A stretch of DNA of 64,000 nucleotides. Source: Pocillopora damicornis. Taxonomy: Eukaryota. The position numbers were made by a program, and so were the translations under genes. The stretch spans positions 62,001 to 126,000 of the forward strand of contig NW_020847187.1 of assembly GCF_003704095.1 (NCBI RefSeq), written 5' to 3'. How positions within the stretch are numbered: position 1 is the first letter of the stretch; every line of letters starts with the position of its first letter. Positions 1 to 64,000 of this stretch are shown here, in pieces. Under the pieces are notes generated by a model, which saw nothing but the letters and a program-made list of their open reading frames with translations, was not told where the DNA came from and made no database searches.

Positions 1-3000
1 AGCTGTGTAGGTAATCTTGTGACAGGATGATAACTGTTTTGATTTACTTCATTGGAGCTGTGTGCTTGAACATGGTAAGGACGTGGAGCGTATTTATTTA
101 ACTGAGCTGCGTTTTCTCTGGACTTACTTATTACTAAAGTGGGAAACATCGTTGCTTTCCCGCCAGCGTGTTCCTCTGGTGCTGCTCCCATTTTCAGGGT
201 GGCAGGTTTATCTTTGGCTGACGCTTTCGCTTTCAAGTGAAGCTTTGAATTAGCTTTGGAGGCACTAGTTTCGTACGTGACTTTGAAGGACGATTCACTG
301 TTATCGGTCACTTCCACTGGCTTGAAGCTTTGACCTTATAACAAACAAAACAATCGCAAAATTAGTTCTCTATCACTGTTTTGTTTGAAATTTACGGCAC
401 CAATGAGTGTCATAAGATTGCAAGAAGAAAGATACATATGTAACATAGTACAAACCTACCTAAGTGATCACAGCCATAAAGCTCCGCCCGCATGCAGATG
501 TGTACACCATACCAAGCCAATGGATGTATTCTGACGTAACGAGCTGTGATTGGATGTCTTAAGTGACGCACTGCTATGGTTTTGCTGTCATCGTTACCGA
601 CAAAAATCTGCGAAATTAAGAAAATTCGATATTTCAAGGACTTAAAACGTTCTGCATCATCCTCTGATAGAATGGCTGTTGTACCTGTTGTTAATTGAAA
701 GGTTGCCAACCTATCTTTGTTAAAACAATTTTTCAAGGGTTTACTTTAAACCGTTTTACTTCAAATGCCCATAAAAAAAACCGGTCAACTCACGTTAAAT
801 TTGGTTACAAGCTACACAAATTCAGTGATACCGAGTGGAAAAAGAACGTTGGATAATAGCCATACGAAATATTCGATAGCACACAAAAAAATAAGAAATA
901 TAAGGCGTATGATACCAATTTATATAGCATACAAACAGTTGCAATAAAGCGCTAACCGATATAAACGGATAAACATAGCTGTCCCCTGAACAGGATTTGC
1001 GAGATATCTTGCGAAACTGTTTGATTACCGCAAAATTGATTAAGAAGACGATTCTTTGAAAGTTTGGTACAGGAGGAATTCCTCGCCTCTTCACATTCCT
1101 TATTTAATCGGTTCTTCGAAGTACGGTTATAACCTTAGCTTAGTCCAGCCTTTCAGCTCAGTGGCACACAGAAAGACTTGAAGTAGGGAGAAAATTCGAA
1201 TGTCCTAAATACATCAGTTACACCACATCTTCTGGACAAAGAAGCGATGGCGGATATTTTGGTTTTACAAAATTTGCTCAAAATTTTCCCATTTCCTAAA
1301 ATCTCAGTTGTAGTTAATGCTATCCTTGAGCAACTCCACTTGTATCAATCGACGAAATTACACAATATTTTACTTCAACACATAAATAGACAAGCGGAGG
1401 AGAAACAGTTACTTGATACCTTTTGTCTGTTGTCCTCTGTGTAGTTTGTCCACTTTAACCCGTTTGCACTGTAAGTGATTCCATACCTCACCACCCAGCG
1501 GTCGTCACTAACTTGCCCTTGTGTTCCAATACCTGAACAAAAGGAGAAAATGATAATTCATGAGAAGTTTACACACAAGAGTGTTACTTTAACTGACAGA
1601 GAGAACACTATACTCTTACAAATCCAACCACTTCAGTAAACTACGTGTAATATTCTTATTAAGAAGTGACTCCTATAGACAATGCAGTAATTATTATTAA
1701 TAAACGTACTGAAGCCCACTATAGACTACAACGAAGCTCACCACTGACGCAATCTCACAGTTCTCTCCAATCTCACAATCTCCTTCCTCAGTAGCTCTCT
1801 CTCTCTCGGTATAGATTTCCAGACAGTCGGTCACTCCCAACAACAACAACAACAACTAGTTCTACACGACCGAGTAGTATGCGAGAACATTCCGGAAGCT
1901 TGCAGCACAACTATTTGGTAGCATTACTTAATAACTACACAACATAACAGCTGTTCTAGAAAGTTCCTTGGTATGACTGTATAGAACGTTTGTGTATGCA
2001 TGTCAACAATTCTAAAAAACTTCTAGAAACTTACCTTTACAAGCAGCATACATAACGAGTAAAATTGATGCGTTACAAGCAAGAAAAACATGAAGAGGAA
2101 AAGCTATATCTCTCTCTTATTTGTTTTTGTCTTGACTAGCTCAGGAAGAAACAAATCATATCAGAAACGACAAAAATGACATTGACAAAAGGTGTACTGA
2201 AATATATGTGATAAAACTATGCAACAGTATACAAGTGTTACAACTAATCTTGTTATTATCGGGAATGTTACCATCCACGACTGACCTGTGACTTTTCTTG
2301 GCTTTTTGAGATCAATCTCTAGAAATTGCTCCTTATCAGCCAGTTTTGCGCACCAGCTCCCTCTTGTGGACACACGCTCGTTACGAGCAGTTATTACGCG
2401 TGCGTAGAAGGCAGGGTGTGCCTTGTCTATTGTGGATGAACCAGAGATCTCGTGGTCCAAGATGGTACCATTTGACATTCCCATTGGTGAAAAACATTCT
2501 TTCATAACAAGTAAATCAAAAGAACATTGGTTATTGTAAAAAATAAGCATTTTCGACCTCATTCCTGAAACACTGTTTCATATGCAAAAACGTAACATAA
2601 TACATGAGCTAACGACAGCGGCTGGAAGATGAATCGACCATGAAAAAAAAAACCTGTTGAATTAAGATAGGGTAGGAATATAGTGAGCAACATCCTAAAT
2701 TAAGGTGGCTCGTAGTTGGTTAAGGCGTGTCTTGACCACCAAATTAGGAAAAGATTAGGATTTTGCACATTTTTTTGCTTTTCAATACGAAATCGACGAT
2801 GTAATAGTGTTGGAGCAACATTGGTCTACTGAGTTGGTATATTTGTGGAAATTTCCCACAATTGGATTTTACCTGGGCAGCTTGGTCTGGTACATGGCAC
2901 TTTCTCCGTGTAAGACTCTGTTCCAGGTGGACAGTTTTGATTTCGTTCGTTTCCTTTGGGTTGGCATTTTACAACCCTTTTCTTCGTTCCTTTTCCACAA

Positions 3001-4149
3001 CTCACACTGCAATCGCCAAAATTTGACCACGAAGTGAGTGGATTTACGATCTCTATGGCAGAAGAATCCGCTTGAACTGTATCAGACAGCAATCCTGCAA
3101 AAATCAAGATCAGGTAAAAAATAATTTTAATCAGTCCATGTCCGTCTAGCCCGTCTCCCTGGACCTGAAAAATGTTCAGTTGCGGGTAAAATAGGTAATC
3201 AATTCAGAATGCCATGCGTTCGCGATTTGACCCGAGATACAACATCTCCGGAGAAAGCGGACTTAAGGCGGTTGGAAACAGTTCTAATGGATCTTCAACT
3301 GCTTCACACTTCAAAATATAAATCTCATATCATAGAAGTAATACACATTATCAACACTAAATCCTTGAAAACGTAATGAATTAACAGATTTACCTGGAAT
3401 GCAGCCGTATAACTCAACTCTCATACAAATATGATCTCCGTACCACGACAGAGGGTAGATACGTATATAACGTCCGTCGAAAAATCTTTGTAACCAGTGA
3501 ATCTTGACAGAATCTTTGTCGTCACTTCCCTGCAATGACTAGATCGATGAAACACAATGATAACTTAGTTATTTAAATTGACGCACTAAATAGGCGTAAG
3601 TAGTACTTAGAAGTTACTAGTACTTAGTACTTAGTACTTAGTAGAAACTCAAGTCAACCATGACCTAGACTTAGATACTCTGGTTATTCTCTTGGTCATC
3701 TTAACAGCCCTCAGGCCCCTTTGCCTTTCCCTTACAGACAATGACATTCAAACTTTCCTAGAAAGGGAAGAAATAAAAATACGGAAAGAAAAACCGAAAG
3801 TTGCGTATTCAGTGGCTTTGGTAATGGCATTCTTACGGCTGAGAACGAAAACGGAAACTGGAAGATTTGCTACAGGCCGATTTTGACCGTCAATAAATGA
3901 GAATTTTGAATATTAAAAATCATGCCTATGGTTTGTTTTTGTAGTGTTCCAATGCACTTTTTCATGTTGAGCCGTTTAGCGCCAAAGCACTTTACGATTT
4001 TTATTCTGGGATTGTAAATCCTTTTATTTTCATTCATTAGTAAAGTTGACTATTCATTGTCAGCAAAGGGCTGTTGTGTTTATTTGATAAACAAAATAAT
4101 ATATGGTTGCTTGTAGATATGGAATTATTCTTCTCGTGTTCAACTCGAC

Positions 4150-4180
<31 letters not shown>

Positions 4181-4182
4181 CC

Positions 4183-4213
<31 letters not shown>

Positions 4214-7200
4214 ATCTACGCGCGCCCATGTATTATTCTCTATTTATCTTACCGGCAAAGTTTTGATTTTTTGCGCTAGTAAATCTAACTCACTATTTCC
4301 CTGTCGAGCATCTCGGTTACCACTGTGGGAAGAATTTCTTTTTCATACGTTATTTCTGTTTTCTTAGTTGCCCACTCTTCCAACCAAGTTTTAATCACTC
4401 CCCCTTAGATTTCCGATGAAATTTCCGAATTTGCAATTTCAAAATCAAAACATGGTCATACTTCGCCCGTTAAATCCTCAGTTACGCACTGAAATGTCCT
4501 TCCATTCTGACTATAACAGAGTTTGAAGCTTGTGACGTAATTGTCAGCAAGAGAGGCACCCTGTAAAGCCACGCCCGATAACGTCTTCTCTTCTCTGAGA
4601 TCCACCGTCAGATAAGGTTCTTTGTCATCCTCATCTGCACACCAGGCTGTCCTCTGAGGATCGTCGTAAAATGAAACTAGATTCAAGCGGCCGTAATACG
4701 GCTTATGGAGATGATATGTCGAGGAGGCAGTAATTTGACCGTCTCTTATTTTCATGTCTTCCATTCCTAGCGGTGAAAAGCATTCTGCAAAGACGGTATG
4801 AAATAGGTTGCTAAAGAGGTTCTCTTCTGAAAGGGTCTCAAAGAGGCTGTACTCTTTGACAATGATGCAAAAAAATTATTTTTTATCATACTTTTTTAAT
4901 TTGTATTTTTTTCAGGGTTTCTTCGAGTGACTTTACTGTTACTTAGGGAGTACAAACGAGACCTATGAAAGATAGAGGATAGATGTGGCGATGCTTGTTT
5001 TGTTTCTTCCGAGAAGAGGACTTGCATTCAACACCAGGCTTGGACGAGCTTTAATAAACGTTTATTTTCTCCTCGAATAAGTAGTCGTACATACCTTTTT
5101 CAAATTCACATCTCTGCATCAATTTTTTAATTTCTTCCTGACTCAAAGCTTCATTTGACATATAAAATTCATCAATTTGCCCGTCGAAGAGTCTCTCTCC
5201 TTTGTGTTCACCGATCCCAGCTTTCTCTTGCCAATCTTGTGACAATTCTCCCGAGCCATCCCCTCTCAGGATAAACTTGGCGTTAACGTAGATATCTGCT
5301 TGGCCTAATTTAGCATCGTACGTGCACGCAACATGCGTCCAGACGTGAGGAGGAACGATTACTTCTGACGTAACGTTGAAAATTATCTGATTACGTTCAT
5401 TCCTGTGAAACCATCTGACTGAGCCGTTGTCGATTTCCAGATGGTACTGACCATTATCGTGTGTCGAGTTAACTCCACCTATTGTGTCAAACAAAGAGTT
5501 TGTTCCCTCGACTGAGAATAGCTTTATCCACGCTGCAATCGTTACGGCTACACGTGGTTTTTGCTGAAAAGAAGGTCCATTTAGTAATATGTCTCCTCCG
5601 TTGAGATCAACGCCATTACCACATCTTTCACTGAACTGAGCTGTTCTTGCGAAGTTCACAATTTTGGCGTCATTATGAAACTGAGATTCGTCCACTATGA
5701 TGTTGGCCTTTAAGATGTATTCAAAACGGAGGTAGACAACTGCTTTTTCAATTGCTGAAAAAAAAATGATATTTGAAACCAATATCACTGGGAAAATCCA
5801 CTCCATAAGATGTTGTGGTAAAAAACAACAAAAGCTCTCCATTAAGCTCTCGTTACATGAATTATCGAGTCACATGATAGTTCCGGATGGGACCGATTAA
5901 GATAACAAAGGCGTAGGATGCTTTTTTGACTTGTTGTAGGCATTTTCAGAGATCTGGGACCGAGCTAACCTAGTCTTTTAACGTTACGAAACTTATTCCT
6001 GCTTCGTCTTTTATATTTAAGAACTTGAAAGTATGTAGTGAAAAAAGTTAAGTTTTTGTTTCAAGGTTTGGTAGAGTCATGATCTTTACTTCAAACGAGT
6101 GGAAAAAAATATTGTCGGCTCAGGCCTACGGTGTTATGGGCTGGCGTAGCCCCTGGATAGGTACAGCATTCGGTACACCTCTAAGAGAAAATTCCTTCAT
6201 TCACTGTATTAAGTAAAGGCCATTTTTTGCTCTGATCTGATTGATTCAACTGACAGCACATGAGCCGGCAATTTACCTCTTTGCTAAATGAATTTCTTTC
6301 TAACATGACATTCATTAGACTCGTTATCGTGGACGTTTGCGACGCTGCCTTATGATTTTTCTTTTCTCTTCCCGAATTTGGTCAATCCGGTTGACAAACA
6401 AAAATTTTGAAATAACCGAGCAGTAATTTTCCGATGCAGATGCGCCAGCGTTAGTATTTAGTACTTACTGGACATAATGCTAAGATCCTCCTCACTTAGT
6501 TTTCCTGAAAAGCAAGCAGTTATCACCAGAATCAGGGGAAAGCTATTAACATAGTAGCGACAGAACTGCAGCTTTTGGATAATTTAAAAGAAAATTTTTT
6601 GCGGTCGTTGCTGTTTTCAAGTTTTCTTTTGTCTAACCGAGAGATTCCACGGAATTAAAACATTCTGCCGTTTTGTGCAGTTTGAATTGTCTCCTTACAT
6701 CGTATGTCACTTAGATGGTGACATATTACAGAAACACGTTTATATTTAATTTGACAGTATTTGTGTCTTTATGAGCCTTCTAATTGGCTTTATAGTGAAG
6801 GCTAAACAACTAGCCGACAAGCACAGAAATACAATCTGAAAAAATATCTAAAAAAGTCATTACCTTTGATCTTCATGCTGTCACTATCGTCATTTTTGCC
6901 TTGTGATTTGCTCTCTTTATTTCCCTTTGCGTTTTTCTCCTTCTTCTCCTCATCCGATAAAGTGGCATCGGTCACTTGAGAAATCAAAAAGAGGAAAATC
7001 AATGTCTTTTTCTTCAAGAGATTACAAACTCTTGAGGATTTTGGTTGCGTCACGATAAAATGAACCTGATTGTCCCATAAGGCTCTGCAATATTCGTATG
7101 TTCCCTCCTCATTGGCTGTTAATTGGCAGTCAGTTCTCTACTGTCCCCCTCTTAATACTCTATTGGCGACGACTGATCTCTCCCCTCCGTTCCCCCCCTG

Positions 7201-10200
7201 AAAACTATATGATCTTCCCAAAATCCTCACCCCCCAGTATCGGTCCCATAAGAACCTCGACTTTGTATCGGTCCATAAAAATTGCTGACCTCACTCTTAG
7301 TCTGTAACGCATACTTTTAGACGACCCGCCCGTTTTGGATGCGCAAAATTAACCCCATGATCAAAAGAGGGTGATGAGTGAGATGCATTGTCCCATCGTT
7401 AGATAAGAAGCATATTTACCATTTCTGCAGCCAAAGAGTTCAATCCTCATGCAGTTGGTTAGACCACTCCAAGTCAAAGGAAGAACACGAACATACCGAG
7501 CTATGAACCTTGGAAACCAGTGAGTTACTACTGAGTCACGGTCCTTGTTACCTGTAAAGTTCTGAAAAAAGTGTTACAAAAAAAACAGTTATTTCTAAGA
7601 AGAGAAGTATGTAGGTTTGGTTATCGCAAACAATTTTCCTGGCGTACGTTTTGGGTGATACGTAATTCATATTTTTAACCGGAGGTCTCAATAATTATTT
7701 TCATAAGCGATTGCCCATGATGTTAGAGGCAGCTGTGCTGTAAAGGGAAACACAAGAACCTGCTCTCAAGCTAAATAGGCGACGGTAAGTGGTGTTGCAG
7801 GTGCGGTAGACCATCAGTAGCTGGCTGTTATCGAAGCTCCTGTCCCCAATTAGATTGATTGAACTAAGGGTTTTACTAAACTATGATGTAACTAAAGTCT
7901 CTATTAACAAAAGATTTACCATTGTCACCCTCACTGTTTGACCTGCATAGGCAAGGTTACTGAGCCATTATCCATGAGCGGCTAAATGAAGAGTGGGAAG
8001 CCAAAACTTTCATAGAGAGTATAGGTACAATTTTAAAGCTTAGGTTTCCTCATCTTTAGTTTTTGTTCATCAGTATATGACGTCTTCAAACTGAAATGTG
8101 TTATATTTGCACTCACTCTGGGACTGCTGTCTCTTTTGCGTCCCTCCGTCACCATTAGCCAATGCTTGCCGTTAGTACTGTATGACATGGCATACCTAGT
8201 TACCCAGTTGTCAAACATGGACTGACCTTGCGTTGAAATACCTATTTGAATAAAGATTGTTTTGAGAGGGAGGTAAAAGTGATTTTCTTGCAGAGACCAC
8301 TGCCCTGAGAACAGGCTGAGTTAGGTAACACATGAATTGGGAAGAGATCAATTCCATAGAATTTAAGGCTTAACAAATACTAAAGATGTCGTTGGAGAAT
8401 ATGAAAGGTTAAAGGAAGGATGAGTGTTCAAGCAGAATGGTAGAAATTATCAGTGTGGAATCAAATCTGTTAAAAAGGACGCTCAATCTAAACCTAAACG
8501 AAGAAAGGCTTAAACGAGATATGCAGTCTTTAGATAGATAATTTAAGGATGCCACAGCTAGTTTCTAATAATTTGTTGAAACCCTATCATTTCTATTAAA
8601 ACGTATTATCACAAATATTAGCGGAGCTCGTACATACCGATAATACAAATTTTTGGTCGTTGTTTAGATAAGTGATCAGTATTTGATGGTCTCCCTTGTG
8701 AGTTGAGAATCACAACGTCCTCAACAAACAACAAGAAGACTTGTCCTTACAACCCTAAGCAATAACAACAACAACAGTATAGCGCGACAGTGGAGAAGAG
8801 AAGACATTAGCTTACCTGAGATGCCCGTCTTATTTCCCAAGTCAATTTCAAGAAATTCTGTCTCATCCGCAAAAGCCGAACACCACCCACCACGGGAGCC
8901 TTTGACGGTTTTATTCAGACGGGCATGGTAGGGTTGATGGTGTTCATCGTAAGATGAAGAAGCTGTAATCTGGGAATCCTTTATCAGTCCTCGGGTTATA
9001 CCAAGAGCTTCTTGACAGTCTGGAACCAATTAATAACAGAATGTTACAAAGTTAACCCATACATTGATGATCCCGCTAAAGAAAACGAGACAGCTTATCT
9101 AAATTTGCATTTAACAACATCGTGAGGAGTTAGCCATGGATTTAAAACTTTGAAAATGAGCCATAACAGTTTATTATTTGGTATTCTTTGCGATTCTTTT
9201 GAAATTTACCCTTCCCTCTTCTATCACTGCATGTTTCCCACCCTATGGCTTGAGAGGGCTATCAAAAATGCGACAATACATTCTTCCGACTGTAGAAATC
9301 CTATCTATATTTTGTGACATGTACCTTTTGTAGGAGTATCTAAAGTAGGGCAGCGGCTTTTGCCATTCAGCTCTCGAGATGTCTTTCCATCTCCAACGTT
9401 AGACGCCAACCACTTGTGACTTACAAATTCATATACACAACCATCCTTTCCTTTAATCTTCACCTGGTAAAGAACGGAAGGATAAAAGACATTTAAAATT
9501 TGCTGAAAGCGTTGAACGAGAAAAAGTTTAGTTCCCCGCAAGGATAAATTGAGCCGTAGTTGCAGCGATTGTCAAGAAAACTAAACAGAAATATTTAGTA
9601 ACTTAAATTTGCGTGGTATTTCTAATTATTATAAGAAAAACTGATTCGATCGGAGTGTGTGCAATAATTCCATCAATTATAATACGACAGAAGCCATTTC
9701 GATTTCCGGAGGTAGGATGGATGCTGAAGAAGAAGCACGTAGGCGCAAAGAAAAATGAGAAATATGGAAAATGTAAAGATTAAGAATGGAATCTTACGTA
9801 AGGGGCAGCAAAAATCAACTGTTAGCATAACTTGCATCCTATCTTGATCGATAGATTTTTCATCAATTTGCAATGGCCTTAACATCGTTATGTCGTTGTA
9901 TTATCATATTGTGGACTGTCGGAACCCCAATTCCTTTTTGATCGATTACGCTGCAGCTTTAAAAGAAGGAGATCCCGGCCGGCAACGCAGACATTGAAGG
10001 ATATTTGCCGAATGAAGTGGTGCTAAGAACCAATACAATTGGTCTCTCTCTCTTCTTTCTTTGAAAATGATGCAATAAGATTTAACTTTAGAAACATTTT
10101 GCTTTTCAAAAAGTAATCTCAAACTCCAGTGCTTTTTATTCCCTTTGCCTTTCCCAAATTCAACACTCTTCCCTCGTTGGTTTTTTTTTTTTTTTTTACC

Positions 10201-12278
10201 TCACTTCTCAATAAATCATTGCTTTATTTTGCTTTCTTTTGATCGGTCTTCTTGACCACTTTGGTTTTTTGGTTTACACCTCTCAACAAAGGTGCTCTAA
10301 ATTTGTCTCCTTAGATGGTACACATGCCTGTAAGTAATTTTACCTTGTCTAAATACCATCCAGATCCAAACCAGCTGTTGTCGTGTCTTATGTTGATAGC
10401 ATTTAGTTTCCCCAGGTACTTGGTTTCAATGACAAATTTATCCTTCCTGAAAATAGACACCAATACTACTGACACAGAGATATCTGAGAAGTTTATAGAT
10501 CCTCATTTCTTGACGCACTTGAAGCTAAATTTGTAATGTCAAAATTAAAGTACTTGTAGATTCACCTATTTTTGTACTTAATTTTAAAGGTCCACTAAAT
10601 ATTGAACCCAAAGTTGCTTGCCCTGAGACTTCAGTTTCTGAAGATGGGCCTTAAATATTCGCTCTGACAACGGGCTAACACTCGAATAGTTAGCTTTAGA
10701 AGCTCTTTACAGTGGCCAATTGACATCATCAACTCCGTTGATTATACCAAATTGTATGTGCAATGCCCACCACCGCTGCACCACCATAGTTACTATAGAG
10801 ACTTACCCTCTTCATTCTTACAAGACGAGTTTATCATTAGTACAACTTACTGTCCTTTTTCGAAGTCGTTCCGTCCTTTGCTTTCAAGTTCTATCTCTTT
10901 CGAGTGGCCCTTTTCACCAAACAGAGTGATAAATACTCGCGCATCTGTTCCTGCTCCAAACTTGTTACCAGTGAATATATAAACTTCATATTTAGTTTTG
11001 GATCCTGAAAGTAAGGGAGTAAAGAGATATACCCAATAATTTATATTGAGGAATTTAAAAGACGCACTTTCCTCATAGGGCTGTCTCGAGAAAAGTTCTA
11101 GAAAAGAGGACAAATGTGCATACAGTAATGTCGGAAGGTAATCTGGGTATCCGGTAATCAAAGAATTTTGATAAGTGAGATGAGTAAATAAATTTAATAA
11201 GCCTAATATGCATCGTGTTGCATCTTGAGTGATAATTTGGAGAATTCAAAGTTGTAGCATACGTTAGACTTTTAATTAATTCTCATTGCGCCATTTCTGT
11301 TATATTCTTTTCCTTTGTATTCGTTCAACCTTTGTTCGATGTTTCGATCAGAAATGAATAGACTGATAAAGAATCAAGACCAAATTTGCACAACTTTTTT
11401 GCTATTTTTTCGCATTGAATTCCGATGATATTTCCATTGTAGACTGAATGACAATATAACAGTATATGTTTTATTTCAGTGTCATCTTAACATTATTTCA
11501 TAGCTTGAAGTACCAGCTCTACACGACTAACATCATTAACAATAAGCTAGAGTTGTTCCCGGCTTCTCCTCGAGCAACCTTTTCGCTTCTCTCGTGCTCT
11601 TAAAACTTCCTGCGTGCGTCCATACGTCGATATACCTACGCTAAGCATAGAACAATTGTGAAAAGTAAAGACTTTTAATAGACCCATAGTATTTTCTCTC
11701 CTCTGTTCATTGTTAGCGAACCGCTCTTCACTTAGTTATTCAGTTATGCAAACGAAAACCCTGGTGTATATCATTTGAAACAAATAACTGTGGGCGGGTC
11801 CATTTTGTTTGGATAGAGAATCAAAAACATGTTCCTGCGGGGATATTGCCTTGCTTGTTTCAGACTATTAAATGTTGTTGCTAATGTTGTTTCTGTTGGT
11901 TTTTTTTGTTTTTTTTTGTTTAAAGGAGACTGCCCCCCTATCATGGAAACGGTAGGTGATTAATTTTAGCCAAGTCAAAAGTGACCTTACAACTTGTTCA
12001 CACAAATTCTACTTGACATGTAAAACATGGGGCTTGTTTGAGAGAAACAGGATTTTTGCTTGGGCGTAAAATGGCATGAAAAAAGATTGCCGAGTCGGAG
12101 GCGTGGAAATAGCACTGTATGATTAAATAGACGTGAATTATTGGATTGCAAATGCAAGATTCGAACTGCAAGATAAGTTAATCTGATATAGTCACCTTAA
12201 AGGTTTTACCAGTTACCTACCTGCTATGATACCAGTTAACAACAGAGGTAGAGTAAAAAACACCACAGAATTTTGCAT
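1..12278 (-). CDS. Gene A: secreted multidomain protein SP-PLAT/LH2-FA58C(discoidin)-LamG-FA58C-TSP1-FA58C-low complexity; 3' end outside the window (>1070 aa)
   Basis: Coding exons (minus, all GT-AG, phases consistent): 12278-12221 ([19 protein letters not shown], signal peptide); 11004-10851, 10446-10344, 9463-9325 (PLAT); 9019-8816, 8241-8117, 7561-7420 (FA58C-1); 6974-6864 and 6504-6469 (charged linker); 5754-5095 (LamG); 4784-4462, 3538-3394 (FA58C-2); 3094-2873 (TSP1); 2498-2286, 1532-1420, 607-460 (FA58C-3); 334-<1 (open to the edge). Motifs: [85 protein letters not shown]. Confidence 0.88.
1582..2041. mobile_element. Dispersed ~460-500 bp repeat, solo-LTR-like (copy 1)
   Basis: Colinear similarity with 26935-27433 (gctcaccactg, tagctctctctcggtat, caacaacaactagt, ggaagctt, ttctagaaactta); TGT...ACA-like ends; no TSD verified. 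Confidence 0.6.
2873..3094 (-). CDS. Gene A thrombospondin type-1 repeat exon
   Basis: [22 protein letters not shown]...C...C...CP. Confidence 0.85.
3690..4245 (+). mobile_element. Non-autonomous DNA element with a terminal fold-back (possibly Crypton-derived)
   Basis: Long imperfect palindrome at 4113-4219. The frameshifted peptide [18 protein letters not shown]...[16 protein letters not shown] recalls the N-terminus of Crypton/DUF3504 proteins. Confidence 0.45.
5095..5754 (-). CDS. Gene A concanavalin A-like/LamG (pentraxin-like) exon
   Basis: [42 protein letters not shown]; phase 1-1 exon. Confidence 0.88.
9325..11004 (-). CDS. Gene A PLAT/LH2 domain (3 exons)
   Basis: [45 protein letters not shown] and FVSHKWL are canonical PLAT motifs. 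Confidence 0.9.
10659..10830 (+). repeat. Short dispersed repeat with a degenerate hammerhead motif (copy 1)
   Basis: Reverse-complement homolog of 19310-19478. Confidence 0.7.
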
Positions 12279-15200
12279 CCTGTTTTTTTCACATTTGGGC
12301 AACTATAGGATACACAGGAAAAATAAATATGAACACCAACAAATACAAAATTTCCTAGGCAATTATAGCAAAGACTGAACAATTTTCATGCATTTTATAA
12401 ATGGATGTTCTAAGAAAGGGTTGCAGGGCAAAATGAAAGCTAAGCATTAATTAAATTTTCGTGGTATTTCGCGCCATAGTCTTTATTATGAAATTTTAGA
12501 GTACATGTTCTTATTTTGTTTATGCTAACCATAAATGTATATTAGAGTATATTAGCACCAGATCCAATCTTCACATTAGTTTCTTTAGGAAGATGTTTGC
12601 CCTTGGTTGGTGAGAGGTCAACTAATATAGTGTAATATTTTTTTACAACAATAACAGTCAGGTTTTCCCCCTAAACTTTCCAGCATTAGTCAAACAGTCC
12701 GTGACACCGATCAGGACAAAAAATGGATTCATGAAGCAGTCTCTTACCTCAAATAAATCCCGTGTTCTTCATTGTTCAATTCCATTGAGAGGCGCTTTGT
12801 TGAAGTTTACACGATTGAATGTCACATTTGAACACCGCTGCTATCAATCTAGCGATTTTACGGCTCATTTCAAGCCTACGTGCTTTTCGTAAATTTTTGT
12901 CGCTTATTTTTTAAGTTATTCTACTCAGACTTTCGAATTTCCTGATTTTGTTTGGAACGAATAAAGATGAAGCCGATTCGTAAATAGCTTTAGCACTTCA
13001 CCATGAAGGATAAAGGGATATTGGTGTATTATTGATATGAAACTCATGAATATTTAAGATAAACATCGCAGTTCGACCTAGAAGAATTTTCAACTCTCAA
13101 ACAGGGAAGTCCTACTTTTGTCCACACGCTCAACTTTGGGGATATCAAACTCCAACTGTGGTTAGCGAAGCAAAATTTGTACATAACCAATTTTGATGAG
13201 CTTGTGATTCCTTTCTTAAAAACAGACAAGCAGCTGCGATGGCTTGGAATTATACAGACCAGGCGAAGATTCTCATTAGGTTAAATCGACAAGGATTCTA
13301 CGTTAGTAGGGCTTTTTACCAACAGAATGTCTAGTTGAATGAGAATAACTCCCGGAGTCGAAAAAGTATTTGTAATATCACGTTATATCTATTGAAGCTA
13401 ACACCTTCCTTAATGGTCCAAATGCAGATTTGAATGACAGCTCTTGGCACGGCTTGTCCTTCCCTAGACCAAGGGCATATCCCCTCTCAAACTTCCCAAA
13501 ATGCCCTTTGCGTTATTCGTTAGCACGTGCAAACTTCTCAATGTATCTGCAATGAATCTGAAAGAATGGAATAAAAACATAGAATATGCTCAAGAAAGTC
13601 CTCTGAAAAATTTGCTTCGTCAATATTATGCTGTATTTCCGACAATTTCGGCGATGGGATTTGGTGACAATGCCCCCCCCCTCCCACCGTTGTGCCCTGC
13701 TGCTAATGTAGGAGTGACGTGTAGACAACCCACAACGATCCCAGCAAGACGTCTTGGTCCAGGCTCATACGCCACATATCTGCGGAAGAGAGAACGTTTG
13801 CGAAGAAAACCCATATAGTATAACTACAAATTAAATTTTCAGGTGATGAAATTCATCGTGCCTTTTTTAAGGATATAGAATGACCGCAAAAACAAAACGG
13901 AAACTTTTTTATCTAGGCGTGTTCGATATTTTAAAATTTAGGGCAAAACATTCTTTTCTCTGGACATTAAACTAAAGGAGCCTACAACGCCTATTGAGTT
14001 CGTTAACTATGAAATATCATTATAATTTATTTTTATCTTTCGTGAGACCGACTCATCTTCTGGTAAAGTCACATGAAGAGACCAAACCCATTGCACCCAG
14101 GAAGGAAATTGATGGAATACATCCCAGTAGATGATGCTTCCGAACAGGCTTAAGATATTTGTATAATTATAGGGTAAAGAGTCTTCATCATGCTCATATT
14201 TTTCACTGTACACATTATCTATACATCAATACTTGTTACGGTTTATCACTGTCTAAATGTTGCTCTAAATAGAAACTATTTCTTCATAATTTCAATACAC
14301 CGGGCCTTTAGCTTCTTTATAAAAAGAAACTTTTGATTCACGGCGTGTTGATCTTGCTATCGCTTTTAAATCACATCTATTGGACAAAAAGATATGTGTG
14401 AAGCTAAATTTATCTCATGAATGGTGCCAGCCTTCGAAGGTGCAACTCAAAACTTTTTGCTAAGAACGCTTGATGAGAAAAAACATTCATTGTTCGAATA
14501 ATCGTTAGGCATCCTAATGCCTACCAGTTTAACTACCAGAATTTGTTGGAAGTCTGTTAACTGTAAACTCTGGAGCGGATTATAAGTTGCTTATCCTGTA
14601 TGTTTTCCGCCATTCTTACGTGCATATAAGTACATGGATTGCAACTGTTCGCTTATGTAATGGTGTCTAAGAGTTTCTCAATCCGTTTTTCAATGATTGA
14701 TTTGAAGGGGCTCAACAGTGCACAATGGGTGGGTTCAATGCTTCGAGCAGGATCCCACCTGGAATTCCCATCGAGGGTAACCAGGTCCCCACAAACATCA
14801 TTAATTGCCCAAAATTGCCCTTGAATAAGACTCAGTGACATGAAAGGTTGAGGTGACTTTCTCTTGCACTGTTCGCCTGGTCGCAGGCAAATGGAGTTCA
14901 CATTTAATTTTATCTCGACCAATGGTGTGGCATTCTTTTCGTTCCTCTTTGACATCTCTTAAGTGGCGATCACCAGTCAAGCGACGCCAGCTTACCTGTG
15001 GCAAATACTGGTGGCTCTTCCCTGCTCTCATCCTTAGAGAGAGTGAACATTTTTGCAATAAGAACACAAGAAGGCACCAGCATAGGTTAACAGAAAGAAA
15101 AGAACATTTATTGCTATACTGGTAACACAACCCCCTTGTTACTAGGATTTTATTCAGATAAAAAGAATAAAATATTTCTTTACTTTTGGGAGTGAGCACC

Positions 15201-16994
15201 AGAGCATCTGGAGAATTCAAGATAAGAATTTGATTTTTTTTTCACGTCTTGTTGAGTTTTCTACTCGACCAGTTTCGATGAAATATTGACTGCTGCAACC
15301 TGCCGCTTAATTGTGCTCGAGTTGTTTATCTAAACAAAAGGTATACTTGAGAGATTATAGAGACATCGTTTGCAAGGACACATCGTGATATCGACGAGGA
15401 AATATCGTTTCTGATTTTATGTACGTAAGTCATATAATTCATAGATTTTCCTGTTTCATTACGCTTGATCTTGGCTTAATATCTAAGTAGTTGGGGTGTG
15501 ATGTCAATTAGTGTATCATAAACAATTTGGTAGTTATCTTAATTCGTAATAACGATAAACAAAAAGCATCGGTAGACAAAACCATCCATTGGCAAAGCAA
15601 AATAAAAAAAAAATTCGAAAACAAGGCAACTCATTTTTCCGAGAAATGCTTTCTTTTTTCAGAATTACTAGTCGCCAACTTGACGCAGCTGGAATTATAT
15701 GATAACGTTCCAACGCTTCGAAATCAAAGTACCACAGCGGTTGGTTCATAAAGTTTCATTGGTTTTCCCACAAAATCAATTCTCTCGCCAAAGCTAAATT
15801 TCAACTCGAGTCAAAACTTCCAGATAATCAAGTGATATGAAGATTTCGAGAAAGATTAGTGATGTAAATTGCAGGGAAACACGAATAACGCTAATCGTTG
15901 GTTTGATTTATTTATGTCACACTGATCGATTGCGTTGGAATTTTATCAAAGCTTCTCTCAAATCTCTCTGTTTAAGTGCTTTTCATGTTGCCTCTAAATA
16001 CTATTTGAATGTTCTTTCTTTAATGCTAGTTTTCCCCTTGGGAAAGCATGGCTCAAGGGTTTGAAAACGTCAAGATGATTCATGAGTAAATAATGGAAGT
16101 CAAGATAGACGTGAAACCAATATTTTACCTGTAACTATTCGTCACCTGGATTTACTTGAAAAGAACGCTTGAAAAACACGTATTCGATTTGGTTTTATCT
16201 TCTGAGGAGCAAATAGTCTGATTAGCTATAGTAAACTGATTGTCTCATCAGTCCGACAGGGTTTTAAAGGCATGACTGTCGAATCGTAAAAAAGTGTAAA
16301 ACTCTAACTTTTTTTGACCGGTTTCTTTGCCTAGCAGAGCTAAATAAAGGAACTTGGAATAGTCCACACTCATTCTTGGTGTCCTGTAATAACTTACAAA
16401 ACGAATTGGCTATGGAAAGTGAAACCTGAGTATTAAACTGAGTGCGACCACGAGTCATTCATTTATAATACTTTAATATTGTGAGAATTCTCGTTGGGAT
16501 CAGAACACAGGTGAAAAATTTTGACATGGATCAAGATAAATCCTTGGAAGAGTTGAAAGGCGGAAGCTTTTGTTCTCTTAAAGATTGTCATCAATAGTGG
16601 ATTGTACAAAACACAGTGATACAAAATCTGACAATTAAGTGACATTAAACGTTTGTTGTTCATGATATGTCCTCTAAAAATGAATTAGCTTGTGCTGATC
16701 AGATATTACACTATAAGGCGATAAAAACCTGTGTTTGACAACAATGAGGCACTTACGTCAGGAGGTATGAGATAAGTTTCGAGTGAAAGTTAGAAGCAGC
16801 CGTAGTTTAATTTTCTCCTTGTAAGTGTTTTGATTTGAATTATACCGATTCTTAGCTTAAAAGAGAAAAATAGATTAGCAGCCTAAAAAGGTTTGGACAC
16901 CATGATTATAACTATTGAGAATTTCACCCTTAAGGTTTTTTAATCTGGTCATAACATTTGATGTGTGATTCATTTTCAGGTTGATTAGGTGACA

Positions 16995-19329
16995 ATGGAC
17001 TCATTTGGTCCTCTTTATTTATTGTTCCTCTTAGGAATCGTCCTAGGTATTTAATCAACACTTTTTGATTGTGTAGTTGTGTTGTGTAATTGCTTGAGTG
17101 AGGGTAGTCCTCAAAAATAATTTTTCTCGGTGAAACTTAACGTTGATAACAGCCTGCACTTACTGGGACGAACACACCACATGATCGATTGCTACCTCCA
17201 AGCTCAAGCAACAGGCTGACTGATTTTACTTTGCTTGTTTGATTTTTAATGTTAGAATTCTCGTTGTATCTCTAATTCACTTACATTTTGCTAAATACTC
17301 TTGTGGTACGAAAGACTGAAATGTACGTTTTCAAAGTTCAAATTCTGAATTAGGTACTTAAGACTAACTCCGTCTAAAGCTTAGCTTGCTGAAAACCTGA
17401 GACTACCTTCCAGAGACAAAAAATTTTCCATTTCACTGAGAGATGATTTGATTTGAAGTAAACTGCCTATACTCTATCGAACATGGTTAATTCGAGAAAG
17501 GAAGGTACTACCAGGTTTATATTTGCGCTACAGATGTGTCTTATCAGGGGACACATAAGATTGAATCGGAATCAGCAAAATCTGAAGGATCGAAGACCAG
17601 CATGTCGAAGATACATGTAAACTTTCCCCCAAATGGTCGTAATGTGAGCAGGTTTATAATGGTTTTAAAACTTTGTTTAAGTTAGGGTTTTAATCTAGGA
17701 TACATTAAAAAAAACGAGCATAACCTATCCAAAGGATGAGATATCTTTACTTACGGACTCCTCGGTAATTTGACGATCTGGAATCTGACTGAATCTCGTC
17801 TTTTAAATTTAGCTGGACATTGCACGCAGGCGCGCAACTTGAAGATCACAAGAGAGCGAAGATCAGGTAGGAGTGAAACGATAATCCTTGGAGAAGATTA
17901 ATAACAATGTCAAGCACCCTTGAGTTATGATGAATGAATAGAAATGCGCGTTGTGTTAACTATTACAAAGAAAGCAATACGATTTAGAATGAAAAGCCGG
18001 TCAGCTAACAGGTCAATACAACATACAAATTTTGTCAAGTGAGGTTTATACCGAAAAAGAGATGTTCATCTGAATTTGAAAAGAGAGCACAATGCATTCA
18101 AAAAACCATCTCACAGAGATGGCCTCTTTGAGTGATTGTAATCCTTCAGACGGGTTCGAATCCCTGGGTCAGACGGTTTCCATGATTTGTCACTCATAGC
18201 GTTTATGACGTCTGATACAGAAAGATTTGTCTCTGATGTTCTTTAAGGTATTAGCTAAATAAAGTTAAATATTACGGGCATTTCGTGCGATGGCATTCTT
18301 ATTTCACACCAAGGTGAATAAAAAGGTAGACCATTAATTGATGGGAAAAGAAAATCGCTTCAACTCAAAGAGAGATTCGTTGAGAAAAGCTCCCTTTTTC
18401 CTTACAGAAACTGCAAACATTGGAAACCCGCCATGAAAGAGTCTGAAGTACTTTGAAAATAAAATGTTGTTGAAACGCTGATCGGCGGTTTCTAATTCAA
18501 CATTTTCTGTCCGTTTATCTATTTCAGCTCCGTATCAAGTTCAAGTCTCTACGGGTGTTCAGGAAGGAGCGGGGACTGATGCCAACGTGTACTTAACTGT
18601 TTATGGAACCAAAGGAGAGACTATGGAAAAGAAGCTGATAAACACTTTTGAAAACAACTTTGAAAAAGGAAAGTACGTAAATCAATTGTCAGTCGACTGA
18701 TTCCTTGGCTCATATGCCATATTATGAGCGTTATTCAATTACTAGTCAGATCTGCTCCCAGTTAGTCAGTCAGTCAGACAGAAGTACATACATGACAGCC
18801 TATAAATCAAAAGTTCGGAAGTCAGTATTTTATCCACTTAGTAGACCAGTAAGTTATTCCTACATTCCATCATCCTGAGTCAGTGATGCAGTCAGCAAAG
18901 TACATCAGTCTTTCGGTAGGTTAGTTAGTCAGTCAGCCGCGCAATCAGTCGCTAATCTGTCAGTTCGTCGAGAATAATGATAGGAAAGCACATAGTGGTT
19001 ATTTTATATTTGCTACAGCGCTCCACAGATGGAAGCTTTGAGATTATAGCTAATGAAACTTGCATATGATTTAATTTCTCCTGCCAGAGTTGACAACTTT
19101 CAACTGAATTTAATGGACGTGGGCGAGATAAAAAAGATAAAAATAAGGCACGACAACTTTGGATTTATGCCAGAATGGAACCTGGATGGGGTACGTCAAA
19201 TGTTAATTGATAAGGGAACCTTTTGTGAATAGAGAGAAACGAGCACCAAAATAACCGGCAATTTAGAATTTTATCAAATTAACCCAGGTATGTAAGAAAT
19301 AAATCCATAATTTTAAAGACGTGAATAAA

Positions 19330-19362
<33 letters not shown>

Positions 19363-22300
19363 GCAGCGGGAGAGTATAACAGGGTAATTTAGTATTATCA
19401 ACTGAGTTGCTAACGTAAATTGGCCACTTTAAGGAGTTTTAAAGCTGAAGTTTCGAGCATTAGCCCTTCGTCAGAGCGAAATACGTCACTCCTATTAAAA
19501 CGTGAGATTGAGTGAAATGAACCCTTGGAAGTGTCGCTGTTTGAGATGAGCTGCCGGGGAATCGGAAATCGCTAGGTGAAAGCCGTTGAGAAGACAACTA
19601 GGTACGGACCACTTGAGTGGAAGCCACAGGACAGCTGATCAGTTCGCCGGGTGAACCAGTGAAATATCATCATTGATGTGCAGAGAAGCTATTCCCGTGA
19701 AGTTAGCAGGGCACTGAAATATCTTGCAGGAGACTCTAGTAAATCAGTAGCTCTCCAGATGCAGAAGTCTATCTTGACCAGTTCACTTCATTTCGCTTGG
19801 TCGGTCAAGATTCTATGCTGAACAGTGGTTTCACATCTTAAATTCATATATACAGACAATATCAGGAACCTTTTTAGTGCTCTAGTCACAAGGGGCTTTA
19901 TCCCAATTTCATAAGCAAGAATTTTATAAGGTGTACAATATCTTAACAATTAAGGTTTTATTTTATTTTTAGAGTATAAGTTTAGGTCTTCATCATAGGG
20001 TTGGCTACCGCTCACGCCGCCCAACAACCGTGCTTTTGATCTTGGCATCCAGAGGGTTTTTACTGCAATAATGATTATAATAATGGGAATAAAACCCAGG
20101 CCACAGCGGAGGGAGGCAAGTAGTCTCACCACTGCACCATTCCCTCACCTACCATTTTTTCATGCAATTCCTAATTGTCCTTAGTTTTTTTGCAAAAGGT
20201 CAAAATTACTGCGCCTGGGGGACAGGTATATGTGTTCACATGTGACTGTGATTTGAAGCAAGGAGCTTTGTCGAAAGAACTATTTCCTTCTGGACAGGGA
20301 TCAAAACAAGGCGGTAAATATACAAATTATTTTATTTGTTCTCTTCAGCACCACTTCGGTGCTTTCTCCATTTTCATTTTGTTGTTTCATCCCTATTAGT
20401 ATCTATTATTCATCGTACTCTTGTATTTGGTTATCGTTTTCGTCCTGTGCAGCTGTGGTTGGTGGTTTTGTTGGCGTTTTTAAGGACTCTTCCCACTGCT
20501 GGCCGTTTAATGATGCTCAAGCCGACTCATCCCCTGATTTAGTAGGAAACTTCCCAGCTCAGCTTAAGGTACAATGATGGATTAACAGCTTACTTGAAGG
20601 GTGGGATTTGATGTTCAGTATTGTGCCAATTTCGCCTTATCGTGTAAACGAAACCATAGTAATTGCAAAAGCCAATCAGAGCGAAAGATTTTATCCTAAG
20701 GAGCCAATGACAACAAAAAGTAACAATAAACCTGCTTAACGCCTGGGAAAACGTGAGTCACCGAGTCATGATTTGCATTTGAATGGTTGTGAGATTGGCT
20801 ACGTCAAGTATTTGTAGACTATTCGAAAAAGTGCAGTAAAGTTAAACCATTGTGGTCGTGAATGACGACGACTTCAAAAACGAATATTGTTGTGTAGGAA
20901 AGGCATGCACTAATTTATGGTGGTAATTTATGGATCATTTATTATGTTTTGAAGATCCAACCCAGTTTTCACTCTAGATGGTTATAAGCTTGAATTTGTG
21001 TTCACGATATTAATTTCTCTACTGCCACAATGTATACATTAAAATATTTCAAAACCTATCAAAAGTTAGTCATCATGTGCTGTTCGTTATTTCAGTGGTA
21101 TTCTCTCCTTTCATAGGACGGGGCTAGAATAGTAGATTCCGCGGCAAGAGGAAAAGTAGCCTCCACACTTGAACAAAACAGTTGGATTGATCTGGGAAAC
21201 TTTAAGGGTGAGGTTATCACCTGCATGTAATAATGTTGAGCAACACATGCTAAATGCTGTCATAAAGTTGATTCCACTCTTTGGCAATATGCTTCAAATG
21301 TGATTCCTTTATACCATGAAAAACAAGAAATCTGACCATTTTACCAACTTTTCCAAAACTATGATGGTTTTTGTGGGTTTCGCTCTTTGCATGTCTTACA
21401 AACTATCAGTTTGGGAATGGCTGATTACTGAGATAGTGAGGAAAACGTTTTAGAAACCGATTGATTGAATTCAAGATAGTTACATGTGCACAATTTAAGT
21501 CGAAAGTTTTAGATATATTAGGGTGTAAATTGGTAATCAGTTGTTTACGTCACTCAGGGATTCCCCTTTGAATATCTGAAATTTTGAAGTGTTTGATTTC
21601 CTTTTATGGAGACATTGAATAATACAGACCAACTGGCTGATGATACTTTACTTCAGAGCAAAGCTTATACTTCTATATTTGAAATTTGTTCTCAAAGGAA
21701 GATGCATCAGTGACCCATCTTTATGTGCTAATGGAGTTACCATGATTTTCTGGGCAAGAATCGAACAAGCAGCCCTCCTAACCGATCAGCAGCTTCCGAA
21801 ATACGTATTATCCAGTGGAGGGTCAGATCACAGATCCCGAGGATTCTCTTTTTTCCATCAGAACTATCAGTTTGTACTGAGAGTGTCGGCGGCTGAGAAA
21901 GAATGGAGAATTGAGATACCACAAGGACAAATACCGCTAAATTCTTGGTTTTCATTCGCATTTACCTGGAAAAATGGTACTTTCTTAAAATCAAAACCAT
22001 TTTAATATTTAGATTTAATTATTTCTCCGACTAATTAAATAAATGTTGTACAAAATGGATCTAGTTCCGAAGTCCTCTATTTTTTCTTATTTCCTTAATG
22101 AATTACAGAGATTTCTTTTTATGTGGTTCTAAGATGGTGTTGCATGGATCGTTTAAATTTCTGACCTTAAGAATGCAATAAAATTGACCACGAAATAGGT
22201 TATTATCATCGATATCAACAGCAAATTAGGCTGGATTCGAGCCAAATTGAAACCATTGAATTTCTAAAACGAATACAAACACTTCATGTTGGTTGTTAGC

Positions 22301-25300
22301 ATGCTGAGTGCATTCTATAAATTCCTACCGTAAATTTTTTTCTTGTTTTCTTGTAGAGGAGGGACTAAAGTATTACATCAACGGAACAGAGGCTGGTATT
22401 AAACAGATGAGCGAAAGCTTGGGTCAGATAAGAGGAAACGAATTCAACGACTTAAGGATAAGCAAACCCAACCATAACAATCTAGTGCAGGAGATGTTAC
22501 CAATGAAGTTTGACCAGTTTGCTACTTGGAACAGAATTTTGCAACCAGACGAGGTTAACCAGGCTTTTAACCAGGGTATGAAGGGCACACCCGACATTTC
22601 ATCAAAGTTTTTAAATTGTTTTTCGACCATAAAGTGATACTTTCCCATATGATCCTACTTTAGAGATTCCTCATATTACCCTTGTAATAGCTTCCACGAG
22701 TTCAGTATTAATTGAGTAGATCGGTTGATTAGTTTGGGTGTTAAAACAAATTCTTGCTCTCTTAAGAGGAACTGGGATATTGATTTGACTCAACTGGTGT
22801 CACTAGCCCATTCCATCTGTGTTACACACCTCACTGGATGCAACTTAATTGAGTTCGTTTAGCCAGACCTAAAGCATTCACAACGTCCAATGAGAACAAA
22901 TTGCTGGAAGGGAGGGAAATGGCGCTGAGTGGTGACCGAATCAATTTTTCGTTTTCTGTTTGTTTTTATTAATTGAGAGTGCGCCAAAAGCTGTGTTACA
23001 CCAATGAAAACGCAGTGCAATCTAAGATACTTTACACACTGTATGGGTAAAAAGGAACTACCCTAAACTTATAAAAAGCCCAGGGAGAAAATAGCAGGGT
23101 TCAACACGTCAAACTTATTAGCAACACCCTACTTTTATTTGATTGGCAGGTGGTGGGCTTCCTGACAAAGAAGGAAAACCCAACCCTCAAGGTTAGTACA
23201 TTCGTTTAATTGTAATGAACGTACTTGTTGATCGTGTTCTGTTATCGTCTGAAGAGAGTAATCCTGAATGAAAAATACTGTTTCTAAAGAAAGTATGCTG
23301 TTTGTATCACGTGACATTTAGCTTGTGAGCCGAACCCCTGCCTGAATGGAGGAACGTGTAAGACTGATGTTGACTCTCCTGAAGGCTACCGCTGTATTTG
23401 TACTCCGCAATACGCAGGAGTGAAATGCGAAAGTAAGAATTATAATTAATACCGATTTAAATGTTAATTTCTTCACCGAACTGTACGAGTTGATCTTCTG
23501 TCAATTAGACTTATGCCGATAGCTTAATTACTTTTTGTCGATCACTCTAAAAAGTTTTTGTTATTCTTTATTGAAACAGTCAAGGAAGATCAACAGCCAC
23601 AGACTACGCAGGGTAAGAACTCAAAAAGAATTATTTTAATTATAATAATTTAAATATAATTATGGTACAATTCAAATATGTAAGCATTTGAAAGTAGAGG
23701 GGAATCTCTAACGATAGAGTCTCGTAGAATTTTATTTACAAAGCCTAACGGCTTTCCTATCACCAATGTTATCCTGAAGCCCTATTGACATTATCGACAT
23801 TGCTGGCAACCACGTCACTCTTGGACCTAATGTTTTTCACTGTATTTCAGTCCTTTTATTTTGCTGTTTACCCTTGAATGCATTAAGTACAAAGCTTTGG
23901 GCTTGAAAATTGACCAAGTTCACCTTCATTAAAGTAAAAGTTAATTAACAATCAATCGCAGCAGGTACCACTATTGCATCTAGCACTGGTGCTACTGCTA
24001 GCGGGGCATCCACCACTGCAAGCCCCACCAGCAGTACTTTTACCACCGGAGCATCTGGAGGAACCACACGCAAAACAGGCAGCACCGCCAAATCTACAAG
24101 TGGTTCTTCTACACCACTTACAGGCACCGGTTCAAAAGGCACCACTGCAAAACCTACAGGCAGCACTGCAGGAGCAACAGGGGGAACCACACGCAAAGCA
24201 GGTACCACTGCGAAATCTACAAGTGGTGCCTCTACTAGTAGAACTTCTAGCACTGGATCATCTGGAGGAACCACTCGCAAAGCAGGCACCACTGCAAAAC
24301 CTACAAGCGGTGCCTCTACTAGTAGTGCTTCTACCCCTGGATCATCTGGAGGAACCACTCGCAAAGCAGGCACCTCTGCAAAACCTACAAGTGGTACTTC
24401 TATCACAGGAGCAACCGCTACTGCAACACCCACCATTTCATCCGCTGCCTCAACAGGTGCCACAGGCCCATCTGCTGGATCTACAACAGGTAAATCCACT
24501 TCTACCACAGATAAACCAATTATGGATATTCGTCGTTCAACGTCCCTCACAACAAACAAAGGAAATCTCACTGACTGTAGCGACGACTTTGAACGTTTCC
24601 AGAAAAACGCATGGACTCGACTTCAATCTTACAACAAGAACCTGACTCAAGACAAAATGCTATATTCAGAATAAGACAAACATGTAATTTACATGATTGA
24701 AATTGACAGTTTTAACCCCTTAACTTCCGTGAGTGACCAAGAAAGAATTTCTTTGGACATGCAATATTAACAGACAAGTGATAAAAATAAAGAAAAATAT
24801 CAATTAGGGGATTATTAGTTGATCCAAAACCAAATTCTCCTAAATAAGCTTAAGAATTATATGGCAGAAAGTAAGGAGAATTACGAATGAGATCTGAGTG
24901 AAAGGGTCAATCAGTTATGAGATTAGATGGAAACACAAGAGTAGAGGCTGACATCTCTCTTTGACGCCAACAGTTTATGTTAGTGTGACATAATGACAAC
25001 TACTCTAATGGAAACATTATATTACAGGCTGCCGTAGGCTCTTTTTCAGGTGCTGTCTTATGATTCGCATCCGTTGTAAGCAAAGAAATATTATGGTGTT
25101 ATTTTGTTTTTTCGCTGTAACATTTTAATTACTTAAATTAACCATATCGAATTCACAATCAAATAAATAAACGAATGAATAATTAGATGAATTCATGAAG
25201 ATTAACGTATGAATAAAGAAATATATAAATAAACTAGATATTAAAACCCGGTTATTTTACGGAGTTAGAGAACATTCTGAAATCGAACATTGTTACTTTT

Positions 25301-25318
25301 ATATCAGTTGGTTCTTAT

Positions 25319-25369
<51 letters not shown>

Positions 25370-28300
25370 ATTTATTTTACTCTCTTTTATTTTGTGTTAT
25401 ACAGGGTGCCCGTTGATACCAGTCTTGTGACTGAAGGGGTCACCCTGTTTAAATATCAATTATTATTGTTATAAAAGAAACTTTGCAAGGAAACGAATGT
25501 TGTAATGCTGAGTTGATGGCACATCTTATTAGAACTTACAATATAACTCCTGATGCTTTTTGTTTCTTACTATGCAACAGCACCTCCAACAACAGCTCCT
25601 CCGTCAACAGCTACTCCGACTGGAACACAAAGTCCACCACCAGATATAGGTGAATAGTTTGGTTTTATCCTTATTTTAGCAATATACAGAGGTCATTAAC
25701 TTATTATGATATTAAAGCCATTTTTTTTGCTCATGGGTGGCCCCCACAGGCACTGACACAGTTGCTTTTCAGCCAAAGTTCAAGGATAAATTGTGTAATC
25801 GTTGCGGATAATTCTAAAATAATTATTGTTGGTATGTTGTTATGTTCTCTGAATCCTGGAACGTTTTTTCTAACGCTGCACATGCAGATTACTGTTTTTT
25901 TCAAAGCAAAAACATTAGATGAGGATTGTTTCCCCTCCAGCTGAGCTTTTAACAAACTGGATGCCTTCCTTGTAATCTAGAGGCAGTTCTGCTCTTTATG
26001 AGGAATTAGAGTTCGTAAAAAAAAGCTCTCTGAACTTAACCTTATTTATTCTTTTATCTGTAATAGTGCAATTTTTACTTTTTGCAAATCAGTAACAAGT
26101 CAGTGACAGATGTATATGGTCTCACAAGCGAAATGACAGAAATTTGAATTTATTTTCAGAGCAACTCAAGAAGGATGTAGAGAAGCTTGTTAACGTCTTC
26201 CGAAATCTCCACCAAGCCTCAGATGTGTCAGATAGTCAGGAACTGAACCAATTAGCCAGCGAATGGGCAGAAAATCTCGCAGCTTCTGGCGAAGAAAAGA
26301 TTGATCCTGACTCAGAATTTGGGCAACTGGTATGCAGCCATCAGGCAGAAGCTGATATTGCCAAGGCATGCGCAGTCAAGTGGTATAGTGCCATCAGGTT
26401 CTTTGACTGGGCTGATCCTAAGCTCACTGTAAAGACGTCTCCGTTCACACAGCTGGTATGGCAAAGTACCACAAGCATCGGAGTTGGTATCGCTAAAGCT
26501 AAGGGAAATGCCAAGAGAGAGAATGTCGCGGGCAAATATTATATTGCAGTGTTTTTAAGTCCTGCACAGAGTGATGACAAGGTTAAAGAAAACGTACTTC
26601 CTGCGGCTGGTAGGTGATTCATGTGCTCTTACGTTGCGCTTAATGAAGATTCGAATTTCATTATCCAGTATATTGTACACCAGGAGAGGCCTATTTACAA
26701 AACATATGTATGTAATAGCAATCTGTAATCTTCTGATCCTTCACTTGTTTGTGTTTTTCTCCAGGAATCTCTACACCCTCACCAGATGGTAAGTATACGT
26801 GAAGGTAAATGGAAAAAATAGTTTCAGAAAATAACCAGTCTGTCAAACTTACTTGATACGTAAATGCTACGTAGGTGTACACACAAACCTAATCTTTCCA
26901 TCGCCAAACGTACCTCCACAATGGCCCACGTACCTGTATTGTTTCGGTATAATTCAAACAACAGAAAGAACACCATACTCCTACAAGTTCCACAACTTTA
27001 TTAAACAACGTGAAATATTCTTACTAAGGTGCGATTCCTGTAGGCGATACAGTAATTATCCTTGATAAAATAACTTAGGCCCACTACAAATTATAAATTA
27101 GCTCACCACTGCCACAATCTGATAGTTGTGTCCAAATCTCCTTGAAATGAATAATCTTCCACAATAGCTCTCTCTCGGTATCGCTCTCCGGACAATCAGT
27201 CACACCAGACAACAACAACTAGTACCACACAACTGAGTCCTTCTATACACTTACACAAAGTAGTCTAGAATCTGGAAGCTTAAAAGACAACTATTTTCGA
27301 AATATTAAATCATGACTACATAACCCAATAGAATATTCTGGAAAGTTCTATGGTATGCCAGACAATAGAAAGCTCTTTTATGTATGTCAGCATAACTAGG
27401 CATTCTAGAAATTTCTAGAAACTTATTTTCACAATCAATATCTATAAAAACATTCCTACCTATTCGACTACTTACCATCCTACCTAACCTTTTAACTACC
27501 TACATATTAACCTATTTCCCCACTAATCAGATTCCCTGCCTTCTTGCTTACCAAGTTACCTTCGTACCTACTTACCTACCTATTTATCAAATTTCTTTCT
27601 TCTCCTAGCTAGTGATAAATTAATTTACCTGCCATTTGTTAGTTTGCTTGTTTTGTTTGGTGAGCCATTTATTTTATGTCCTAATCTATTCGTCTTTCTC
27701 ATTCTTCGTTTATCAAGCTGCCTGTCCTGAAGGCTACTTTAAAATACCGATGGGTGTTACTCGATCATGTTTCACCGTCCGTAACACACCAGTGACCTGG
27801 GATGACGCTCTGCTTGGTTGTGCTCTTGATAACGGTACCCTGGCTTCGCTTGAGAGCAGAGAGGAAGCTGACCTGGTTGTTAGTTTAATTGCAAGTAAGC
27901 TAACATCCTACTTTGTTCGAAACTCAAATGTAATAAACTCGAGATAGCCATTCACTAAATTAAACACCCTTTTGAAAAAGAGCCCCTCCCATCGGCCAAA
28001 ATCTAAGATAAAAAACCTCCCTGACTCGAGTCAAGTGTCTCCTCCCTCCTCACAGTTTTATGGACGAAAACTAGAACACAGTAAAGGATAGGTAATGCGA
28101 ACGATTAAGAGCTTTGAGTTCCCCTTCCACGATGAAAATTGGCACTTACGATGCTACAGGTTTTGAAGTGGAGGTGCAATACGTTACATCGAGGCCGTGG
28201 TAATAGGTAAAAGTTCCACGAACGAAATTACTTGCTTTTAAGCTATTACCCAACCATTTGTAGTTCAATGCCCTCGAGGTAGTGCCACTACCATTTATTA

Positions 28301-31300
28301 GTGATTGCTGGTCCACACATAGTGCTGGTTGATGAATGAAAGCTTAACAAACGTCCTCTGTTTTCTTGCACGATTTTATAAAGAAGCCAACCTTACAGAA
28401 GCTTGGATTGGACTCCATGATCGCTCAACCGAGGGCCGTTACGTTTGGGTCTCAGGATCGCAAATTCCATTCTCCGAGTGGCTGCCCGGTGAACCTGATG
28501 GAAATGAAGGACAGAGCTGTATCGTGCAAGCCAAAGGGGAATATGGACCTGGATGGGCTGACAGACAATGTTCCGATAGAAAGGCTTTTGTCTGCGAGGT
28601 TCCCGCTCCTGGTAAGAAACAATGATAATACAAAGCTTAAATCATATCTTTCAGTCATTCTCTAATCAACAAGTTACATTGGGTGTAAAGCTTTAATTGA
28701 CGTAAATGGCAATGACACTCGGTTCTTTATGGCCAAAGGACACCGATACATTTTCGTTGATCGTGGAATTATTATGTGATAACTATGGGACCTGTAAAGT
28801 CTGTCGAGACGCCGGTTATAGGATCACAACTCACGATAGCCTTAAAACAATATTCACGTTACTTAAATACATTTAACAGCATAAGTACTCATATTCAATA
28901 TACATTCATGCAAATCATGCTGATCAATTACCACAACAAAATCCTGCTCAAAGACACAACATAACAGGAATTACCAAAGAATGGGCGACCATGCTTACGT
29001 TTGCACATGTATTAGCATACAAAATATACTTATCATGATGTCAGGATGAAATCAACGACAGGTTCTTGTTTAAAGTAAGCCTGATTGATTGGTCGGCTAT
29101 TCTCTTTTGTGTTATTGTTAACTTCTCAATGCAGGTCATACCTTTTACAAGTTAACGTTTAACCTGACGGAACCACAAACACAGTCGTCCCAGTACACCT
29201 CCTATTCTCAGTACTCCCAGTCCTTTTATCCTGGGTCATATTACCCAACCGTGTGTGCACCTGTCATTCAGAATGTGAATGATATTCTCAGGGATACGGT
29301 AAGCTACTGTATGCGTAAATACTTTGTGAAAAAAGGTAGAATGAGGCGGTTATGACGTGGAATTGAATTTTTAAGGAAAAGGGTCACCTAAGGATTATGA
29401 TATACAATGGAATTGTAAAAAAAAAAAAAATGAAAGACTAAGTTGTATGCTTTTAGAAAAATTTTTAGAGAATAGAAAATCGTGACCAGTCTGTAATTGT
29501 TATGGTAATATAATTCTTAACCTGGAAAAAATCACGTTCTCCAACTCTTGAGGCCATAAAGCCACACCATCGCATCGGCTACAATTCATTCATTATTAAT
29601 TGCTCCATGTCAAGTTTTCGTTCAGGTATGCATAATGATTTTTCCTTCATAAACCCGAAGTGATTGTATTTGCACATATAGTGATCAGTTGCAAAGCAGA
29701 CTTGAGAACTTAAACAAAATAAATAACGCATGCGCAATGGTACTCTGCTCTCTTAAACCATTTGACCCCAAAGAGTCTAATTTATCCATACAATATCACC
29801 TGAATCGAACATTAAGTTCACAAGCCGAATAAAGGAAATGATCACCGACTTAAGTTCTCGATTGTTCCACAAATTCTCCTTGTCAGCACCTTAAGAAATG
29901 CAAAGAGAACAGTATGGAGAATATTCATGCTGATGTTATGGTGTACAAGGGTTAATCATCGATAATATATCAAATGATATATGGTCCTTCTCTTACTGAA
30001 GGAAATTTTGAAGGCAAATAATTAGAATTCAGGCGAAAAAACTTGGCTTTTATTTTAGAGGACTCTTTCCTCAATTCCAGTGTGAAAATAGTTAAGAAAG
30101 TTGAGATATCGTGCTCAGTATCGGCCGAACAATCTAAGGAACCGATGATTGAAGAATTGTACTCTTTTTCCCTCGCTCGTGGCAAATGTCAATCACATTC
30201 TTACTTGTCTTACTACTTAGAAGTTTAAGCCCAAGTCTCAAAATAAGAATACGAAAGCTGAAACTATTTTTGTTTTAACATTTTGTTGATTTGTTAACTC
30301 TTTGACAGATCGCTCGTTACTTCCAAGCAAAGAACCTTTCAGTTCAGCCAATTGTGAACACAATCAGGTAAATGAATCATCTACGTACTGAATAATTGAA
30401 TTATTTTTCTTTTGATTTAAGAGTTGTCTATTTTCTCCCTTTTTCTTTAGGTGCTTGCCAGACGGCAAATCAATTGTTGAGGTTATCTTGAGGTTAGGTC
30501 CGGAGGCCAGTCCTGACTCGATTGATTCACTTAAGACCAGTATTAATGAGAATGATGGAGAACTGGAACTAGAAAATGGAGTATCTGCTAAACTTATCAA
30601 TGTGACAATTCTCCTGCCAGGTAAGTAGACCATCAAGCTCTATGCAAGTGGGAAACAAACGTTTATCTTAATTGGAATGTGGTGGTATTGACTAAATTAA
30701 TTATGACGTAGAACGAAGTAATTGTGAGCATTCCAAAATTGCAGGATACTGATGGTGGATTGGTAAAATGGAACACAGCGCTCAGTTGTCTTCTTCAAGT
30801 TAACCCAACTATATCTAAACCAGCCTTTAACTTCATATTTGTATTTTGTTTTCACTCAGTTTGGGAGTATTATCATTGCATTACGCCCAAGAAACATTCA
30901 GAGCGTTTAAGGTTTAGAGCCACTTCATGACAATAATTAATTAGGCAGATGAGAAGAGGTTTGATATCCGCTGCTGGCCTTTTGCCGTAAATTATATGCT
31001 CATTTTCATTACAATAGCAAGAGAAATCCACGGTAGGCTGCAACTCCTTAATTCTCACGGTTTGCTGAGTGAGCAAGGGTCTCTTGATCAAATGTGACCT
31101 CTAATAAGACCTCGTAAAATGTTATTGTTCATTTGTGCCACAGGCGCTGACCTCGTAAAATTTTTTTGTTCATTTTTACCACAGGCGCGTCACTTTGCCC
31201 AAACCAATGTGTGAGCAGCACCTGTCAGCCAGGTTGTGACCCGACTTGCTGCGCCCAGGCTCCAGCTCCCGTAGCAGCAGTAGGAGTAGCAGCAGGAGCA

Positions 31301-31489
31301 GCAGCAGCGGGAACAGCAGCCGTTCAGTATCCATCACCAGCTTCTTACCAACCTGAACCAATCTACCCCCAAAGAAACCCATACCAGTGCCCCATTGCTT
31401 GCACCAATAATGTTAACTTCTGCCCATCTTACTGCGCGCCATATTGTTGTAACAAAAGACGATCGCGAGTAAGAATACATAAGTTTTAA
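16995..31489 (+). CDS. Gene B: secreted NOWA-like multidomain protein SP-pro(RERR)-PLAT-LamG-EGF-Thr/Ser/Gly mucin-CAP-CTLD-SEA-CRD-CRD-basic tail (~1177 aa, 22 coding exons)
   Basis: Exons: 16995-17046, 17813-17866; 18528-18672, 19088-19190, 20199-20313 (PLAT); 20453-20568, 21117-21207, 21698-21976, 22357-22575 (LamG); 23150-23191; 23322-23432 (EGF CEPNPCLNGGTC..YRCIC..YAGVKCE); 23580-23612, 23962-24489, 25581-25649 (mucin-like); 26160-26609 (CAP); 26765-26788; 27718-27894, 28384-28611 (CTLD); 29135-29298, 30309-30367, 30451-30620 (SEA-like); 31185-31489 (two CRDs). The total of 3534 nt is divisible by 3 with no internal stops. Confidence 0.85.
19310..19478 (-). repeat. Short dispersed repeat with a minimal hammerhead motif (copy 2)
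   Basis: Minus strand GCT-CTGACGA-AGGGC-taat-GCTC-GAAA-CTTC-AGC at 19443-19477. Confidence 0.7.
19530..19950 (+). mobile_element. 3' remnant of a restriction-like-endonuclease (REL) non-LTR retrotransposon in an intron of gene B
   Basis: Degenerate translation VSLFEMSCRGIGNR*VKAVEKTTRYGPLEW...IIDVQRSYSREVSRAL...MQKSIL resembles the E(L/M)SCP..N...K..KY..L motif of REL endonucleases. Confidence 0.55.
24055..24395 (+). repeat. Coding tandem repeat in the mucin-like exon of gene B (GGTTRKAGTTAK[PS]TSG unit, 4 copies, spacing 120/84/84 nt)
   Basis: Recurrent ggaggaaccac[at]cgcaaa[ag]cagg near 24058, 24178, 24262 and 24346. Confidence 0.85.
24712..24910. mobile_element. ~200-bp MITE-like element
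   Basis: Terminal inverted repeats ttaacccctttaact ... agtgaaagggtcaa with TTAA-like ends. Confidence 0.55.
25320..25368. repeat. (TA)n microsatellite
   Basis: Directly visible. Confidence 0.95.
26160..26609 (+). CDS. Gene B CAP/SCP (GAPR-1-like) domain exon
   Basis: VNVFRNLH, LNQLASEWAENLA, WYSAIRFFDW, FTQLVWQSTTSIGVGIA, ENVLP. Confidence 0.9.
26935..27433. mobile_element. Dispersed repeat, solo-LTR-like (copy 2)
   Basis: Diverged homolog of 1582-2041 in the same orientation. Confidence 0.6.
27718..28611 (+). CDS. Gene B C-type lectin domain (2 exons)
   Basis: CPEGY..SCF..TWDDA...C...GTLAS; WIGLHDRSTEGRYVW; WLPGEPD; SC..WADRQC..AFVCE. Confidence 0.92.
29752..29955. mobile_element. ~200-bp MITE-like element related to 24712-24910
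   Basis: ttaaaccatttgacccc ... gtgtacaagggttaa termini; internal caaattctcc and aataaag blocks shared with 24712-24910. Confidence 0.5.
31185..31489 (+). CDS. Gene B terminal exon with two minicollagen-type cysteine-rich domains and a basic end
   Basis: CPNQCVSSTCQPGCDPTCC and CPIACTNNVNFCPSYCAPYCC followed by NKRRSRVRIHKF*. Confidence 0.85.
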
Positions 31490-32687
31490 CCCCGATTTCA
31501 TTTTACCGGTGTTAAACAAAATTTTTAGTTTGTAAACGTTTTATTTTTAAATAGCTTTTGACCCTACTGTAGTTTGTTATGAATGGTTTGATAATTTAAA
31601 GAAGATATCTGGCGTTAGTTAGATTGTTTTTTCTGCAAAACATATTTAATGAAAAAGATAATGTAGAACTGAGTCAGTTTCGATAAAGATATTAAAATAA
31701 TGTATATTAATCATGATCTAACCACGAAGCAAACAAACATGGTAGGGTCCTTCGCACAGACAAGTGTTTAATACGCTTTTCAGTTTAACGTTCCGATTTA
31801 TATAACTTAAGGGGAACGACAAAGACAGTAAGTTACAAAAACAGTAACACTAACAAAACGTTGTGAGACTCTAGCATCAGCGATTGATGTCGGTTGGATG
31901 TTTGAACTTGTTTATTAGGTTAAATAAAAAAGCTTGCAATTATAAATTATATTTTGATTTGTTGAAAAGAATATCTACTAGATCAATGTAGCAAATTCGA
32001 AGTTAAACCATGTGGACTGAAAACCACAAACGTTTTCTTCTACTGAAAACCAGGAACTTCCTTTTGGTAGCGGTGTATATTCAAGCAAACCAAGAGAATG
32101 TAAAAAGTTTAAAATCTCTTGAGCAAACACAAAGTACCGTTTCTTGAAATATTACTTCTGAAATCAATTACCGATGGCTTATGCATAGTTTAATTACAAT
32201 TTCCACTTTGCATAAAGGAAAAAGTTTTTCCTTCAACATCTCGTTGGAATATTCTAGCCAAATTACAAAGACCTGCGAAAAATATATTTGAGATAAAATA
32301 TTTTCTGAGGGGTTACTAAAATTTTAGAATTATTGGAGAGGCTCGTTTTTCTAAGGGCCAAACTTCTGCCGCTCAAAATTTCCCTTTTGATTTATATAGA
32401 GGTTTTACCTGTGAAGAAATAAACACAGTTTAGCTCTACAAGTCTTTTTTTAAAAACAATTTTGATGTTTGCACAAGTCGAAATTGCCACGTGGGTTAAT
32501 CAAATTAAGTAAAAAATTTGGCATCAGTTTGGAAGATTTAAGGTGGCCATTATCATTGTTTTCATGAATTACAATTATTTTTTCTGACCTAGAGTTCCGG
32601 TTTTCTACTCATAGACAACACTGCCCCTTACGTTAACTTTCCGTGGTGAAAATCTTCCCTAAGCATCTCTTTGTAATTCGAATGAAT

Positions 32688-33034
32688 TCAAGTCAACTCT
32701 TTGTTCTTTTGTAGCAGGTGTTTTCGACACGCACGTGTCTCTTTCAAGATATTTCTTCTTGCGTCGTCGTCGTCATTTTTCGCATCTTTCATTTTCCTCG
32801 AGTTCAAATCGTCGTGAACATTTTCCAGCTCTGTCTTCAAACGTTCCATACGAGATCTAAGATCGTCGACTTGCGCCTTGAAATCCGATTTCACAACTCT
32901 AATTCTGGACTCCAGAGTGGTTAACTTTTCCTCAATCTGTGTGGTGGTGTTGAAACATTTCGATGGACTTTCTTCCCTCACGTCACGCATCTTTCTAGTG
33001 TCATCTTTGTTTGAGTCCATTCCTGTTTCGTTCA
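32688..33034 (-). CDS. Possible terminal exon of an unknown coiled-coil protein
   Basis: 115-aa ORF with a heptad-like helix (IEEKLTTLESRIRVVKSDFKAQVDDLRSRMERLKTELENV), preceded by an acceptor-like ttctattcggtaacag; no upstream exon identified. Confidence 0.4.
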
Positions 33035-33533
33035 CTGTTACCGAATAGAAATTGATATTGTATACAAATATACAAATAAGTCACGGTAAAACATTCCCGT
33101 CGAGTCGTACAGAAAAAATGCAAATGAGATTACTTCGAGGTTAACCACAACTGATGAGCCTCGATGTTATGTGGTGGCTCCAAAGGAATGAGATTTAATC
33201 TTATAATTCATTTATACGGGGAATTCAAATGTAAAGTTCCAGAGAAAGACCTGTACATATCACTAAGAAATCTGACATGCAAATTCGCACAATAGAAAAG
33301 AATTGACCAGGGAGTAATCACAAAAGGAGTGAGTTTTTTTTGCTGAAAAACAAATCTCACAACCAGGAAAATCACGCAACCAGATAATGGGAAACCAGCA
33401 TCAAAAAGTAAACATCTTTTTCGCCCTAATTTATGCAGATATAACGGCGATGATTTCAGTTGGAACCAGTTCTCGTTGAACCATGAATTAAGTAATTTTT
33501 CGCATGATTATTTCAAACTCTTCATTATTTACC

Positions 33534-34176
33534 ATGAGGGGTGCGGTAGCAGTGATATTTCTTTCCTGTGTCATTCTTACACTTTTAGGTAAGTAGCAGA
33601 AACTTTTATCTTTGTGTCGCTTTCCCTACCAAGTCCATGTCAAGCCACAGCAAGACTGAAATTTTTCCTTTGTAACATATCTTCCCGCAACCGAATAGGG
33701 CTTGAGTTCACTGCGGATGGTACCGTGATTTTAAGACAAAAAGTAAGGATGTTAACTGAAATCCAGTTTTCAGTATTACCTCAACATCTAAGTCTGTGAT
33801 TTTACTTTTAAATTACACTCGTTATCAAGTCATCCTTTATCAGATATAATCACATGTTCATGTTTACCTTAACAAGGTTGCTCAAGCTACAAGTTTTATG
33901 GGAAACGGAAGTTAGGACTGATTGCATGGAAAATACCCGGCATTCGTCCGATTTCTGCTATTTATTCTTTATTACTTTGTCGCAGAGTTGTTTCATGGGG
34001 ATTCCACTGAACAGCCAACAAACAGAAGAAGAAGAACAATCTATGACGAAGAAGGATTCCCGGATGATGAATATGACGGTGACCATGGTGACGAAGATGA
34101 ATATTACGGAGCCGGTGACGAGGAGGACATCCGTTTTAGGAGGCAGCAGCACCAGCGAAGATATCAGAGACAATAA
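33534..34176 (+). CDS. Gene C: small secreted acidic prepropeptide (81 aa, 2 exons)
   Basis: Exon 33534-33588 (MRGAVAVIFLSCVILTLL, G|gtaag) plus exon 33986-34176 (cgcag|, phase 1): ELFHGDSTEQPTNRRRR-TIYDEEGFPDDEYDGDHGDEDEYYGAGDEEDI-RFRR-QQHQRRYQRQ*. Confidence 0.75.
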
Positions 34177-36402
34177 CAAGACGACAATGAATTCTATTGA
34201 ATTGAACAGTGCATCATGTAGATACGTTGTTTTGATATGAGTGATATCGGCCCCAAAGGCCAACAAACATTCTGTACAAGAATTGTTTTCCAGGTAAATG
34301 TTAAGTTCTTTTGTTTTTGATCAATACCACTCGGAGATGCAAAGCAAGTAAATTTGTCAACCAACTTGTAAAGCAGCTGTCTGTTATGCTGATTTAATTT
34401 TTAAAGAGGTTTAAACTTGGCTAGACGGAGTACGAAGATAATAACGAAACAACAACAACCACACTGAACAGGATCTGCTACCACAAACTTTTGGGTAACA
34501 AGAAGAAGGAAATCAACAATGTAAACAACAGTAAAAATAATAAAAAAGAATTTTCACATGATATCTTCTAGCCCTGATTTACATTGGAATCATTGTGATC
34601 TTCCGGAAGCTTCTCAAGCATCGTTTACAAGGATTAGAATTTTGAGTGCCAAACTTCTCTTTTTTTGGTATCCTTTCCGCAAAACAAATGACGGAGAGCT
34701 GGAAACAGGCTTTCTCCGTATTATTTCCGCAAGAATGAGTTGTGAAATTGTGATGCGGATAGCTACAGTTATCTGCTATTTAGATGATAGATTTAACCTG
34801 ATATTAAAACAAATTGAAACAGCACGCTATCGGTGATTAGTACCAAAAGACGCCGTATTCTGGGAAGCAATTATGGGCCACACCTAGTGTTCTAAAAATA
34901 AGGGGGCTAATAAAATTTCCAGAACTGTATCATACAAAGATCGACTAGGAGGTTATTAAAGAGCGTTGTTACTTAAAAGTGATACATTTTATCAAACTGA
35001 TGAGCATAAAAAATTTATCGGTGATTTTATTAACAAGCATCTAAAAACAATTTGAGGAGGTTTTCACAACTTAACTTTAAAGGAAACAAAAGTCTAAGGG
35101 TTTGCATGACCAGAGAAATAATTTAAAAATAGAGTTAAGACTTTAATTGCCATCCACGCCCACAAATTTGTTTATTGGAATGAGGATAAATGTTGTGCCA
35201 AAGGCAGATGCCCTATGTTTGGAAAACAAAGCGGGTAAAAAGCTGGTTGCAAATTAAAAAATACTTTTGATCCTTCATATCGATCTGCTAACAGTAATGG
35301 AATGAACTGTGGATGCTAAATCCAAAAAATAACTGAACGAACCAATTTATTTCGATTGTACAAGAAATTTAGGACTATTTTTTTTTTTTGCATTCGATCT
35401 CCATTACACCTAAAAGGATATATTTTCTCGTGATATAACTTGTTTACTCTTGGATGAAGACTCCTGGAACTGTTTTTGATAACTAAACTACATTATTTAT
35501 TCATAAAATACTCCGTGGTCGAGACCATCAGTGTGAACCAAGATGAAAGATAAAGACAAGAAATAATCCACGTGAAAAACGAACACAAGCTAGGATTTCT
35601 CAACTTAATTGTTGATGCTGTTTCAAAACAGGGTAGGCGTCCATTTGGTAATAATTTCATTCAGTTTTCTTCGCTCTCTTTTGTGAACAGGGTAAGTAAA
35701 ATAACAACTGACTCAAAATACAATCATTTGTAGTCTCGTTTTCCTAAAATAGTACCTCCACAAATAACTTTAAATATGTGACAATGTGATTCAGAAATCC
35801 TTAAGGTTGAGATGGAAAATTTTGTCCGACGACCAGAATTTTTGTTTTAAATTGATTGAAGTAGATATTATTGAATAAGCTACTACAATTACCCATCACA
35901 ACCCAATCTGATTCAAAACAAGCCTGGAAGTGGTTTAGAAGCCATTTCATCTTTTGGGCTAACCCAAGCTGGGAACTCTTCACTAAAACTATGATGAAGG
36001 ACCGCTACGTTCCGTTTTAGTGTAAGTTATCTCAACAACGTCAATTGTGTACTTCATCGACAAAAATGAGCTACGGTGATATAGTTATTTTGACGAAGGT
36101 TCACATTAGATTATTTCCTAAACTAACAACCCATTTTCCTTGTATAATTTTTATATCATGATATAAAAAAGGTTAGATTTTCATGGTTGGCAAACAAAAG
36201 CTATATTTCCGTTTGGGTGTCATTCACCTGCTCCACATTCACGGCATTGACGAAAACCTTATCAATAACAGATTCGACTAATATGTTTTTACCTTTATTG
36301 CAGTAACAATAACACTTCAATAGCAAATGCTCTTAATATCACACGAGAGCTGACTAACTTACAACCTTTTTCTTCTATATAAGAATAAATTTGGTTGACG
36401 CA

Positions 36403-39400
36403 ATGAAGCTACTGTTCTTTTGTCTTCTCTCTACAAGCCTGGTGTGTACAAGTGTAAAAGGTGCGTTTATGTTAATTTTTCTTTCAAGGGCTTTCATTGA
36501 AATGGAACGAGAATTTCACTCATTTGAAACGTAAAATTGGAGAAGAAGCATGTATTTTTAGCATTCTGTTTAGCATTCATAGTGTATTTAAATCATGAAC
36601 TTTCACGTTGTTACTGAAGAACTGAGAATTCTGAATTTTATTGTTACTTTCTTTTATTCTAGCTACTCTACAGAGAGATGTCATCACATACATGAACGTG
36701 TTTCGGCATTTGCACGCGGCTGGACCACTGTTGGTTGATGATGTCATCCAGAAAAACGCACAAAATGCGGCCGTGTTGTTCATGAAAGCCAAAAGCAAAG
36801 ACAATGTTCCAATTTACAGATACAGTGCCAACTTCTGCAAGTATAAGGGATCTGTAGTGGATCTGGACAAAACGTGTGTTACATCATGGTACGTGTCGAT
36901 GAAGTATTACGTTTGGTGTCATCCAAAAGCCGAGGGGCAAGCTCTTCCATTCGTGAACATGATTTGGAAAGCCAGCACTAAAGCAGGAGTAGGGATAGCA
37001 AAAGACACAGATGAAACATATTACGTGGTCGTGTATATTGCGCTTCAGGATGAAAATAATGTGTTGAGAAACGTGCCACCGGTAAAAAGTAAGTATTTCT
37101 TATTGCTTTTCGTAACTTCCAAGCTTTAAAAGCAGATACTCGATCTCATTTGATAATGTAAAACATCTTCGCTGGCCTTTCCTGAGAAATGTTTGCTATT
37201 CCGAAAGAAAATTCTAGAGCAATTTGTAATTATTAGTCCAGTTAGTGAAGAAAATAACGTTTCATAGGAAAGGTAAGGAAATTGCACAAAATGGAAAAGG
37301 GCCTGAGAGGGGAGATGAAAGGAACAGCTATTTGTTATTTGCTTAAATTGATACACATCGTTGATATTATAATAACGCAAACCCGTAATTATGGTTGTCT
37401 CTCACTTAGAGAGGTAAAGAAATTTCACTCTAATGCATATCAGTTCTGACATTTTTTTAAAACTATCATTTGCAGTCGTAATGGAGGCAAGCCCATTAGG
37501 TAAGATCCTGCCATGGTTGTCAACAACAACAAAAACGAAAAAGCAACTTTATTTATGTTTTCTTGACTTGACTTGACTTGATGAAATTCTAAATTATTTT
37601 GCCTACATTTACAGCAAAATGCCCTGCAGGTTACTCAAGATATGAAACGTCTTGTTTCAAATATGAGACGACTTCAGTAACCTGGGACGAAGCAGTGACA
37701 CGCTGCGCAAGAGAAAATGCGACTTTAGCCTCTATCAGAAATGCTAAAGAGGAAGAATTTGTGAGAGGGTTGCAAAAGAAAACTGGGTCGGGAATGGAGA
37801 CTTGGATTGGTATGAAACATTTACCATATAAGGAGTTGAATTCATACCTGTAGTTTGTTTGATTATTCTAGCCATGTTTCTTTTAAAAGAAATTTCGGAA
37901 AATAGCTGATTCAAACAATAATTACGAGTGAAAACTAGTTATCAAAGCATCCTCTTCATTATTCTAACGATGTCTAATATGCTATCCGCATAAAAAAAAA
38001 GACGGAACCTTTCCAACTTAACATGTTTTGAAACATTAATTCATATTCCGTAGTTCAGGTAGATTATATATTATAAGTCCCCCTTCAAATTTTTAACTTC
38101 ATTTCTAGAACTAGACCCTAAGCGCGTATTGGAAAAGGAGGAAGGATATGATAGAGTATATTTAATTCACTGTTCCTACTAGAGGATAGGATAAATTATG
38201 GCAGATCGACACTCAACAGGTTTACACGATAGTTTACACGAAGGTAGCTTTAAATGGTTTGACGGACTGAAGTTCAAAAGTCACGTGTGTGTTCCGGTTC
38301 ATGCCGATGGTGGAAACTTGGAAAATTGTGTGGCATGGAGCATTCGCAAACCCAAAGGATGCTGGGACGATAGACCATGCAACGAAAAAAGACCTTTTAC
38401 ATGTAGGATTCCCGTTGAAGGTAGAGTAAACTTCAATATACAGCTCTAGAGTGGATCAAGAGGGGGAGGGGGGAGGGGGTCTTTACTCTAATTTTTGTAG
38501 CATTTATTTTTTTCTGTTCCTGTTTTCTTTGGTGACTTTTGTAAATTTAGGTGTTGACGGTATAGGTATGAAGTAAGGCTTCACTTTCACGTCCACTTTT
38601 TGGCGCTGTCATGATATGCTATCTGCATCTCACCTGTTATAGGAGTGAGCAAAGTCACATGAATTCGTTGAAGTACAAATATTAACTTCATTTTAATTAC
38701 GCCGTAAAATGTCTGGTTTTCATTTCGAGTTTTTATTGATCGACACACAAGTTGATTTAAATCATAGTTAAAATTTACAGAAAAACGGAGATAGTATTAA
38801 TTAAACATCATTCTTCTGTCGCTATCATCGCGTTAAAGTTTTAAGGGCGTAGCTCTTAACCGATTAAACTTTAGGTGAGACACCTCGAAGAATTACGAGG
38901 CTTAGAAAATTTTAAAGAACCATAGCTTATACCAGATGTCACTCTGATAAAAACATACTCTCGTTTCCTGGCTTAAGAGCCAAGGAAACCCATATGCATT
39001 ATCAAATAACGCAAGGGATTTTTTTTGTTAATTGTTTGAACAGGCAAATCAACTTACAGAACTGAGGTCCTGTTCAAAAAATTCCGCTGGAGAGCGAACT
39101 ATAAAGATAAAAATTCCAAGGCCTACAGAGATCTGGTAAATGGAATCAAAATAACGGTATGGAAATGGTTTAGTAACTTTACACATATAAATCACGAAAC
39201 TCTCTGATTAAACCATGGTTACAATATATTGTTCATAATCCTAACACTGGTTAAGTCTTAACTCTCTATTTCAAACATGGATATAATTTTCTTTGCCATT
39301 GTGTCCAGTTAGATGCTTGGATATCAAACTATACTTGAAAGATTTTTCAGATATTTAATGTGAGAAACCTCAACCTCTTGCCTAAGACCTAAGATTCGTG

Positions 39401-41945
39401 GGGTTGACGCCGGTAAACCAGAGGTTAGCATTTCAATTATTTCTGCTTTCAATTTTTAAGTTCAAAGAAATCTTCACACGAATGTCAGGGAAAAAGAAAG
39501 GTGGATTCAGAAAAGTTAAAGTTAAAGGTGTCAGGTGAGTCAATATCCTGTCTTTCGCTTACTCTGTGTTCCTTATTTGTATCACTGAGTGACAAGTCTG
39601 ATTTTAACTGCAAAAAAATAATTTACATGTATGTTGCTGTCTTGTTCTGAATTTTCTTTCTTCCTCTCACTTTAGGGCAATATCCTTCAAGGGAAGGTAA
39701 GTTCGTGTTTATATTGTAAATAAATTACAAATGTACCCACTTACATGGATTAAGTTTTGTCTGTCCCTTTTCCTTTCATGGATCACTGATTTTATGCGTT
39801 GGCTGTCGTAAATTAAAAACTGCACGACTCGATGTAAAAATTTATAGCATTTGCAGTGCAAGGTACTTCTGTACTAATCATGATACCAATTAATTATGGA
39901 TGAAAATATTATCCAGTAAAATGTTTCAATTATCTCCCATCAGACCTGCAGGCTTAGGAATTACGGTTTCAATCAAGTTTAGATCCTTCACCCCAGACCC
40001 CACTCTCCGGTTTCAGAAATTTCTGCGTCCTTCGGAAAAACTTCTTAGTATGACCATTGACAGACCAGGTGAGACTTGATTACAAAAAGAAATCACTCCA
40101 GTTTGAATAAGTTCTATTATTTCATTGTTGTTATCACTATTAGTAGTGTCACTATTGTGAATATTATCAATAGAGTTATGAATGAGAATTCTCAATTTGA
40201 TGTTCAGGGCAAAATGCAAATTTCTATGTCCTTCTTTTCGACATCATTTCAGTAATTATTCTTTTAATATCATAATTTTTCTTTGCTCATTAGATTACTT
40301 TATTTAACTGTCAATAGGCCATTGTTGTGGACACTTTTTGCGCAACCAAAATTTACTGTTTTCCTCTCTCACTTTGCAGACAAAGCGGAAGGACATACAG
40401 GTAATATAATCTCATAATTGCTGAAAAGCATTAAAAATGCACCGATTCTCACCTTTTTTATTGTCTTTTTTGACAAGTCACGTATCTTTCCTTAAGTGTA
40501 ATCAGTTAGACTTGGAAGCCATGATCACAGCGTTCCTGAAAATCGAACACAGTGTGCTTTGGTTATAGATACAATTTCTTTTCACGCTGAACACTTTACA
40601 ATTCGAATGTCTTGTTTTGATATTCCGTTTTTTTTAAGGCAAAGCAGGAGACTACTGTTATGGTTCGTGTAATAACCATGGAAGATGCACTTCCTCCCTT
40701 CACCCTTATAATTATCACCTTGGGCTCCCTGCACCGGCATACTCTGTGTACTACCCAGGGGTGCAGACCGTGACGGGCACCACTGACCCATACCCTGCCA
40801 GCTGTCCAATGACATGCAGTCAGTATCCAACATTAGACTGCTACATGCAGTGCAACGACGAATGTTGTGATAGCAGGGAAGGCAAAAGGAATTGGAAGGC
40901 GAAGGCCATCGAAGATCTAATGGAGAAGCGATTCCAAAATCAGGATCAACTTACTAGTGATGAAAGAAATCACACAAAGTTTGGATCTAGTTATTCAGAG
41001 GACAAAGATTCAGATTTGCAGCATAACAATGCTGAGTCACATGATAAAGGGGATGTTTCAAAAAATGTTATCAAGAGTCTCAAGAAAAAGATAAAAAGTC
41101 TTCAAAGGCTCTTGAAGAAAAAATATCAACCGGATAAGTTCGATTATTTCGACGACATTAACGATTCTACTGAACCAAAAGATGACCATGTTATCAATTC
41201 TCTCAACAAAAAGGAACAGTCACATGATAATGATGAGGAAAACGAACTAGACGCAATTGCACACGATCTCATTGATGATAAAAATGAGCCAAGAGGCGTG
41301 CCTGTAGGCAACACACTCAATAGGCCCGAGCTAGCAGAGAAAAATATCACAAACAAGGAAATCACGTACAATCATGAAGAGAGCTTTGGTCAAAAGGAAA
41401 AGTCCAAGGGCAGTCTACAAGACGACGATGGCAATGAAGACATCAGCCTTGAAAATCAAGGCGAAAAAATTGGCATTCAAGGGGACGGCACAGGCAATCC
41501 AGGTGACAGCATTGAAACAAAAGAAAATAGAACTGGACAGCATGATAGTAAAAGTGGCTTTACCAAAACTTATAAAACATCACATCTCGAATATCAAAAC
41601 GATTACATGGTGAAAGAAAGAGAAAATGCCGTGAAAACGATTCAACACGCAAATATCTCAGTTGAAGAAGAACCTATTAACAAAGGGAAGACAGCCAAGC
41701 AACACGACCCCATTAATGTCTACGAACCTGGAAATAGAATGATTGAGGAGAGCACTGATGAGGAAGGAGAAGGTGACGATTCTGAAAACGAACCACCAGC
41801 TGAACAAGGACTTTTGAGTTTGCAAGATTCTGCATTAGACCCAACTGAAGAAATATTGAATGAAGAGGGAATTGATGATGTTGGTAACTTTGGCAGGAAG
41901 AGAAACTTTATTCACAGGACAAAGTCAAGCCACTCTGATAAATAA
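36403..41945 (+). CDS. Gene D: secreted NOWA-like protein SP-CAP-CTLD-SEA-half CRD-CRD-GKR-acidic tail (~854 aa, 11 coding exons)
   Basis: Exons: 36403-36460 (MKLLFFCLLSTSLVCTSVK); 36663-37088 (CAP); 37476-37499; 37615-37809, 38220-38420 (CTLD); 39044-39156, 39461-39534, 39676-39696, 39944-40068 (SEA, e.g. WRANYKDKNSKAYRDLVNGI); 40380-40400; 40639-41945 (CRD CPMTCSQYPTLDCYMQCNDECC plus a ~350-aa D/E/N/K-rich tail). Total 2565 nt, in frame. Confidence 0.83.
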
Positions 41946-42594
41946 AACTCGTCATCATTATCATTTTTAGTTTAGAAATTTAACCCTGTCGAAATCTATC
42001 CAGCAATAACTAACAATCATCTTATGGGACAAGCGTCTCACCTTTTCAAGGAACTCTCAGTCATCCTTTTACTCCAACCAGTGCTACGACACCGTAGGAA
42101 CGATTATATACTTTTCTGTAACCCTGTTTAAAAATTGCATTCTATCAACAAATAACGCTTTAGCTAGATATATCATTGTTGAGTAAATCGTACTTCATTT
42201 CAGAAAATAATAAACCGCATAAAAATCGGTCACAAACAATTACAGAGCCCATGAAATAAAGCTCCTTTTTTAAAGATAACTTTCTATGTTAGCCATTATT
42301 AGTTTTAAAAGAAAGTTGCTTTTCAAATGAGTATTCGGCTCAGAGAAAAAGGTTCCGTTCAAAGCATAGAGAAATTTGGAAATCAACCAAACAATTAGCC
42401 ATGTTACGTTTACCTCAGCTGTGAGAACAATGTATAACATTAAAACTTTTGCTTTTGTATCTGACTGTGATGAATCGTTTGTGCCATCCTAACGGAAGTG
42501 ACGTCTTCCAAAGTTTGCAAAATACTAGATTATGGTGTGAAAAGCCTCTTACGTTTCTGAACTCTGTAGGGCCTTGTCGTATCTATGTACTGAA

Positions 42595-42808
42595 AGGGTC
42601 TCAGTGGGATCAACTGCGTTAACCGTGAAAAGGCAAAAGAATTAGCCGTTAGGCGTAAGAATTGACGAGTTTTAATCGTCAGTCGTAAAAAAGCTATCCT
42701 TAAAATTTTTTCCTTTTAAAAACGATGGAAAGAAGTTAACCGTTTGCCGTGAAATGGACAAAATATTAACTTTTAGCCGTAACAGCAATCACCCCATTGA
42801 AATCTTCA
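42595..42808. mobile_element. MITE-like element with internal ttaaccgt/ttagccgt subrepeats (copy 1)
   Basis: TIR-like gggtctcagtggg ... ccccattgaaatc; homolog at 46670-46870. Confidence 0.55.
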
Positions 42809-43020
42809 CATAACGGTAGCTAATCGACGAATTTCACATGTCACCACAAGCATGACATCATGGGTCTTGTCAACATCATGATCTTTACTTCAGGTGGTCA
42901 TTGTCTAGGCGGGGAATCTCAGCACCAAAGAAATCCACAGTTTCTTTTTGCTGGCGACCATGGTCTTCATGCTTGAGTTAGTGTCATGTTTACAACGCCA
43001 TAGAAGAATCAGTCTTGTGT

Positions 43021-43068
43021 TGATCACGACGTTTCGACTGCTATATTGGTAGTCTTCGTCAGGCAACG
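43021..43068 (-). ncRNA. Minimal hammerhead ribozyme motif at the other end of the Penelope remnant
   Basis: Minus strand CTGACGA-A-GACTAC-caatata-GCAGTC-GAAA-CGTC. Confidence 0.55.
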
Positions 43069-44467
43069 AGGTGTATTTGTTCACGTGTCGCTATTTAGAG
43101 CACCATGGTTTGTTCTTATTGGTGCGTTATGGCGTGCTTTCCGCTTTGTTACTGACCGTCTGTTATGCTTTTTGGTAGTATAGGCATCCATGCTTCGGAA
43201 ATTTCGATTCCGTTACCCTTATTGGTATTATTAGGATGAAGTCTTATGGGGATGGGTTCTTTCACCCTACATGTATACCAATAAGGTCTTAATGGTATCT
43301 CAGTCATGATAAATAAACTTAACCTGTTCCCAAACAGGAACGTGTCCCGTTCCATTGGTGTGTTCGGAACCGCTAAATTTTAATCGTTTATGTTCTTTAA
43401 TTCTCTCCTACATCGCTCTCCTTATTTCCCCATATTCACACGGGATCTTTGTAAGCAACGCCGTCCCGTTTCGCTGACTCAATGGGATCATAAGGCCGCA
43501 CTACGTGTGACCAAAGCGTCTTGTCGGATATAAACACAGTGCGTATGCCTGTGGGGTATTAACGTTATCTCAGCTTTGTGTATGCCAGGGAGGCCGTATA
43601 GATCCTAGTTGGCAGATTATGACCAGCTCTGATTTTGCTGTATATATTTTCCTACAGATTGCCACTTCGTTACAGGTTGAGACGCTCATCAGTGAGTTTT
43701 TGGGTCTCTGTTGAGAATTAGGCACGGACCTGTTTGTGTCAATATCCAAAACTACGCTTACACGACCTTTGTCGGCTAGTAAGATCATGATAGATTCATC
43801 TTGTTTAAGATCTTTAAGGGTGTTTTGTATTTCTTTCGTGATGTTGGGCATAGGTGGTATTGTTTTTTACAGAAAACTGTTTAGAGTTCCTCCTGTAGTT
43901 TCCGCTTTCTCGTGGACAAGTTTTGTAATAGCTGATTCGACTTTAATAACTATTTCAGTGGTAGGGATGTTAGGTGGCGATACTTCGAAATTTAACCCTT
44001 TCTCTAGTAAAGACATCTCAGCATCGCTGATGGACGGTGAAGATAAGTTATTAACCCATTTATCACAGTCAAAGCTAGGTGTTATGTGAACATTAGTTGC
44101 TAAAGAAAAAATCTCTGGTTCTCTTGCACAAGTATTAGAAGCTTGCGTCGTTGCGGTTCTTTAGCGTCATCAAATTAAACAATCCATGTGTAACAACATA
44201 TTTTCAGGTATGTCACTAGCGTCAGCTGCCGACATAGGGGTTGTTATACTCCAGGCAGTAGGTTCAGTTCTCTGTTCGCGTCTCCCCTGGCTATCCGCGT
44301 AGGTCGTATTCTTTCCCTTAAAAATCTCAGAGAAGCTAGTTGGTCATCTTTGCGAGTGTCTTTGGTTGGAACCGGAGGCTGGACTCCGAAGCTCTCTTGG
44401 AACTATGTGACACTTGATTTACCTTGTCAGAGAGTTGAGATGGTTCGTATAGTTTGAACCTTCGACC

Positions 44468-44515
44468 TTGTCGCCTGATGAAGACTAGCAGTATAATAGT
44501 CGAAACGTCGCCATC
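44468..44515 (+). ncRNA. Minimal hammerhead ribozyme motif at the end of the Penelope remnant
   Basis: CTGATGA-A-GACTA-gcagtataa-TAGTC-GAAA-CGTC; stem II is perfect, stem I is weak. Confidence 0.55.
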
Positions 44516-44672
44516 AATACACGATTGATTAACTTGACTTCTACATCGATATCGTGAGACACACGATGAAATGTTCATTTTTTTTATAAAAACCACGATG
44601 AACAACAACATCTATAGTATACAACGCCATAGTTTTTAAAGTAGGAAATCTTAGGTATATGAGCAATTATAT

Positions 44673-45218
44673 TCAGTTGAACCTCCTGTAAGCGACCACC
44701 TGACATGACAAGTCTGGTTGGTAGCTTACGGGAGGTAGCCACTCACCAGAGGTCAGGCCACAGGGGACCCATATTTCAGGTAATTTGCACATGGCGACCA
44801 GACCCTTTCGCTAGCGCTCATCGAAATCTATGGTAATAACTTTTAGCGGCTTATTCGAGGAAAAAAAAATTTATATAAAATATGATGATTGCCTTGTATC
44901 TCACAAATTATTTAATACAGCGTTTGGGTCAATTCACGTGAAAGGCACTCGGCCTGTTGCTTACATCAATTACGAGAAGTGCTGTCCAAATTTTCTGGGA
45001 ACGGACCACAAGCATAAAATTTAACAAAATGCACGTGGCTACAAGCATTTTAAAAAAGGCCTGAGACATTATCCGTAGCGCCACTTTTACGACATCTAGC
45101 AAAATAAGTTAGTTTCCATTTTCAGTGATTTTACCTGAAAACGTTTGGTGTTTTGAAAAAATAAGGTCGCCAACATGAGGTGGTCGCTTACCAGAGGTGG
45201 TCGCCAAGGGAGGTTTGG
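44673..45218. mobile_element. Tc1/pogo-type MITE-like element
   Basis: Inverted termini cagttgaacctcctgtaagcgaccacc ... ggtggtcgcttaccagaggtggtcgccaagggaggtttg. Confidence 0.5.
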
Positions 45219-46669
45219 TGTTCTGGCAATATCTTTCCCTCGATCTTACTTTCAATGAAGGGAAAAGCAATCGAGATATTAAAATTTGTCATTGGTGAAA
45301 AACGATATCAGGAATTTATTCACTCTGTTTTTATATAGCTGAATAGAAATTCTGAAATTCTCTCAGTCGAGCAGTAAACAACACCCCAAACGTGGCGAGT
45401 ATGTGCGACGCAATCGAATGGCTGAAGTCATGAAACTGAAAATTCAGTCATATCAATTTAAAATTTATTTTAAAACCAATGCGCCACAAGAAAAAAAAAC
45501 AGTGTTGTGTCGAATTTCGACTGTCTTTTGGTCTTGAAATACGTGCTCCTCTGACTTAGAGGGCTGGACATTTGGCGTTTTAATGGAAGCGAGCAAAGGA
45601 AAGAGAACAAAGTCGATATCAGCAATAACATTTAATCACTTTGATTCTAAGAAATTGGACAATGAGGCCAAAACGGATATCAAAGGTGGGCCGAAAACAA
45701 ATAATTGGTAAATGGAAAAAGGTAAACTGGCTTTGAAATTATATGAGACGAAAACAAGCGTGTGGATTTGCAGGTTTCTCAAAGGATCATAACTCAAAAT
45801 AAACAATTTTTTCGACTCGTAACGCCGTTGAAAAGATGATGCATATATTTATGATCTTCACAAGAGACAAGGCTGATGGCTGTAATGCGCTCTTTAAAAG
45901 ATCTCGGTGAGTACACGTTTAAATTTTAGCCCGTAACTAATTTGATCTATTTATTTCTTCTTCCCGCTATTTAAGATAAGGATGTCTTTCGTCCTTTCGA
46001 CAAAGTTTGTTTAAATTCCTGAAAAATGACTTCATCTCCTGCTTGTTATTTCGGTAAACATTGTAAACCTTTCGAAGATCATTCAAATGACGATCATTCG
46101 TTTAAAGGAAGGAATCAGAACGATTCAAGAACCATACCAAAGATAATTTACCCTTGAAGTCGCTTTGAAAGAAGGGAGAGGGGTTTATTTCTCTCTGTAG
46201 GCCTTATGACTTGTTTCTGTTCCCATGATATGTTGCCATTTATCTGCCATTTTTTACAGATCTCTGACAACGTTTTTCTGTACCTTATCTCATCCAACAA
46301 AAGTTACCCTACAAAACATCAGCCAATAGTTTTACAAACCAACCTTTAAAGTACCTATCAAATTCTCCGTATAGAGTCTTACAACTCATTTTAATTCACA
46401 GACTTCTGGTGAACCACAACAAAACACAGATCATTGTATTTAAATTACTTCCGAGGATTGCTATCCCTTTCATGTAAAGTCGATAGGGTAGAAGCGTTAA
46501 AATTTTACCCCTCTTGTGAATCTCGACGGTTTCAAACCTTTAAATTGATTTCTTAAAAAAAACGTTATGACCTCTGACTCGGCCTTTATCCTGAGGATAA
46601 AAATACAATATACCTATATGCCAACATTTAGGAAAACATAACCCAATAGGAGTTCTAAAAAACTGACAT

Positions 46670-46870
46670 GAGACTCTCAATGGGATTAACCATCAGCAGT
46701 AAAACGGAAAAAATAATTATAAAAAACGTAATAAATTTTAACCATTAGTCGCAAAAAAGTGGACAATAAATTTTTTTTTTAACTCAAGGGGAAAAAATAG
46801 ACCGTTAGCCGTAAAATGGCCATAATTTTAATCGTCAGCCGTTGGGTAAAAGTCACTCCATTGAGACCGT
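46670..46870. mobile_element. MITE-like element (copy 2)
   Basis: gagactctcaatggga ... tccattgagacc termini and the same subrepeats. Confidence 0.55.
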
Positions 46871-47320
46871 TAAACAATTCTTCCTATTTTCAATGACAAG
46901 TTATCTTTCTCACCGACTTTTGAACGGTCTATTTACAGTACAGGTATTAATTCTGTAATAAGTTGAAGGAAAGAAAATAGACACTGTAAAAATTGTTTAC
47001 CGTACACATCAGCAAAACAACTTTAAACTTGATCTTCCTTTATCCGTAATTCCTCGACAGGCCTTCTTGTGTAAAAACTAGGGGAAGGGAGGTTTTAGCC
47101 GAAAAAAAAAAGAAGGAAAAAGGGAAATTCGTAGTTAAATATTCCTAAGTTGAACTGACGATCCGATTCGCGACTGCAAATCCATTGTGTGGAAGATCTC
47201 ACGCCCTTAGTCTTTTGTTCTTAGTACAAGTTATACTCCATATGATTCGAACACATTTCCTTTTCAATTTTATGTAAAAAAAAAAAAAAATATGTTTGTT
47301 CATTTTAATTTCAGCATGAA

Positions 47321-50300
47321 ATGAAGTCACTTCAATATTTATTGGAATTTCTTTTGCCGGTAGCTGTTGCTGTGCTGTTTCTTAAAGGGCGATGTGCACA
47401 TGGTAAGTCATAGCTCCAGGTACTTTGATTCCGGGAACAGCTTCGATCTTCATGATTACCGTCCCAGCTGGGCGTAACACGTTACAGAATCGGTATTATT
47501 CTTGGAGAGAATGAACCCTTGAAGAGGAGTTGTAACTATGGGCTCTCTTAAGCCATTAAAAAGATGAGGGGGGGGGAGGGGGGAGAGAACTCTACGATTG
47601 GAATGAAATACAAAAGATATTTCAATGAGCTGCATGATAGTGTTGTTCCATGCACCTTAAAGACATCGAGTTCCCTGATCACTGGCAATGATTCCCACAC
47701 GTAAAAAGGCCTATAATGGTTAAGAAACTAATGTAAGCTATGTGTGAAAATTTTTCTTTAACCTGCAATAAAAAATGAGCTTTATTTATTGTAAAACTGG
47801 TCCATGTTTGCAGGTGCAGTATGCAGACGTCCAGTTGACATCGCCTTTGCAATTGATGCCTCGGGTAGTGTGGGATCATGGGGATATGATCAAGAGAAGA
47901 AATTTGTACAAAATACCGTGGCAATATTTGGAATATCTCGCTCTGGAACGCATGCTGCAGTAATAGTGTACAGCACAAGGGCTGAGGTTACAATATCATT
48001 TCCTCAACATAACCACTTCTGGAGTTTCTCCAGAGCAGTTTCCAAACTTCCTTATCCCGGTGGGTATACCAGAATTGACCTGGCACTGAAAAAGGCAGCA
48101 GAGGAGGTGTTTTCTATTGACGGTGGAACACGGAGTAGTGTACCTAAGATACTGATTGTAATGACGGACGGTTATCAGACACGTACCTCAGATTCTATCC
48201 CTCTTGACAAAGCGGTTCTACCCTTGAGAGCCAAAGGAGTTCAGGTTTATGCTTTGGCCATCGGGCAGTACGTGAGGGATTACGAGTTGAGGTTGCTTGT
48301 TGAAAAACCAGCACACATCTTCCGATCCAGTAGGTTTAGCAGTCTCAGCAGTGTTATATCGAAATTGGCAACAACAACTTGTACCAATGGTGAGTGTGTA
48401 ATGAAGTTTTTCAAAAAAGAAAAAACAACAGATCTGAAATTCCCTGTTAATTAATAACATTTTTCTCAAAGTCTCATGCCTCTGGAAACGAGGTCGGTAT
48501 AGGTAAGATGCCTTTCAGTAACTAGTCACTGATTAGCACTTCCACCCTCCAAAGCTCAGAGAAAGGAAATACATTTTTCCTCACACTATGCCTTACCTAC
48601 AATCCGTGTCAAAATTAGGGGACACATCATGTTTGAAGAGTTTTATTTATCTGTGGAAAAACACTCCTGTTTGTACCACACCCTAAATCATTGTCAAGAC
48701 CCCCCTCCCCTATTCAGTGTTGCCTGTATGTAGCTAAACGTTCATGGAATCACGATACGACATCGTTTTGGGAAGAAGAGGAAGAATAAGTTAACTCAAC
48801 AAGGGGAATTGGAAAGGTCAATGTGTCAGCAATTTTGACGCCTATAGTAGGGTAAAGGCAAGGTGTATACTCGTGCCAAGTGGCGCATCCAGCCGGAGTC
48901 TATGCCAGTTTCCTTGGCACAAAGCTACCAGGAGTAATACTTCTCCCTCCTGGATGGGATGCCATTCCATCGCAAGATTACCCCCAGCATTTCATCGAGT
49001 TTCCCTGACAATTCGCCGCTACCCATTTATACTCCAGTCGCATCCAGCCCGAGTCTATGCCAGTTTCCATGGCATAAAGCTACCAGTAGTAATGTTACTC
49101 CCTCCTGGATGGGATGCCATTCCGTTGCAAGATTATCTCCAGCATTTTATCAGGCTTCCCTGACAATTCGCCGCTACTAATTTATACTCCTGGGCGAAGA
49201 AAGGCACAGTGAGGGTAAAGCGTCCTATCCAGGAGTTCCACTTAATTTCTCGAACCATAATCCTCCGCCGGCCAATCACCAGGATTCCCATTATTGCTCG
49301 TGCTCTAGTCTCAATCGATAGTGTGATCGTGATCTCAAGACAGTATCTAAAAAAGTTCAAATTCAGCATGCCTTTTATTGAACACTGACTGATGTAATTT
49401 TTTGCAGCCCTACCTACGGCGTTCGGAATTTATCCACTTAACCAGCAAACCCGTGGAAAGGACATAAGCGCACGTAAGGCTCCTAAAGGTTACTTAAGTT
49501 CAGTAAACATCGTCTCTGGACCCTACGGGAGAGCTGGTGGAGCATTTTACCTCAAGGGAACATCCGACAGCTACATTGACTTCCCAAACAGCGCTCGTGG
49601 CAAATTGGACGCGTACAGTTCTATCTCAATATTTTTGTGGGTTTTCCCTGAAGGCACATCTGGTCCTATCATCAACTACCGAAGAGGAGGATATGGCGTC
49701 GGCCTTTGGATGACACGCTCCAAACTACTCGTGGGTCTTATTTACAGCCGCCGCAACTTTTACAGAAGAAAAATTTATTTTTACAATTTTTATCCAAAGA
49801 GGTGGTATTATGTTGGACTTACGTACGATTACAACCACGGAATTGCAAGTTTGTGGGTCAATGGCAAAATGGTGAGATGAGTTATATTTAAGAAAGCTGA
49901 GATGATCAGTAAGCCATAATGGGAGGTTTAACAATAACTTGGGCATTCAAAGTCAAGACTTCACCTAGAATAAGTAATACAGCACATGGTTTGAATCCGT
50001 AGGTAACATGTGATAATGTGGTGTGCACTTCCGGGTAAGTGTAGACCTGAGGAGGATTGTTGTCAGTTATGACTGACGTTTCGACATCCTGAGCTGAGGT
50101 CATCATCAGAGTCAAGTAAATAGTTGTTGTCATTCGAATGTACTGGGTCTGTTTCGTGTAAATTTATTGGTTAGATTAACCGTAAAGCTATTGGCTGTAA
50201 GACTTACGTGGCGTAAGGCGGTCGTGATCGGTAAGTTTCGATCCATCTATAAAGTTTGGTCGTTCTGGTCATGTGTGATTTTAATGTTAATATATTAGTT

Positions 50301-53300
50301 GATATGTAGGTTACAAACACCAGCTACGGCCCTAAAGCGAGTTGATGTCCGTTTGCTGTTAAAAAGATTTATTTGTTATTTTTCTTTTAGGCTTCTCACT
50401 TAAGGATTGGACGTATACACTTAGCTACACAATATCCCATTCGTATGGGTGCCATGAGCGACCCAAAGCAGTACTTTAGAGGCAGGGTCACTTGTCTGCA
50501 GATTTATGGAATTGCACTGACTGCCAACCAGATACAATCTGTAAAGACGAAATGTGCCGCCGGCGACAGTAAGTGATTTGATGTAATTCAGAAATATTTG
50601 GCTAGTAATTTGCCTTTTTTGACTTAAACTATGCTTAATAACTCAATATTTCAGAGAAAGATCCTTGTCTTGCCAGTCCTTGCAAAAATGGAGGGAGCTG
50701 CATTGTGGACACGAAAGATAACACCGGCTATCGATGTCGCTGCAAACCAGGGTACCGTGGACATCGATGTGACGGTAACAATTATTCGCTTGAATGTCTT
50801 TATTTTAATTTAATTCAATTTGATTTAGAACCAAGCTCAGGGGAAACGATGGCGTTTTCTTTTCACATAATCCCAAATAAAATTGATCATTGTCCATTTG
50901 AAATGTCAACACGAACATTTCCCTGAATGGAAAGAGAGAGAAAAAAATTTATTTGAGTTCAGAGGACCACCAACAGGTAATTTTAACTGTTGAATTATCA
51001 ATTGGTGAAATTATTTAGTTGCTTCCATGTGTTATCGACCGCAAACAGTTAAAGTGATACATAGAGAAGATGCATCAAGCGATAACTGCGAGATGTTAGA
51101 TTCACCTTTTTGAAGGCGGACCCAAGAATATCAAGCAGAACTTTACCGTTCACATCCTAATCATCATTATCGCCGTTATTATCATCATCGTATCATGTCT
51201 GCAGTTTCACGGTTCGTTTCGATCATCTTCCACTTTGGCCTTTGACTTCCTTTATTTGCAACTGCTTACAGAAAAACCAACACAATCAACTGGAAAGCCA
51301 ACAGCAAGACCAACTGGAAAGCGAACAACAGCAGCAAAAGGTAATCACAAAAATGTGGATCACGATAGCAACATAAAATTCTAAGTGGTGTAGATGACGC
51401 TTCGTACACTTATACTTTGGCAAATACTCGCAAGTATGTTGTTAGCAGCGAGCCTGAGATCCCTTTTCTAGAGACTGGTCCCTATAAAGTCATACTTCGA
51501 TAGCTTAATAAAAGGAATGAAAGTCTAGGTCTTGGCTTAAAGGTCATTCTCTTCTGTTTTGGGTTCGGATATTTTTATGGTATAAACTTCAAAACGAAAA
51601 TTATTTCGACCCCGAATGTTAGCACAGCATACCATAAAAATAAAGCATTCCGTGTCAGGCAAAGACGCCCTTGTCATTTGTGCATGTTTCTAAATGATAG
51701 GGACTGATGCAAAGAGGTACTTTCCTTTGCCTAATTGTATCCCTTCTCTAACATCACTAAGGATCACCGGGCCGAAAAATTCCAAAAACACCAGGACAGA
51801 CCACCAAGCCCGCCAGCACTGGAGGAGTAACCACCCCTGGAGCTATCACAAATATAAGTAAGTTTCCGGAACCATAGCAAGATTTTTCAAAACTGTTCAA
51901 GACAGTCATAATCTGTGCTTAACGCTTATTGACTGAAATGTATTAATAATGTCGAAGTAAAATATGTTATTGGTATGGTATTTCAAAGTAAGAAATTCGC
52001 ACACCGTAAATCTGAGGTCAGAAAATAGGGTGAAATTGCTCTGCTCCTTGATAGCAGCGAGTTATCTGAAAATAGAGTCCGTCATCTTTCTCACGTGAGT
52101 AGAACCTCACGACATTTTACTCTCACGAATCGTGGGTTACACATTTTGAAAATCGTCATGATCCAAACTTACTCTTACAGATGGTTTCCGTATAGAGGTG
52201 GTGGAGTTTATCAATCGATTGAGACGCCTGCATGGTGCAGGTCCTCTTATTATTTCCACTCGTATTTCTACGGCAGCCCAAAACTGGGCTCAAGTCTTGG
52301 TCTCCAAAGGCACAGCCTCCATAGATCCGAACACGAATTACGGCACGAATGTGTTCACCAAGGTTGGTTCTCAAACTGGTTTGGCCCAGTTGGCTGTGGT
52401 GACATGGTACACATCAGTGAAGCATTATGACTGGGCCAGGCGCCAGCCAAAAATTCTGGCACTGCCTTTTATTCATCTTGTATGGCTCTCAAGTAACTTT
52501 GTTGGTGTCGGATTGGCCAGGTCGCCATCTGCAAAGTTTTACATTGTTGTGTACTTTGACCCAATGCCTGGAAATAAACAGCCGTTGCTTAAAGAAAACG
52601 TTCTACCATATACAGGTATGCGACACAGAAAGAAATAATACTCACTTAACTGTCTAAACTATAGCGCGAGGTAATGATACAGGTTCTTAGTCCGGCGTTA
52701 AATACTTCAAAAGCAATTTTTTTCCGAAATTCAGAAAGGGAAATGTAGTAAAGAATGACTGTAAATTGCTCCGAATAGGAATATTCGTTACTGCTTTGGT
52801 TGTACCACGCACTTTTTCACCAATTCAAAGATTAGCAAGTTAGAATAAGAGGCAGAAAACGGAGATGTTGGATAAATTAAATGTTAACTTGGTATTTCAA
52901 ATCTTTATTCCTAGATGTATACATCCTATTGCAGAGTGGTAAGTAAATTATTGTCTCCTTTTCGTTTGTGATGCTCCCGCTCAAAAATTTGATTTAAGTT
53001 TTATTTTCTCAATAAATAAAAGACCCTACAATGCTCAGGGCTCGGGGATTAAAATCGAGAAGCTTTTTTTGTGTGTTTATAGCCAAAATGCAGGTTACAT
53101 CTCAGGGGCTATTCATTTCGTTAATCAATACCAAAGAAGTAATTATTCTACCACCTATTGCTCACTGCAGTAAAATCATCAAGGTGTTTCTGTGCAATAC
53201 TACGTATTGTAACTCTGTCAATCTCATTCAATAGCACTGTGTACCAAGGGATATACGCTACACAAAGGAACTTGTTACAGATATCATACGGATAAACAAA

Positions 53301-56300
53301 CTTGGGAGGGAGCATTGTTTCAGAGCGCCAAAGATAACGCTACCTTGGTATCCTTCCACCAGACATACGAGGTTGGCTTTGTCCAAAGGCTTATTACACC
53401 AGGAATAACAGGTTTAGTGTGGACAGGCTTGAATGATCGGATCACGGAGGGGACGTATACGTGGTCGGACGGTACCAGTGTTGATCACACTTCTTGGAAA
53501 GCAAACGAACCAACGGGTTTAAAGGAAGACTGTGTTGGTATAGAAGGGACTAGCTATGGCACCCTGATGTCTGATGCTCCATGTACTGAGCCACATAGTT
53601 ACGTGTCTAGAAAGCCACTTGAAGGTGAGGAATTGCCTCTTTATCTTACTTTTCAGAGACTTTTTGAGAGAACACCGATGGATTATATATCACGCCACTG
53701 CACGTTTGACCCAGAAAGCTCTAGCTAGAGCAGCACTATAGATCCTTAAAACATCACAGAGTCGCAGTCCACAACTCAGGTTTACTGAACATTACCTTCT
53801 TAGTGTAACAAAATGTGCGTACAACCCAAAACCAGGACGCATTTGAGATCTGTAGAAGGAACTAACTTTTAAACTGAAGTACAGATTTAAGACTGGTTCC
53901 TCACCTGCACATTCTAAAACACTACTTTTAGGACTAATTACATATCGAATGAAGATACAACTTACTTCTTTACTGTGGACGGATGACTACGGCCAAGCGA
54001 CGTCTTTCCCGTATTTGGACCTCAAGCAAAAGATAGAAACAATGGTAGGTTTTTGAGCTGTAAGTTAATCAATGTGTTATGGGTCAGTTGAAAACATAAA
54101 GAAAAATAGCCAAGTACAGCCGTTTCCATGTTATTGCGTACCATAAATTTGAGGATTTAACTACAAGGCACCCACACTGTGATTTTTACAAAGGCTACAG
54201 CTCTTCCCACGTCTCAATACACTTCCAAATAGTATCTAAGATATCAAACAGTTTTCGCATGTAGTATCGCATCTATAAACCACCTTAGAGTGGTCGTTTA
54301 TACAAATAACAAACTGAAGATGACCTCATCAGTTGATAATGGCCCTATTAATGCTTTTTTGCTATTATTGATTTCCTTCCCTAATTTTAGCTGCTGGAAA
54401 TCTTTAAGATTGATCCGACCTTCGTGTCAGGATATGTCGAAGATTTCAGGTAAATGCATGTATACTTTGCTGAGAAGACTTTAATCAGTGATCAGTTAAT
54501 TTCCTCTTTAACAAAACTTTTGGTGATGAAATGTTCGTATCTTTTTTCCATCTGATCATTAGCTTTTTCCCACAGCAAAACACCTAAGCTAATTTCTCAA
54601 CCTACTGCTAAGCCAACAAAGCCTGGTATTGCGACTCCTGCCAAGTCATCAGGGACATCTCCAGTCTCTGGAGCCACCAGACCAACACTGGTTTCCACAG
54701 GAACCACACAGGCCACTCCAGCGTCAAAACCTACTTCAGGTGGAGCAATTTCCAAGTAAGGAGTCGACATTAAAATTGTAATGATTTGTGGTTTATCGTC
54801 TCTCGCGGAAACAGGCCTTACTTAACAAACGAGGGGGCTACAATATCTTATGACCACAAAAAAAATAGTAAAAAAAAACTTCACGACCCAAATGTATGAA
54901 ACATTTTTCATCTTCTCTTTCGTTTCTCGGAAAAAAATCGATATAAACTCTTTTTTTTCTATCTGCTAGTGAGAAGTCGTCGGTGACAAGTTCAATTATT
55001 TTGAAGTTTGGACCAGGAGTAAAACCTGATCCTACAAAGCCATTTCAAAATCATTTGAGGAGGAACCTTGGAAGACTTCCAGGTCCGGTCAATCTGAAAA
55101 CTCTTATCCAATCCGTCAGAATAGTTCACCCAGGTAAGTTTTTACATAAATATGTGAAAGTGAACGAAAGTATACCATGGTTTTAAGGTAGACGCTAAAT
55201 AGACCTCCACAACCTACTTCAACCTTTTCCAATGTTATATTATGTATTTTTTCATTTATCTCAGGAGTTCCACCAGCTGTGTTGGGAACTTGTACACCCG
55301 CCTGCTATACCACTTGCCTCGTCTCTTGTAATCCATTTTGTTGCAATTCCAAAATGGCTGCTGGAAGCAATATACAGTACTCTGCCATGCGACACGCTGT
55401 AATAACCCAAGCAAATCGCAGGCGATTTATTATGCCTGGCTTTTCGGGGTATCCAATGGCTCCCCTCCAGACCATGGTACCGCAGGCCCGTGCGATGACA
55501 GTTCCAGTGACCCTGGCAATAAGATGTGTTCCAACCGTTCAGGCACCTTGCCCACCAGGCACTCAAGTTTCACAAACTGTTCAGGGCTCTTATAAAATGC
55601 CTCAACCTCGAACTATTCAAGGAATCTTGAGCCCAAAGCGACGTCCGATCGTGTCGATCCCACGCTTGACATTGTCAAGGCTTCCTTATTCAACCAATCA
55701 GCAGGCATTTCTCCCAAGGGTCGCCAATCCAGTGCAGATACCTTGTATACCAAGTCTTTATAACCTATGTCCACCATTAATACGTCCCCCTACAAAGCCT
55801 CTGAAAGTGACAGATCCTCCACAGCACATAATACATCTTCCACCGCCTCAGATGCAGCCACCGTGCACTCCTGGCGCATTCAATCCTTGTCCACCACAAA
55901 CAGGTCTTCCTTCAAGTCCTTTAAAATTAACAGATCCTCCTCAACACATAATACATCTTCCTCCGCCACAGTTACAGCCACCCTGTATTCCGAGTGCGTT
56001 CAATCCCTGTCCACCACAAATAAGTCCTCCTTTGAGACCTGTGAAAGTAACTGATCCTCCGCAGCATGTGGTTCATTTACCTCCACCACAGATACAACCT
56101 CCTTGTATTCCTAGTGCGTACAACCCATGTCCCCAGCCAATTATACCCCCTGTGAATCCTGCACTTGCACAATCCCCACCACAACAAATGAATCGTCTGC
56201 TACCACCACAGATGCAACCTCCCTGCATTCCATCTTTATACAATCGTTGTCCACCTCAGACGAATACTCCACCTTCCAAATTAAAAGTTATAGATCCTCC

Positions 56301-57696
56301 GCAACATGTGATACATTTGCCACCACCCCAGATGCAACCCCCTTGTATTCCTAGTGCGTACAATCCATGTCCTCAACCCATTAGGCCCCCTATAAAACCT
56401 GCACTGGCCACGTACCCACCACAACAATTTATGCGGCTGGTACCACCACAGGCGCAGACTCCTTGTATTCCTAGTGCGTACAATCCATGTCCCCAACCAA
56501 TTACGCCCCCTATTATGCCTGCACAGGCCAAATACCCATCACCACTTTTATGGCCTGTGCTTTGCATTCCTCTTCCTAACCGCCCTTGTCCTCCAAGAAA
56601 GCTTTCGAAACCATCACACAAGAAGGGCAAGTCTCGAGCTTTCATGCCCAAACCCGTTGTGAGTTCCTATGTGGTCCCGTATAGCAACTTACCATACTGG
56701 CAATCTCGGGTGGCATCCTATACTCCATTTGTCGCACCGCCATTTCCAGTCTACCCAATACGGCGATTTCCAACCTATGCAACCCAAAATTATGGCCAAA
56801 AACCACCATTTCAGCGGTATCGCTCCCCTGCCTTGTCTCAGGTGTCGCCAATACAGCCGTTTGGATTGCCTCCTTGGGGTCCAATGCCTTTCCCCTATTT
56901 CAGCCGAGTTACCAAACCTTCTCTCGGTGACAAACCTAAAAAGACTTTGCCTGAGCCTCCAAAGCCCTCTCAGGCTCCTCAACCGCCTAAGCCTATTCCA
57001 GTCAAAGGACCAATTTCTTTACAAGGTTCTTTAACTCTTTATCCTAAGCCAGCACCAATAGCTCCTCCTTTTCCTTTCCCTCCGTATCCCCCAGGACAAA
57101 ATCCCTTCTCAATGATCAACCCCTGCATCCCTTCTCTAGCGAATCCCTGTAATCAAAATACAGGAAATGTACCTTCAATACCTCCTACGAATTCGTACGA
57201 CAGAAAATCTAGGCCTATACTTTTAACACGACCTCTGCAGGTTCAAGGGAGCATTTATCTCAAACCACCTCCACCACGCCCATTCCCTATACCGCCGAGT
57301 TATACATCAAGTGTTATGAATCCTTTTTCCAGGCTCGTTTCTCCCAAACCACCAAATGCACCTCAGATAGCTGCGTCCCCCCATTCAATAATTGTTCAGC
57401 TTCCCGAAATTTCTCTTCAGACTGCTCCAGCATCTTTACTTCCAAAGCCTATCGTTCCACCTCCACCACCTTCACCAGTCTTTCCAAGTAGCTGTCCAAT
57501 ATCCTGTACTCACTATCCAGGAGTATTTTGCCCTTCATATTGCGCGAAATATTGTTGTAAAAAGAGAGGTAGGAAACAGAAGAGTCCCTCGAAGACGAAA
57601 AGTAAGAAGCCTGATAAAAATAAGATGCAAAAAGAGGCCAAGGCAAAAAGCAAAGAGAAAAAAATTTTGAAAGTGAAAAAAGCTAAGAAGGGATAA
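47321..57696 (+). CDS. Gene E: secreted NOWA-like protein SP-VWA-LamG-EGF-mucin-CAP-CTLD-SEA(split)-CRD-Pro-rich repeats-CRD-Lys-rich tail (~1793 aa, 15 coding exons)
   Basis: Exons: 47321-47402 (SP); 47814-48389 (VWA); 49408-49871, 50391-50568 (LamG); 50655-50774 (EGF); 51272-51340, 51762-51857 (T/K/P linker); 52181-52615 (CAP); 52915-52938; 53235-53624 (CTLD); 53932-54044, 54391-54449, 54576-54755, 54970-55133 (SEA with insert); 55265-57696. Total 5382 nt, in frame. Confidence 0.87.
47814..48389 (+). CDS. Gene E von Willebrand factor A domain exon with intact MIDAS
   Basis: [14 protein letters not shown] (DxSxS), [25 protein letters not shown]. Confidence 0.93.
48850..49240. repeat. SINE-like repeat with an internal 155-bp tandem duplication in gene E intron 2
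   Basis: 48884-49035 and 49039-49190 are near-identical direct repeats. Confidence 0.75.
50070..50114 (-). ncRNA. Minimal type I hammerhead ribozyme motif within a Penelope-derived short repeat (~50005-50120)
   Basis: Minus strand TGACT-CTGATGA-TGAC..GTC-GAAA-C-GTC-AGTCA: perfect 5-bp stem I, intact core boxes and a GUC cleavage triplet. Confidence 0.7.
55741..56590 (+). repeat. Coding 120-bp (40-aa) tandem repeat, 7 copies plus a degenerate one, in the gene E terminal exon
   Basis: cc[ctg]tg[ct]a..cc.....c.ta/tc aa.cc.tgtcc recurs at 55741, 55861, 55981, 56101, 56221, 56341 and 56461; unit approx [36 protein letters not shown]. Confidence 0.95.
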
Positions 57697-58461
57697 GTCT
57701 AAATTTCACATGATTTTGTTAGCCAAGCTAATTCAAAAAGTTTTGTTCGCTTTTCACCGGAGCAGCTGTACTCTTTTGTGCGTTGAGCGATTATAATTCT
57801 CTGATATTTGTAGTCCTTAACGGATATAAGACAGTTTGGTTCCGTCCTCTTACACTCAAATACAATGTCATAGGGCAATTTGTAAAGGTAAAAACATAAT
57901 TTCTAATGCAATGTGGTTTTGATAAGCACAAGTGAGTTTTGCACTAGCAATACGGGCTCGTACTTATTTACACCAAATTGCTCGAAAAATCATGTTATTG
58001 CTTATTAGTAATTTGCCAAAAGGTCTGGAGAGCAGCAGATATGTAACGAATTTAAGAAAGTGAACGACACTGTCGAAACATGTTTTTAAAAAAGTGTCGT
58101 TTATTTCCTTAAATTCGTTATTCGTAATTTAGAAGAAAAAAGCATCCCAGAAGGTCAAGATAGACAAAATTTGACGGCGCGCACTCGCTATTTGAAGTTT
58201 ATACTCGTGCTACAACTTTGCTACATAAGAAATTAACTCGTTTTCAGCCAGTCAGAAGCGCGTAGTTTTTTCATGTTTATCATTACATTAATTTATGTAT
58301 ATTTCACAGACCTCACAAGAAACACTTACAGCTGGAATCGAAAATATTTTCTTGTAATTTTAATTTTAGTTTCGTAGAAAAGGTTGTGGTTATTCATCGT
58401 GATGAATAACAATAAAAGCTAAGCATGGCTCTCCTGTTGTTGTGTTTTTTTATCGTGGGCA

Positions 58462-58561
58462 NNNNNNNNNNNNNNNNNNNNNNNNNNNNNNNNNNNNNNN
58501 NNNNNNNNNNNNNNNNNNNNNNNNNNNNNNNNNNNNNNNNNNNNNNNNNNNNNNNNNNNNN
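58462..58561. other. Assembly gap (100 N)
   Basis: Run of N. Confidence 1.
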
Positions 58562-60335
58562 CCCTCGGTAGTAACAAAACAACTCATATCTTTTTTTTCT
58601 TTTAGGGATGTTTTTAGATAACTTTCTGGTGTTTGTTTCTTTAACAAATAGTTATGTTGTTTGATGAGAAATCATATGCAAGCAATGTATAACTGTAAGT
58701 TCAAAGCGCTTCGATCTTTAAGGTGTAATTGGAATAAAATCATGCAATCCAGAGATTTATTGCTCATATTGTTTTCGCTTTTAATTCATCCACCAATCGA
58801 ACAAAATCCAACGCAATGCTAGATAAGAAACCGAAAGGTCCTTGGTAACCATATTTTAAATCAATATTACAATGACAGACCAAGACTTTCCTGCGCGAAA
58901 GTTGCCGATTCATTTCAATTGTACTTTAAGACCCTGATCTGACATTCCCTAGAGGATCTGAAAAAAGTGCATTTGTGCCATGGATTGATGCTATTACTCA
59001 TGATTTTCCGCTTTGGCCAAATATAAACACAGGCATTCGGAAAATTTGCGCGTACTATATGTGCATATGGTTGTTTCCTGGTCAGGTAATCAAATTCTGT
59101 TTGATTACGTCTGTTAGGCTAGGAAATTAAATCACAAATGTAAAAGGAGATCAGACAGTAAAATAAAAAAGTTCAATGATGGCTAGTCAAACGGTCTGTA
59201 TTTTTAATTTATACAAATGACCTCATAAAGTGTACGTAATTTTTGCTCAGCACTGTAAGGTTTTTTTTTGAAGGAGAGATAGTGAGACGCTTACAACTAA
59301 CCTTGTTTTTTCAAAGTAACAGGAAATCTGGGAAGTTCCTAGGAATAAATCTACAAAGCAACTCGTTCAATTCAGTTGAGGCAGTTTTAGTTTCTGGTTA
59401 AGGAGTTATGAAATAACATTCAAACAACCTGTTAGACTTCTTTCATCCACTGTTGAGATAACGAAAACAATCGCTAGTTTTCATTTAAAGCTTGAGCAAG
59501 CCAACTCATAAAATCGTGACTTCTTTATTCTGATATAAAAACAATCACCAGCCTTTTTTTAAGACCCGTGAACGCCGACTAGAGAAATAAATCTCTGTAC
59601 GTTTTAAGAGACATCTTTAAGAAAAACTCCATCAATTTTAATGACATGAAAAACGAAAGTTTGCTCCGATTTCCGTCTGGCACCTCTGTGATTGTAAATA
59701 AGCTTGTGACGTAACTGCTGTGATATTTAACCGTAAAAATATATTTTTAATTTCTATTTTGCACTTTGTGCACCAATTTCATGTAGTTCTTTAAAGAGAA
59801 ATAGATTACAGCTGGAGCGATTTAAGTCCGTATCGCCATTTCCCTCAAACGTTCTTCTATCAATGCTCTTAACTGCAACCTACTACTTTAGTTGTCTCAT
59901 CCTTTTTCAGTGTAACCTGCTCCATAAGCTTCAATGTTTAAATAAAATTACATAAAAACAACGAAATCTCGCCATTTCTGTTGGTCAGTCAACTCAAAAC
60001 ACAATGTGACTTATGACTGAAAATATTCAAAAGTTAGGGGATTGAGTCACCGTAACTAGACATCGGAAGTAGTTGTAAGTGAGCCATGTCTGGAGGGTTC
60101 TAGCAAAGACCAGAGGACTTCTTTTATTTGGCTCCGGAAACTATTTTATATCTGACATCCAGGTAGGGAATTTAGAACGTTAAATGATAATAATGGTGAA
60201 AACTGTATTTGCATCTTAGTAAGATGAACGTCTGGTATTTGTACCATAAATTGGGTTTGTCAGAGCATCCTTATGAAATTTGTTTTTGGAGAATCCTTGT
60301 AACATATCGGAAAAAGCGTAAAAATAACACATTAC

Positions 60336-60726
60336 CTAGCACAGTTTTCTTTCCTATATTTTTGAGCCCTGATTCGCTTGCATTGTTGCTAAAAACTTTT
60401 ACAACGAAGCCATTAGTTGTTAGATTGATGTCAATTTTGCCGTCTCTCCTTTCATTGTCAAATTTTATAACGCTATATCCTAAGTCTTGAGTGCCATTAT
60501 CACTGAAACACACATTCCTATGAACAACGAAAATTGGCAACCTTCTGTCTATTAAAACCAAATGTTGTCCGTTCGCGAGCTGCATGTTTACCTTTTCATG
60601 GTTGCTCATGAGCAATGGAGTAGAGAAATTGGGAGCCACGGCAAATCGATTTGACCTGTAGCCTATTATCACGGAGATTATTGTCCACGGTATGTTTCTT
60701 CTAAATGCAAGACCAGATACTTTCAC
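60336..60726 (-). other. Unassigned open reading frame or possible exon
   Basis: 151-aa ORF with protein-like composition and a donor-like CTAG|GTAATG near 60336; no recognisable domain, and no downstream exons could be joined cleanly. Confidence 0.25.
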
Positions 60727-61865
60727 GAAATTTCAAACAAACAAAACTTCAACGTAAACCCGCTCAAAGGGGAAACTTCATTTTACGATAAGAGAAGAAA
60801 GTAAAATTAACTTTCAAGTTGAGCTCCAATCCTAGTTGTAAGGGATTCATTAATCAATTTTTGTGTTCGCAGCTGTATAACATGTCGGTCAATATTGTTA
60901 TGAATTTAGCATTCCGTCGTGATATGGTAATTTACCTGCATGAGATAATATATCTTCATGTTCAACATGTTACCCTTAGTTAATGCAGTTCTTGTCAATT
61001 CTTACATGGTAACTAGTCTTTTTATAAATTTTTCTGCAAATTGCATCAGCGCTTCTCAGTCTTAGAAATTAATTTCTTCAGAAACACTGCAGGAATTTGA
61101 TATTTTATTAAGTTGTTAAGGAAAAATACCTCATGCTATACCCACCTGCCGTGTTTATAAATCCTGTATTTATAACTTAAATGATCCGTGCAATATGTAA
61201 TACCAAGTGACCTGTCAGTTTTATCTCAGGGACAGCGCACTTTGATCAGCAAGACACACTAAAGATTGAGGTGAGACACAATTTATTAACCGTTTACATT
61301 CCATTTGATTTTTTTTATTGATTTCTTCTTCGCCTTGCCTTTACTCGTCAAACCTTTTACGAGTATACTATCTAAAAGCATAAAATTCACAGGCCTATTG
61401 GGTCGTCCAGGTAAATGTCAGCAATCTACGGATGACGGATTGCCTGCGTGAAGATTATTTGTCGTAGAGGTATATCTACGGCAAATCATCTAACACATAA
61501 TAGGAAGACTTCTACAAAATTATTTGTTCTCTGCGAGTAGTAAATTATTAGCTTTACTTATCCCCACCATCAGAAAGAAACACATAATATGTCCGATGGC
61601 GAACCTACTCCTCTCTGGGCAACATTCTAGACTTAAACTTAATCCATTGATTGTGATATATATAATCGTATATCACATTGTCAACCATTAGCTCATTTGA
61701 CAAGATTTCACAAAGCATTTAAATATAAAACTTGTATAACATATTTATTAAAATTCGGTAAAAGTCCATCATACAAGATACAATAGTGTATCAAAGCAAT
61801 GATGCAACGATGCAGATGATCAGATGTTTATTCTCATACAGGTTTGGAAAACCTAGTGCACTGAT

Positions 61866-63693
61866 ATGAGGGGACTCTTAGGAATTTTTCTTCTAACATT
61901 TGGTCTCCTTGTAAGAGCTAGAGGTAAGGACACGAAAATATTATATCCACCTTAAATTAAAAAACTTTCCTGAAATTCAAAGTCACAATAGATTTTACCT
62001 TTTCCTAACGTATTCAAACTCGTTATGAGCGACTTCCCTATCTATTCTTTGCATTGTTCTACCCGAGTTAAAATCAATCGATGTAAAGCTGTTGTTTTTC
62101 CACGGCACAACTGGTGGTCTCTCACAATTGAATAATTAAAAAAAACCCTTTTCCCAATAATACTGTCTGCCTGACTGCCTTAAGCTTCCTTGGCTAATTC
62201 ATCCACACAATGAAGTAATATTATAAACGTTAACTATTCTCCTGAGTTAGAATTATCTTCCTTTGAGAATTCAGGTTTTGGAACTATTACTGCAGTTAAT
62301 AAAAGAAAATAGACAGGTTGCGCGACTAGTTTCTAAATTAAGTTTCTAAATACGCAAAAACAGAGCAAGTAGATACGCTAGTTCTATTTTCCCGCCATTG
62401 GTGATGCTAGCTCTTTTGTGTTTTACTCTGCAGAACACGACAGTTTATCTCCTACACCAGGCCTTAACGACGGTTAGTAAAACTGACAACTTTCCCGTGT
62501 GGCTGTAGAATATATATGCCCTCAATATGCTTATTCGAGAGGCTGGAAACTCGTCTCAACCAATAAAAGCCATTAACTTAAGTGTTTGGAATGGACTGCA
62601 TTCCCTATCATCAGCAACCAAATATCCAAAAATCCCCATTACAATGGATGCCAATCACTGTTTTAAAAGCGAGAAAAAAGTAAATTTTATAAAAATTGAA
62701 GAGATACTTCCCATCTTAGAGGAGTTTGTGTTATATTACAGCATTTACCGACAGCAGTGACGAAACTGCTGCACCGTCTTCGTTCTCTGATTCTGCTAGC
62801 CGTCACCATCATAACGCCAATAACGATTGGCTATCCGAAGATGATGACGATGATGACGATGACGTCATGGACGAGAGCCAGCTGAATGTGCAGCCAGCTG
62901 CCTCAGCCAAGACCGCAGCAAAAGCTGCCGCTAAACCCCTCTCTACTGGTAGGTTGAAACAATGACGGAAGTCAACAAATAAATTGAATGAAACGTTTAA
63001 GTTTGATTCTTAATAGAACTGCAATATGATAGAGAAAGAGAAAAGTTGGTTCCCAAACTGACCAGACTCAGACTTACAAGTTAAACGAAAAATATGAGTT
63101 CGATGAAAAACTAAGTATGCCTCTACTTGCTTGTTTAGTCAGTTTGCCATGAACGCCGGCGGAACGAACGAGGTCTTTTAATAACTGATTTACTTACTTT
63201 CACAGTGACTTGTTTTTATCTTATCATATTTACACAGTGCAACTGGAAAGCAAGATATTGTACGAGTTGAGCGGTTATCGAAGGTTATTCGGTGGAGGCC
63301 CTCTTTTTAGGTCGGCAACCCTTGACATTGGAGCTAAAGCCGCTAACGACAAGATGCAGAAAGGAGGCGTGATCAGGAAAGATGCCAGCATCAAACACGG
63401 ACAACTGCAGTGCATAAAATTGATAACTTCAGACAAAGTGTCCGCTGAGTGCAACTCCTTTTGGTTAAAACAAATGCAGGATTACGACTGGTCAAAACCA
63501 GCACTGAAAGATAACAACAGGTTTTTCGTCACAGCCGTTTGGATGGCAGCAACTCATGCTGGAATAGCGGTCAAAAAGGGTCCTTCTGGAAGATACTTTG
63601 TGACCATCTTGGTCGATCCCGCTCCTGATGTAAATAATCCCAAGGCTCTTCCCGATGTTAAAAAGTTGAAAGCCAATGTAAAACCATATACCG
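61866..63693 (+). CDS. Gene F (5' part): secreted protein SP-acidic/Ala-rich linker-CAP, a fourth paralog of the family; continues beyond the window
   Basis: Exons 61866-61923 (MRGLLGIFLLTFGLLVRAR), 62434-62472, 62742-62948 (poly-Asp) and 63238-63693. The CAP exon (YRRLFGGGPL, YDWSKP, AVWMAATHAGIAV, ANVKPYTG|gtaag) ends exactly like the gene E CAP exon (ENVLPYTG|gt). Confidence 0.8.
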
Positions 63694-64000
63694 GTAAGGG
63701 AACTAAGATCAACATGGCCTCCTCGATTTAATTGATTAACAAGATAATTTATCAACTCCTATAACATGTAGCTACATGTCTGTAAACGAGCAGATGATGT
63801 TCCAACGAAGAAAAAGGTCCCGGGTCATTATAATATTTTTGGAAAGCCTGTCAGGACACGCAATTATCTCCATTTGACGCCACTATCGCTTTTTAGTTTG
63901 GTCAAAACTTGTAGTTTAAAGTTGTGCAGCATAACGAGGAAGACGAAGAGACAAAAAAAATTCGAAATAAATTAAGATCAAACAGCTCGTTTAGGAGAGA

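Follow-up and report, generated by a model that had tools for sequence, protein, structure and literature searches.

A tandem array of anthozoan NOWA-family genes in the stony coral Pocillopora damicornis, with a probable role in cnidocysts

Four NOWA-family genes, B, D, E and F, lie next to each other on the + strand of the window, the 64,000-nucleotide stretch of coral DNA analyzed here, and a signal peptide is found at the start of each (4/4). These genes are an anthozoan variant of the known NOWA family and not a new kind of system, since Nematostella already has four named NOWAs and a NOWA-related gene, and the paralogs are not expressed alike in nematocytes and spirocytes. Their products share a common order: signal peptide, variable N-terminal module, CAP/SCP domain, 8-residue micro-exon linker, C-type lectin domain (CTLD), SEA-like domain, a CRD-spacer-CRD arrangement and, usually, a basic tail. 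The genome holds these four clustered members and one unlinked member on another contig (C3313). Probably this stony coral keeps an old, conserved tandem array of NOWA-family genes of the anthozoan kind, acting in cnidocysts as proposed below.

Exon structure of the four genes

Exons were searched singly against Pfam, and joined translations were used just for frame checks and junction choice. The searches identified PLAT, LamG, CAP and CTLD in B; CAP and CTLD in D; VWA, LamG, EGF, CAP and CTLD in E; and CAP in F. The N-terminal module is PLAT-LamG-EGF-mucin in B, VWA-LamG-EGF in E and an acidic stretch in F, while D has none. A reading of this DNA made from sequence only had described a shared CAP, micro-exon, CTLD, SEA-like and CRD core with differing N-terminal modules and tails, and this was borne out by the exon searches.

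In the case of gene E, the order is signal peptide, VWA, LamG, EGF, linker, CAP, micro-exon, CTLD, SEA with a mucin cassette, CRD, Pro-rich spacer, CRD and a Lys-rich tail.

47321-57696, +: gene E (signal peptide at 47321; Pfam; RNA joints from the CAP exon onward)
47795-48451, +: VWA exon (PF00092, 5e-32)
49398-49877 and 50391-50573, +: LamG exons (Laminin_G_3, 9e-4 and 3e-4)
within 50642-50923, +: EGF exon (EGF, 6e-8)
end at 51857, +: exon upstream of the CAP exon (loose end of RNA contigs)
52181-52615, +: CAP exon (RNA joints; PF00188, 7e-13)
52915-52938, +: 24-nt micro-exon, DVYILLQS (GT..AG joints in 4/4 runs)
53235-53624, +: CTLD exon (RNA joints; PF00059, 8e-12)
53932-54044, 54391-54449 and 54970-55133, +: SEA-like exons (RNA joints; SEA, 7e-4 on 53934-54044)
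54576-54755, +: P/T/S-rich cassette exon between SEA-like exons (RNA joints)
55265-57696, +: terminal exon, CRDs at 55291-55344 (exact C-x3 spacing) and 57493-57558
58462-58561, no strand: assembly gap between genes E and F

Bulk poly(A) RNA-seq from four independent studies, all whole-holobiont libraries, was used to assess splicing. Each of the seven introns that separate the CAP exon from the terminal exon of E appeared as a GT..AG joint in single RNA contigs of 3-4 kb (4 studies). In a single E mRNA the CAP exon is followed by the 24-nt micro-exon, the exon of the CTLD, four exons of the SEA/mucin part and the exon with the CRDs; 1264 codons are open in the spliced frame, and RNA contigs span the terminal exon to past 57700. 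The earlier proposal that the CRD exon lies on the same transcript as the CAP-CTLD exons is therefore confirmed for E, and a CRD exon left unspliced to them is removed as a refutation because the contigs join all three. Since the contigs extend ~1.6 kb upstream of the CAP exon, we infer that the VWA, LamG and EGF exons are joined to it as well. The spacer between the two CRDs of E is 716 aa long and Pro-rich, with C-x7-C loops and 3% Gly. The assembly gap is touched by no coding exon; it lies 766 nt past the E stop codon, just beyond a polyadenylation signal at 58411 and 3.3 kb ahead of the F start codon, and its flanks have no 12-mer in common.

The models of B, D and the 5’ half of E are based on open frames and homology. 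Gene B encodes, in order, a signal peptide, PLAT, LamG, EGF, an S/T/G mucin-like region, CAP, micro-exon, CTLD, SEA-like domain, CRD, A/P/Q spacer, CRD and a basic tail.

16995-31489, +: gene B (exon chain built along the Montipora ortholog P0151; Pfam on exons)
16995, +: start, ATG and signal peptide (signal-peptide call)
18533-18672 and 19088-19224, +: PLAT exons (PF01477, 7e-10 and 0.01; junction inferred)
20453-20568, 21117-21207, 21698-21976 and 22357-22617, +: LamG exons (Laminin_G_3, 1e-4 and 2e-3, weak, split over exons)
23322-23431, +: EGF exon (tblastn to P0151/P0159)
23949-24671, +: Ser/Thr/Gly-rich mucin-like open frame, 241 aa (position matches a long low-complexity region of P0151)
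26189-26611, +: CAP exon (PF00188, 4e-12; 60% identity to P0151)
26765-26788, +: candidate 24-nt micro-exon, ISTPSPD (AG/GT-flanked 24-mer resembling Montipora ISEPAPGA)
~27678-27914 and 28323-28611, +: CTLD exons (PF00059, 1e-3 and 2e-9)
29135-29298, 30309-30367 and 30451-30620, +: SEA-like exons (alignment to P0151)
31185-31489, +: terminal exon, CRDs at 31196-31252 and 31388-31450, ending NKRRSRVRIHKF

The LamG and EGF exons of B are 43-70% identical to P0151/P0159 (tblastn), and a Pfam search of the mucin-like frame returned no match. The spacer between its CRDs is short (45 aa) and Ala/Pro/Gln-rich. Gene D has the simplest N-terminus, with the signal peptide followed by CAP, the putative micro-exon, CTLD, a SEA-like domain, two CRDs of which one is degenerate and the other full, and an acidic/basic tail of 358 aa.

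36403-41945, +: gene D (signal peptide at 36403; Pfam; junctions inferred)
36668-37088, +: CAP exon (PF00188, 1e-8)
37476-37499, +: candidate 24-nt micro-exon
37615-37809 and 38220-38420, +: CTLD exons (PF00059, 1e-8 and 6e-8)
~39044-39160, a middle exon near 39424-39483, and ~39917-40068, +: SEA-like exons, approximate bounds (paralog alignment, junction enumeration)
40639-41945, +: terminal exon, full CRD at 40803-40868

Of the 24-nt micro-exons claimed earlier, the one in E stands on RNA joints in all four runs; those in B and D are predicted from sequence alone. Gene F had been called partial, but it runs on into the segment directly beyond the window (C3822:126001-136000, L001), which holds the rest of the gene.

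61866-64000, +: gene F, 5’ part (signal peptide at 61866; tblastn; Pfam)
62720-62962, +: acidic exon
63234-63695, +: CAP exon (PF00188, 0.06, weak; tblastn 9e-18 to P0150)
L001 450-839, +: CTLD (PF00059, 6e-13)
L001 1082-1198 and 2086-2277, +: SEA halves
L001 1513-1698, +: P/T-rich cassette
L001 2440-2493 and 3918-3983, +: CRDs (CRD-spacer-CRD spread over two exons)

The sugar-binding motifs of the lectin domains are partly kept, as EPD/WAD in B, EPT/MSD in E, QPT/MAD in F and HAD/WDD in D.

The CRDs and the SEA-like region

The pattern C-x3-C-x3-8-C-x3-C-x3-CC was run over six frames of the window. It gave five matches, all on the + strand and in terminal exons only (two in B, one in D, two in E), and none in 100 shuffles. 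Counting the continuation of F, there is one CRD in D and two each in B, E and F. The minicollagen-type spacing CX3CX3CX3CX3CC is exact in the first CRD of E and of F, with near variants in the others; the spacer-distal CRD is a variant, C-x3-C-x6-7-C-x3-C-x3-CC. A profile of the five window CRDs had the Hydra NOWA CRDs (2hm3, 2hm4/5, 2hm6) as its sole matches among 177,635 PDB sequences; the six Cys all line up, and the values are statistically weak (E 0.2-0.9). Together with the matching layout of CAP, CTLD and C-terminal CRDs, this agrees with the kinship to NOWA that the sequence-only reading had proposed.

Profile scores suggest a SEA domain in D, E and F, and the evidence for one in B is weak. 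Against PF01390, whose gathering cut-off is 26.4 bits, the exons that encode its initial third scored 21.2 bits (F), 20.2 (E) and 13.7 (D); D 39040-39204 gave E 0.07, and the SEA-like exons of B did not match Pfam SEA. The Nematostella F-type protein P0150 (XP_032226184.2) reaches 28.5 bits, above that cut-off, and in the Atlas the region has SEA clusters as neighbours (score 0.84). In E and F the domain carries a mucin-type cassette. An AF2 model of P0118, a fragment of the Montipora-type B ortholog, displays beta-alpha-beta-beta-alpha-beta at residues 311-434 (pLDDT ~55-68). The VIA matches of this region were ferredoxin-like proteins (bS6, Z 8.5-8.9) and not SEA chains. Because the model is poor overall (mean pLDDT 51) and CAP and CTLD matches fill its Foldseek/VIA lists, the SEA fold is putative. 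Profiles of the two SEA halves gave only chance-level matches in the PDB (an ADGRF1 fragment, E 0.87; haemoglobin).

The G/SVVV autoproteolysis motif is absent from the homologous strand in B (DGKSIVEV), D (AGLGITVS) and F (KKKVIVKL), and E has the mucin cassette followed by EKSSVTSS at this position. Gly-Ser occurs there in relatives only (NGSSLVEV in P0118, DGSSDVAV in P0085). SEA autoproteolysis as a general feature was ruled out because the G/S motif is not kept across members.

Relatives in other anthozoans

Full-length relatives are present in Nematostella and Montipora, where they are annotated as “uncharacterized”, and the same domain order recurs in orthologs from three other taxa. 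Multi-CAP proteins dominated the whole-library CAP search, in which the informative full-length relatives were P0085, P0118 and P0150 only. The Nematostella proteins P0085 and P0150 have the full layout in common with the coral proteins. Nematostella XP_048578328.1 reads PLAT-mucin-CAP-CTLD-CRD-spacer-CRD and XP_032226184.2 reads acidic-CAP-CTLD-SEA-CRD-Pro-rich-CRD; both are recorded on a contig of 13.7 Mb, the same figure for each. The ortholog of B is Montipora XP_068742639.1. The 550-aa P0118 had pointed to a short isoform running from CAP to CRD, and this reading was dropped: a 1615-aa Montipora model is 98% identical over the shared part, so that P0118 most likely comes from a transcript contig that breaks off within the mucin repeat.

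In the CAP tree each paralog forms a separate, well-supported clade (SH-aLRT 98-100). The tree shows old paralog lineages rather than a recent expansion. Synteny, proposed earlier as a check, was found in two other anthozoan contigs, one with an E-like gene directly upstream of an F-like gene (L009), the other with a B-like gene followed by an acidic ORF like gene C (L010). A further contig (L005) held only a B ortholog and a retroelement.

Proposed role and known systems

The proposed mechanism is modelled on Hydra NOWA and minicollagen biochemistry. In cnidocytes the proteins would be secreted into the cnidocyst vesicle while it grows; there the terminal CRDs would reshuffle their disulfides and so tie the proteins by covalent bonds to the minicollagen polymer of the capsule or tubule. 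Glycans of either structure may be bound by the lectin domain. Variable N-terminal modules and spacers could confer differing surface or elastic properties on each cnida type, with nematocytes and spirocytes using different paralogs. By analogy, a cnidocyte role is predicted for B, D, E and F in this coral. Points that count against this reading are the statistically weak CRD match, the low number of CRDs beside the octad of Hydra NOWA, the incomplete lectin motifs, the pairing of CAP with CTLD in vertebrate CLEC18 and the presence of three NvNOWAs in mesoglea preparations.

A bolder form of this proposal is tentative, and we regard it as possible but somewhat doubtful. Hexacorals would keep an ancient cluster that combines a covalent anchor (SEA-like plus CRD-spacer-CRD, a collagen-free stand-in for minicollagen) with interchangeable adhesion modules: PLAT-LamG-EGF, VWA-LamG-EGF, an acidic stretch, or none. 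If so, each paralog would build the wall or the thread in a single type of cnida, the adhesive spirocyst thread included, and a mucin cassette at the SEA cleavage loop would tune the tethering of the outer modules.

Other readings of the same genes have to be weighed. It is unlikely that they encode general extracellular-matrix, mucus or adhesive glycoproteins of gland, epidermal or calicoblast cells, whose Cys-rich ends would multimerise by ordinary disulfides as in mucins. PLAT, LamG, EGF, VWA, SEA and mucin-like stretches are typical of matrix or mucins, the bulk RNA libraries lack cell-type resolution, and NvNOWA-1, -2 and -3 were also quantified by mass spectrometry in Nematostella mesoglea, as PMC12549020 reports. 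However, the same source lists the NvNOWAs as cnidocyte-specific, with paralog expression differing between nematocytes and spirocytes (Bergheim et al. 2025), nematocyst proteins are indicated by the CRD pattern and by the only matches that it has in the PDB, and the arrangement of CRD, Pro-rich spacer and CRD mirrors minicollagens.

A role of secreted CAP and C-type-lectin proteins in recognition or venom (CLEC18-like, CRISP/snaclec-like), serving immunity or envenomation rather than cnida structure, is quite improbable. The nearest Atlas clusters of the CAP-CTLD part are vertebrate CLEC18 (language-model features, 0.84, below the tool's reliable level and a lead only), which likewise has CAP then CTLD in one secreted protein, and the fold matches of the P0118 model are GAPR-1, Pry1, venom CAP proteins and snake-venom C-type lectins. 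These matches are at fold level only, between very widespread domains. CLEC18 (CAP-EGF-EGF-CTLD) places EGF domains between CAP and CTLD and has no SEA and no CRDs, whereas the coral proteins link CAP and CTLD by an 8-residue micro-exon (E) and possess CRDs; their long Pro-rich spacers and conserved NOWA-like layout favour a structural polymer. That unrelated exons or decayed pseudogenes merely mimic multi-domain genes has been largely refuted and is extremely improbable: the homology-based models of B, D and the 5’ half of E leave room for it, but the spliced E contigs, intact open frames, signal peptides and same-order orthologs in three other taxa speak against it.

To our knowledge, the protein basis of the differing walls and threads among cnida types, such as piercing nematocysts and adhesive spirocysts, is still poorly understood, and NOWA work that we know of has centred on a single Hydra protein. 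The locus displays the anthozoan NOWA layout, with a SEA-like domain, two CRDs around an elastomer-like or Pro-rich spacer, and large N-terminal adhesion modules, in a gene cluster whose conservation extends across corals and probably to sea anemones. It yields candidate cnida-type-specific structural proteins in reef corals and gives the expression data published for Nematostella a defined architecture to refer to.

Hydra NOWA was reportedly described as the nematocyst outer wall antigen by Engel et al. in 2002. It has since been re-defined as a late tubule component and not an outer-wall antigen (Garg et al. 2023, PMC10014300); it is a CRD-linked nematocyst tubule protein whose CTLD is thought to bind chondroitin (PMC10014300). 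Like the coral proteins it is secreted, with an N-terminal CAP/SCP domain, then a CTLD, then minicollagen-type six-Cys CRDs and a basic end. In the literature it has an octad of CRDs, whereas the coral proteins have one or two flanking a low-complexity spacer, have a longer second loop (x6-7) in the second CRD, and add a SEA-like domain, mucin cassettes and PLAT-LamG-EGF or VWA-LamG-EGF modules. Minicollagens and cnidoin (PMC4863159, PMC4321713) share the order of CRD, Pro-rich or low-complexity spacer, CRD and basic end, and disulfide reshuffling into a polymer would be the expected chemistry. Unlike minicollagens, the coral arrangement forms the end of a large CAP-CTLD-SEA protein and is not a small free-standing one, and Gly-X-Y repeats are absent from the spacers of B and E.

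NOWA transcripts have already been labelled in coral transcriptome papers. The family and its subtype-specific use are known, so that the distinct family with an uncharacterised architecture proposed in the sequence-only reading holds in part: the names NvNOWA-1 to -4 and NOWA-related exist, with expression published, and the domain layout is not given in the available part of that paper (PMC12549020) and appears undescribed in the literature at hand. One-to-one orthology to the named NvNOWAs may be proposed from architecture, copy number and cluster structure. In Nematostella, NOWA-3, NOWA-4, NOWA-related and NOWA-2 (NV2.10388, 10390, 10391 and 10392) belong to one hierarchical orthogroup and NOWA-1 is unlinked, according to PMC12549020; these four members with consecutive gene IDs and one unlinked member parallel the four clustered and one unlinked members of the coral.

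Domain content of the tandem paralogs

Domains were called by comparing stop-free frames of the + strand with Pfam, each exon separately. Spliced translations served for frame checks only, and the window's exons were searched singly. The window corresponds to C3822:62001-126000 of an assembly (G000) that comprises 234.35 Mb in 4,393 contigs.

Domains of the window's paralogs, with plausible signal peptides at the gene starts (Pfam E-values in brackets)
Gene B, + strand, signal peptide at 16995: PLAT (7e-10), Laminin_G_3 halves, CAP (4e-12), Lectin_C (2e-9)
Gene D, + strand, signal peptide at 36403: CAP (1e-8), Lectin_C in two halves (1e-8, 6e-8), weak SEA (0.07)
Gene E, + strand, signal peptide at 47321: VWA (5e-32), Laminin_G_3 halves, EGF (6e-8), CAP (7e-13), Lectin_C (8e-12)
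Gene F, + strand, signal peptide at 61866: weak CAP match; aligned with the family by tblastn at 9e-18

The six-cysteine motif of the cysteine-rich domain (CRD), C-x3-C-x3-8-C-x3-C-x3-CC, occurred five times in a six-frame translation of the whole window, always on the + strand and within the terminal exons of B, D and E; 100 shuffles of the sequence yielded none. The per-exon domains, the signal peptides and the confinement of CRDs to last exons bear out the tandem CAP-CTLD-SEA-CRD paralogs described in the sequence-only reading. Gene F runs on directly past the window (L001, C3822:126001-136000), where it encodes a C-type lectin domain (CTLD; 6e-13) and two SEA halves flanking a P/T-rich cassette. 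These are followed by a CRD of canonical type, a two-exon Pro-rich stretch containing C-x7-C loops and, last, a variant CRD. The family has a fifth member elsewhere, unlinked, on the - strand of G000:C3313 at about 433100-439200, with CAP, CTLD and SEA-like halves; its terminal ORF encodes one CRD, CPSYCMNSQCMPAACSPWCC, and a 428-aa Q/P/Y-rich tail.

We use the name SEA-like for the domain that follows the CTLD. Its first third is encoded by exons of 37-39 residues whose only Pfam match was SEA (3e-4 in F, 7e-4 in E, 0.07 in D), and the F-type protein of Nematostella (XP_032226184.2) matched SEA at 28.5 bits, above the gathering score. Language-model neighbours of the region were SEA clusters (0.84), which serves as a lead only. 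The SEA-like assignment is supported in D, E and F; in gene B, whose exons gave no Pfam SEA match, it is tentative. The G/SVVV self-cleavage motif was not conserved in the window's genes. AF2 modelled a Montipora-type fragment of gene B's ortholog with low confidence, placing a beta-alpha-beta-beta-alpha-beta unit in this region; the structural matches of that unit were ferredoxin-like folds (Z 8.5-8.9), with no SEA chain among the matches listed.

A Pro/Thr/Ser-rich cassette exon separates the SEA-like halves in E (54576-54755, RNA-confirmed), in F (L001:1513-1698) and in the F-type Nematostella protein. Gene B has none at the homologous intron (30368-30450). The 716-aa spacer of gene E is built of repeats of the type DPPQH-x2-HLPPPQ-x-QPPCIPS-x2-NPCP, seen over 55700-57000, the unit combining C-x7-C loops with H-x2-H. 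Similar loops were seen in F, in the F-type Nematostella protein and in the E ortholog of another anthozoan (L009).

Transcript structure of gene E

RNA evidence came from contigs of four poly(A) RNA-seq studies over 52100-57700, with runs labelled as coral or marine metagenome. Each run had the stretch from the CAP exon to the terminal exon of gene E within one 3-4 kb contig.

Exons of gene E from RNA contigs
52181-52615, + strand, CAP exon
52915-52938, + strand, 24-nt micro-exon
53235-53624, + strand, CTLD exon
53932-54044 and 54391-54449, + strand, exons between the CTLD exon and the cassette
54576-54755, + strand, P/T/S-rich cassette exon
54970-55133, + strand, exon between the cassette and the terminal exon
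From 55265, stop at 57694-57696, + strand, terminal exon

Every intron bridged was bounded by GT..AG, and the joined exons read through 1264 codons without interruption before reaching the stop. The possibility that CRD exons are not spliced to CAP-CTLD exons does not hold for gene E; single RNA contigs join them, and the CRD exon therefore belongs to the CAP-CTLD gene. On the 5' side of the CAP exon the contigs reach about 1.6 kb further and take in an exon ending at 51857, an extension that fits the VWA-LamG-EGF exons.

Run X13 carried an in-frame 9-nt deletion at 57457, in the terminal exon just 5' of the second CRD, and runs of different studies differed at many single bases, consistent with strains or sister species. 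An assembly gap (58462-58561) lies 766 nt past the stop and 3.3 kb before the start codon of gene F, just beyond an AATAAA at 58411. No coding exon is affected, and its flanks share no 12-mers. Between the VWA and LamG exons, a G+C-richer intronic stretch (48795-49180) holds two similar copies of an open-frame unit of about 40 residues and resembles the remains of a repeat or mobile element.

Relatives, phylogeny and synteny

Relatives were collected by a CAP search of the whole library and by Pfam; three were informative.

Informative relatives
Nematostella XP_048578328.1: PLAT, mucin, CAP, CTLD, CRD, spacer, CRD
Nematostella XP_032226184.2 (annotated "proline-rich extensin-like"): acidic stretch, CAP, CTLD, SEA, CRD, Pro-rich spacer with C-x7-C loops, CRD
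Montipora XP_068742639.1, gene B ortholog (43-70% identity per exon): PLAT, LamG, EGF, mucin, CAP, CTLD and onward

In a CAP-exon tree, each window paralog fell with sequences of other taxa in its own well-supported clade (SH-aLRT 98-100), F joining the acidic, Pro-rich Nematostella protein (SH-aLRT 98). The paralogs are therefore old lineages, and a recent expansion of the family was not borne out.

On the contigs that allowed a test, gene order was kept in other anthozoans. An F-type gene lies directly downstream of an E-type gene on the same strand in L009, and in L010 an acidic ORF like gene C lies about 4.7 kb downstream of a B-type gene. Gene C itself, a very short ORF rich in Asp, Glu and Tyr, is situated between B and D (33922-34173, +). 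Its counterpart beside the B ortholog (L010:20371-20448, 58% identity) indicates a conserved neighbour, not noise. A third locus, L005, was uninformative for synteny because the ORF downstream of its Montipora-type B ortholog (20159-20483) carries, besides an Asn run, a retroelement-like C-terminal motif.

Gene A (410-11161, - strand) stands head-to-head with B; its content was read from ORF translations only.

Exons of gene A
10847-11161 and 9305-9541, - strand, PLAT
8721-9029, 4456-4764, 3311-3535, 2161-2562 and 410-736, - strand, F5/8 type C (discoidin)-like
5051-5842, - strand, LamG-like
2826-3107, - strand, TSP1-like

NVE5730, a Nematostella protein specific to cnidocytes, is reported to have thrombospondin and F5/8C domains (PMC6161364), a lead to further cnida genes in the neighbourhood.

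Relation to NOWA and minicollagens

A profile of the five CRDs was compared with 177,635 distinct PDB sequences. Only three matches were found, all Hydra NOWA CRDs, with six of six cysteines aligned yet E-values of 0.2-0.9. The published layout of NOWA is CAP, CTLD and C-terminal CRDs. We conclude that the window probably holds an anthozoan NOWA-family cluster encoding cnidocyst structural proteins. Ordinary matrix or mucus glycoproteins are an unlikely alternative description of the products; that they are CLEC18-like or venom-type CAP-lectins is less likely again, and an artefact is very improbable.

Kinship with NOWA and the splicing of the CRD exon to CAP-CTLD exons in gene E both stood from the earlier interpretation. 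Its view of an uncharacterised family did not, as the family is already named in Nematostella: in Bergheim et al. 2025, NvNOWA-3, NvNOWA-4, NvNOWA-related and NvNOWA-2 are NV2.10388, 10390, 10391 and 10392, which share one hierarchical orthogroup, with NvNOWA-1 elsewhere (PMC12549020). No description of the SEA-like domain, the CRD-spacer-CRD cassette or the PLAT/VWA modules was found in the NOWA literature open to search.

A "highly derived NOWA homolog" of Nematostella is cnidocyte-specific (PMC6161364), and coral transcriptome papers have applied the NOWA label to transcripts varying together with minicollagens or differing between types of tentacle. The window paralogs may be expressed in cnidocytes and could be specific to cnida types. 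Hydra NOWA, re-defined as a late tubule component by Garg et al. 2023, forms CRD-linked aggregates, and chondroitin binding via its lectin domain has been proposed (PMC10014300). The window's proteins would be incorporated through CRD disulfides, and their CTLDs, in which Ca/sugar motifs are kept only in part, are candidates for glycan binding.

The CRD consensus is CX3CX3CX3CX3CC (PMC4863159). Hydra NOWA has eight CRDs, whereas the proteins here have one or two, the second being a variant, itself conserved, whose second loop is longer (CPxxC-x6-7-CPSYC-x3-CC). They also add the SEA-like domain and large N-terminal modules to the NOWA plan. The unlinked NvNOWA-1 of Nematostella is mirrored by the unlinked paralog on C3313. 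As in minicollagens, CRDs bracket a spacer, but the spacers here are without Gly-X-Y.

Follow-up and report, generated by a model that had tools for sequence, protein, structure and literature searches.

A spliced stony-coral gene for an undescribed, predicted secreted acidic prepropeptide lies amid NOWA-like genes

Here, we show that positions 33534-34176 of a 64,000-nucleotide stretch of Pocillopora damicornis DNA (contig NW_020847187.1, positions 62,001 to 126,000 of the forward strand; hereafter the window) are a real spliced stony-coral gene encoding an undescribed 81-residue predicted secreted protein. The gene lies between the first two of four tandem CAP / C-type lectin / six-Cys minicollagen-type CRD genes, which we label NOWA-like by domain architecture and not by database match. 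It represents a new family of small secreted peptides present across the stony corals sampled. Databases conceal it as hypothetical proteins, intron-started fragments and a fused model, and the gene may already figure under other identifiers in atlas marker or skeletal proteome tables. Tentatively, we read the precursor as a predicted secreted, convertase-cut protein that would yield a probably sulfated, cation-binding polyanion of stinging cells, on the basis of synteny, the minicollagen-like layout of the precursor and an upstream POU-like element that is conserved. The gene overturns no known system. Either leading role of its product, as a stinging-capsule component particular to corals or as a short calcium-binding skeleton peptide that is easy to synthesise, would matter to coral biologists.

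Gene structure, transcripts and relatives

The coding sequence lies on the plus strand in two exons. Exon 1 (33534-33588, 55 nt, phase 1, donor GTAAGT) encodes the predicted signal peptide, residues 1-18, and after a 397-nt GT..AG intron (33589-33985) exon 2 (33986-34176, ending in TAA) completes the 81-residue open reading frame. The junction 33588/33986, predicted in an earlier note from the letters alone, is joined in contigs of seven of the eight runs examined (22 are listed), covering six studies, and in all five of the examined runs that are recorded as RNA. The exception is X19, a run of unrecorded kind, which carries 32843-35319 as one unspliced contig of 2477 nt and looks like DNA. 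Transcript contigs extend from about 33445 to 34557, with a 3' UTR (34177-34557, plus strand) that has AATAAA at 34539; contigs end anywhere between 34469 and 34557, from which the true end cannot be fixed. The letter changes listed for four runs number zero in the coding sequence, six in the intron and nine in the 3' UTR.

Where does the protein start? An in-frame ATG upstream would add 10 codons (33504-33533, plus strand) and is used in the Pocillopora and Stylophora models (P0002, P0003). No in-frame ATG stands at this position in the metagenome loci L002, L004, L005 and L006, which nonetheless keep the 55-nt phase-1 exon; 33534 is therefore the likely start, and the extension is probably not ancestral.

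We rejected an artefact or chance open reading frame in view of the splicing, the synteny and a pN far below pS. The peptide gene does not form the first exons of the downstream NOWA-like gene, which has 5' exons and a signal exon of its own, and no joint linking it with either neighbour occurs among the joints listed for the eight runs. The downstream gene is without cover in several runs that contain the peptide gene, and contig depths cannot rank the genes. A truncated paralog of a neighbour was likewise rejected, as the family profile finds no match in the 104 kb around the gene (next best E 1.6). A search of longer proteins returned one relative among 7978, an Oculina patagonica model (ACROYT_G007207, P0020) that carries the complete prepropeptide joined to the end of the first NOWA-like gene. 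We do not take this to mean that the peptide is the C-terminal part of the upstream protein; the model is a probable annotation chimera because it breaks off the last CRD and contains the whole signal peptide internally, and in the window the upstream gene ends in a stop codon and a 3' UTR of its own. The Oculina entry probably needs splitting.

The family comprises 23 distinct relatives (rows), many of them closely related, and the named ones occur in Pocillopora, Stylophora, Oculina and Porites. With the upstream extension, the spliced protein is identical to a hypothetical protein of Pocillopora meandrina and 92% identical to one of Stylophora pistillata, PFX31587.1 (AWC38_SpisGene3606). 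A HMMER search with P0001 against 1.84 billion representatives gave four matches at E <=0.001, of which Porites harrisoni contributed one; a profile search with 758 candidates produced 10 clusters, and 277 candidate stretches yielded five metagenome loci (L002-L006), four of which include exon 1 (L002, L004, L005 and L006), with intron position and phase the same in all four. As the earlier note had asked of a genuine gene, related corals conserve it: the relatives keep two exons, the phase-1 intron and a place among CAP / C-type-lectin / minicollagen-CRD genes. The description as an orphan holds for the genome itself, where the gene is single-copy (one match) and lacks nearby paralogs, but not across corals and metagenomes, where the 23 relatives are found. 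The expectation that annotation would easily miss the gene does not hold as worded: three species already carry it as a hypothetical protein, and one pipeline fused it to its upstream neighbour.

Among the species-named rows (4/23) none falls outside Scleractinia, in searches that are weak for a protein of such short length and biased composition. A tree built from 19 of the 23 rows, from which P0009, P0016, P0018 and P0019 were excluded as near-duplicates, parts Porites plus two other rows from all remaining rows with support 99/96, a division that we take to be the Complex/Robust split of stony corals. In L002-L006, an in-frame ATG lies within the last 10 nt of the intron, ahead of the acceptor, in all five loci and is absent from the window; this ATG explains the signal-less database entries of 60-68 residues. 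The N-termini of P0001, P0005 and P0007-P0019 were taken for start positions set by gene callers, either within the intron or within exon 2, and these entries were excluded from statements on the signal peptide.

Between the window and four of the loci, pN is 0.15-0.17 and pS 0.61-0.68 (uncorrected proportions), and judged by these values (about 0.16 and 0.63) the family is under purifying selection. Regionally, pN is 0.05-0.08 in the signal and 0.06-0.09 in the first basic site plus the first nine core residues; the propeptide has 0.14-0.23, the acidic spacer 0.23-0.31 and the stretch 68-81 has 0.20-0.23. The signal peptide and the C-terminal tail, the latter passed over in the earlier note, are conserved too. 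That note had named two observations that would count against it, the lack of a spliced transcript and the lack of conservation of the reading frame and cleavage sites; the opposite was found in both cases. Searches of Pfam, PDB (best E 0.25) and the ESM Atlas gave no significant match to the precursor, the Pfam ELH matches (best E 0.061, three of 13 members) being insignificant. The Stylophora locus tag, peptide motifs and accessions have zero matches in the full text of open-licence PubMed Central and bioRxiv, and the available portions of PMC13345560 and PMC13581030 mention neither the gene nor NOWA.

Precursor layout and predicted processing

The precursor consists of a signal, a propeptide, four Arg (residues 32-35), a 32-residue acidic stretch, Arg-Phe-Arg-Arg (68-71) and a 10-residue tail. 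Residues 4-18 are hydrophobic (Kyte-Doolittle mean 2.95), and entry into the secretory pathway is very likely on this layout. In the end of the signal region and the short propeptide (33986-34023, plus strand, residues 19-31), E19, L20, F21 and E27 are kept in at least 90% of rows. The earlier note was right that the signal exon shares a phase-1 design with its neighbours: a neighbouring signal exon at 36403-36460 is RNA-confirmed, and those at 47321, 61866 and 16995 are candidates from a scan. Such phase-1 signal exons are common in animal secreted proteins, so that the shared design is not distinctive.

The signal exon of the peptide gene is identical to that of L005 at 17 of 18 positions, compared with only 8 of 19 for the signal exon of the neighbour. 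Such unusual conservation, together with the low pN of the region, could be explained if the signal were an uncleaved anchor, making the product a small type II membrane protein whose acidic and basic outer part is either shed at the first basic site or remains tethered. The residues around 21-26 are also a poor fit to the signal-peptidase -3/-1 rule. We nevertheless consider an anchor highly improbable, as the hydrophobic run of about 15 residues is short for a membrane span, a single Arg is the only basic cytosolic flank, and the phase-1 signal exon is designed as in the secreted neighbours.

The basic sites that the earlier note saw flanking the core are conserved, if not in the form it gave them. 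Site 1 (34024-34035, plus strand), the four Arg at residues 32-35, ends in KR or RR in all 21 rows that include it, and cleavage by a convertase is likely here. Site 2 (34138-34143, plus strand), the Arg pair at residues 70-71, is RR in 22 of 23 rows and a single R in L006; in all 23 rows it is preceded by an aromatic residue and followed by Gln. The strict furin pattern R-x-[KR]-R is present at both sites in the window itself but occurs in only 7/21 rows at site 1 and 3/23 at site 2, so that across the family only basic pairs are kept. A general dibasic convertase thus fits better than furin, the strict form being lineage-specific, and the genome has 17 convertase P-domain matches (exon-level matches, not gene counts).

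Convertases cut C-terminal to a basic site, which a carboxypeptidase then trims. The released acidic product would therefore be residues 36-69 (34036-34137, plus strand), a peptide of 34 residues and not the 32 given earlier, with 16 Asp or Glu, four Tyr and conserved ends on either side of an indel-rich acidic spacer. That site 2 is cut as well and its Arg pair trimmed seems slightly more likely than not. The unmodified monoisotopic masses calculated for this species are 3976.5 for residues 36-69, 5697.4 for 36-81 and 1426.7 for 72-81 (17 lower with pyroglutamate), to which every sulfate would add about 80. An AlphaFold2 model is of low confidence (pLDDT 61.7, pTM 0.24) and leaves the acidic core without regular structure. 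The precursor has one Cys, within the signal region, and none elsewhere.

The Gln/Arg/Tyr tail and the stop codon (34144-34176, plus strand) follow, with 10 residues and a net charge of about +3. Q72, Q73, R76 and R80 are invariant in alignment A4, and elsewhere R80 is replaced in L004 and R77 in P0008. Tails are 10-17 residues long across the rows; a fixed helical face was rejected, as the length of the Gln spacer ranges from 4 to 9 residues among them. Short basic C-terminal tails are also found on two of the neighbours.

Could the tail be the active product? By analogy with preprodamicornin, the precursor of a Pocillopora antimicrobial peptide with which our precursor shares the order of signal, acidic region, dibasic site and cationic C-terminal part (PMC4306955), the acidic stretch may be a neutralising pro-piece for a cationic, likely pyroglutamyl-capped tail. 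Six of the 11 invariant alignment columns fall in residues 70-80, and the invariant Gln after site 2 is compatible with this. However, the two precursors differ in that ours has an extra basic site before the acidic part and, in place of a mature peptide of about 40 residues that is cationic, amidated and has six Cys, a polar C-terminal part of 10 residues here (10-17 across rows) without Cys or amidation signal, with an inner Arg pair and a poly-Gln of variable length. In addition, constraint is stronger on the N-terminal block of the acidic peptide than on residues 68-81 (pN 0.06-0.09 against 0.20-0.23), which speaks against a pro-piece because a disposable pro-piece would not need such constraint. 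We give an active tail only a slim chance.

Acidic core and tyrosine context

The 32 residues between the basic sites include 16 Asp or Glu, four Tyr and five Gly, in line with the half-acidic core described earlier. In all 23 rows the core is 25-36 residues long and 45-60% Asp plus Glu, its acidity being kept while length and order vary, and poly-Asp runs are present in many relatives. The invariant core positions are Y38, F43, P44, D46 and D56, whereas Y48 is Phe in Stylophora.

The four Tyr had all been placed in acidic context, the published setting for sulfation (PMC6272617), which the conserved core Tyr fit. Three of the four in the window precursor indeed have a clean acidic context, but the first, which is invariant, has the poorest, with three Arg within five residues. 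The substrate features of tyrosylprotein sulfotransferase (TPST), namely acids within five residues, a non-basic -1 residue and a secreted protein, are found for these three Tyr and for at least one Tyr in every one of the 23 rows; likewise, each row has at least one Tyr with at least six acids and no basic residue within five positions. A TPST orthologue (L008) is encoded in the genome and matches human TPST1 at E 1.5e-65. Sulfation, which would affect one to three Tyr and take place in the trans-Golgi, is somewhat favoured. In one literature search no cnidarian sulfotyrosine peptide turned up; the two nearest papers, judged by title or abstract start, dealt with other subjects.

A core of this kind could also serve the skeleton. 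Calicoblasts would secrete the peptide into the calcifying space, where its Asp/Glu-rich and possibly sulfated core would bind calcium and guide carbonate formation, in the manner of the coral acid-rich proteins. The peptide has in common with CARP1-6, SAARP and AGARP that it is predicted to be secreted, disordered and Asp/Glu-rich, with a stony-coral range (10.1101/2024.06.04.597398; 10.64898/2026.03.24.713908), and both acid-rich secreted proteins and genes born in Scleractinia are enriched in calicoblasts (PMC8162421). The named relatives occur only in Scleractinia, on both sides of the tree, a range that fits a skeleton gene better than a capsule gene because stinging capsules are pan-cnidarian; absence from anemones may, however, reflect weak searches for a short low-complexity protein. 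The poly-Asp runs and the disordered, 45-60% acidic core are in keeping with a skeletal role as well. On the other hand, the precursor is much smaller than these proteins and has conserved flanking basic sites, conserved Tyr and a basic tail. Its Asp plus Glu content is 19/81 (23%), under the 35% convention for CARP and SAARP (10.64898/2026.03.24.713908), with 16/46 (just 35%) in residues 36-81 and 16/32 in the core, and no database match carries the name CARP or SAARP (a comparison by match names, not by direct sequence pairing). The cnidocyte-type neighbours and the POU-like element also point elsewhere, and we regard a skeletal-matrix peptide as rather unlikely, though as the main rival of the stinging-cell reading.

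Genomic neighbourhood and a possible stinging-capsule role

The upstream NOWA-like neighbour (18512-31489, plus strand; gene 16995-31489 with its candidate signal exon) has a PLAT-LamG-EGF-Thr-rich-CAP-C-type lectin-CRD architecture and its own stop and 3' UTR. The downstream neighbour (35527-41945, plus strand) is NOWA-like with signal, CAP, C-type lectin and CRD, and forms a separate transcript. Head-to-head with the peptide gene lies a transcribed minus-strand open reading frame of 110 residues (32688-33020), of coiled-coil type and without confident family. Oculina keeps the gene order on the upstream side, L005 and L003 on the downstream side, and a minus-strand coiled-coil-type frame is also found upstream of the peptide gene in L004 (about 3864-4283). 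The 5' ends of the two divergent genes are a few hundred bases apart in the window and about 2 kb apart in L004, and a shared promoter is possible.

The four tandem NOWA-like genes occupy 16995-31489, 35527-41945, 47321-57696 and 61866-64000, the last running about 4 kb beyond the window. In this order, their N-terminal additions are PLAT-LamG-EGF-Thr-rich; none; VWA-LamG-EGF; and a short acidic stretch. Nematostella is reported to have four NOWAs, which are cnidocyte-specific (PMC12549020). The peptide precursor has no sequence match to its NOWA-like neighbours, and an ESM Atlas search with a neighbour gave only leads under 0.9.

Two conserved non-coding elements precede the gene on the plus strand. 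A 9-mer at 33391-33399 is exact in L002, L004, L005 and L006, and a POU-like element occupies 33427-33439. The latter is 107 nt from the ATG and may belong to the 5' UTR or to the surroundings of the transcription start. Its 11-mer is exact in three of the four orthologous upstream regions, with one mismatch in the fourth, and is the sole exact copy in the window, where 0.55 are expected for the degenerate form; as background, 42 out of 3000 pieces drawn at random from the window have an 11-mer in common with three of the four regions. No 8-mer is shared with the four loci in the intron or 3' flank. The 11-mer is identical to the final 11 bases of Nematostella POU-IV ChIP motif 3 (PMC8846589); it was picked after the alignment had been seen and mismatches the published POU-IV core consensus at 2 of 11 positions. 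The exact 11-mer is absent at the neighbours' starts. In anthozoans, Pou4 is a marker of both cnidocytes and neurons, whereas Fox and other factors mark calicoblasts (PMC8162421); we treat the element as a lead, not proof, for cnidocyte expression. Further along, a non-coding block upstream of the second NOWA-like gene (35211-35255) has conserved counterparts in L002 and L003. About 35 nt before the contig start of that gene lies an exact POU-IV core 9-mer (35492-35500), a weak observation with 14 such 9-mers in the window.

The acidic peptide, which may resemble granins (acidic, Tyr-sulfated and dibasic), could also be a neurosecretory product, a sulfated acidic peptide stored in dense-core granules of neurons or gland cells and acting as a signal or a granin-like condensing agent. 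The single copy, the dibasic sites, the conserved aromatic residue before site 2 and the conserved ends are compatible with this, and coral neurons express convertases and Pou4 (PMC8162421). With cnidarian neuropeptide preprohormones the precursor shares a signal, KR/RR sites and a Gln after the site with possible pyroglutamate; in contrast to the established ones (PMC7523074), it has no Gly-Arg amidation signal, hence no Gly donor, and no repeats, and gives a single-copy, long and acidic product. Its spacer, moreover, tolerates indels, and the ELH matches are insignificant, so that we consider a neurosecretory product improbable.

The stinging-capsule reading takes its plausibility from indirect evidence, namely the neighbourhood, the precursor layout, the basic tails of two neighbours and the POU-like element. 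NOWA is a protein of the capsule matrix and tube, and capsule pressure depends on polyanion plus cations (PMC10014300). Minicollagen precursors consist of a signal and a propeptide of 4-20 residues ending in KR, and their genes are clustered (PMC7981951); our precursor has this signal and short propeptide ending in a basic pair, and shares with minicollagen and NOWA precursors a basic C-terminal tail and clustering, yet it is without cysteine-rich domain, Gly-X-Y, CAP or lectin domain, or Pfam family. Judged by its sequence, then, the gene appears to behave like a convertase-processed acidic prepropeptide, and it does not have the defining features of the minicollagen/NOWA, amidated neuropeptide or damicornin families.

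In the proposed mechanism, the precursor would enter the secretory pathway, lose signal and propeptide, and, if expressed in cnidocytes together with the NOWA-like neighbours, as seems possible though less than probable, release the 34-residue, likely Tyr-sulfated peptide into the capsule matrix, where it would bind calcium or other cations and perhaps also the lectin domains of the neighbour-encoded proteins. The basic tail might mask part of the charge in transit or aid sorting, and the two conserved hydrophobic ends of the peptide might dock on a partner, with the variable spacer contributing charge only. The peptide cannot join the disulfide network because it has no Cys outside the signal. 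Several points weigh against the cnidocyte reading: capsules already contain poly-gamma-glutamate as polyanion (PMC10014300), Pou4 is also found in neurons, the invariant Tyr has the poorest context, L006 is missing one Arg of site 2, and position does not prove co-expression because the unrelated minus-strand gene shares the interval. Among the functions that the earlier note had offered, capsule matrix has the most indirect evidence on its side, with biomineralisation still in contention, and nothing found here supports a protease-exosite ligand.

A more speculative extension, which we regard as a long shot, is that the sulfotyrosine polyanion mimics a sulfated sugar chain and acts as a peptide ligand of the NOWA-like C-type lectin domains encoded beside it. 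The analogy is with the PSGL-1 N-terminus and the hirudin tail, which also hold several Tyr among Asp/Glu, and through which PSGL-1 binds selectin (PMC6272617). There is no sequence relationship to either, and here the product would be a free short peptide and not part of a receptor or a folded inhibitor; for a hirudin-type exosite ligand the likeness is compositional only (PDB best E 0.25). If true, the peptide would tune capsule-matrix condensation and tube infolding, as a cnidarian counterpart of PSGL-1 / selectin in a ligand-receptor gene cluster kept since the deep stony-coral split.

Finally, some further features of the window deserve mention. A large multi-exon minus-strand gene at 400-11245 encodes PLAT, F5/8 type C, LamG and TSP1, domain types partly common to the cluster. 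A short interspersed repeat family, at about 24700-24900 and 29750-29950, has very high summed depth in four of four runs. The broken open reading frames at 43570-44611 resemble a decayed retroelement, and a 100-base assembly gap (58462-58561) comes shortly after the third NOWA-like gene.

What the first reader, a model, noticed from the sequence alone, without database searches (positions are those of the whole stretch)
53932..55133. SEA domain split by a 60-aa mucin-like cassette exon at the autoproteolysis loop; the same slot is variable across paralogs
Seen: the phase-2 intron position before the third SEA exon holds nothing in gene B (30367/30451). It holds a 21-nt micro-exon in gene D (39676-39696) and a 180-nt T/P/K/S/G-rich symmetric exon in gene E (54576-54755). 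Established: this position (F-R/S-x-G|S-V-V-V) is the tight beta2-beta3 loop where MUC1-type SEA domains self-cleave. Inference: the loop serves as an insertion port. The symmetric phase-2 exons can be skipped, so splicing could toggle a glycosylated loop. The canonical GSVVV motif is absent ([24 protein letters not shown]), so autocleavage is probably lost.
Basis: partly seen in the sequence, partly recalled or inferred. Interest (0 to 1): 0.7.

Follow-up and report, generated by a model that had tools for sequence, protein, structure and literature searches.

The report
Mucin-like loop inside coral SEA domain
A secreted coral protein that likely helps build stinging capsules carries an extra exon, spliced in wherever RNA covered it, that puts a 60-residue stretch, predicted to be floppy and sugar-coated, into the hairpin where related SEA domains cut themselves; it likely is a fixed, old loop rather than a splicing switch.

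Summary
Exon 54576-54755 (180 nt, phase 2-2) is spliced in by RNA contigs of 4 runs from 3 studies, and of a fifth by inference; no skip joint was seen. The flanks are a SEA domain: the Montipora ortholog passes the Pfam cut-off, and AlphaFold models with and without the insert match MUC16 SEA at Z about 14, with the insert disordered between strands 2 and 3. The slot is an ordinary SEA intron: 10 other SEA loci in this genome have the same phase-2 acceptor before x-G-S-V. The host genes are NOWA-like (CAP, C-type lectin, SEA, minicollagen-type cysteine-rich domains). All five paralogs lack GSVVV, including two with no insert. The insert is conserved in Stylophora and Montipora capricornis, and long inserts mark one clade that includes a Nematostella protein. 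The 'cassette toggle' is unsupported apart from one Montipora gene model. A lead: paralog F and the Nematostella protein share G-K-R-[QE]-V-T in the loop, a possible convertase site as in Notch and GPR126. New variant of a known kind; moderate interest.

The parts
47321..57696 (+). Gene E, 15 coding exons, 1793 aa: signal-peptide-like start, vWA, LamG-like, EGF, two T/K/P/G linker exons, CAP, C-type lectin, SEA with insert, cysteine-rich domain (CRD), Pro-rich repeats, CRD, basic tail
   Evidence: 14 RNA joints, open frame, Pfam on exons and on the Montipora orthologs
53932..54044 (+). SEA exon 1 (beta1, helix 1), phase 1 to 0
   Evidence: RNA joints; Pfam SEA E 6.7e-4, positions 2-36 of 106, under the cut-off alone
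54391..54449 (+). SEA exon 2 (end of helix 1, beta2), phase 0 to 2
   Evidence: model strand 51-62
54576..54755 (+). 180-nt symmetric phase-2 exon, 60-aa S/T/P/K/G-rich insert in the beta2-beta3 loop
   Evidence: included in X1, X2, X5, X9; pLDDT about 44 in the Stylophora ortholog model; 51 of 61 identical to Stylophora, 23 of 66 to M. capricornis
54970..55133 (+). SEA exon 3 (beta3, helix 2, beta4), phase 2 to 1; starts E-K-S-S-V-T-S in place of x-G-S-V-V-V
55265..57696 (+). Last exon: exact CxxxCxxxCxxxCxxxCC domain, two-cysteine Pro-rich repeats, variant CRD, Lys-rich tail
   Evidence: pattern from PMC4195985
51272..51857 (+). Two symmetric phase-1 linker exons (51272-51340, 51762-51857) of the same composition as the insert
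   Evidence: RNA joints; no significant sequence match to the E insert
39044..40068 (+). SEA exons of paralog D (39044-39156, 39461-39534, 39944-40068) with the 21-nt exon 39676-39696 in the same slot
   Evidence: RNA joints in X3, X13, X14; kept in the Stylophora protein P0043
29135..30620 (+). SEA exons of paralog B (29135-29298, 30309-30367, 30451-30620), empty 83-nt slot
   Evidence: public proteins P0042, P0044, P0046-P0061. No RNA was laid on B
63238..63693 (+). CAP exon of paralog F; its SEA exons lie past the window end (G000:C3822:127083-128248) with a predicted 168-nt phase-2 exon at 127530-127697 holding G-K-R-Q-V-T
   Evidence: exon predicted from splice signals and open frame only, no RNA

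Best explanation
The 180-nt exon is a real, spliced-in exon that places 60 Ser/Thr/Pro/Lys-rich residues between strands 2 and 3 of a predicted SEA fold, and it likely acts as a fixed, disordered, probably O-glycosylated loop on an uncleaved SEA spacer in a secreted protein that is likely a NOWA-like nematocyst component. How it likely arose and works: SEA genes in this genome carry a phase-2 intron in the Arg codon of F-R-x-G-S-V-V-V (shown). This family lost the G-S motif and lengthened the hairpin (shown for all five paralogs). That would remove the strain that drives self-cleavage (inferred from published work on MUC1). Because strands 2 and 3 stay paired in the sheet, the loop then tolerated exons gained inside the existing intron: 7 aa in D, and 56-99 aa in the E/F clade, probably gained once before corals and sea anemones split (inferred). 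The SEA would serve as a rigid link between the CAP-lectin head and the disulfide-linking CRD/proline tail, with the basic, glycan-bearing loop projecting from it as spacer or contact for the capsule matrix (inferred, untested).
For: Inclusion joints in 4 of 4 runs (3 studies); single contigs of 4045 and 4101 letters run through the exon unbroken (X1, X9). X13 includes it by arithmetic on contig length and bin depth. SEA: Pfam 36.8 and 32.4 bits against a cut-off of 26.4 for the Montipora orthologs without and with insert. Models: with insert, flanks pLDDT about 95, loop about 44, order beta-alpha-beta-[loop]-beta-alpha-beta; without, mean 90.8. Top five structural matches are SEA domains for both models (1ivz Z 14.1, rmsd 2.2, 115 aligned; Z 14.2, rmsd 2.1, 111 aligned; next rows Z 7.6 or less). 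Same intron in 10 of 21 intron-bearing SEA loci. Insert present in Stylophora P0038 and M. capricornis P0002; E against M. capricornis insert p about 0.01 versus shuffles. Tree built without the inserts groups E, F and Nematostella P0025 at 95/94. CAP, lectin and CRDs in all five paralogs; NOWA has CAP (PMC3627010), lectin and 8 CRDs (PMC10014300). Glycine insertion in the loop strongly impairs MUC1 cleavage (PMC10556640).
Against: RNA evidence is assembled contigs at depth 6-15, which drop rare isoforms. The M. foliosa model P0001 lacks the exon. Glycosylation, lack of cleavage and nematocyst location were not tested. The E, F and Nematostella inserts show no clear sequence homology to each other (E-F p 0.20, E-Nematostella p 0.35, F-Nematostella p 0.044), so independent gains are possible. 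The tree root is a midpoint, and F and P0025 are long branches, so the order 'motif lost first, exon gained later' is not proven. The folded proteins were the Stylophora and Montipora orthologs, not gene E itself, and the alignments held generic SEA sequences, which steer the model. Two papers call NOWA medusozoan- or Hydra-restricted.
Confidence: 0.68

Rival explanations
1. Regulated cassette exon: some cells skip it, giving a SEA with a short hairpin (F-S-E-K-S-S-V), which might even regain slow self-cleavage, so splicing toggles loop, glycans and cleavage.
For: Symmetric phase; the skip form is in frame and the Montipora skip form folds well. M. foliosa RefSeq model lacks the exon while M. 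capricornis, 98% identical over the SEA, has it. A serine remains in the turn. The Nematostella record is named isoform X2. Gpr126 has an alternatively spliced 23-aa S/T-rich exon just before its SEA (PMC6954182).
Against: 0 skip joints in 5 covering runs of 4 studies. Both Montipora models start inside the vWA domain and each lacks a different low-complexity exon, which looks like annotation gaps. Any exon gained in an intron without shifting the frame has to be symmetric. No glycine before the serine, and one extra residue in the turn.
Confidence: 0.15
2. The loop was gained as a processing site: a proprotein convertase cuts in the exposed loop in place of self-cleavage, as furin does in Notch and GPR126, leaving a two-chain SEA that holds head and tail together without a covalent bond. 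Gene E would have lost the site secondarily.
For: F insert and Nematostella P0025 insert both hold G-K-R-[QE]-V-T, aligned by local alignment (score 51, p 0.044); G-K-R appears in 1.6% and 1.2% of shuffles. Notch2 and GPR126 are cut by furin in the same loop (PMC6954182). Minicollagens are processed by propeptide cleavage (PMC4863159); that the site is dibasic is recalled.
Against: Two sequences only, motif picked after the fact; K-R alone appears in 15-20% of shuffles. The F exon is predicted, not RNA-checked. The inserts of gene E and of its Stylophora ortholog have no KR, RR, RK or RxxR site; M. capricornis has R-K only at the junction. F with P0025 has weak support (81/83) on long branches.
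Confidence: 0.12
3. Near-neutral passenger: low-complexity exons drift into a permissive loop and have no role of their own.
For: B and G do without any insert. The insert diverges faster than the core (51/61 against 103/110 to Stylophora; 23/66 against 76/110 to Montipora). Similar linker exons lie elsewhere in E and B.
Against: Position, length (58-60 aa) and composition are kept between Pocillopora, Stylophora and Montipora, and it is included in all covering RNA runs.
Confidence: 0.05

Closest known systems
MUC1-type SEA domain (Pfam PF01390; MUC16 SEA 1ivz and 7sa9, TMPRSS SEA 2e7v)
   Same: Fold and strand order; the loop position equals the MUC1 cleavage hairpin
   Different: No G-S-V-V-V; the hairpin carries 0-99 extra residues; the protein appears secreted with no transmembrane segment, and the mucin-like stretch lies inside the SEA, not next to it
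Notch heterodimerisation domain (S1 loop) and GPR126 SEA
   Same: A long unstructured or furin-cut loop between the same two strands (PMC6954182, PMC2726630; passages)
   Different: Here the loop is its own exon, S/T/P-rich, and in gene E has no dibasic site; only F and the Nematostella protein have one
Hydra NOWA, and the Nematostella NOWA-like gene NVE17236
   Same: CAP, C-type lectin and C-terminal minicollagen-type CRDs in a secreted protein (PMC3627010, PMC10014300, PMC6161364; passages)
   Different: One or two CRDs per last exon found here against 8; a SEA domain between lectin and CRD; extra vWA/LamG/EGF or PLAT modules; orthology to NOWA and identity with NVE17236 not tested
Gpr126 exon 6 (23-aa S/T-rich alternative exon)
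   Same: Small S/T-rich exon at a SEA domain
   Different: It lies before the SEA, not in it, and its alternative splicing is shown; here skipping was not seen

Membership tests
SEA domain | Profile match over the Pfam cut-off | tested here: met
   Orthologs 36.8 and 32.4 bits against 26.4; exon 1 of gene E alone 20.2 bits, E 6.7e-4; the other five SEA exon pieces gave no SEA hit alone
SEA domain | Ferredoxin-like beta-alpha-beta-beta-alpha-beta fold matching solved SEA structures | tested here: met
   Z 11.3-14.2 for five SEA entries; Foldseek E 3e-5 for the no-insert model, 2e-3 with insert
Autoproteolytic SEA (MUC1 type) | G-S-V-V-V in a tight beta2-beta3 hairpin | tested here: not met
   Absent in B, D, E, F, G, in the orthologs and in the 11 further exon-3 fragments aligned
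Autoproteolytic SEA (MUC1 type) | Self-cleavage of the protein | not testable with these tools
   Needs expression and N-terminal sequencing
Cassette (skipped) exon | Symmetric, frame-keeping exon | tested here: met
   180 nt, phase 2-2
Cassette (skipped) exon | Both inclusion and skip joints in RNA | tested here: inconclusive
   Inclusion in 5 of 8 runs laid, 3 do not cover the site, skip in 0; contigs drop rare forms. One annotation model lacks the exon
Mucin (PTS) domain | Pro/Thr/Ser-rich low-complexity stretch | tested here: met
   S+T 36%, P 15%; only 60 aa
Mucin (PTS) domain | Dense O-glycosylation | not testable with these tools
   No predictor or glycoproteomics on hand
NOWA | CAP plus C-type lectin plus C-terminal minicollagen CRD | tested here: met
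   definition
NOWA | Eight CRDs | tested here: not met
   One or two CRD matches per last exon; G has a variant spacing that the pattern missed
NOWA | Orthology to Hydra NOWA and expression in nematocytes | not tested
   No Hydra sequence came back; no cell-type data

The most novel reading that the evidence does not exclude
In hexacorallian NOWA-like proteins the SEA self-cleavage hairpin was rebuilt by exon gain into a programmable loop: in the F/Nematostella line the new exon supplies a conserved G-K-R convertase site that replaces autoproteolysis (convergent with Notch S1 and GPR126), giving a force-separable joint between lectin head and cross-linked tail in the nematocyst, while in E it became an uncut glycan loop.
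Probability: 0.2. Interest if true: 0.7.

Novelty: new variant of a known kind. Interest (0 to 1): 0.4.

Why it matters
It shows a simple route by which the SEA cleavage loop changes job: a common intron sits in the cleavage motif, so exon gain lands exactly there. It also gives a five-gene CAP-lectin-SEA-CRD family in corals with a Nematostella member, which makes anthozoan NOWA-like capsule proteins testable in a genetic model. If the K-R site of the F type is cut, nematocysts would use a Notch-like two-chain SEA joint. The gene E insert itself looks like a constitutive spacer, which limits the surprise.

Tried and rejected
Skip joint 54449-54970: absent from the full joint table; the joint table was cut (21 rows hidden), but X3, X14 and X15 have no depth over 54052-54685 and X13 none over 54686-55300, so none can hold it. 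Origin of the insert by copying a linker exon of the same gene or of gene B: no significant protein match (p 0.06-0.30) and at most weak DNA scores; rejected. Chondroitin attachment at Ser-Gly: 3 S-G in E and in Stylophora (p about 0.05), 2, 1 and 0 in the others, no acidic flanks in E; kept only as a weak lead. Sequence search of solved structures: best hit 1ivz, E 0.054. Protein atlas: SEA clusters at 0.83-0.84, lead level only. Region search with P0001 returned itself and six lectin-repeat proteins. Of 25 representative hits I read 22; P0037 was not used, and P0021, P0030 and P0033 were not fetched. Loci L039 and L040 and the 30 kb past gene F (L004-L006) gave no further family-type SEA; L040 holds a canonical one. 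For 11 of 21 intron-bearing SEA loci no third exon was found within the 1.5-kb flank, so they say nothing. Earlier findings: three look-ups, nothing returned. No complex prediction was run.

Full report
Setting. The window is G000:C3822:62001-126000, from a stony coral: the 90%-identity cluster of gene B holds records of three Pocillopora species, and several of the RNA runs that hold the stretch are labelled coral metagenome. It carries a tandem set of related genes, B, D, E and the start of F; a fifth paralog, G, lies on C3313.

Observation. RNA contigs of X1, X2, X5 and X9 (4 of 4 runs, 3 studies) give 14 GT-AG joints for gene E, among them both sides of the 180-nt exon. Joined by these coordinates, E is one open frame of 1793 aa. 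The SEA region has exons 53932-54044, 54391-54449, 54576-54755 and 54970-55133; the third is 180 nt with phase 2 at both ends. No joint skips it. In the second laying (X3, X13, X14, X15) only X13, whose RNA status is a guess by the tool, reaches the site: its 828-letter contig leaves 216 letters after the lectin exon, and the bin depths fit 114 + 57 + 45 letters, the last 45 inside the insert exon. That is an inference, as the joint table was cut. So 5 of 8 runs cover the site, all with inclusion. Contigs at depth 6-15 cannot exclude a rare skip form. The 21-nt exon of D is joined on both sides in X3, X13 and X14. The slot in B is an 83-nt intron and in G a 707-nt intron, neither with a candidate exon; the same scan finds the D and E exons and, in F, a 168-nt exon plus two weaker overlapping candidates.

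Is it SEA? Exon 1 of E alone hits Pfam SEA at E 6.7e-4. The Montipora orthologs pass the cut-off without (36.8 bits) and with (32.4 bits) the insert. I folded the Stylophora ortholog with insert (103 of 110 core residues identical to E) and the M. foliosa form without, each on a 35-row alignment that included generic SEA sequences. With insert: strands 5-17, 51-62, 123-132 and 162-171, main helices 28-44 and 142-150, flanks near pLDDT 95, insert near 44. Without: mean pLDDT 90.8 and a three-residue turn at 61-63. Both match five SEA entries at Z 11.3-14.2, the next rows at 7.6 or less. The 57-residue MUC1 chain 6bsc_A (1041-1097) aligns to residues 5-62 of both models; that this chain ends at the scissile glycine is recalled. 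The exon junction is at residue 60.

The slot is an ordinary SEA intron. The genome gave 34 SEA profile matches, 30 of them fetched. Nine hold the domain in one exon; 10 of the other 21 show a phase-2 acceptor directly before x-G-S-[VI] within 1.5 kb, and 11 are uninformative. The intron thus splits the Arg codon of F-R-x-G-S-V-V-V in canonical SEA genes too. Any exon gained there that keeps the frame has to be symmetric and lands in the hairpin, so symmetry is no evidence of alternative splicing.

Family and history. All five paralogs have CAP, lectin, SEA and minicollagen-type CRDs; E and F have the exact CxxxCxxxCxxxCxxxCC pattern (pattern in PMC4195985). None has G-S-V-V-V, nor do the 11 further exon-3 fragments aligned from public data. 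Inserts: B 0, G 0, D 7, F 56 (predicted), E 60, Stylophora E 59, M. capricornis E 58, M. foliosa model 0, Nematostella P0025 99 aa. The E insert matches Stylophora at 51 of 61 and M. capricornis at 23 of 66 (p about 0.01). A 12-row tree built without inserts groups E, F and P0025 at 95/94, and F with P0025 at 81/83 on long branches; the root is a midpoint. The simplest reading is loss of the motif in the family ancestor and one gain of a long exon in the E/F ancestor; the inserts are too diverged to prove single origin.

The one hint of skipping. The M. foliosa model lacks the insert but has the second linker exon; M. capricornis has the insert but lacks that linker; both begin inside the vWA domain. 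This fits incomplete models at least as well as isoforms. I could not read the Montipora DNA or reads.

Mechanism. Self-cleavage of MUC1 SEA is driven by strain in the short hairpin, and glycine insertions strongly impair it (PMC10556640). A 60-residue insert should therefore block it (inference). The skip form of E would keep a serine in the turn but with one extra residue and no glycine. Notch has a 47-residue furin-cut loop, and its removal or cleavage barely changes the domain (PMC2726630); Notch2 and GPR126 are cut in the same loop as MUC1 (PMC6954182). So long loops here have precedent. Gene E most likely carries an uncut, basic, S/T-rich loop on a SEA that spaces the CAP-lectin head from the cross-linking tail. 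The nematocyst role is inferred from architecture: NOWA has CAP, lectin and 8 CRDs and drives tube invagination in Hydra, and a derived NOWA-like gene is cnidocyte-specific in Nematostella. I did not show that P0025 is that gene.

The lead worth following. The inserts of F and of P0025 share G-K-R-[QE]-V-T (local score 51, p 0.044; G-K-R in 1.6% and 1.2% of shuffles). If cut by a convertase, the exon would have replaced self-cleavage by enzyme cleavage at the same place. It rests on two sequences and a motif chosen after the fact, and E lacks it.

What is in print. Searches. 'SEA domain' with exon, intron phase and mucin gave 0 papers; with cnidarian and minicollagen, 1 paper, whose single mention is an unigene with a SEA domain and no further match. 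I found no description of this insert or of a CAP-lectin-SEA-CRD family, in a library that lacks most subscription journals. Seen as passages: PMC6954182, PMC10556640, PMC10014300, PMC6161364 (plus one supplement row), PMC3627010, PMC4195985, PMC2726630, PMC4863159, PMC8773148 (nothing relevant), PMC2629781. Not held: Pei and Grishin 2017 and the Hydra nematocyst proteome paper; Engel 2002 was seen only as a reference. The first of these may already treat inserts in this loop.

Verdict. Observation confirmed; interpretation partly supported. A real, old, apparently constitutive loop exon in a non-canonical SEA of NOWA-like proteins: new variant of a known kind, interest 0.4.

Noticed in passing
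G000:C3822:127530-127697 (L003), just past the window: Predicted 168-nt exon of paralog F in the same slot, with G-K-R-Q-V-T; Nematostella XP_032226184.2 has G-K-R-E-V-T in its 99-aa insert
   Followed up: partly
G000:C3313, L037 minus strand: Fifth paralog G: CAP, lectin, SEA without insert or GSVVV, CRD, Pro/Gln-rich tail; ortholog in Oculina (P0045, P0062, P0063)
   Followed up: yes
window 33534-34171 (+): Small predicted secreted protein of 81 aa between B and D, with an RRRR site, an acidic Asp/Glu/Tyr core and an Arg/Gln tail; looks like a processed precursor, no RNA check
   Followed up: no
window 29135-29298: Paralog B has a second insert of about 16 aa (Ser/Tyr/Gln-rich) before helix 1 of its SEA, and two cysteines in the domain; kept in Stylophora
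   Followed up: no
window 55265-57696: About ten two-cysteine Pro-rich repeats (P-C-x-P-S-x-x-N-P-C-P type) between the two CRDs of E; similar units in F, Montipora and Nematostella; possible further disulfide cross-link modules
   Followed up: no
window 40639-41942: Paralog D ends in a long acidic tail of about 350 aa after its CRD and a K-R site, unlike the Pro-rich tails of the others
   Followed up: no
window 42600-46900 and 48850-50250: Interspersed repeats, some with inverted ends, between D and E and in introns of E; many unrelated contigs map there
   Followed up: no
window 1-13800 (-): A separate multi-exon gene that by eye has discoidin (F5/8), LamG-like and PLAT exons; not analysed
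   Followed up: no
window 58463-58562: Assembly gap of 100 N between E and F
   Followed up: no

What the first reader, a model, noticed from the sequence alone, without database searches (positions are those of the whole stretch)
55265..57696. CRD-bracketed Pro-rich polymer built from C-x7-C mini-loops and HxxH motifs
Seen: a single 2.4-kb exon has a canonical CRD ([18 protein letters not shown]) and a terminal CRD. Between them lie about 10 copies of a C-x7-C motif (e.g. [11 protein letters not shown]), seven at an exact 40-aa period. Linkers alternate between a His type ([13 protein letters not shown], 4 copies) and a non-His type ([13 protein letters not shown]). There is no Gly-X-Y collagen. 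Established: minicollagens, cnidoin and cnidarian proline-rich proteins use terminal CRDs around a mechanical middle segment. Inference: this is a new mechanical segment of polyproline-II rods punctuated by redox-switchable disulfide loops and potential metal-binding His pairs. It is of biomaterials interest.
Basis: partly seen in the sequence, partly recalled or inferred. Interest (0 to 1): 0.78.

Follow-up and report, generated by a model that had tools for sequence, protein, structure and literature searches.

The report
Cysteine-loop proline spacer in coral NOWA-like gene
The 2.4-kb stretch is the expressed last exon of a large coral stinging-capsule (NOWA-like) protein gene; between two cysteine-knot anchors it encodes a proline-rich, strongly positively charged spacer with ten conserved two-cysteine loops, a design I did not find described, though its function is inferred, not shown.

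Summary
Exon 55265-57696 (+) is one open frame of 809 codons. It has a canonical N-terminal CRD, a variant C-terminal CRD, ten C-x7-C pairs (seven at an exact 40-aa period), four HxxH blocks, 24% Pro and no Gly-X-Y.

It is not a stand-alone CRD-bracketed polymer. PolyA RNA contigs from four runs splice it, through seven GT..AG introns, to upstream CAP/SCP, C-type lectin and SEA exons. Homology to a 1691-aa Montipora "uncharacterized protein" extends the gene to VWA, Laminin-G and EGF exons. The gene is one of at least four tandem NOWA-like paralogues. They share the CRD-X-CRD-basic-tail terminal cassette but differ in X.

The family is small: 8 clusters among 1.84 billion representatives, and no member carries a functional name. 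Across 25 relatives, 404 of 409 non-CRD cysteines lie in x7 pairs, and loops are gained or lost as pairs. The His blocks are conserved in most members but absent from the two most distant ones.

AlphaFold finds no fold (mean pLDDT 38.6). The spacer has K+R 62 against D+E 8.

Best reading: a covalently anchored, extended polycationic tether and cross-linker of the cnidocyst polymer. PPII structure, redox switching and metal binding remain untested. I class it as a new variant of a known kind.

The parts
55265..57696 (+). 3'-terminal coding exon (809 codons plus TAA): CRD, Pro-rich spacer, CRD, Lys-rich tail
   Evidence: ORF. Acceptor AG at 55263-55264 and joint 55133>55265 in RNA contigs of 4 runs. 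Open frame.
55291..55344 (+). N-terminal canonical minicollagen-type CRD (CX3CX3CX3CX3CC)
   Evidence: Regex match. The three best PDB matches are Hydra NOWA CRD entries, the best being 2hm3 at E=0.059, followed lower down by minicollagen CRDs.
55501..55599 (+). Conserved beta-hairpin-like element carrying the first C-x7-C loop (aa 79-111)
   Evidence: The only part of the AF2 model with pLDDT 60-70, strands 78-85 and 103-110. Many invariant columns.
55744..56583 (+). Seven tandem 40-aa units, each a C-x7-C loop plus linker. Four linkers carry D-x3-H-x2-H-L-P-P, three do not.
   Evidence: Units share 43-78% nt identity with many synonymous differences.
56563..56589 (+). Ninth C-x7-C loop (aa 433-441), invariant across the family
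56596..56655 (+). Near-invariant basic motif ([20 protein letters not shown])
   Evidence: Invariant K445 S447 P449 K453 K455 S456 R457 M460 P463. Coordinates.
56656..57003 (+). Aromatic/Pro-rich region (Tyr/Phe/Trp with Pro), no Cys
   Evidence: Conserved Y468, Y485, F488, Y518.
57004..57051 (+). Conserved strand-like motif [16 protein letters not shown]
57124..57150 (+). Tenth C-x7-C loop (aa 620-628)
57211..57270 (+). Conserved motif [20 protein letters not shown]
   Evidence: Nearly invariant columns 650-664. Coordinates.
57379..57420 (+). Conserved motif [14 protein letters not shown]
57493..57558 (+). C-terminal variant CRD (C-x3-C-x7-C-x3-C-x3-CC), shared with the paralogues at 31388-31450 and 40803-40868
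   Evidence: All six Cys invariant. No PDB sequence match.
57559..57693 (+). Lys-rich tail, 45 aa, 23 K+R against 3 D+E, ending in the conserved ILKVKKxKKG
52181..52615 (+). Upstream exon of the same mRNA: CAP/SCP domain
   Evidence: Pfam CAP 5e-13. RNA joints.
52915..52938 (+). 24-nt micro-exon between CAP and CTLD
   Evidence: RNA joints in 4 runs. AG/GT sites.
53235..53624 (+). Exon: C-type lectin domain
   Evidence: Pfam Lectin_C 1.6e-10. RNA joints.
53932..54044 (+). Exon: N-terminal part of SEA domain
   Evidence: Pfam SEA E=6.7e-4 on the exon alone. SEA 3.8e-7 in the Montipora relative. RNA joints.
54391..54449 (+). 59-nt exon (SEA, middle)
   Evidence: RNA joints.
54576..54755 (+). Thr/Pro/Ser-rich mucin-like cassette exon (60 aa)
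   Evidence: Included in the contigs of all 4 runs. Translation.
54970..55133 (+). Exon: C-terminal part of SEA region, directly before the terminal exon
   Evidence: RNA joints. tblastn to P0020 aa 756-809, 74% identity.
47804..50773 (+). Probable 5' part of the same gene: VWA (47804-48454), Laminin_G_3 (49407-49874, 50394-50573), EGF (50654-50773)
   Evidence: Pfam. Collinear tblastn to P0020. RNA contig X1 runs 1574 nt 5' of 52181.

Best explanation
The stretch is the last coding exon of a large secreted coral gene of the NOWA (nematocyst outer wall antigen) type. The domain order is VWA, Laminin-G, EGF, mucin linker, CAP/SCP, C-type lectin, SEA, then this exon.

The exon encodes a cross-linking cassette of CRD, spacer, CRD and Lys-rich tail. 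By analogy with minicollagens, NOWA, cnidoin and CPP-1, the two CRDs would tie the protein covalently into the disulfide-linked cnidocyst wall or tubule polymer by disulfide exchange.

The 716-aa spacer is non-globular, 24% proline and strongly cationic (net about +54, plus about +20 in the tail). It most likely acts as an extended, semi-stiff tether. The tether would hold the N-terminal lectin and adhesion domains away from the anchor and bind the organelle's polyanions (poly-gamma-glutamate, chondroitin).

Its ten C-x7-C pairs most likely form local nine-residue disulfide loops that staple the chain at regular 40-aa intervals. They may also serve as extra exchange points.

The D-x3-H-x2-H blocks are a lineage-specific addition and could give pH- or metal-dependent association.

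Shown: transcription, splicing, frame, domain order, motif statistics, conservation and lack of a predicted fold. Inferred: cnidocyst location, disulfide pairing, PPII conformation, polyanion binding and any His function.
For: Expression and gene structure:
- Seven GT..AG joints in polyA RNA contigs of 4 runs from 2 studies link the exon to the CAP, CTLD and SEA exons.
- The spliced frame is open over 1264 codons with only the terminal stop.
- Pfam finds CAP, Lectin_C, VWA, EGF, LamG3 and SEA on the exons. The Montipora relative P0020 has the same order.

Link to the NOWA type:
- The three best PDB matches of the N-CRD are Hydra NOWA CRD entries.
- The C-CRD variant is shared with two neighbouring paralogues.

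Loops and conservation:
- 10 of 10 possible Cys pairs are at x7, against a shuffle mean of 0.53.
- 404 of 409 non-CRD Cys in 25 relatives are in x7 pairs. Loop number varies from 5 to 17 in the near-full-length members, always as pairs, and the 5 exceptions sit at truncated ORF ends.
- The Cys, the basic motif and the strand-like motifs are invariant at 31-63% overall identity.

Physical character:
- AF2 mean pLDDT is 38.6, with only a hairpin around the first loop at about 67.
- K+R 62 against D+E 8 in the spacer; the tail has 23 against 3.

Literature:
- CRDs polymerise by disulfide reshuffling (PMC4863159).
- CPP-1 is CRD-polyproline-CRD, and its N-CRD peptide, as printed there, has a five-residue second loop (my count) (PMC6910907).
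- Hydra NOWA is a cysteine-linked tube component thought to bind chondroitin through its lectin domain (PMC10014300).
- Nematostella has four NOWAs used differently by cnidocyte types (PMC12549020).
Against: - There is no direct evidence that this gene is expressed in cnidocytes or that its product is in capsules. The RNA comes from whole-holobiont libraries.
- Only two CRDs are present, against eight in tandem in Hydra NOWA.
- VWA, LamG, EGF and SEA are also typical of ordinary extracellular matrix proteins.
- AlphaFold's low confidence shows no fold, not a PPII rod.
- The longest Pro run is 5, so there is no continuous polyproline as in CPP-1.
- Disulfide pairing within a loop, as opposed to between chains, cannot be told from sequence.
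- The link to the VWA-LamG-EGF exons rests on collinearity and contig length, not on laid reads.
Confidence: 0.68

Rival explanations
1. One reading: the middle is a dedicated mechanical element. Polyproline-II rods would be punctuated by redox-switchable disulfide loops, and His pairs would bind metal (Zn/Cu) to harden or tune the material.
For: - H-phi-phi-H-L-P-P is nearly invariant where present (H187, H190, H270, H347, H350).
- Of 60 blocks in 14 relatives, 55 keep both His, and 44 of those also keep an Asp four residues upstream.
- In 4 of the 5 blocks that lost a His, the Asp is lost too. This hints at a D/H/H triad.
- In this genome the exact block occurs four times in this exon. It occurs only three times elsewhere, against one match for the reversed-pattern control.
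Against: - The two most distant members (P0019, P0024) have loops, CRDs and the basic motif but no His block.
- The window's own copy has replaced the His in three of seven units.
- The blocks counted are related by descent, so the Asp/His co-loss is not a statistical proof.
- No metal or redox data exist, and the papers I searched describe no metal cross-linking in cnidocyst walls.
Confidence: 0.22
2. The C-x7-C cysteines are not closed loops. They are distributed inter-chain cross-link points, which would make the spacer a multivalent covalent cross-linker of the minicollagen network along its whole length.
For: - CRD cysteines are known to switch from intra- to intermolecular bonds (PMC4863159).
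- 20 extra Cys at regular spacing would raise the cross-link density.
- Both Cys of every pair are conserved.
Against: Strict pairing at one fixed spacing, and gain or loss always as pairs, is what an intra-loop partner predicts. Independent cross-link points need no fixed partner distance. AF2 places the first loop at the turn of a hairpin.
Confidence: 0.25
3. The protein is not a cnidocyst component. It would be an ordinary extracellular matrix, mucus or skeletal-organic-matrix protein that happens to carry CRD-like cysteine motifs.
For: VWA, Laminin-G, EGF, SEA and mucin-like linkers are common in matrix and mucus proteins. There are no cell-type data.
Against: - The canonical six-Cys CRD pattern is present, with its three best PDB matches to Hydra NOWA CRD entries.
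- The CAP plus CTLD pair is followed by CRDs, as in NOWA.
- The gene lies in a tandem cluster of such genes. Two Nematostella NOWA genes likewise have close gene numbers (NV2.10388 and NV2.10392).
- It ends in a basic tail.
Confidence: 0.1

Closest known systems
NOWA (nematocyst outer wall antigen) of Hydra and the NOWA paralogues of Nematostella
   Same: A CAP/SCP domain is followed by a C-type lectin domain and C-terminal minicollagen-type CRDs. The three best PDB matches of the N-CRD are Hydra NOWA CRD entries. The paralogues lie in tandem in this window, and two Nematostella NOWA genes have close gene numbers.
   Different: Hydra NOWA has eight CRDs in tandem and no long spacer. Here two CRDs are separated by 716 aa of Pro-rich, loop-studded sequence. 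This gene also has VWA, Laminin-G and EGF before the CAP domain and SEA after the lectin domain.
CPP-1 (cnidarian proline-rich protein 1) of Hydra
   Same: A CRD, proline-rich middle, CRD layout without collagen. One CRD has a lengthened second loop: x5 in the CPP-1 N-CRD peptide printed in PMC6910907 (my count), x7 here.
   Different: CPP-1 is a small (26 kDa) stand-alone protein with a continuous polyproline stretch. Here the cassette is the tail of a ~1,800-aa multidomain protein, the longest Pro run is 5, and the middle has internal cysteine loops, His blocks and a strong positive charge.
Minicollagens and cnidoin
   Same: Terminal CRDs flank a mechanical middle segment, and the protein is integrated by disulfide exchange (PMC4863159, PMC4321713).
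   Different: There are no Gly-X-Y triplets, and the sequence as read shows no Gly/Gln-rich silk-like elastomer. Minicollagens and cnidoin are not described with internal C-x7-C loops.
Plant hydroxyproline-rich cell-wall proteins and vertebrate small proline-rich (SPRR) envelope proteins (functional analogy only, from general knowledge)
   Same: Short tandem Pro-rich units, basic charge, an extended non-globular chain, and covalent cross-linking into an insoluble wall.
   Different: They are unrelated in sequence and lineage, and they are cross-linked through Tyr or transglutaminase rather than CRDs. No homology is claimed.

Membership tests
NOWA family | CAP/SCP domain in the same polypeptide, N-terminal to the lectin domain | tested here: met
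   Pfam CAP E=5e-13 on exon 52181-52615. The exon is spliced into the same RNA contigs and the frame is continuous.
NOWA family | C-type lectin domain | tested here: met
   Pfam Lectin_C E=1.6e-10 on exon 53235-53624. RNA joints.
NOWA family | C-terminal minicollagen-type CRD(s) | tested here: met
   Canonical CX3CX3CX3CX3CC at 55291-55344. The three best PDB matches are Hydra NOWA CRD entries, best 2hm3 at E=0.059.
NOWA family | Eightfold tandem CRD array, as in Hydra NOWA | tested here: not met
   Only two CRDs, 716 aa apart, and the second is a variant. I therefore file it as NOWA-like, not as a NOWA orthologue.
NOWA family | Sequence orthology of the CAP and CTLD domains to Hydra or Nematostella NOWA | not tested
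NOWA family | Location in the cnidocyst (tube or wall) and release only by reduction | not testable with these tools
   This needs antibody, proteomic or single-cell data.
Minicollagen | Central Gly-X-Y collagen triple-helix stretch (about 12-16 triplets) | tested here: not met
   No run of three or more G-x-y.
Minicollagen | N- and C-terminal CRDs with the CX3CX3CX3CX3CC pattern | tested here: inconclusive
   The N-terminal CRD is canonical. The C-terminal one has x7 in the second loop.
CPP-1 | Small stand-alone protein with a continuous polyproline stretch between two CRDs | tested here: not met
   The exon is spliced to at least 7 upstream coding exons. The longest Pro run is 5.

The most novel reading that the evidence does not exclude
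The 40-aa unit (a nine-residue C-x7-C disulfide loop plus a D-x3-H-x2-H strand set in proline) would be a new kind of reversible cross-link module for the cnidocyst polymer. It would combine local redox-exchangeable staples with pH- or metal-gated strand association on a polycationic PPII chain. That would let a NOWA-type protein switch between a condensed storage granule and a dispersed, wall- or tube-bound state during capsule maturation. The module would be confined to a subset of stony corals.
Probability: 0.2. Interest if true: 0.7.

Novelty: new variant of a known kind. Interest (0 to 1): 0.45.

Why it matters
Cnidocyst walls resist about 150 bar. They are built from a few protein types that share CRD anchors but differ in the middle: collagen, silk-like or polyproline. 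This exon adds a fourth kind of middle, a long, cationic, proline-rich chain stapled at regular intervals by two-cysteine loops. It sits on a lectin-bearing NOWA-type protein rather than on a small wall polymer.

If the inferred properties hold, this would show how anthozoans vary capsule or tubule chemistry by swapping the segment between two fixed anchors within a tandem gene cluster. It would also offer a compact 40-aa unit for protein-material design. The value is moderate, because the general principle is already known and the function here is inferred.

Tried and rejected
- Pfam on the exon gave 0 families.
- The ESM Atlas feature search gave no usable hit and holds no model.
- A PDB sequence search with the C-terminal CRD gave no match even at E<=10.
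- AlphaFold2 with the 12-sequence alignment gave mean pLDDT 38.6, so I made no fold search on the model.
- Three word-based protein searches found only unnamed ORF-level relatives plus one NCBI "uncharacterized protein".
- The profile search of 1.84 billion representatives found only 8 clusters. No match at E<=0.001 lay outside this small family, and the library gives neither names nor taxa.
The taxa of the unnamed relatives could therefore not be named.
- The exon is single-copy in this assembly.
- I considered that the C-x7-C loop is a half-CRD that lost its middle Cys (C-x3-C-x3-C turned into C-x7-C). The window's own N-CRD start resembles unit 2, but the relatives' N-CRDs do not, and the strings are too short to test. 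I did not pursue it.
- Candidate convertase-like basic sites inside the exon (KRR, RRR) are not conserved in relatives. I rejected them as processing sites.
- I sent no complex-prediction job, because the report does not claim a specific binding pair.
- I did not send the joined (spliced) protein model to any search or fold tool. Exons were searched one by one by reference, and the join was made only inside a script to check the reading frame.
- The masked N run 3' of the gene (about 58400-58580) was left alone.
Full report
**The observation**

The window holds a single open frame from the splice acceptor at 55265 to TAA at 57694-57696. The listed ORF runs 55279-57696 and is 805 aa. Residues below are numbered from 55267.

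- A canonical six-cysteine CRD lies at aa 9-26.
- A second CRD lies at aa 743-764. Its second loop has seven residues instead of three.
- Between them are exactly ten C-x7-C pairs, with first Cys at 87, 160, 200, 240, 280, 320, 360, 400, 433 and 620.
- The seven pairs from 160 to 400 are spaced exactly 40 aa apart. This matches the 120-nt tandem array that TRF reports at 55767-56542.
- All 20 cysteines outside the CRDs are in x7 pairs. In 20,000 shuffles of the middle segment the mean was 0.53 such pairs and never more than 5.
- HxxH occurs four times, against a shuffle mean of 0.15.
- Pro is 24%, no Gly-X-Y run exists, and the longest Pro run is 5.

One detail is wrong. The His-type and non-His linkers follow the order H, H, H, N, H, N, N', not a strict alternation. 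The units share only 43-78% nucleotide identity, with many synonymous differences, so the array is old and its motifs have been maintained.

**It is translated, but it is not a gene of its own**

I laid polyA RNA contigs of four runs from two studies (coral or marine metatranscriptomes) on 51850-57840.

- They cover the whole exon. No joint, insertion or deletion was reported inside it.
- Seven GT..AG joints connect it to these upstream exons: 52181-52615, 52915-52938, 53235-53624, 53932-54044, 54391-54449, 54576-54755 and 54970-55133.
- Joined in a script only, these exons give one open frame of 1264 codons with the stop at the very end.
- Searched exon by exon, they encode a CAP/SCP domain, a C-type lectin domain and a SEA domain. 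The SEA domain is interrupted by a Thr/Pro-rich cassette.
- One RNA contig continues 1574 nt further 5'.

A 1691-aa NCBI protein, "uncharacterized protein [Montipora foliosa]" (P0020), contains the same tail. Its Pfam order is VWA, Laminin_G_3, EGF, CAP, Lectin_C, SEA. It maps collinearly onto window exons from 48068 to 57567. The gene is therefore about 10 kb long and about 1,800 codons. Its 5' end is inferred, not read. The joined model was not sent to any search tool.

Eleven transcript variants fall in the exon. Four are synonymous and seven are missense. None touches a motif Cys or His, and none creates a stop.

**Surroundings**

The window carries at least four co-oriented genes with a CAP domain: at 26174, 36662, 52183 and 63252. 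For three of them a C-type lectin domain also lies inside the window.

Two neighbours end in related terminal exons.

- Exon 31166-31489 encodes a CRD, 45 Ala/Pro-rich residues, a CRD and a short basic tail.
- Exon 40746-41945 encodes one CRD and a long acidic tail.

The C-terminal CRD variant (CPxxC, a 6-7-residue loop, then C-x3-C-x3-CC) is shared by all three. The cluster thus keeps the anchors and varies what lies between or after them. In Nematostella, NvNOWA-2 and NvNOWA-3 have close gene numbers (NV2.10392 and NV2.10388), which suggests that they too are neighbours.

**The family**

- Word-based searches found 19 relatives of the exon at 31-63% identity. All are unnamed ORF-level predictions from metagenome or Logan assemblies.
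- A profile of 12 members, searched against 1.84 billion representatives, found only 8 clusters and nothing else at E<=0.001. The segment therefore has no detectable relative outside this small group.
- The names of the carrier taxa could not be retrieved.
- The most distant members (P0019, P0024) keep the N-CRD, the hairpin with the first loop and further C-x7-C loops. They also keep the basic motif, the strand-like motifs, the C-CRD variant and the basic tail, but they have no His block.
- The locus of P0019 also has a lectin gene piece upstream and a CAP plus lectin pair downstream.
- In another coral (P0010, P0012) a module of roughly 340 aa is present three times. It holds the loops with His blocks, the basic motif, the aromatic region and a strand motif.
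- Across 25 proteins, 404 of 409 non-CRD cysteines are in x7 pairs. The five exceptions lie at truncated ORF ends. Loop number ranges from 5 to 17 in the near-full-length members, always in whole pairs.
- Of 60 linker blocks in 14 members, 55 keep both His and 44 of these also keep an Asp four residues before the first His. In four of the five blocks that lost a His, the Asp is gone as well. This is suggestive only, because the blocks are related by descent.
- In this genome the exact H-phi-phi-H-L-P-P block occurs four times in this exon. It occurs three times elsewhere, against one match for the reversed-pattern control.
- The exon itself is single-copy in the assembly.

**Physical character**

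AlphaFold2 with the family alignment gives mean pLDDT 38.6. The only element above 60 is a hairpin at aa 78-110, with the first C-x7-C at its turn. The product is therefore non-globular. The spacer has 62 Lys+Arg against 8 Asp+Glu, and the 45-aa tail has 23 against 3. No N-glycosylation sequon is present in the exon.

**How it most likely works**

Established background:
- CRDs fold with internal disulfides and then polymerise by disulfide reshuffling (PMC4863159).
- CPP-1 and cnidoin are integrated into the Hydra capsule wall in this way and are released only by reduction (PMC6910907, PMC4321713).
- Hydra NOWA is now regarded as a cysteine-linked late tube component. Its lectin domain is thought to bind the tube's chondroitin (PMC10014300).
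- Nematostella has four NOWAs used differently by cnidocyte types (PMC12549020).

My reading, by analogy, in four inferred steps:
1. The protein is secreted into the cnidocyst vesicle, and its two CRDs fix it covalently in the polymer.
2. The proline-rich, polycationic spacer is an extended tether. It also binds the organelle's polyanions.
3. The C-x7-C pairs are closed nine-residue loops that staple the chain every 40 residues. They may also take part in disulfide exchange. A fixed partner distance and gain or loss in pairs argue for intra-loop pairing.
4. The His blocks are a later addition in part of the family. They may make association depend on pH or metal.

None of these four steps was tested here.

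**Comparison and novelty**

The gene works like a NOWA and shares its CAP, CTLD and CRD logic. It fails the eightfold CRD array of Hydra NOWA and has extra domains, so I call it NOWA-like. It fails the defining features of minicollagen (no collagen) and of CPP-1 (not small, no continuous polyproline).

Literature searches for NOWA, CPP-1, CRD proteins, His-rich cnidocyst proteins and coral NOWA found no description of a C-x7-C or His-block spacer. Coral papers mention NOWA only as an annotation.

The scan's own notes for this genome list the NOWA-like cluster (s1-785000) and the SEA cassette (s1-785069). On another contig they list a different pair of CRD proteins with His blocks in polyproline (s1-763573). 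The last is a parallel that I did not test.

**Verdict**

It is a new variant of a known kind, of moderate interest.

Noticed in passing
window 31166-31489 (+): Terminal exon of a neighbouring paralogue (CAP at 26174, CTLD at 28404): a near-canonical CRD, about 45 Ala/Pro/Gly-rich residues, a CRD of the same variant type as here, and a short basic tail. It is the short version of the cassette.
   Followed up: partly
window 40746-41945 (+): Terminal exon of another paralogue (CAP at 36662): a single variant CRD followed by a ~350-aa strongly acidic tail, opposite in charge to the exon studied.
   Followed up: no
window 54576-54755 (+): A 60-aa Thr/Pro/Ser-rich cassette exon lies between the exons that encode the two halves of the SEA domain. 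It is included in the RNA contigs of all four runs and is absent from the Montipora relative P0020.
   Followed up: partly
window 52915-52938 (+): A 24-nt micro-exon between the CAP and C-type lectin exons, supported by GT..AG joints in all four RNA runs.
   Followed up: yes
P0010 and P0012 (1270 and 1273 aa; relatives from another coral assembly): A module of roughly 340 aa (three loops with His blocks, a loop with the basic motif, the aromatic/Pro region and a strand motif) is repeated three times in one open frame. The spacer can therefore grow by large as well as small duplications.
   Followed up: partly
window 23945-24645 (both strands): Long overlapping ORFs on both strands in a repetitive Pro/Val/Ala-rich stretch, just downstream of an EGF-like match at 23324-23437. 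It may be a linker exon of the first paralogue. The frame was not determined.
   Followed up: no
window about 58400-58580: A run of N (masked or gap) just beyond the point where the longest RNA contig should end (about 58386, reckoned from contig length).
   Followed up: no
window 5051-5842 (-): A Laminin_G_3/pentraxin-like domain ORF on the opposite strand, belonging to another gene (Pfam E=5.7e-24).
   Followed up: no
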